From the NCBI GenBank assembly GCA_964247135.1, contig CAXTTL010000108.1, positions 1-15,698 of the forward strand: DNA of 15,698 nucleotides, written 5' to 3'. Each line of letters opens with the position of its first letter. Positions within the stretch are counted from its first letter, which is position 1. Shown in pieces: positions 1-15,698 of the stretch. The notes below the pieces were generated by a model. That model was not told the origin of the DNA and did not search any database. It saw only the letters and a list, made by a program, of their open reading frames with translations. The DNA is from an uncultured Deinococcales bacterium. GTDB taxonomy: Bacteria; Deinococcota; Deinococci; Deinococcales; JAAFIG01. The position numbers were made by a program, and so were the translations under genes.

Positions 1-1
1 G

Positions 2-1354
2 GCATTGAAATTGCGCCACAAGGTTGTCTCGAGCATTTATAATTTTTTGGATTCTGAGGGTTTCATTGGCGTCGAAACGCCGATGCTGACAAAGTCCACG
101 CCCGAGGGCGCCAGGGATTATCTCGTGCCGTCCCGCACCAACCCTGGCGAGTTTTACGCGCTGCCCCAATCGCCGCAACTTTTCAAGCAACTCTTGATGA
201 TCGCCAATTTTGACAAGTATTTTCAGATCGCGCGTTGCTTCCGCGACGAGGACTTGCGGGCAGACCGCCAACCCGATTTTACGCAACTCGATATTGAAAT
301 GAGCTTCGTCGATGTGGACGACGTGCTCGAGTTGAATGAACGCTTGATTCAAGATGTTTTCAAAAAAGCCCTGGATGTGGATATTCCAATCCCTTTTCCA
401 CGTCTCCCCTACAAGGACGCCATGAACCGTTTTGGCTCTGACAAACCCGACCAGCGCTTTGGACTCGAATTTAACGATGTCTCAGGTATTCTTAAAGATT
501 CTGGTTTTGGAGTGTTTAAAGCTGCGCTCGAGTCTGGAGGCGCGGTGAAGGTCTTGACCGCGCCAGCCGAATTGTCGCGCAGGCAAATCGAGGCACTCGA
601 GTTTCAAGCCAAACAATACGGGGCAAAAGGGCTGGCGTGGGCAAAAGTGGTGGCTGGGTCGCTCGAGGGTGGAATCTCGAAGTTCCTCTCCCCTGCCGAA
701 GTTACTGGCTTGCTCGAGGTCACAAGGGCACAGGCTGGCAGCACCTTGCTCTTTGGGGCGGACACCTGGGACACTGCCGTCAGAGCCTTGGGCGCGGTTC
801 GTGTGGCGCTCCGAGACGAACTTAAACTCATCACCGCCGAATCGCCGCGCTTTCACTTTTCTTGGGTGGTGGACTTTCCACTGCTCGAGTTTGATGCCGA
901 AAGAAACGCTTACACGTTTATGCACCACCCCTTCACCAGCCCGACGCTCGAGGATTTACCAAAATTTGGCACCCCCGAGATGGGCAGCATGAAGGCTCGA
1001 GCCTATGATCTTGTGCTGAACGGCTTTGAAGTTGGCGGCGGCAGCATCAGGATTCATCAACCCGAAGTCCAAGAAAAAATGTTCAACGCGATTGGCTTTA
1101 GCACCCAGGAGGCTCGGGCGCGATTTGGATTTTTCATGGACGCCCTCGAGTACGGCACGCCGCCCCACGGCGGCATCGCTTGGGGAATTGACCGCATGGT
1201 GGCGGTCATGGCAGGTGCGGACAGCATCCGTGACGTGATCGCCTTCCCGAAAAATGCTCGAGGTGCAGATATCATGGCGGACGCGCCAAGTGCGGTGGAT
1301 GCCAAACAACTCGAGGATTTGCACATCAAACTGAGCGAGAAAAGTACAGCTTGA
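2..1354 (+). CDS. aspS: Aspartate--tRNA ligase (5' end outside window)
   Basis: Motifs [86 protein letters not shown] and IRDVIAFPK. Frame is open to the window edge. Confidence 0.98.
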
Positions 1355-1379
1355 ACTCGGGCAATCGCCAAGGTGAGAC

Positions 1380-2459
1380 ATGTCACGAATCTTTTGGTTG
1401 TTGCTTTGTGTTGTGGCATTCCTACTTTTGGTTCAAACTCGAGCCATAGAAACGCAATCAATCTGTGGGTCAACGCCTGAAACCTCAACGCCATTGTTAA
1501 AGTTGCCCGCTGTGGTTTCGGGCAGGGTTGCGTTTTATGCGGCGGCGTACCGAAACGGTGTCTTGATACCCAATACTGCTGTCGCCGTAGGTGATCCAAG
1601 CGCTGTGTATCCGATGGAAAGTATGCACAAGACTTTTGTGGTTCACGCCGCCATGCGAGCGGTGGATGCTGGAACATTGCGGCTTGAGCAAAAATTCAAA
1701 ACCACGTCAGCCAATCAAAGTATCGAAACCTACCCGAAGGGTTCAAACAGCCTGATCGAATTGGCAAAACGCGCGATTGCCAAGAGTGACAATACAGCGA
1801 GCGATATACTTCACACGGCGGTTGGTACAGCATCTCTGGCTCGAGATATTAAATCGATTAGCCCTTGTACCACGATTTTACTGACCAGCAAGGCGTACTG
1901 GGCGGCGCAGGGCGGGTTGTCCTCGGGTGTGCTTGGAAAAGACTTGCAGGCTGGCGCTCAGCGTTATGCCACACTGCCGTTTGAGCAACGACTTTTGGTC
2001 GCTTCGCGCTTAAATGCCGCCGCTCAAAAGGTGAAAGCCTCCGCAGTTGAACGTGCCATTGATCGATATTTTCACAGCGCAAGCTACACCCCAGTACTCG
2101 AGTTATGGTTGCAAAACACCACGACTGCACGAGCGTTTACAGATTTGTTGGTGAACGTAATACTGGCAAATGATTTAAAGCCGCAAACACGCAAAGTCTT
2201 TCGTCAGATCATGATATCAGGCTGCTGTTTTTCAAAGAATTCTCCTTTGCATTCGGTTTATCGAGCGGCAAAGGCTGGCAGTGGATGGCGAATGCTGATG
2301 TTGAGCGGTTATGCAGAATTGCCGCAAGGTTTGAGGTTGGCTTATACCTATCTGAACGATCAAAGCAATGGTTTGGATGCTGAGGTCATGGAAAAGCAAA
2401 TTCGTCCAATCAACATTTGGATCGATAAGTTACTGATCAGGCTAAAGGTTCAAAATTGA
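1380..2459 (+). CDS. Secreted serine hydrolase, class A beta-lactamase-like / PBP fold
   Basis: N-terminal hydrophobic signal; SxxK (ESMHK), SDN (KSDNTASD) and KTG-like (KAGSG) motifs in the expected order; TTTARA segment; RBS-like AAGGTGAG upstream. Confidence 0.8.
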   Translation: MSRIFWLLLCVVAFLLLVQTRAIETQSICGSTPETSTPLLKLPAVVSGRVAFYAAAYRNGVLIPNTAVAVGDPSAVYPMESMHKTFVVHAAMRAVDAGTLRLEQKFKTTSANQSIETYPKGSNSLIELAKRAIAKSDNTASDILHTAVGTASLARDIKSISPCTTILLTSKAYWAAQGGLSSGVLGKDLQAGAQRYATLPFEQRLLVASRLNAAAQKVKASAVERAIDRYFHSASYTPVLELWLQNTTTARAFTDLLVNVILANDLKPQTRKVFRQIMISGCCFSKNSPLHSVYRAAKAGSGWRMLMLSGYAELPQGLRLAYTYLNDQSNGLDAEVMEKQIRPINIWIDKLLIRLKVQN

Positions 2460-2485
2460 CCGGCAACCCCAAGTGGAGTTCGTTA

Positions 2486-2526
2486 TGTGAATTAATTCAC
2501 GATTATTTTTTGCTTGTGAATTAATT
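2486..2526. promoter_or_regulatory. CRP/FNR-like box TGTGA-N6-TCACG (contains perfect palindrome GTGAATTAATTCAC) plus a partial second copy
   Basis: 2486-2501 is TGTGAATTAATTCACG; TGTGAATTAATT is repeated at 2515-2526. Confidence 0.35.
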
Positions 2527-2549
2527 ATTCTATTTTTACCTTCTTTAAC

Positions 2550-2592
2550 TCGGTGAAAAGAAACCCTGACCAGCCGTCTCACTGGTCAGGGT
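2550..2592 (-). terminator. Rho-independent terminator of the GH55-like gene
   Basis: 11-bp stem ACCCTGACCAG (2563-2573) / CTGGTCAGGGT (2582-2592) with an 8-nt loop, followed on the minus strand by TTCTTTT. Confidence 0.8.
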
Positions 2593-2613
2593 CAATCCTC
2601 TTAAGTTTAAGAT

Positions 2614-4509
2614 TTAGGGAAAACCAACGATATTTACTGGATTTGTTGCCACACCTTGCGCCGGTCCACCAGTGTCGTTAACCACATGGTCTATGACACC
2701 ATTGCCACCAAGTGAGACGGTCAACAGGTCGTGTAATTTAACCCCCGCCGTGACTGGAACCTCGAAGCCACGCGCCGCGTGAATCGTAGGGTCAACATTA
2801 AAAAAACAGTAGCTTCCCAGACCCCAAGCCTCGTGCGTTTTGACAGAATCCGCGACCTTGTAGGCAGGGTAACCATTGATGCCATCGTGACTCCAGGCGG
2901 CTTGATTCGGCGGATCGTAAGGCATCTCGTTTTGGAACATGATCGTCCGACCGCGCTCGCCGTTCCAGATGACTTGGGTTTTCTGAAAATGTTCGACAAA
3001 CAGACCGTATGCCGTGACATCATCGCCATTGACCAGCACCCCAGTGTCGGCGGTGTTCAGCGTCCAGCCGACGCCGTTGCCGTGATCGGCTCGCCAAACC
3101 CAAAGGTCGTCCAATAAAACATTGTCGCTGTTGATCACCAAACTGGTCGTGGCTTTGCCAAGCGTTGCGCCGCCGATTCTAAAGAAAACATCTTGAAGCG
3201 AACTCGGGTCGTTGGGGTCACTCCTGTGGGCGCGGCGATTGCCAACTTGAAGCAGGTTGGGCGAGTTTTTGGTGCCAGCGTCAAACATCAAACCGGCAAG
3301 CTTCACGCCTTTCACGTCGCTCACTTTCATTGCCACGATACCGTCATCGGGAATCAGGGTCGGAAAACCCAGACCAAGCACGACCGTGTCGGCTCGTTTG
3401 ACCTGAATGGTGTCCTCGAGATGATAAATCCCTGGGGTGAAAATTAAGTTTTGACCTCGAGCCAGGGCGTCATTGATTTCCTCCTCGGAGTCGGATGGTT
3501 TGGCGACAAAAAATCGATTGATCGGGATCGATTGACCAGCCGCTGAACCACCGCTCCAAGTTGTACCAAGCGAATCGCGGCGCAAATCGGGAACGAAGAC
3601 CTTGTAAAGACCAGCCGAATCAACGTATAGAAACGGTTTCTCGCGGGTCACAGGGCTTGTTGCCAAGGTGGTGTAGGGCGCAGGATCATAGGCTGTGCTC
3701 GAGAAGGATTGGGCGGGAGCGCCAATCACGCCAGAGAAAACCTGATTCCAAACCCCGTTGGACCAACCGCCGATGCTGCTGTCGCGCACCAGAAATTGCT
3801 GCTGAGAACCGTTGATGATAAAACCGGTCTGCGAGTCGGAGATAAAGCCACCGCTGGCAAACTGCGGACCGGCGGTGCAGTAATCCATCAGCGTCAAGTT
3901 GCCGCCGGTGATATTGACCCTGCGCAGCGGCGCGGCTTGAGACACCGCCCAAAAATTGCCCGAGGAACGACAATCTGCCAGACCCTTGACGTTGACGGTC
4001 AAGTTCGAGAGTGAACGCCAAAAATTGTCGAGCGCGATACAGTTGTTGGCACTCAAACAGCGGTTGTAAACGTCAACGTGACCGTTGATCATGACATCTG
4101 TGGGCAATGCACCGAGTCCAGCCACCTCGGTGTAATACCCGACCTGAAAGACCAGCGGGTTCGCGTCGCTGCCGTAAACGCCAGGTTTGAACAAAAGGCT
4201 GTAACGCTGCGCGCCCATCTCGTTGTCAACTTGCTGGTTGGCGATGGCGTCAACCGTCGCCTGAATTTGACTGAGCGGCATACTTGGATCAAAGATTTTC
4301 ACGTTGGGTCCAAAATCAACCTTTCGAGATTTCAGGTCAGACGAAACGCCAGTCTGCTCGAGGTTGCTTGCGGCGAGGTCCGCTGGAATTGTTTGTTGAC
4401 CGCAAGCGCCGAGAACCACGATCAAACCGCTCAACCAAGCCAAGGGCGAACTTACGGCGTTTCGGACAAAAAGATCAAAAAAACGACTCGATTTTTGGGG
4501 ATGATCCAT
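2614..4509 (-). CDS. GH55-like exo-beta-1,3-glucanase, predicted lipoprotein
   Basis: Start ATG at 4509 with RBS AGGAGAAAGGA; lipobox LIVVLGAC; motifs DFGPNVKIFDP, LLFKPGVYG, GYYTEVAGLG, NFWRSLSNL, WAVSQAAPLRR, WRADHG, GLFVEHFQK, FQNEMPYDPP and HEAWGLGSYCFF, as I recall them from actinobacterial GH55 (Lam55A-type) beta-helix enzymes. Confidence 0.8.
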   Translation of the reverse strand: MDHPQKSSRFFDLFVRNAVSSPLAWLSGLIVVLGACGQQTIPADLAASNLEQTGVSSDLKSRKVDFGPNVKIFDPSMPLSQIQATVDAIANQQVDNEMGAQRYSLLFKPGVYGSDANPLVFQVGYYTEVAGLGALPTDVMINGHVDVYNRCLSANNCIALDNFWRSLSNLTVNVKGLADCRSSGNFWAVSQAAPLRRVNITGGNLTLMDYCTAGPQFASGGFISDSQTGFIINGSQQQFLVRDSSIGGWSNGVWNQVFSGVIGAPAQSFSSTAYDPAPYTTLATSPVTREKPFLYVDSAGLYKVFVPDLRRDSLGTTWSGGSAAGQSIPINRFFVAKPSDSEEEINDALARGQNLIFTPGIYHLEDTIQVKRADTVVLGLGFPTLIPDDGIVAMKVSDVKGVKLAGLMFDAGTKNSPNLLQVGNRRAHRSDPNDPSSLQDVFFRIGGATLGKATTSLVINSDNVLLDDLWVWRADHGNGVGWTLNTADTGVLVNGDDVTAYGLFVEHFQKTQVIWNGERGRTIMFQNEMPYDPPNQAAWSHDGINGYPAYKVADSVKTHEAWGLGSYCFFNVDPTIHAARGFEVPVTAGVKLHDLLTVSLGGNGVIDHVVNDTGGPAQGVATNPVNIVGFP

Positions 4510-4815
4510 GACAATCCTTTCTCCTGCTGACCTGCCGAGTAAATATCTGCACCTACATTTCGTGTCTTGCCAATTGGGCAAAAGTTCGTTCCTGATCTGG
4601 CAGGTTCGCCAAACATTACCGATCTTAAAAGGGTCATATTGAAATGTCGATTCCGCTAAAAAAGCGAAACAATCATCTGGTCAAATCATGTAAACAACAG
4701 CACAAATGAATTTTATGTTGTGCATCCATTCTTACTGAAGCAAAAGATCGAAAAAGTACGTTCGGCTACGTTTCAAAATCGGTGCGAAAGTCTAAATTTC
4801 AAACAACTTTGCCGC

Positions 4816-5922
4816 TCAAGCAACCCGAATCCCAGCCACAAAAACGGCTTGAACCTCGAGCCGATCATCAAGCACCACCATATCGGCGTCGCAGCCAGGC
4901 TCGAGTCTGCCCTTTTTTTTCAGTCCCAAATAGCGTGCGGGGTGGCTGACGGCAAGTTGAACTGCCGTTTCAAGCTTGAGTCCAGCACCAACCGCATTTC
5001 GCACGGCTTGGTCCATCGTCAGCAGGCTGCCCGCCAGCGACCCGTTCTCGAGCCGCGCCGCGCCGTCCTCGACATGCGCCATTTGCCCGCCGAGGTCGTA
5101 ACTGCCGTTTGGCATTCCGGCAGCCCGCATGGCGTCGGTGATCAGCATCAGGCGGTCTGGTTTGGCGTTGAGGGCGGCTTTAAAACTCGAGAAATGCACA
5201 TGATGCCCGTCGAGAATCAATTCAGCCCAGACGTCGGGGTTGGCAAGGATCGCGCCGACGATGCCAGGATTGCGCCCCTCGAGTCCGCCCATCGCGTTGA
5301 ACAGGTGCGTGCCGCTGGCGAAACCACCAGCATTTTCAACGATGCGAAACGCTGACTCAACTTGGTCGGTGCCGGCGACGCTGTGCCCGATGCTGACCCT
5401 CACCCCTGCTCGAGCGAACACGGCGCAAGCCTCGAGTGCCTGGGGTTGTTCGGGGGCGATGGTGACGACCCGAATCACCTCAAAGTCCAGAACCTCTTGA
5501 ACGCGGTCCGTGGTGGGTTCGACCACAAAATTGGGTTGAGCGCCCAATCGATGCGGACTGACAAACGGACCCTCGAGGTGAACACCCAACACTCGGGCGC
5601 CAGAACTCGGCTCGAGCATGAATTGTTTGGCGTTCGCCAGGGCGGTCATGACGCTATTCCAGGGATTGGTGATGGTCGTGGCGAGCAAACCAGTCGTACC
5701 GTGTTTGGCGTGGAAATTTGCCATACCGCGAATTCCAGCAAGCCCGTCCATCGTGTCAAAACCGCCGCCGCCATGAACGTGAACATCGATAAAACCAGGC
5801 ACGATACACGGCGCGTTTTGAGGCACTGAGGCGTGGCTGATCGTTGTTATCGAAGCATCAAAATCAATCTTGCCGACTTGCCAACCGTTGGGCGTCAGAA
5901 TGCGTCCTTGCAATGAAGTCAT
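4816..5922 (-). CDS. nagA: N-acetylglucosamine-6-phosphate deacetylase
   Basis: PGFIDVHVHGGGG, GVHLEGPF, THLFNAM, LILDGHH, LITDAM, LAGSLLTMD and G.DADMVVLD motifs; ATG at 5922. Confidence 0.95.
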   Translation of the reverse strand: MTSLQGRILTPNGWQVGKIDFDASITTISHASVPQNAPCIVPGFIDVHVHGGGGFDTMDGLAGIRGMANFHAKHGTTGLLATTITNPWNSVMTALANAKQFMLEPSSGARVLGVHLEGPFVSPHRLGAQPNFVVEPTTDRVQEVLDFEVIRVVTIAPEQPQALEACAVFARAGVRVSIGHSVAGTDQVESAFRIVENAGGFASGTHLFNAMGGLEGRNPGIVGAILANPDVWAELILDGHHVHFSSFKAALNAKPDRLMLITDAMRAAGMPNGSYDLGGQMAHVEDGAARLENGSLAGSLLTMDQAVRNAVGAGLKLETAVQLAVSHPARYLGLKKKGRLEPGCDADMVVLDDRLEVQAVFVAGIRVA

Positions 5923-5931
5923 AAACAAATT

Positions 5932-7137
5932 TTAAGGCTTTGGCGCTCGAGATTCCAAAGCCCAGGCTTTAAGCTGGCTGGGGGTCACAGGCTGCTCGAG
6001 CAGGCGTTGAAACCAAGCCAATTTGTCATTGCCAGCCAGCAGCGGCTCGAGCAGGTCATAACCCGTGGTGTAGGTGTAAATGTAGGCTCTGGCATGGTGA
6101 ATAAACTCGAGTCTCTTGTCGGCTTGGGTTGGTGTCAAGAGTTGATAATGCTGCAAATACTCGAGCACGGCTGACGGTGTTTGAAACTCCTCAAACAGCA
6201 TCAGCGCGCCATTGCAGGCGGCATAATTCAGGTCTGCTCGAGCCTGTTGAATGTGAAGTTCGGTTTGTACTTCTTCCAAGTTGAGGTTTAATCCCGCAAC
6301 GTTGCAGAGTTCATCGGTGATCCAAACAGCCAACTCGGATTGGTCCATGACAACACCCAGCGCACTGGTGGCAATCCCTTCGGCGAGAACACATTCGGGC
6401 GAATCGAGCAGTTGAATCCCAAATTCTTGCCAGTCGTTCCCCTGCACCAGGTTTTGTTCTTTTAAGACGTGTTCGGTGTGATGACCTGGGTAAGATTCGT
6501 GGGCGACCAAATCTGGCAGATCGGTGATAAATTGCGGCAAATCGGTGTTGACCTCGATTCTCGAGCGACCATTTCCCAAATACCAGTTGTAACCGCCCCA
6601 GGGTTTATTTTGCACCAAGTCGTATTGACACGATTCGGGTTCGGGCAAGCCAAATAATTTTTTGCTGCGTTCTCGCAACTCGAGCGAAATTGCGTCCATC
6701 ACAGCTTGAATTCGATTGGGTTGGATGATGAATTTGTCTCTGAAGGTTTGTCTGCGATCATTCAACGAGCCGATACCTGGCAGCAGTGCTTCGAGTTTTT
6801 GGTGGGCAGCTTCAAACAAACCCTCTGGTTTACGAGTTGGCTCGATGTCGTGCAAGCCTTTGACTTCCTCGAGAAACGAGATCGAATTTCCAGATTTGAG
6901 TTTGACAAGGGTTTGCATGGCTCTGATTTGCACACTCAAATAATCGCGCCGTTCCGAAGACCCGAGATTGGCAATTTCGGTTTGGAGTAGCTCGAGTTCC
7001 TGTGCCAGGTCGTTTAAATCGCTCGAGAACGGCTGAGTCCATTCAAGATTGCCGAAATAGGCATCGATAAAACCAGGCTTGTGAAAGTTGACACCGTGTG
7101 CGGCGCGAATATAACGTTCGGCAATGGAGGCGCTCAT
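5932..7137 (-). CDS. DUF885-like putative zinc metallopeptidase
   Basis: AHESYPGHHTE, downstream EGIA and YIYTYTTG motifs; 401 aa; stop lies 9 nt before the nagA start. Confidence 0.65.
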   Translation of the reverse strand: MSASIAERYIRAAHGVNFHKPGFIDAYFGNLEWTQPFSSDLNDLAQELELLQTEIANLGSSERRDYLSVQIRAMQTLVKLKSGNSISFLEEVKGLHDIEPTRKPEGLFEAAHQKLEALLPGIGSLNDRRQTFRDKFIIQPNRIQAVMDAISLELRERSKKLFGLPEPESCQYDLVQNKPWGGYNWYLGNGRSRIEVNTDLPQFITDLPDLVAHESYPGHHTEHVLKEQNLVQGNDWQEFGIQLLDSPECVLAEGIATSALGVVMDQSELAVWITDELCNVAGLNLNLEEVQTELHIQQARADLNYAACNGALMLFEEFQTPSAVLEYLQHYQLLTPTQADKRLEFIHHARAYIYTYTTGYDLLEPLLAGNDKLAWFQRLLEQPVTPSQLKAWALESRAPKP

Positions 7138-7142
7138 GGTTT

Positions 7143-7151
7143 AGAATACCA
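7143..7151 (-). promoter_or_regulatory. Extended -10 (TGGTATTCT) 5 nt before ATG; probable leaderless promoter
   Basis: Minus strand reads TGGTATTCT-AAACC-ATG, with no SD sequence. Confidence 0.6.
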
Positions 7152-7185
7152 GTTCGGTTGCCCCTGGTTCGCAAATTCTTAAACT

Positions 7186-7194
7186 TGGTATAAT
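7186..7194 (+). promoter_or_regulatory. Extended -10 promoter of etfBA
   Basis: TGGTATAAT followed by a GAGG SD (7202-7205) and ATG at 7215. Confidence 0.65.
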
Positions 7195-7214
7195 ATTTGG
7201 CGAGGTTTACATCC

Positions 7215-7967
7215 ATGAAAATTCTATGTTTAATCAGGCAAGTCCCTGACGCCGAAGCCCGAGTCAAAGCGCAAAACGGTCGGGTCGATCTCGAGGGGGC
7301 AACCCTGGCGCTGGACGGCATGGACGAGTACGGGGTCGAACAGGCGCTGCGAATCAACAGCGACGGCGCGAACACCGTGGCGGTCGCCCTGGGCGGCGCA
7401 CGATTTGAGGACGCGATCCGTCGGGCGCTGGCAATGGGACTCGAGCGAGCGATTCACGTCGAATCGAGCGAATACCTGGATGTGGTGACGCAAGCCAAAA
7501 TCCTGGCTAGAATCGTACTTGACGAACAGCCGGACATCGTTTTTTGTGGCGGACAACACGCCGACACCGACTCGCAGGCTTTGGGGGCGGCGCTGGCGCA
7601 GGCATTAAATTGGAATCAAATCACCTGGACGACGGCGCTGGATATTGACAACCCGAGCGTCAAAGCCACGCATGATGTCGACGACGGCAAGGAACAACTC
7701 GAGCTTGGGTTGCCTTTGGTCATCACCACCCAACAGGGCTTGAACGAGCCGCGCTATCCAACCTTGCCGAACATCATGAAAGCCAAGAAAAAAGAGATTC
7801 GCAAGGCGAGTTTGGCGGATTACGGCGTTACGGGCGGCAAAGTGCGGGTGGTCAGTCAAGAGATTCAGGAGAAGAAACGCTTGAACAAACTGATCGACGG
7901 CAAAGATGCCACGGCTGCCGCCGAAGAGCTGGTCAAACTCTTGCACAACGAAGCGAAGGTGATTTGA
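7215..7967 (+). CDS. etfB: Electron transfer flavoprotein beta subunit
   Basis: [48 protein letters not shown]. Confidence 0.95.
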
Positions 7968-8918
7968 ATGATTTTGATTCTGGCAGAGCACGATGGCGTT
8001 AAACTCAAAAAAACCTCGCTCGAGATGGTTTGGGCGGCTCGAGGTGTCCATCCAGAAATCACGGTTGCCCTTTTGGGCGCGGGCGCGGGCAATGTGGCGG
8101 AGGAAGCCGCAAAATACGTGGGGCAAGTCTTGGTGGTTGAAGACCCCAAACTCGAAACGTATGACGCTCGAGTCTACAGCCAAGCCTTGCAACAGATCGC
8201 TGAGCAGGCTGAGGCGAGCGTGGTCTTGATTGCGGGGACCCGAGCCGGGCGTGAACTCGCGCCGCGACTTGCGGTACGCTTGGATGCGCCCTACCTCGAA
8301 GATGCCGTCAAACTTGAGGGCATCGATGGCGGCTTGCGAATTTCGCACTATGCATTTTTGGCTCGGGTCACCGAGACGCTCGAGGCGACGGCTGCCGTGA
8401 TCGTCGCCACCGTCAAACCAAACACGCATCCCGCCGCCGAATCAAACCCGCAGCAGGGAGAAATTTTTGAGGTCGAACTCGAACTGGACGCCTCGAGTGT
8501 CCGTGTTTTGGGTCGCACCCAAGAGAAGACCGCTCGGGTTGCCCTGACCGAAGCCAGCCTGGTCGTGACCGGCGGGCGCGGCATGGGCAGCCCTGAGAAT
8601 TTTAAACTGATCGAAGACCTTGCCGATGTGCTCGGGGCGGGCGTCGGCGCGACCCGAGCGGCGGTGGACGCGGGTTGGCGACCCTACGCCGAACAGGTCG
8701 GACAAACCGGAAAAACGGTACAGCCCAACGCCTATATTTGCGCCGGGGTGTCGGGCGCGGTGCAGCACCTGTCTGGCATGGGCAAAAGCAAATACATTGT
8801 CGCCATCAACAAAGATGTCGAAGCACCGATTTTTAAGGTTGCCGATTACGGGATCATCGGCGACCTCAACTTGATTCTGCCGGCGCTGACCGCCGCCGCC
8901 AAACGATTGAAAGATTAA
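7968..8918 (+). CDS. etfA: Electron transfer flavoprotein alpha subunit
   Basis: [71 protein letters not shown]; abuts the etfB stop. Confidence 0.96.
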
Positions 8919-8965
8919 CTGGTTTTTTCGTGTCCTTGTTCAACATCTCGAGGATAAAATAATGT

Positions 8966-8997
8966 GGATGCTCGAGGGTTCACTGACTCGAGCATTC
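8966..8997. other. Intergenic hairpin with CTCGAG in both arms (possible terminator/stabiliser)
   Basis: GGATGCTCGAG - 10-nt loop - CTCGAGCATTC, with one G.U pair. Confidence 0.5.
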
Positions 8998-9034
8998 AAA
9001 CGCCAAATGCACGACCATGACTTAAACTGCATTG

Positions 9035-9508
9035 GTGAACCCAGACCTCGAAATGTTGTTGCGTTTGCTGGCGGCGATGGTCCTGTGCGGCTTGATCGGC
9101 TTTGAACGCGAGGCTCGAGGAAAATCGGCGGGTTTGCGCACGCACATGCTCGTCGGCTTTGCATCGGCAATGTTTGTGGTTTTGGGCGAGATCGTCATGG
9201 CGAGGGAGAGCGCTCGAGGCTATGCGGCGCTGAAACTCGACCCGATTGCGATCATCGGGGCGACGATTTCGGGCATCAGTTTCTTGGGCGCGGGCACCAT
9301 TTTCATGAGTCCCGCAGGGCGCAAACACGGTTTGACCACCGCCGCCAGCATCTTGGGTTCTGCGGGTGTGGGCATGGCGTGCGGACTCGAGCGCTATGTT
9401 CTGGCAGTTGGCAGCACGGTTTTGTTGGTTTTGATCTTGGGGTTTTTTGGCTACCTGGAGCGTGAAATCATCAAACAGCAAGTCAAACACGCCACGGACG
9501 AGCCATGA
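9035..9508 (+). CDS. MgtC/SapB family membrane protein
   Basis: GLIGFERE, KSAGLRTHMLV, GISFLGAGTI, GLTTAASI. GTG start chosen because TAAACT (9023-9028) lies 6 nt upstream (leaderless-type). Confidence 0.9.
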   Translation: MNPDLEMLLRLLAAMVLCGLIGFEREARGKSAGLRTHMLVGFASAMFVVLGEIVMARESARGYAALKLDPIAIIGATISGISFLGAGTIFMSPAGRKHGLTTAASILGSAGVGMACGLERYVLAVGSTVLLVLILGFFGYLEREIIKQQVKHATDEP

Positions 9509-10110
9509 AACGCATTGGTTTAACCGGCAGTATTGGCGCGGGCAAAAGCACGGTGGCTAAAATGTTACGCGAAAAGGGCATTCCGGTACTCGACGCCGAT
9601 GCCGTGGCTCGAGAGATTTCAAATTCGCTCGAGGTTCGAGACGCTGTTCGAGAAAGCTTCGGCGCCGAATATGTGCTCGAACACGGTTTAAACCGCCCAA
9701 AACTGGCGGAACTGGTTTTTGCCAAACCCGAGGCTCGGGCGCAACTGAACGCGATCATTCACCCAAAGGTTCGTATTGAAATGAACCGATTGCAACTCGA
9801 TCTCGAAAAAACTGGAGTCGCCGCCGTGGTTCAGGATATTCCATTGTTGTTTGAAAGCAAACTCGAGGGTTTATTTGACGCCGTGATCTTGGTCGATGCG
9901 CCACTCGAGACTCGACTGAAACGGGTCTTGGCTCGAGACGGCATTGCGCGTGAAGACTTTCTGGCTCGTGACGCGGCGCAAATGCCAGCCAGTGAAAAAC
10001 GACTTCGCGCCGCCCTGACGCTCGAGAATGCTGGTGACGGGTTGAAACTTTTAAGGCAGCTCGATGACGCACTGTTGAAACTTGGAATAATGCCAAAGAA
10101 TCGGCATTAA
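9505..10110 (+). CDS. coaE: Dephospho-CoA kinase
   Basis: IGLTGSIGAGKSTV P-loop, DADAVAR, LNRPKLAELVF, LNAIIHP, DIPLLFE, QMPASEK; ATGA overlap with the MgtC stop. Confidence 0.95.
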   Translation: MKRIGLTGSIGAGKSTVAKMLREKGIPVLDADAVAREISNSLEVRDAVRESFGAEYVLEHGLNRPKLAELVFAKPEARAQLNAIIHPKVRIEMNRLQLDLEKTGVAAVVQDIPLLFESKLEGLFDAVILVDAPLETRLKRVLARDGIAREDFLARDAAQMPASEKRLRAALTLENAGDGLKLLRQLDDALLKLGIMPKNRH

Positions 10111-10146
10111 AATCTTCAGACCAACAGTGAAACGGTTGTTGAAGAC

Positions 10147-10751
10147 TCAGCGCTTGCGCTGGTGGTAACGGCGCATCTTGTCTCGAGCGCCGCAGGTATC
10201 CATGCTGCACCATCGCCGACTTCCGTTTTTGCTTGAGTCTACAAACAACCAGCCGCAGTCTGGGCAAGCCTTAAGCCGCTCGAGGGTCGCATCACCGAGC
10301 AGGCGAATTGCGTCGTGCGAGATCGGATGAAGAATGACTTCGGTCTCGTTGCTGATCGCCCAACGTGGTCTGTACGTACTTCGGTGTGCACAAGTTTGGC
10401 GCTGGCGATTGCTCTGGTGTGCGCCTTGAGCACTTTTTGAAGATCGCCTTGGGCGGGAGTGACCTGTGCCGCCAGACTCGAAAACACGCGTTTGAGAACT
10501 TCGCGCAGCTTGTGAGCGCGTTTTATCGAGTCGCTGGCGAGTTTAGGGTTACGTTGGGCGAGTTGCTCGAGTTGTCTTGCTTGACCCTTTGAAAGCAAAC
10601 CCATCTCGAGACCCCAGTCTGTCAGGTCAGCGTAAGGAGCGGGGTCGTCAAGTGTTGTGCCGCGGCTCGCAGGGTTGGCGTTGATGAAATCCAGGCACAG
10701 CGTCCCACCCACGCTCGAAGATGGTTTGGGTGTTTCTAAGTCGGGCAGCAT
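10147..10751 (-). pseudogene. ABATE + CGNR zinc-finger transcriptional regulator with a 1-nt frameshift near 10375-10385
   Basis: N-terminus GGTLCLDFINA...DLTDW...LREVLKRVF. A second frame gives YRPRW...ILHPISHDAIRLL...RLKACPDCGWLFVDSSKNGSRRWCSMDTCGARDKMRRYHQRKR*. Span is 605 nt, one short of a multiple of 3. Confidence 0.85.
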
Positions 10752-10760
10752 ATCTGTAGT

Positions 10761-10835
10761 TTACCACCAAAAGCAATTTGACAGGTAATCAGATTTTTTG
10801 TAGAATTTTACCATCTAAATTAGTTTAACTGGTAA
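10761..10835. promoter_or_regulatory. Two TTACC-N18-GGTAA inverted-repeat operators overlapping divergent promoters
   Basis: Copies at 10761-10788 and 10808-10835. Plus-strand promoter TTGACA (10778-10783)-N17-TAGAAT (10801-10806). Minus-strand TGGTAAACT lies 6 nt before the regulator ATG. Confidence 0.75.
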
Positions 10836-10852
10836 AAGATCGAGAGGCGAAA

Positions 10853-12061
10853 ATGCAAGATCATCCAGACAGCCAAAAGCCCCAAGGTGATGGTTTACGG
10901 CTTGGCTCACTGCGTACCTCGAGTCCATTTGTGCGAGGTTCTTGGTACTGCCTGGGGTATTGGGGCATCACCGGAGCTTACCTCAATTTCCTCAACGTGT
11001 TCTTCCACGAAATCAACCTAAGTGTCGGTCAAATCGGTGTCCTGAGCGCCCTCGGTCCATTGCTCGCCATCACACTTGCCCCCTGGTTGGCGTGATGGGC
11101 AGACCGGCAATCGGCACGGGTTGATCTGGTACGAATTGCCTTGATTGGAATTGGGTTCTCTTTGCTAACCCTATTTTTTGCTCGAGGGTTCGCGGTTGTC
11201 CTGGGGGTTTACTTCGTTTTGGTCGCCTTCACCAGCACGGTACAACCCGCCGCTGACGGTTTGATTGCCCGCATGGCAGCCAGTCACCAACTCGAGTATG
11301 GAAGGATGCGTTTGTGGGGTGGGTTGGGGTTTGCGGCGATCTCATCGCTTTCGGGTTTGTTGTGGACTAAATTTGGCTACGCACCAATATTTCTGGCGTG
11401 CGGAACGCTGTTCTTGCTGTTTGCTCCAAGTGCGAGATTGCTCGAGGAGGGCAATGCCGCGCCATTGGATCAGCGTTTTCGGTTGTCCCAAGCATTGCGC
11501 GATCCAGGAATGCAAACGGCGCTGCTGGTGTCGTTGGTGGTTGGATTGGGATGGGGCTTGTCCACACCATTTCTCGGGGTTTACATCGAAATTTTGGGTG
11601 GCAACGCCACCCAGATTGGCGTGTTGTACGCGGTAGCCGCAATCGTCAGTAGCCAAGCAATGAGGCTCCAGGGACGCGGGGTGCAAATTATTGGTGAGGC
11701 AGGCATGTTGGCGCTCGGCTGTGCCTGCATGGCAGTGAACTATGGCGTCATTGCTGCGGTTCGTGATCCGAACTGGTTCATTGTTTCAGGGGCGCTCGAG
11801 GGTGTGGGCTTTGCGTCGTTTTTTATTGGCACAGTGCAAATTGTTGATCGGCGCACAGAAATTGGGCGTTCAATCACCATGCAATCAATCCGTAACGGTT
11901 TGACTTATGGAATTGCCCCGCTGCTGACCAGTCCTGTGGGTGGGTTTGTGTTCGGCAGGTTTGGTGCGGGTGTGTTTGCAATCACAGCCAGTTTGATGCT
12001 CATCGGTGTGTTGATTGCTTTGCTCGGGCGTGAGGGATTTAAACAGTCTACCCATCACTGA
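10853..12061 (+). pseudogene. MFS transporter (MFS_1_like / nucleoside:H+ symporter-like) with in-frame TGA at 11093-11095
   Basis: ORFs 10853-11095 and 11141-12061 share a frame; read-through gives LAPWLA*WADRQ (motif A-like); YGRMRLWGGLGF motif; about 12 hydrophobic segments in total. Confidence 0.85.
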
Positions 12062-12075
12062 AAATCGTCATTTTC

Positions 12076-12104
12076 TTCTCGAGTCGCCAGACTCGAGGGT
12101 CTTT
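12076..12104 (+). terminator. Terminator-like hairpin built from two CTCGAG copies
   Basis: TTCTCGAGTC-GCCA-GACTCGAGGG followed by TCTTT, about 15 nt after the MFS stop. Confidence 0.6.
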
Positions 12105-12145
12105 ACGTCTGACCAAAAGCTTCTTAAAACTGCATAAAATATCCC

Positions 12146-12607
12146 ATGAACGTTCTCAATTCGGTTTTGCTCGCCTCGCGTTGGCTGATGATCGCGCCGG
12201 TCTTTTCCCTCATTTTTGGATCGGGTTATTTTGCTTACCTCACCGCACTCGAGACGATAAAGGGCTTCACCGCCGAATCAACCCAGAAAAGTGCTTTGTA
12301 CTTGATTCAAGCCGTGGACTCGAGCCTTTTGGCGGCGGTCTTGCTGATTTTTGCCCTCGGTTTGTACGAGTTGTTTATCGCGCCCATTGTTGTACCAGAA
12401 GACCATCCTTTCAGGCGGGTGTTGGTGATCGAATCGCTCGACGATCTCAAAGGCAAACTCGCCACGGTGATTGTCATGCTGCTGGTGGTCAAGTTTTTTG
12501 AACGCAGCCAGGAATTAAAAAGCGCAAATTTCCTCGACCTGCTGATGCTGGCGGGCGGCGTGGCGTTGCTCGGCGTGGGCTTGTGGTTGACCAAAAAGCA
12601 GCAATAA
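12146..12607 (+). CDS. YqhA (UPF0114) family membrane protein
   Basis: SRWLMIAPV, VDSSLLAAVLLIFALGLYELFI, IESLDDLKGKLATVIV; TAAAAT 5 nt upstream of ATG. Confidence 0.85.
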   Translation: MNVLNSVLLASRWLMIAPVFSLIFGSGYFAYLTALETIKGFTAESTQKSALYLIQAVDSSLLAAVLLIFALGLYELFIAPIVVPEDHPFRRVLVIESLDDLKGKLATVIVMLLVVKFFERSQELKSANFLDLLMLAGGVALLGVGLWLTKKQQ

Positions 12608-12623
12608 GTTTGGGTTAGACCCC

Positions 12624-12652
12624 TTGAAAGCCTTGTTCAAACTTGCTACAGT
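12624..12652 (+). promoter_or_regulatory. Sigma70-type promoter for the riboswitch-terC transcript
   Basis: TTGAAA (12624-12629)-N17-TACAGT (12647-12652), about 10 nt before the riboswitch. Confidence 0.6.
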
Positions 12653-12663
12653 CACATGACAAC

Positions 12664-12776
12664 TTGAGGGAGTAGCCACCTTTTGGCGCTCGAGGTCGTC
12701 AATACGAAAGTCATCGGCTTTCCGTCTCGGGCACAGTTTTTAAGACTTCGGTTTTAAACCTGATGGCGAGACTCAA
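12664..12776 (+). ncRNA. yybP-ykoY manganese riboswitch
   Basis: TTGAGGGAGTAGCCA...TCGTCAATAC...TGGCGAGACTCAA; P1 TTGAG/CTCAA; stem GCTCGAGG/TCTCGGGC; a UUCG-capped arm; lies immediately before the GGAGG SD of a TerC/Alx gene. Confidence 0.9.
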
Positions 12777-12785
12777 ATCGGAGGA

Positions 12786-13727
12786 ATGATGGATATCCCG
12801 ATTTGGGCTTGGCTCGCATTTTTATTTGGCGTGTTGGTGATGTTGGCACTCGATTTGGGCGTTTTCAACCGCAAGTCGAGTGTCGTCTCGAGCAAACAGG
12901 CGGCGATTTGGTCGGCGGTTTGGGTCATGCTGTCACTTTGTTTTGCCGGTTTGATGTTTTTTTGGCAAGGTCCGCAACGCGGTCTGGAATGGATCACCGG
13001 TTACTTGATCGAGTACAGCCTGGCGGTCGACAATATTTTTGTCTTTGTGCTCGTGTTCAGCGCATTTGCCGTCCCCGTCGCCCACAGACGGCGCGTACTG
13101 TTTTGGGGCATTATCGGCGCATTGGTCATGCGCGGCGCGATGATTGCCCTCGGCGCGGCATTGCTCGAACAATTTCACTGGATTTTATACGTCTTTGGCG
13201 GGATACTTTTGCTTGCGGGTTACAGCATGATGTTCAGTAAAAAAGAGCAAGCGAGCGATCTCGAGCACTACGAATTCGTCAAACTGGCACGGCGGTTGAT
13301 CAAGATTTCACCACAATACGACGGACAAAAATTTTTCACCGTGCAAAACGGAATGCGCACGGCGACGCCGCTGTTTTTGGTTTTGATCGTGATCGAATTG
13401 ACCGATTTGGTTTTTGCCGTGGACAGCATTCCCGCCGTTTTTGCGGTCACTCGAGAGCCGTTTATTGTTTTTACCAGTAACGTCATGGCAATTCTTGGAC
13501 TTCGCAGTTTGTACGTGCTGCTCGAGGGTTTTGTGGATCGGTTTGTCTATTTAAAAACGGGCTTGTCGATCATTTTGGTCTTTATCGGCGCAAAATTATT
13601 GTTGCTGGACATTTTTAAAATCCCGACAGCCATCTCGCTTGTCGTGGTGATCTCGGTACTCGCCATCAGCGTCATTGCCAGCATCCTGAAAACCCCAAAC
13701 ACGCGCAAGGTTCTCGAGAAAGCATAA
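12786..13727 (+). CDS. alx: TerC/Alx family metal (Mn) homeostasis membrane protein
   Basis: LALDLGVF, GYLIEYSLAVDNIFVF, RVLFWGIIGALVMRG, ATPLFLVL, DLVFAVDSIPAVFAVT, FIVFTSNVMAILGLRSLY. Confidence 0.92.
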   Translation: MMDIPIWAWLAFLFGVLVMLALDLGVFNRKSSVVSSKQAAIWSAVWVMLSLCFAGLMFFWQGPQRGLEWITGYLIEYSLAVDNIFVFVLVFSAFAVPVAHRRRVLFWGIIGALVMRGAMIALGAALLEQFHWILYVFGGILLLAGYSMMFSKKEQASDLEHYEFVKLARRLIKISPQYDGQKFFTVQNGMRTATPLFLVLIVIELTDLVFAVDSIPAVFAVTREPFIVFTSNVMAILGLRSLYVLLEGFVDRFVYLKTGLSIILVFIGAKLLLLDIFKIPTAISLVVVISVLAISVIASILKTPNTRKVLEKA

Positions 13728-13756
13728 AAAAAGCTCAAGCCAAAATTGAAAGGAGT

Positions 13757-13894
13757 TTGATAAGAATTTGCCCCATTGATAAAGCACGATTTCTTAAATT
13801 CAACAAATTTGGCGTCATGATCGATATCTGCCCAGAATGCAAAAACGTCTGATTGGATCGCGGCGAACTCGAGACATGCGACCCGAACGAGTAA
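13757..13894 (+). pseudogene. Decayed zf-TFIIB (Zn-ribbon) domain gene, absent from the ORF track
   Basis: After SD AAGGAG the frame reads (L)IRICPIDKARFLKFNKFGVMIDICPECKNV*LDRGELET..., matching the family pattern GVxIDxCPxCxGVWLDRGELE; the Trp codon is TGA (13850-13852). Confidence 0.8.
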
Positions 13895-13969
13895 CACTCA
13901 GCACCTGGCTTCTCAAACTTCGCACGCCGCTTTACCACTGATGCCAACTTGAGCGCAGCGTCCGGAAGT

Positions 13970-14206
13970 TCATTTCGGCAGCGTCTTCCAGCGCTCGAGC
14001 ACTTCCACGGGCACCTTCGGGAAGTTGGTCGGAACCGCCCGCCCCGCCTGATCTCTCTCGTTCAGCCCGTGGTACGAAATCCAAACATGGACCTCGCCAG
14101 GCTGGAACATGACCCAGTTCCGCTCGCGCACGACCGGCGTGCCAGAAGCGTCGGTGAGCTGCCCGGTCATCGCTAGGCTGGGAAGACGGCTGCGACGTTT
14201 CTCGAG
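13970..14206 (-). other. Possible orphan gene fragment or 66-aa hypothetical ORF (ATG 14170)
   Basis: Protein-like reading (LEKRRSRLPSLA)MTGQLTDASGTPVVRERNWVMFQPGEVHVWISYHG...; no clear RBS; family not recognised. Confidence 0.3.
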
Positions 14207-14249
14207 GCGCGGACCCGTGTCGGCACTGCAAGGTTTCGGGCGCCTGCCC

Positions 14250-14831
14250 TCAACGCTTGGTTAAAGCCAGCCAATCGCCCATCAGCTTCGCCTCGAGCAG
14301 TTGAGCCGAAGTTGGGGCGGTGCTCAGAACCGTCACGCTCAGCTTGAGGCTCGCCTTCGGTGGTCGCACGACGGCAAGAACGTCGTTTTCCGTATACAAG
14401 CCGATCAGATCGCCATCGTCCACTTTTTTGTTGCCGTTCACGTCCTGCCAGGCGATCAGGGCGTACTGACCATCCTCGAGTTTGGTGGCGCTGAACGCGG
14501 CGCTCTGGGTGCCGCTGCCGACAGTTACGAGCTGGCTTTTGGTCGCGTCGCACGCATCGGTCGCGTAGAAACAAGCCAGCACGACCGTGCCTTGGATCGT
14601 CGCGGGCGCTTGTACGTTCAAGCTCAGGGTGGCATGGTGGGTCTTGGCGCCGGCGGTGCCGCGCACGGTGAAGCTGTAAAGACCGTTGGTCACGCTTGAA
14701 CCGACCGCGACACTCAGGGTTGCTTGGGTGGCGGTGACGCTCGAAAAGGTCGCGGTGATGCCTGTCGGCACGTTCACCGCAGTCAAACCCACCGCATCAC
14801 TGAACCCGCCAACCCTCGAGATGTTCACTGT
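14250..14831 (-). pseudogene. C-terminal fragment of a secreted protein, probably an S8 serine peptidase tail (Ig-like domain + Ca-binding loop)
   Basis: TVNISRVGGFSDAVGLTAVNVPTGITATF...GLYSFTVRGTAG is Ig-like; GTVVLACFY...C...YALIAWQDVNGNKKVDDGDLIG follows; no start, signal peptide or catalytic domain upstream. Confidence 0.6.
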
Positions 14832-15696
14832 CCCAAGCAAGCCCGTCGCGGTACGCTTTTGGCAGCCGTTCAATCGCAACATACATGGCTGCCCTCTGAC
14901 CAGCGCTGGAATGGCATTTCGCCATCAGCACGAGTGCCTGGTTTTTGACTGTCGGGTTCAGACTCAAAGCCAACTCTTCTAAAAGCGCAAAAACCTGCTG
15001 GCTGTCCGAACTGCTACTTAAACCTCGAGCTGCCTCTAAAGCAAGTTCGTTTCTGGTTTCGCCCGTCGTGTACTTTAAAGCTTGAACGCGAACGTGTGCG
15101 GCAGCCACAACATCACCTTGGATTTCAAGTCTCAATGCGGCACTTTTCAGAATGCTTAAAGCTTGTGTAGGCTCGAGGTTTGCGATTTCGATCAATTGAT
15201 GGGTTTTTTCAGGCGTGTCTTGCAGCGCTTTGATGGCTGCGCGGGCAAGTTTGGTCAGTCGTGTTTTTGAAATGTTTTTGAAGCCCACTTCACGGTACAA
15301 GGGATGCGCAAATTCGGATTGGAACAAAATGCCGTTGCGCTCCAATACCCGCTTGGCTTTTTGAAAATCTTGAAGCTCGAGCTTTGCGACCTCAGACCAC
15401 AGTTCTGGTGTGCAATCCAAACCCAACACGGCTTTCGCGCCCAAAACCGCCTCGAGTTCCGGGGTATTCGCCGCATCTTTCAAAGTCTGCTCGAGCAGCG
15501 CTTCAACGGTGACTGGCATCAGCTCAAATTCTGGTTTGCGCCATCGCCATTGTTTACCGTCGCTCCAAACAAACCCCTGCCTTGCCAGAAACCTGAAAAA
15601 CTCTACGGTAAACAGTGGATTCCCAGCCGCCCTCCCATGAATCCAGGTCATCGCCTTTGTTGGCAACAAGGCTTGAGCTTCATTTTCAAGCAGCTT
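14797..15696 (-). pseudogene. Large ATPase/TPR-type (AfsR/MalT-like) transcriptional regulator; 5' end outside window, 3' end apparently truncated
   Basis: AAGNPLFTVEFFRFLARQG, MPVTVEAL and FAHPLYRE motifs, then helical repeats that end abruptly where the Ig-like fragment begins. Confidence 0.65.
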
Positions 15697-15698
15697 TT

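Follow-up and report, generated by a model that had tools for sequence, protein, structure and literature searches.

Why does the palindrome CTCGAG recur so densely in the DNA of an uncultured Deinococcales bacterium, and what holds it there? The window analysed here, a whole stretch of 15.7 kb, contains 89 copies (5.7/kb), which run from 28-33 to 15490-15495. A hand count in the first-pass annotation had given about 89 sites against about 4 expected; the exact count agrees, and 200 dinucleotide-preserving shuffles of the window yielded a mean of 3.24 (sd 1.85, maximum 10) without once reaching 89. The enrichment had been put at about 20x, which is too low, the window ratio being about 27x. 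The three codon phases assigned to the sites at 326, 996 and 28 are right in the frame of the aspartyl-tRNA synthetase (AspRS) gene (ORF 2-1354). Within the window, 51 sites read CTC GAG, 17 xCT CGA Gxx and 10 xxC TCG AGx; the remaining 11 fall outside the 15 ORFs (Table 1). Synonymous shuffling of the codons of these ORFs (200 times) gave 14.1 ± 3.1 sites, maximum 24, versus 79 observed. The spacer with three non-coding sites is bounded by an etfA-like ORF (stop 8918) and an mgtC-like ORF (start 9032).

Table 1. CTCGAG sites and site groups in the 15.7-kb window.
Feature	Position	Strand	Remarks
Dispersed CTCGAG array, 89 hexamers	28..15495	.	78 in the 15 ORFs, 11 outside
Phase-0 site CTC GAG, Leu-Glu, AspRS gene	326..331	+	in 10/13 aligned family orthologues
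Phase-1 site gCT CGA Gcx, Ala-Arg-Ala, AspRS	996..1001	+	in 11/13 family orthologues
Phase-2 site gtC TCG AGc, Val-Ser-Ser, AspRS	28..33	+	in 11/13 family orthologues
Genus-specific gain, AspRS	1257..1262	+	in 5/6 same-genus orthologues
Genus-specific gain, AspRS, Leu-Glu	1310..1315	+	in 6/6 same-genus orthologues
Three non-coding sites (8947, 8971, 8987)	8947..8992	.	113-bp etfA-like/mgtC-like spacer
Two non-coding sites, 14 bp apart	12078..12097	.	directly 3' of MFS-transporter ORF (stop 12061)
Three more sites outside the ORF set (13868, 13994, 14201)	13868..14206	.	

The 5.09-Mb genome carries 33,925 copies (6.7/kb, about one per 150 bp and about 4% of the sequence), which is 24.8x the zero-order (base-composition) expectation and 60x the 565 sites expected from a second-order Markov model in which the motif was masked; 62% of all TCGA sits within CTCGAG. 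A restriction to this contig, considered in the first-pass annotation, was not found: all 297 contigs of at least 5 kb have at least 2.56 sites/kb (median 6.8). A density of 3.3-3.6 sites/kb is retained on contigs of conjugative or plasmid-like character (TraG/TraC, RepA, primase). Density rises to 12.2/kb just after stop codons, compared with about 6.5/kb inside genes, and the pair at 12078..12097 agrees with this peak in the first 30 bp past stop codons. Convergent spacers are the densest class. The flanks of the hexamer are not conserved, the highest frequency of any base at any position being at most 43%, and palindromic 8-mer extensions are disfavoured.

The least credible explanation would see in the sites a side effect of codon, dicodon or amino-acid usage, or else a mobile repeat (REP- or MITE-like) in many copies, and it is contradicted by the present data: although 61% of coding sites lie in the CTC GAG phase, five synonymous shuffles of all ORFs recovered 3,875-4,151 of 28,647 sites (14%), the two off-phases exceed their shuffle counts 11-13x, sites are more closely packed in non-coding than in coding DNA (7.5 versus 6.5 sites/kb), away from the motif CTC makes up a minority of Leu codons (15%) and GAG a minority of Glu codons (33%), and a mobile repeat is excluded because the flanks hold no conserved sequence. 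Nor does the excess vanish at the dicodon level, as had been envisaged: in the two phases extending over three codons, 4,574 and 6,642 sites were observed where dicodon-level context counts predict 2,509 and 3,558, a dicodon-preserving shuffle being circular for the CTC GAG phase and therefore no test of it. Proteins are affected as well. CTCGAG encodes 17,431 of the 22,699 Leu-Glu pairs (77%), and Leu-Glu tops all 400 dipeptides in over-representation (O/E 2.40; Glu-Leu 1.02). AspRS genes of the family contain 8-15 sites, compared with 0-1 in Deinococcus-type orthologues, and the replacements that created them include VAA -> VSS, FT -> LE, PD -> LE and AQA -> ARA. Where the family has the site at 326, six Deinococcus-type orthologues read CTGGAG, CTGGAA, CTTGAG, CTCGAA or CTCGCC; the same six have Ala-Gln-Ala at the position of site 996, which was accompanied by an amino-acid replacement, and Deinococcus-type orthologues have Val-Ala-Ala or Thr-Thr-Ala at that of site 28. 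The force acts on the DNA itself and overrides codon and even amino-acid choice.

Hardly better placed is the reading of the sites as relics of an ancestral burst with no force acting today. Many sites are indeed family-wide, and 7 of the 22 AspRS union sites occur in nearly all members. Relics would, however, have decayed towards the level of control hexamers even within the genus, whereas five same-genus genomes (about 82% nucleotide identity) keep 62-79% of the window sites against 32-38% of the controls. Identity at third positions is 89.6% within sites versus 60.4% elsewhere where they are four-fold synonymous, and 90.1% versus 75.1% where they are two-fold; synonymous positions within sites thus evolve about 5x more slowly than elsewhere, a conservation that by itself does not tell selection from biased repair or conversion. 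Sites are also still gained and lost lineage by lineage: among 67 site positions followed over six genomes, 33 are occupied in five or six and 22 in only one or two, with gains specific to genera and to genomes. At the position of site 1257, which came with a Lys -> Arg replacement, the family's other genera read CCAAAG or CCAAGG (Lys), and Leu-Ser, Leu-Thr, Leu-Ala or Leu-Lys is found at that of site 1310 in other genera and in Deinococcus. The relic reading is contradicted by these data and very improbable.

Each of the 19 genomes sampled from this GTDB family, together representing five genera of uncultured Deinococcales, contains 4.3-6.8 sites/kb. The genome is non-cyanobacterial, as had been supposed; its nearest named records are metagenome-assembled genomes of uncultured 'Deinococcales bacterium' with AspRS 92-94% identical. 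Across family orthologues the GC content of the AspRS gene ranges from 0.44 to 0.54, and a sample of one member (G011) has a GC content of 0.59. Relatives outside the family were scored on 80-kb samples: no common hexamer is more over-represented than CTCGAG in G038 (O/E 5.4) and G019 (4.2), and it is also high in G015 (3.0) and G013 (2.55), non-coding DNA included. The Deinococcus-like family avoids it. As a genome signature of one family, the site has been passed down vertically and was already present in the family ancestor. Sister families of the order show the same bias more mildly, so the bias is older than the family.

A structural role is rather improbable. In this reading, CTCGAG would be the target of a putative dimeric protein, conserved and either nucleoid-associated or chromosome-organising, and selection would hold the sites at high, fairly even density. 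The palindrome would suit a dimeric binder, and the density is nearly uniform over genes and spacers. Close pairs are scarce (0.51x average density below 30 bp, 0.90x at 31-60 bp, flat further out), an exclusion range comparable to a protein footprint. For HIP1, the highly iterated palindrome of cyanobacteria, a nucleoid role is favoured in the available text of Xu et al. 2018. Against this reading, spacing showed no periodicity up to 1.2 kb, and the halved density on plasmid-like DNA is not readily accounted for. A periodicity of 10-90 kb has been reported for HIP1.

Somewhat better, but still unlikely, is methylation-linked biased repair, the model of the first-pass annotation and that of Elhai for HIP1. 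A CTCGAG methyltransferase, unrecognised or non-orthologous between genomes, would mark the sites, and methyl-directed or very-short-patch-like mismatch repair would restore or create them, so that they pile up without a function of each site. Cyanobacterial HIPs co-occur with cognate methyltransferases, and m5C and m4C enzymes both serve CGATCG (PMC4390886, available text). One-off variants of CTCGAG are skewed outwards (positions 1/6, 4,847; 2/5, 4,087; 3/4, 2,264), as Elhai reports for HIP1. The density of 6.7/kb is of the order of the chance density of a 4-bp Dam-type site (about 3.9/kb, calculated), as would befit a strand-discrimination mark. Methyltransferases are moreover abundant in family genomes.

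The gene content is harder to reconcile with this model. A search of 13 family genomes found no XhoI-family nuclease (PF04555), and one of five found no Vsr (PF03852). Eleven genes of six Pfam DNA-methyltransferase families are present in this genome, whose assembly is just 84% complete. Ten adjoin a recognisable partner or show another restriction-enzyme architecture (NgoPII, Eco29kI, PvuII, MvaI/BcnI, NotI-like, SacI-like, two MmeI-type, one type I and one SNF2-fused). The eleventh, a 466-aa permuted enzyme, is patchy, occurring in 7 of 19 genomes, with internal stops in two copies; its only neighbour is an ORF without assignment. Restriction-modification repertoires are patchy across the same family genomes, and no methyltransferase gene common to all members was found among those examined, although specificity cannot be read from sequence and non-orthologous enzymes could serve different genomes. 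No N6_N4 methylase was found in G011 (complete, single contig) and no C5 methylase in G008, yet both carry 4.3-4.6 sites/kb. None of nine classes of one-off variants is depleted (O/E 0.82-3.22), C-to-T products being in excess rather than drained, and no position of the hexamer showed an m5C-type deamination hotspot. The XhoI/PaeR7I-like orphan methyltransferase proposed at first is not supported by gene content, while repair or chromosome organisation, offered along with it, stays in contention.

Known enzyme systems fit in part only. XhoI/PaeR7I/BsuMI-type systems recognise the same word, but a restriction system that resides in a genome usually lowers the count of its own site, as GAGCTC, GGCC, CCGCGG and CAGCTG are depleted here, whereas CTCGAG abounds. 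Outside the family, G015 has an XhoI-family nuclease adjoining an N6_N4 methylase. We tentatively discount a mobile XhoI-type restriction-modification system as the agent. In Dcm/Vsr very-short-patch repair of enterobacteria, repair bias raises the number of the methylase's own site (CCWGG), an effect that is small against the 25-60x of CTCGAG; the depletion of T-containing one-off neighbours expected from it is absent here.

The explanation we prefer, a tentative though serious candidate, is a HIP-like 'self' tag of kin DNA that is held by weak pervasive selection or drive and read by core machinery. A weak force at the DNA level would favour the intact hexamer in any phase, in non-coding and in plasmid-like DNA. 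The substitution-rate ratio of about 0.20 at four-fold sites would correspond to S of about 2.7 and the 60x equilibrium excess to S = ln 60, about 4.1, suggesting that each site carries a population-scaled advantage of about 3-4 under a simple mutation-selection-drift model with five non-independent genome comparisons in one 15.7-kb window. Such a force would fix synonymous codons, take three quarters of Leu-Glu pairs and drive tolerated amino-acid replacements, and would be too weak to invade 16S rRNA. The putative reader may, by analogy, most plausibly be conserved core DNA-transaction machinery for which the hexamer is a dense kin-DNA tag, acting perhaps in uptake or recombination of kin DNA or in strand-directed repair; sites would build up through selection or through transmission or conversion bias. 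A corresponding tag has by now been put forward for cyanobacterial HIP1 as well.

Uptake sequences, the Neisseria DUS and Pasteurellaceae USS, resemble CTCGAG as over-represented short words common to a whole family, in any coding frame and enriched just downstream of genes. They are thought to be able to accumulate through transmission bias alone. Known uptake sequences, however, are asymmetric 9-12-mers at about 1/kb, which the 6-bp palindrome far exceeds in density. Competence genes are present in the five family genomes searched (ComEC 5/5, DprA 4/5, secretin 5/5), but as they are common across the phylum, the site-avoiding family included, their presence does not discriminate; together with the post-stop peak and the short-range pair deficit they are permissive for an uptake role. 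Thermus reportedly takes up DNA irrespective of its sequence. For HIP1, a DNA-uptake 'watermark' role has been proposed and a methylation-dependent boost of transformation described in the available parts of the literature; here, no candidate methyltransferase was found.

Among the closest known systems are HIP1 (GCGATCGC) and the alternate HIPs that replace it in particular cyanobacterial lineages (GGCGCC, GCsGC and rCCGGy; PMC4390886, available text). Like CTCGAG, these are short GC-rich palindromes, hyper-abundant in coding and non-coding DNA; the excess is 15-300x for HIP1 (PMC5861425, available text) and 25-60x here. Shared features are sites conserved between genomes, one-off variants biased to outer positions, and a host rich in restriction systems that avoids many other palindromes. 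The differences are the host, which belongs to another phylum, Deinococcota, the length (6 versus 8 bp), the density (6.7/kb versus 0.3-2.7/kb for HIP1; PMC4390886, available text), the avoidance of CGATCG (47 copies in the genome) and the finding of no cognate orphan methyltransferase. The comparison with HIP1 drawn in the first-pass annotation holds: a bare palindrome, hyper-abundant genome-wide in three phases and non-coding DNA, is conserved beyond background. The CTCGAG signature of this family looks like a second, independent case of highly iterated palindromes, which have been known so far only from cyanobacteria.

The window contains exactly 89 copies of CTCGAG, the first at 28-33 and the last at 15490-15495, as against an average of 3.24 (sd 1.85, maximum 10) over 200 dinucleotide-preserving shuffles. 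The count of about 89 in the first-pass annotation, made by a model from the sequence alone, was thus correct, as were its three examples of codon phase (positions 326, 996 and 28), all of which hold in the AspRS frame. By phase, 51 of the sites read CTC-GAG, 17 xCT-CGA-Gxx and 10 xxC-TCG-AGx; the other 11 lie outside the 15 ORFs. The genome from which the window derives (G000; assembly of 5.09 Mb in 386 contigs, GC content 52.6%, 84% complete) harbors 33,925 sites, which corresponds to 6.66 per kb and about 4% of all bases. This number is 24.8 times the zero-order expectation and 60 times the 565 copies expected under a second-order Markov model with the motif masked. The maximal-order Markov expectation was rejected in favor of this model because the pentamers of CTCGAG are themselves dominated by CTCGAG. 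As much as 62% of all TCGA in G000 falls within CTCGAG, and the remaining fifteen NTCGAN words are ordinary or depleted. All 297 contigs of at least 5 kb carry at least 2.56 sites per kb (median 6.8), and the contigs of lowest density, which bear conjugation, plasmid-replication and primase genes, still reach 3.3-3.6 per kb. After the hexamers derived from CTCGAG, the top hexamers of G000 are TTTTTG/CAAAAA, GGTTTT/AAAACC and TTTTGA/TCAAAA, at 5-5.8 times the zero-order expectation.

Amino-acid usage had been discounted as an explanation in the first-pass annotation, and the codon-shuffled models proposed there alongside the Markov models support this. A simple gene set was built from 4,558 ORFs, which together span 86% of G000; it contains 28,647 sites, as against 3,875-4,151 in five replicates of within-gene synonymous shuffling. 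The sites are distributed over the phases as 17,457, 4,574-4,579 and 6,636-6,642, and those off phase reach 11-13 times their synonymous-shuffle counts. In the window, 200 such shuffles of the 15 ORFs gave 14.1 +/- 3.1 sites (largest 24) against 78-79 observed. These shuffles err on the cautious side, since codon usage already bears the imprint of the motif. In all, 17,431 of 22,699 Leu-Glu pairs in G000 are spelled CTCGAG, and away from this context CTC accounts for 15% of Leu and GAG for 33% of Glu codons. Furthermore, the density is higher in non-coding (7.5 per kb) than in coding DNA (6.5 per kb). Codon or dipeptide usage is ruled out as the cause by the synonymous shuffles together with the non-coding density. 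A dicodon-preserving shuffle, also proposed in the annotation, keeps phase 0 by construction and is of use for the three-codon phases only; there, dicodon contexts predict by arithmetic 2,509 and 3,558 sites, still below the observed numbers. The bases flanking the hexamer are weakly biased, with G at -1 and C at +1 reaching 39%, and A at -3 and T at +3 reaching 37% overall and 43% in non-coding DNA. Since, in addition, palindromic 8-mer extensions are disfavored (0.44-0.92 of independence), the unit is the bare hexamer. A mobile repeat of the REP or MITE type is ruled out, as no flanking base exceeds 43% at any position.

The gaps between neighboring sites in G000 have a mean of 148 bp and a CV of 0.96, and no periodicity other than the codon period was found up to 1.2 kb. 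Pairs of sites at most 30 bp apart occur at 0.51 times the average density and those 31-60 bp apart at 0.90 times; beyond this the distribution is flat to 1.2 kb. A gap of 6 has zero instances; it would create GAGCTC, which is itself missing from the genome. Along genes the density is near-uniform, with a peak of 12.2 per kb in the first 30 bp past stop codons, and convergent spacers are denser (8.7 per kb) than divergent ones (7.2 per kb).

GAGCTC, which is CTCGAG read backwards, is absent from the 5.09 Mb of G000 against 1,369 copies expected. GGGCCC is found once, GAGCCC/GGGCTC ten times on both strands together, and the observed/expected ratio (O/E) is below 0.5 for some 50 of the 64 palindromic hexamers. 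The words avoided most strongly, GGCC (380 copies), CCGCGG (11), CAGCTG (15) and GAGCTC (0), fit the recognition families of the restriction partners of its methylases, and G000 carries six or more type II restriction-modification gene pairs. The window itself contains neither GAGCTC nor GGCC. It also contains no tRNA gene and no Rfam family. Its AT-rich spacer (table below) carries a palindrome that we take to resemble a CRP/FNR-type operator (TGTGA-N6-TCACA), and the matches of the end of the window to relatives suggest a repeated domain or gene family.

Additional features of the window and further methylase genes of G000
Feature	Location	Strand	Remarks
AT-rich spacer	window, 2483-2539		perfect 14-bp palindrome GTGAATTAATTCAC and second partial copy; short matches recur on several contigs of same-genus genomes
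Terminator-like hairpin	window, ~2563-2592		follows the AT-rich spacer
ORF, 655 aa	window, 2614-4581	-	no Pfam match at E <= 0.001
ORF, 401 aa	window, 5932-7137	-	no Pfam match at E <= 0.001
ORF, 299 aa	window, 14797-15696	-	no Pfam match at E <= 0.001
Window end	window, ~15385-15690		matches several contigs in relatives, 67-81% identity
N6_N4 methylase	G000		adjoins MvaI/BcnI-family nuclease
N6_N4 methylase	G000:C207		adjoins NotI-like nuclease
Two MmeI-family enzymes	G000
Type I HsdM with HsdS	G000
SNF2-fused enzyme, 1,499 aa	G000

The nearest named records to G000 are uncultured "Deinococcales bacterium" MAGs, and AspRS of Deinococcus is 62-66% identical. All 19 genomes sampled from its family (five genera, one genome being a complete single contig) carry 4.3-6.8 sites per kb; with 297 of 297 contigs of at least 5 kb in G000 and 19 of 19 genomes, the excess is not limited to one contig, a possibility raised in the first-pass annotation. 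In a Deinococcus-like family represented by one genus, all 21 genomes avoid CTCGAG 5-50 fold (0.014-0.27 per kb), and in an 80-kb sample of one of them (G014) synonymous shuffles give 12-19 sites where 3 are present. The remaining three families of the order show 0.6-3.1 sites per kb. In 80-kb samples of four sister-family genomes, tested with a second-order Markov model, CTCGAG ranks first among over-represented common hexamers in G038 (O/E 5.4) and G019 (4.2) and is also high in G015 (3.0) and G013 (2.55); the family genome G011 reaches 11.2 in the same test. The four samples have 1.4-2.2 sites per kb of non-coding DNA and O/E values for Leu-Glu of 1.4-1.6, versus 0.9-1.05 for Glu-Leu. Because the sister families are enriched, the bias seems to predate the family and to be extreme in that family alone. 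Viral contigs with three close CTCGAG sites were, among the matches listed, mostly of high GC content, and none resembled the family. Among the same matches, four viral or proviral contigs from IMG/VR (G102-G105; GC 0.62-0.71) have 2.4-3.7 sites per kb and 0-5 GAGCTC (43 vs 0, 100 vs 1, 98 vs 5 and 18 vs 1), an asymmetry also seen in some sister families.

The maintenance of the sites was studied by comparing the window with five same-genus genomes of about 82% nucleotide identity. In each relative, 62-79% of the window sites are intact, as against 32-38% of control hexamers. Where the encoded amino acid is conserved, identity at four-fold third positions is 89.6% within the motif as against 60.4% elsewhere, and at two-fold positions 90.1% as against 75.1%, each pooled from five comparisons that are not independent. 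Among 5,485 hexamer positions aligned in six genomes, 67 are site positions, of which 16 are shared by six genomes, 17 by five, 5 by four, 7 by three and 11 by two, and 11 occur in a single genome. A conserved core of sites thus coexists with ongoing gains and losses. The losses are mostly single transitions scattered over all positions, and the nine one-off variant classes of CTCGAG have O/E values of 0.82-3.22, transitions being highest; these variants look like decay products rather than drained precursors. The Jukes-Cantor-corrected rate ratio inside to outside the motif at four-fold sites is about 0.20, which under a mutation-selection-drift model would put the scaled advantage S at about 2.7; from the 60-fold equilibrium excess it would be about 4.1. 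The force is therefore likely to be weak and to act everywhere, comparable in magnitude to selection on codon usage or to biased gene conversion, and it need not mean an essential function at every site.

The pressure extends to proteins. Among the 400 dipeptides in G000, Leu-Glu shows the strongest over-representation (O/E 2.40; Glu-Leu 1.02, Ser-Ser 1.63). In a codon-by-codon alignment of AspRS from 13 family members and six Deinococcus-type orthologues, the family genes contain 8-15 CTCGAG and 7-10 Leu-Glu pairs, and the Deinococcus-type genes 0-1 and 4-5, respectively. Replacements that coincide with sites include VAA to VSS, FT to LE, PD to LE and AQA to ARA. Of the 22 sites in the union, 7 are found in almost every family member; others belong to a single genus and are accompanied by Lys to Arg or Ser/Ala to Glu changes. 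The 16S rRNA gene of the complete family genome G011 (G011:C1:855337-856841, 1,505 nt) has no site at all, and the 3 kb of DNA flanking it have 14; where functional constraint is strong, the pressure thus gives way.

The first-pass annotation had likened CTCGAG to the cyanobacterial palindrome HIP1 and proposed as its agent a CTCGAG-specific, XhoI/PaeR7I-like orphan methyltransferase, repair or chromosome-organizing system. The likeness stands; no counterpart of the proposed enzyme was recognized among the genes examined. An XhoI-family nuclease (PF04555) was found in none of 13 family genomes, so that no XhoI-type restriction-modification system with such a nuclease and an adjacent methylase was found in these genomes; among eight other genomes of the order, only G015 has one. 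There, the nuclease adjoins an N6_N4 methylase (G015:C1:75199-76562), and with 1.9 sites per kb CTCGAG is undepleted despite this apparent cognate restriction system. G000, at 84% completeness, carries 11 methylase genes from six Pfam DNA-methyltransferase families, without an evident free-standing candidate for CTCGAG among them as judged by gene neighborhood, sequence being no guide to specificity. Its two C5 methylases adjoin nucleases of the NgoPII and the Eco29kI family, respectively. The N6_N4 methylase on contig C36, located between fabF and alaS, appeared orphan-like at first but has a PvuII-family nuclease as partner; matches to it occur in 6 of 19 family genomes, and in three of these they are weak or fragmentary. 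From overlapping profile positions, a partial N6_N4 methylase at the end of contig C4 presumably supplies the N-terminus that the NotI-linked gene on C207 lacks. A D12 methylase on contig C320 adjoins a SacI-family nuclease, and this pair, 84% identical to that of G011, accounts for the absence of GAGCTC and not for the excess of CTCGAG; 11 of the 19 family genomes have it, as does G092, a genome that avoids CTCGAG.

Other candidates are patchy, namely TaqI_C-type methylases (4 of 12 family genomes) and a 466-aa permuted methylase adjoining proS (7 of 19, with internal stops in two copies); MT-A70 is confined to G011, where it adjoins a BglII-family nuclease. C5 methylases occur in 11 of 12 other family genomes (none in G008), and N6_N4 methylases in 11 of 12 family genomes (none in the complete G011). 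G011 has an apparently orphan D12-class (Dam-like) methylase without adjoining nuclease, located between glycoside hydrolase and release-factor genes (G011:C1:4320418-4321128) and not seen in G000. No methylase gene among those examined is common to the whole family. Since the motif is universal in the family and the examined restriction-modification components are not, we infer that the agent is either core and vertically inherited or consists of non-orthologous enzymes sharing one specificity.

Highly iterated palindromes (HIPs) have been a puzzle of cyanobacteria for about 30 years, with biased repair, nucleoid structure and a DNA-uptake watermark as competing explanations. CTCGAG shows the behavior that defines a HIP as Elhai (2015) and Xu et al. 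(2018) use the term, being a palindrome many-fold over expectation genome-wide, in all frames and intergenic DNA beyond peptide and codon usage, and conserved between related genomes above background. Phylum, word, length and density set it apart from HIP1, as does the lack of an identifiable cognate methylase among the genes examined. It is not HIP1 proper (GCGATCGC or words containing CGATCG); CGATCG occurs 47 times in G000 against 1,369 expected. Elhai (2015; PMC4390886) deals with cyanobacteria only and mentions neither CTCGAG nor Deinococcus. Full-text literature searches did not return a prior description of the CTCGAG excess; the observation is real, genome-wide, family-wide and, to our knowledge, undescribed so far. 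CTCGAG is almost certainly a HIP-like hexamer, inherited since the ancestor of the family and maintained by a force at the DNA level which rewrites codons and some residues.

What the hexamer serves is a matter of graded likelihood. DNA uptake sequences (DUS/USS) are asymmetric, 9-12 nt long, occur about once per kb and may accumulate by uptake bias; CTCGAG is a 6-bp palindrome without conserved flanks at 6.7 per kb and does not have this form. DNA uptake in Thermus is reported to be non-specific. Competence genes are present in family genomes (ComEC 5 of 5, DprA 4 of 5, secretin 5 of 5). As control Thermus and Deinococcus genomes have them to the same extent, they are no more than permissive for a role in uptake. 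We tentatively favor, at somewhat short of even chances, a tag by which core machinery for uptake, recombination or repair would recognize kin DNA. For HIP1, Kamoku and Nielsen report a methylation-dependent increase in transformation, and Rodriguez-Cruz et al. (2026) propose an uptake watermark. A bolder version of the kin-DNA tag, possible though doubtful, is a core CTCGAG-reading system of the Deinococcales which marks "own" DNA for uptake, recombination or repair and needs no recognizable cognate methyltransferase. Within the order such a system would be ancient; its effect would be mild in Thermus- and Meiothermus-like families, would have turned into avoidance in the Deinococcus-like one and would have reached its extreme in a single uncultured family, where the tag would make up 4% of the genome and the proteome would be visibly rewritten (Leu-Glu 2.4-fold).

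Methylation-linked biased repair by an unrecognized enzyme is rather unlikely. It has a precedent in HIPs, which Elhai (2015) ties to cognate methylases with methyl-directed repair as a proposal. Very-short-patch repair of the Dcm/Vsr type does not fit, as Vsr was found in none of the five family genomes searched and the deamination products of CTCGAG are undepleted (TTCGAG/CTCGAA O/E 1.97, CTTGAG/CTCAAG 1.38). A nucleoid-binding site, in line with the selection and nucleoid role that Xu et al. (2018; PMC5861425) argue for HIP1 from site conservation, is improbable. A relic burst or a by-product of codon usage or repeats, even taken jointly, deserves hardly any credence, and a small share of the likelihood falls to explanations other than these.

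If the core-reader version of the kin-DNA tag is true, HIPs would be a strategy on which bacteria in general have converged rather than a peculiarity of cyanobacteria. Thermus and similar relatives are transformable and genetically tractable, and the purpose of HIPs would therefore be directly testable outside cyanobacteria. An independent and denser case in another phylum would show that the HIP phenomenon is convergent, and the HIP1-specific methylases DmtA and DmtC would no longer have to be assumed necessary. The natural gradient within one order, from avoidance through mild to extreme excess, would be suited to the profiling of candidate genes. On the practical side, XhoI-based cloning, k-mer-based binning and detection of horizontal transfer will behave oddly on these genomes, and CTCGAG density provides a ready marker of family-native DNA. 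CTCGAG is also a clear example of a pressure at the DNA level that measurably alters protein sequences.
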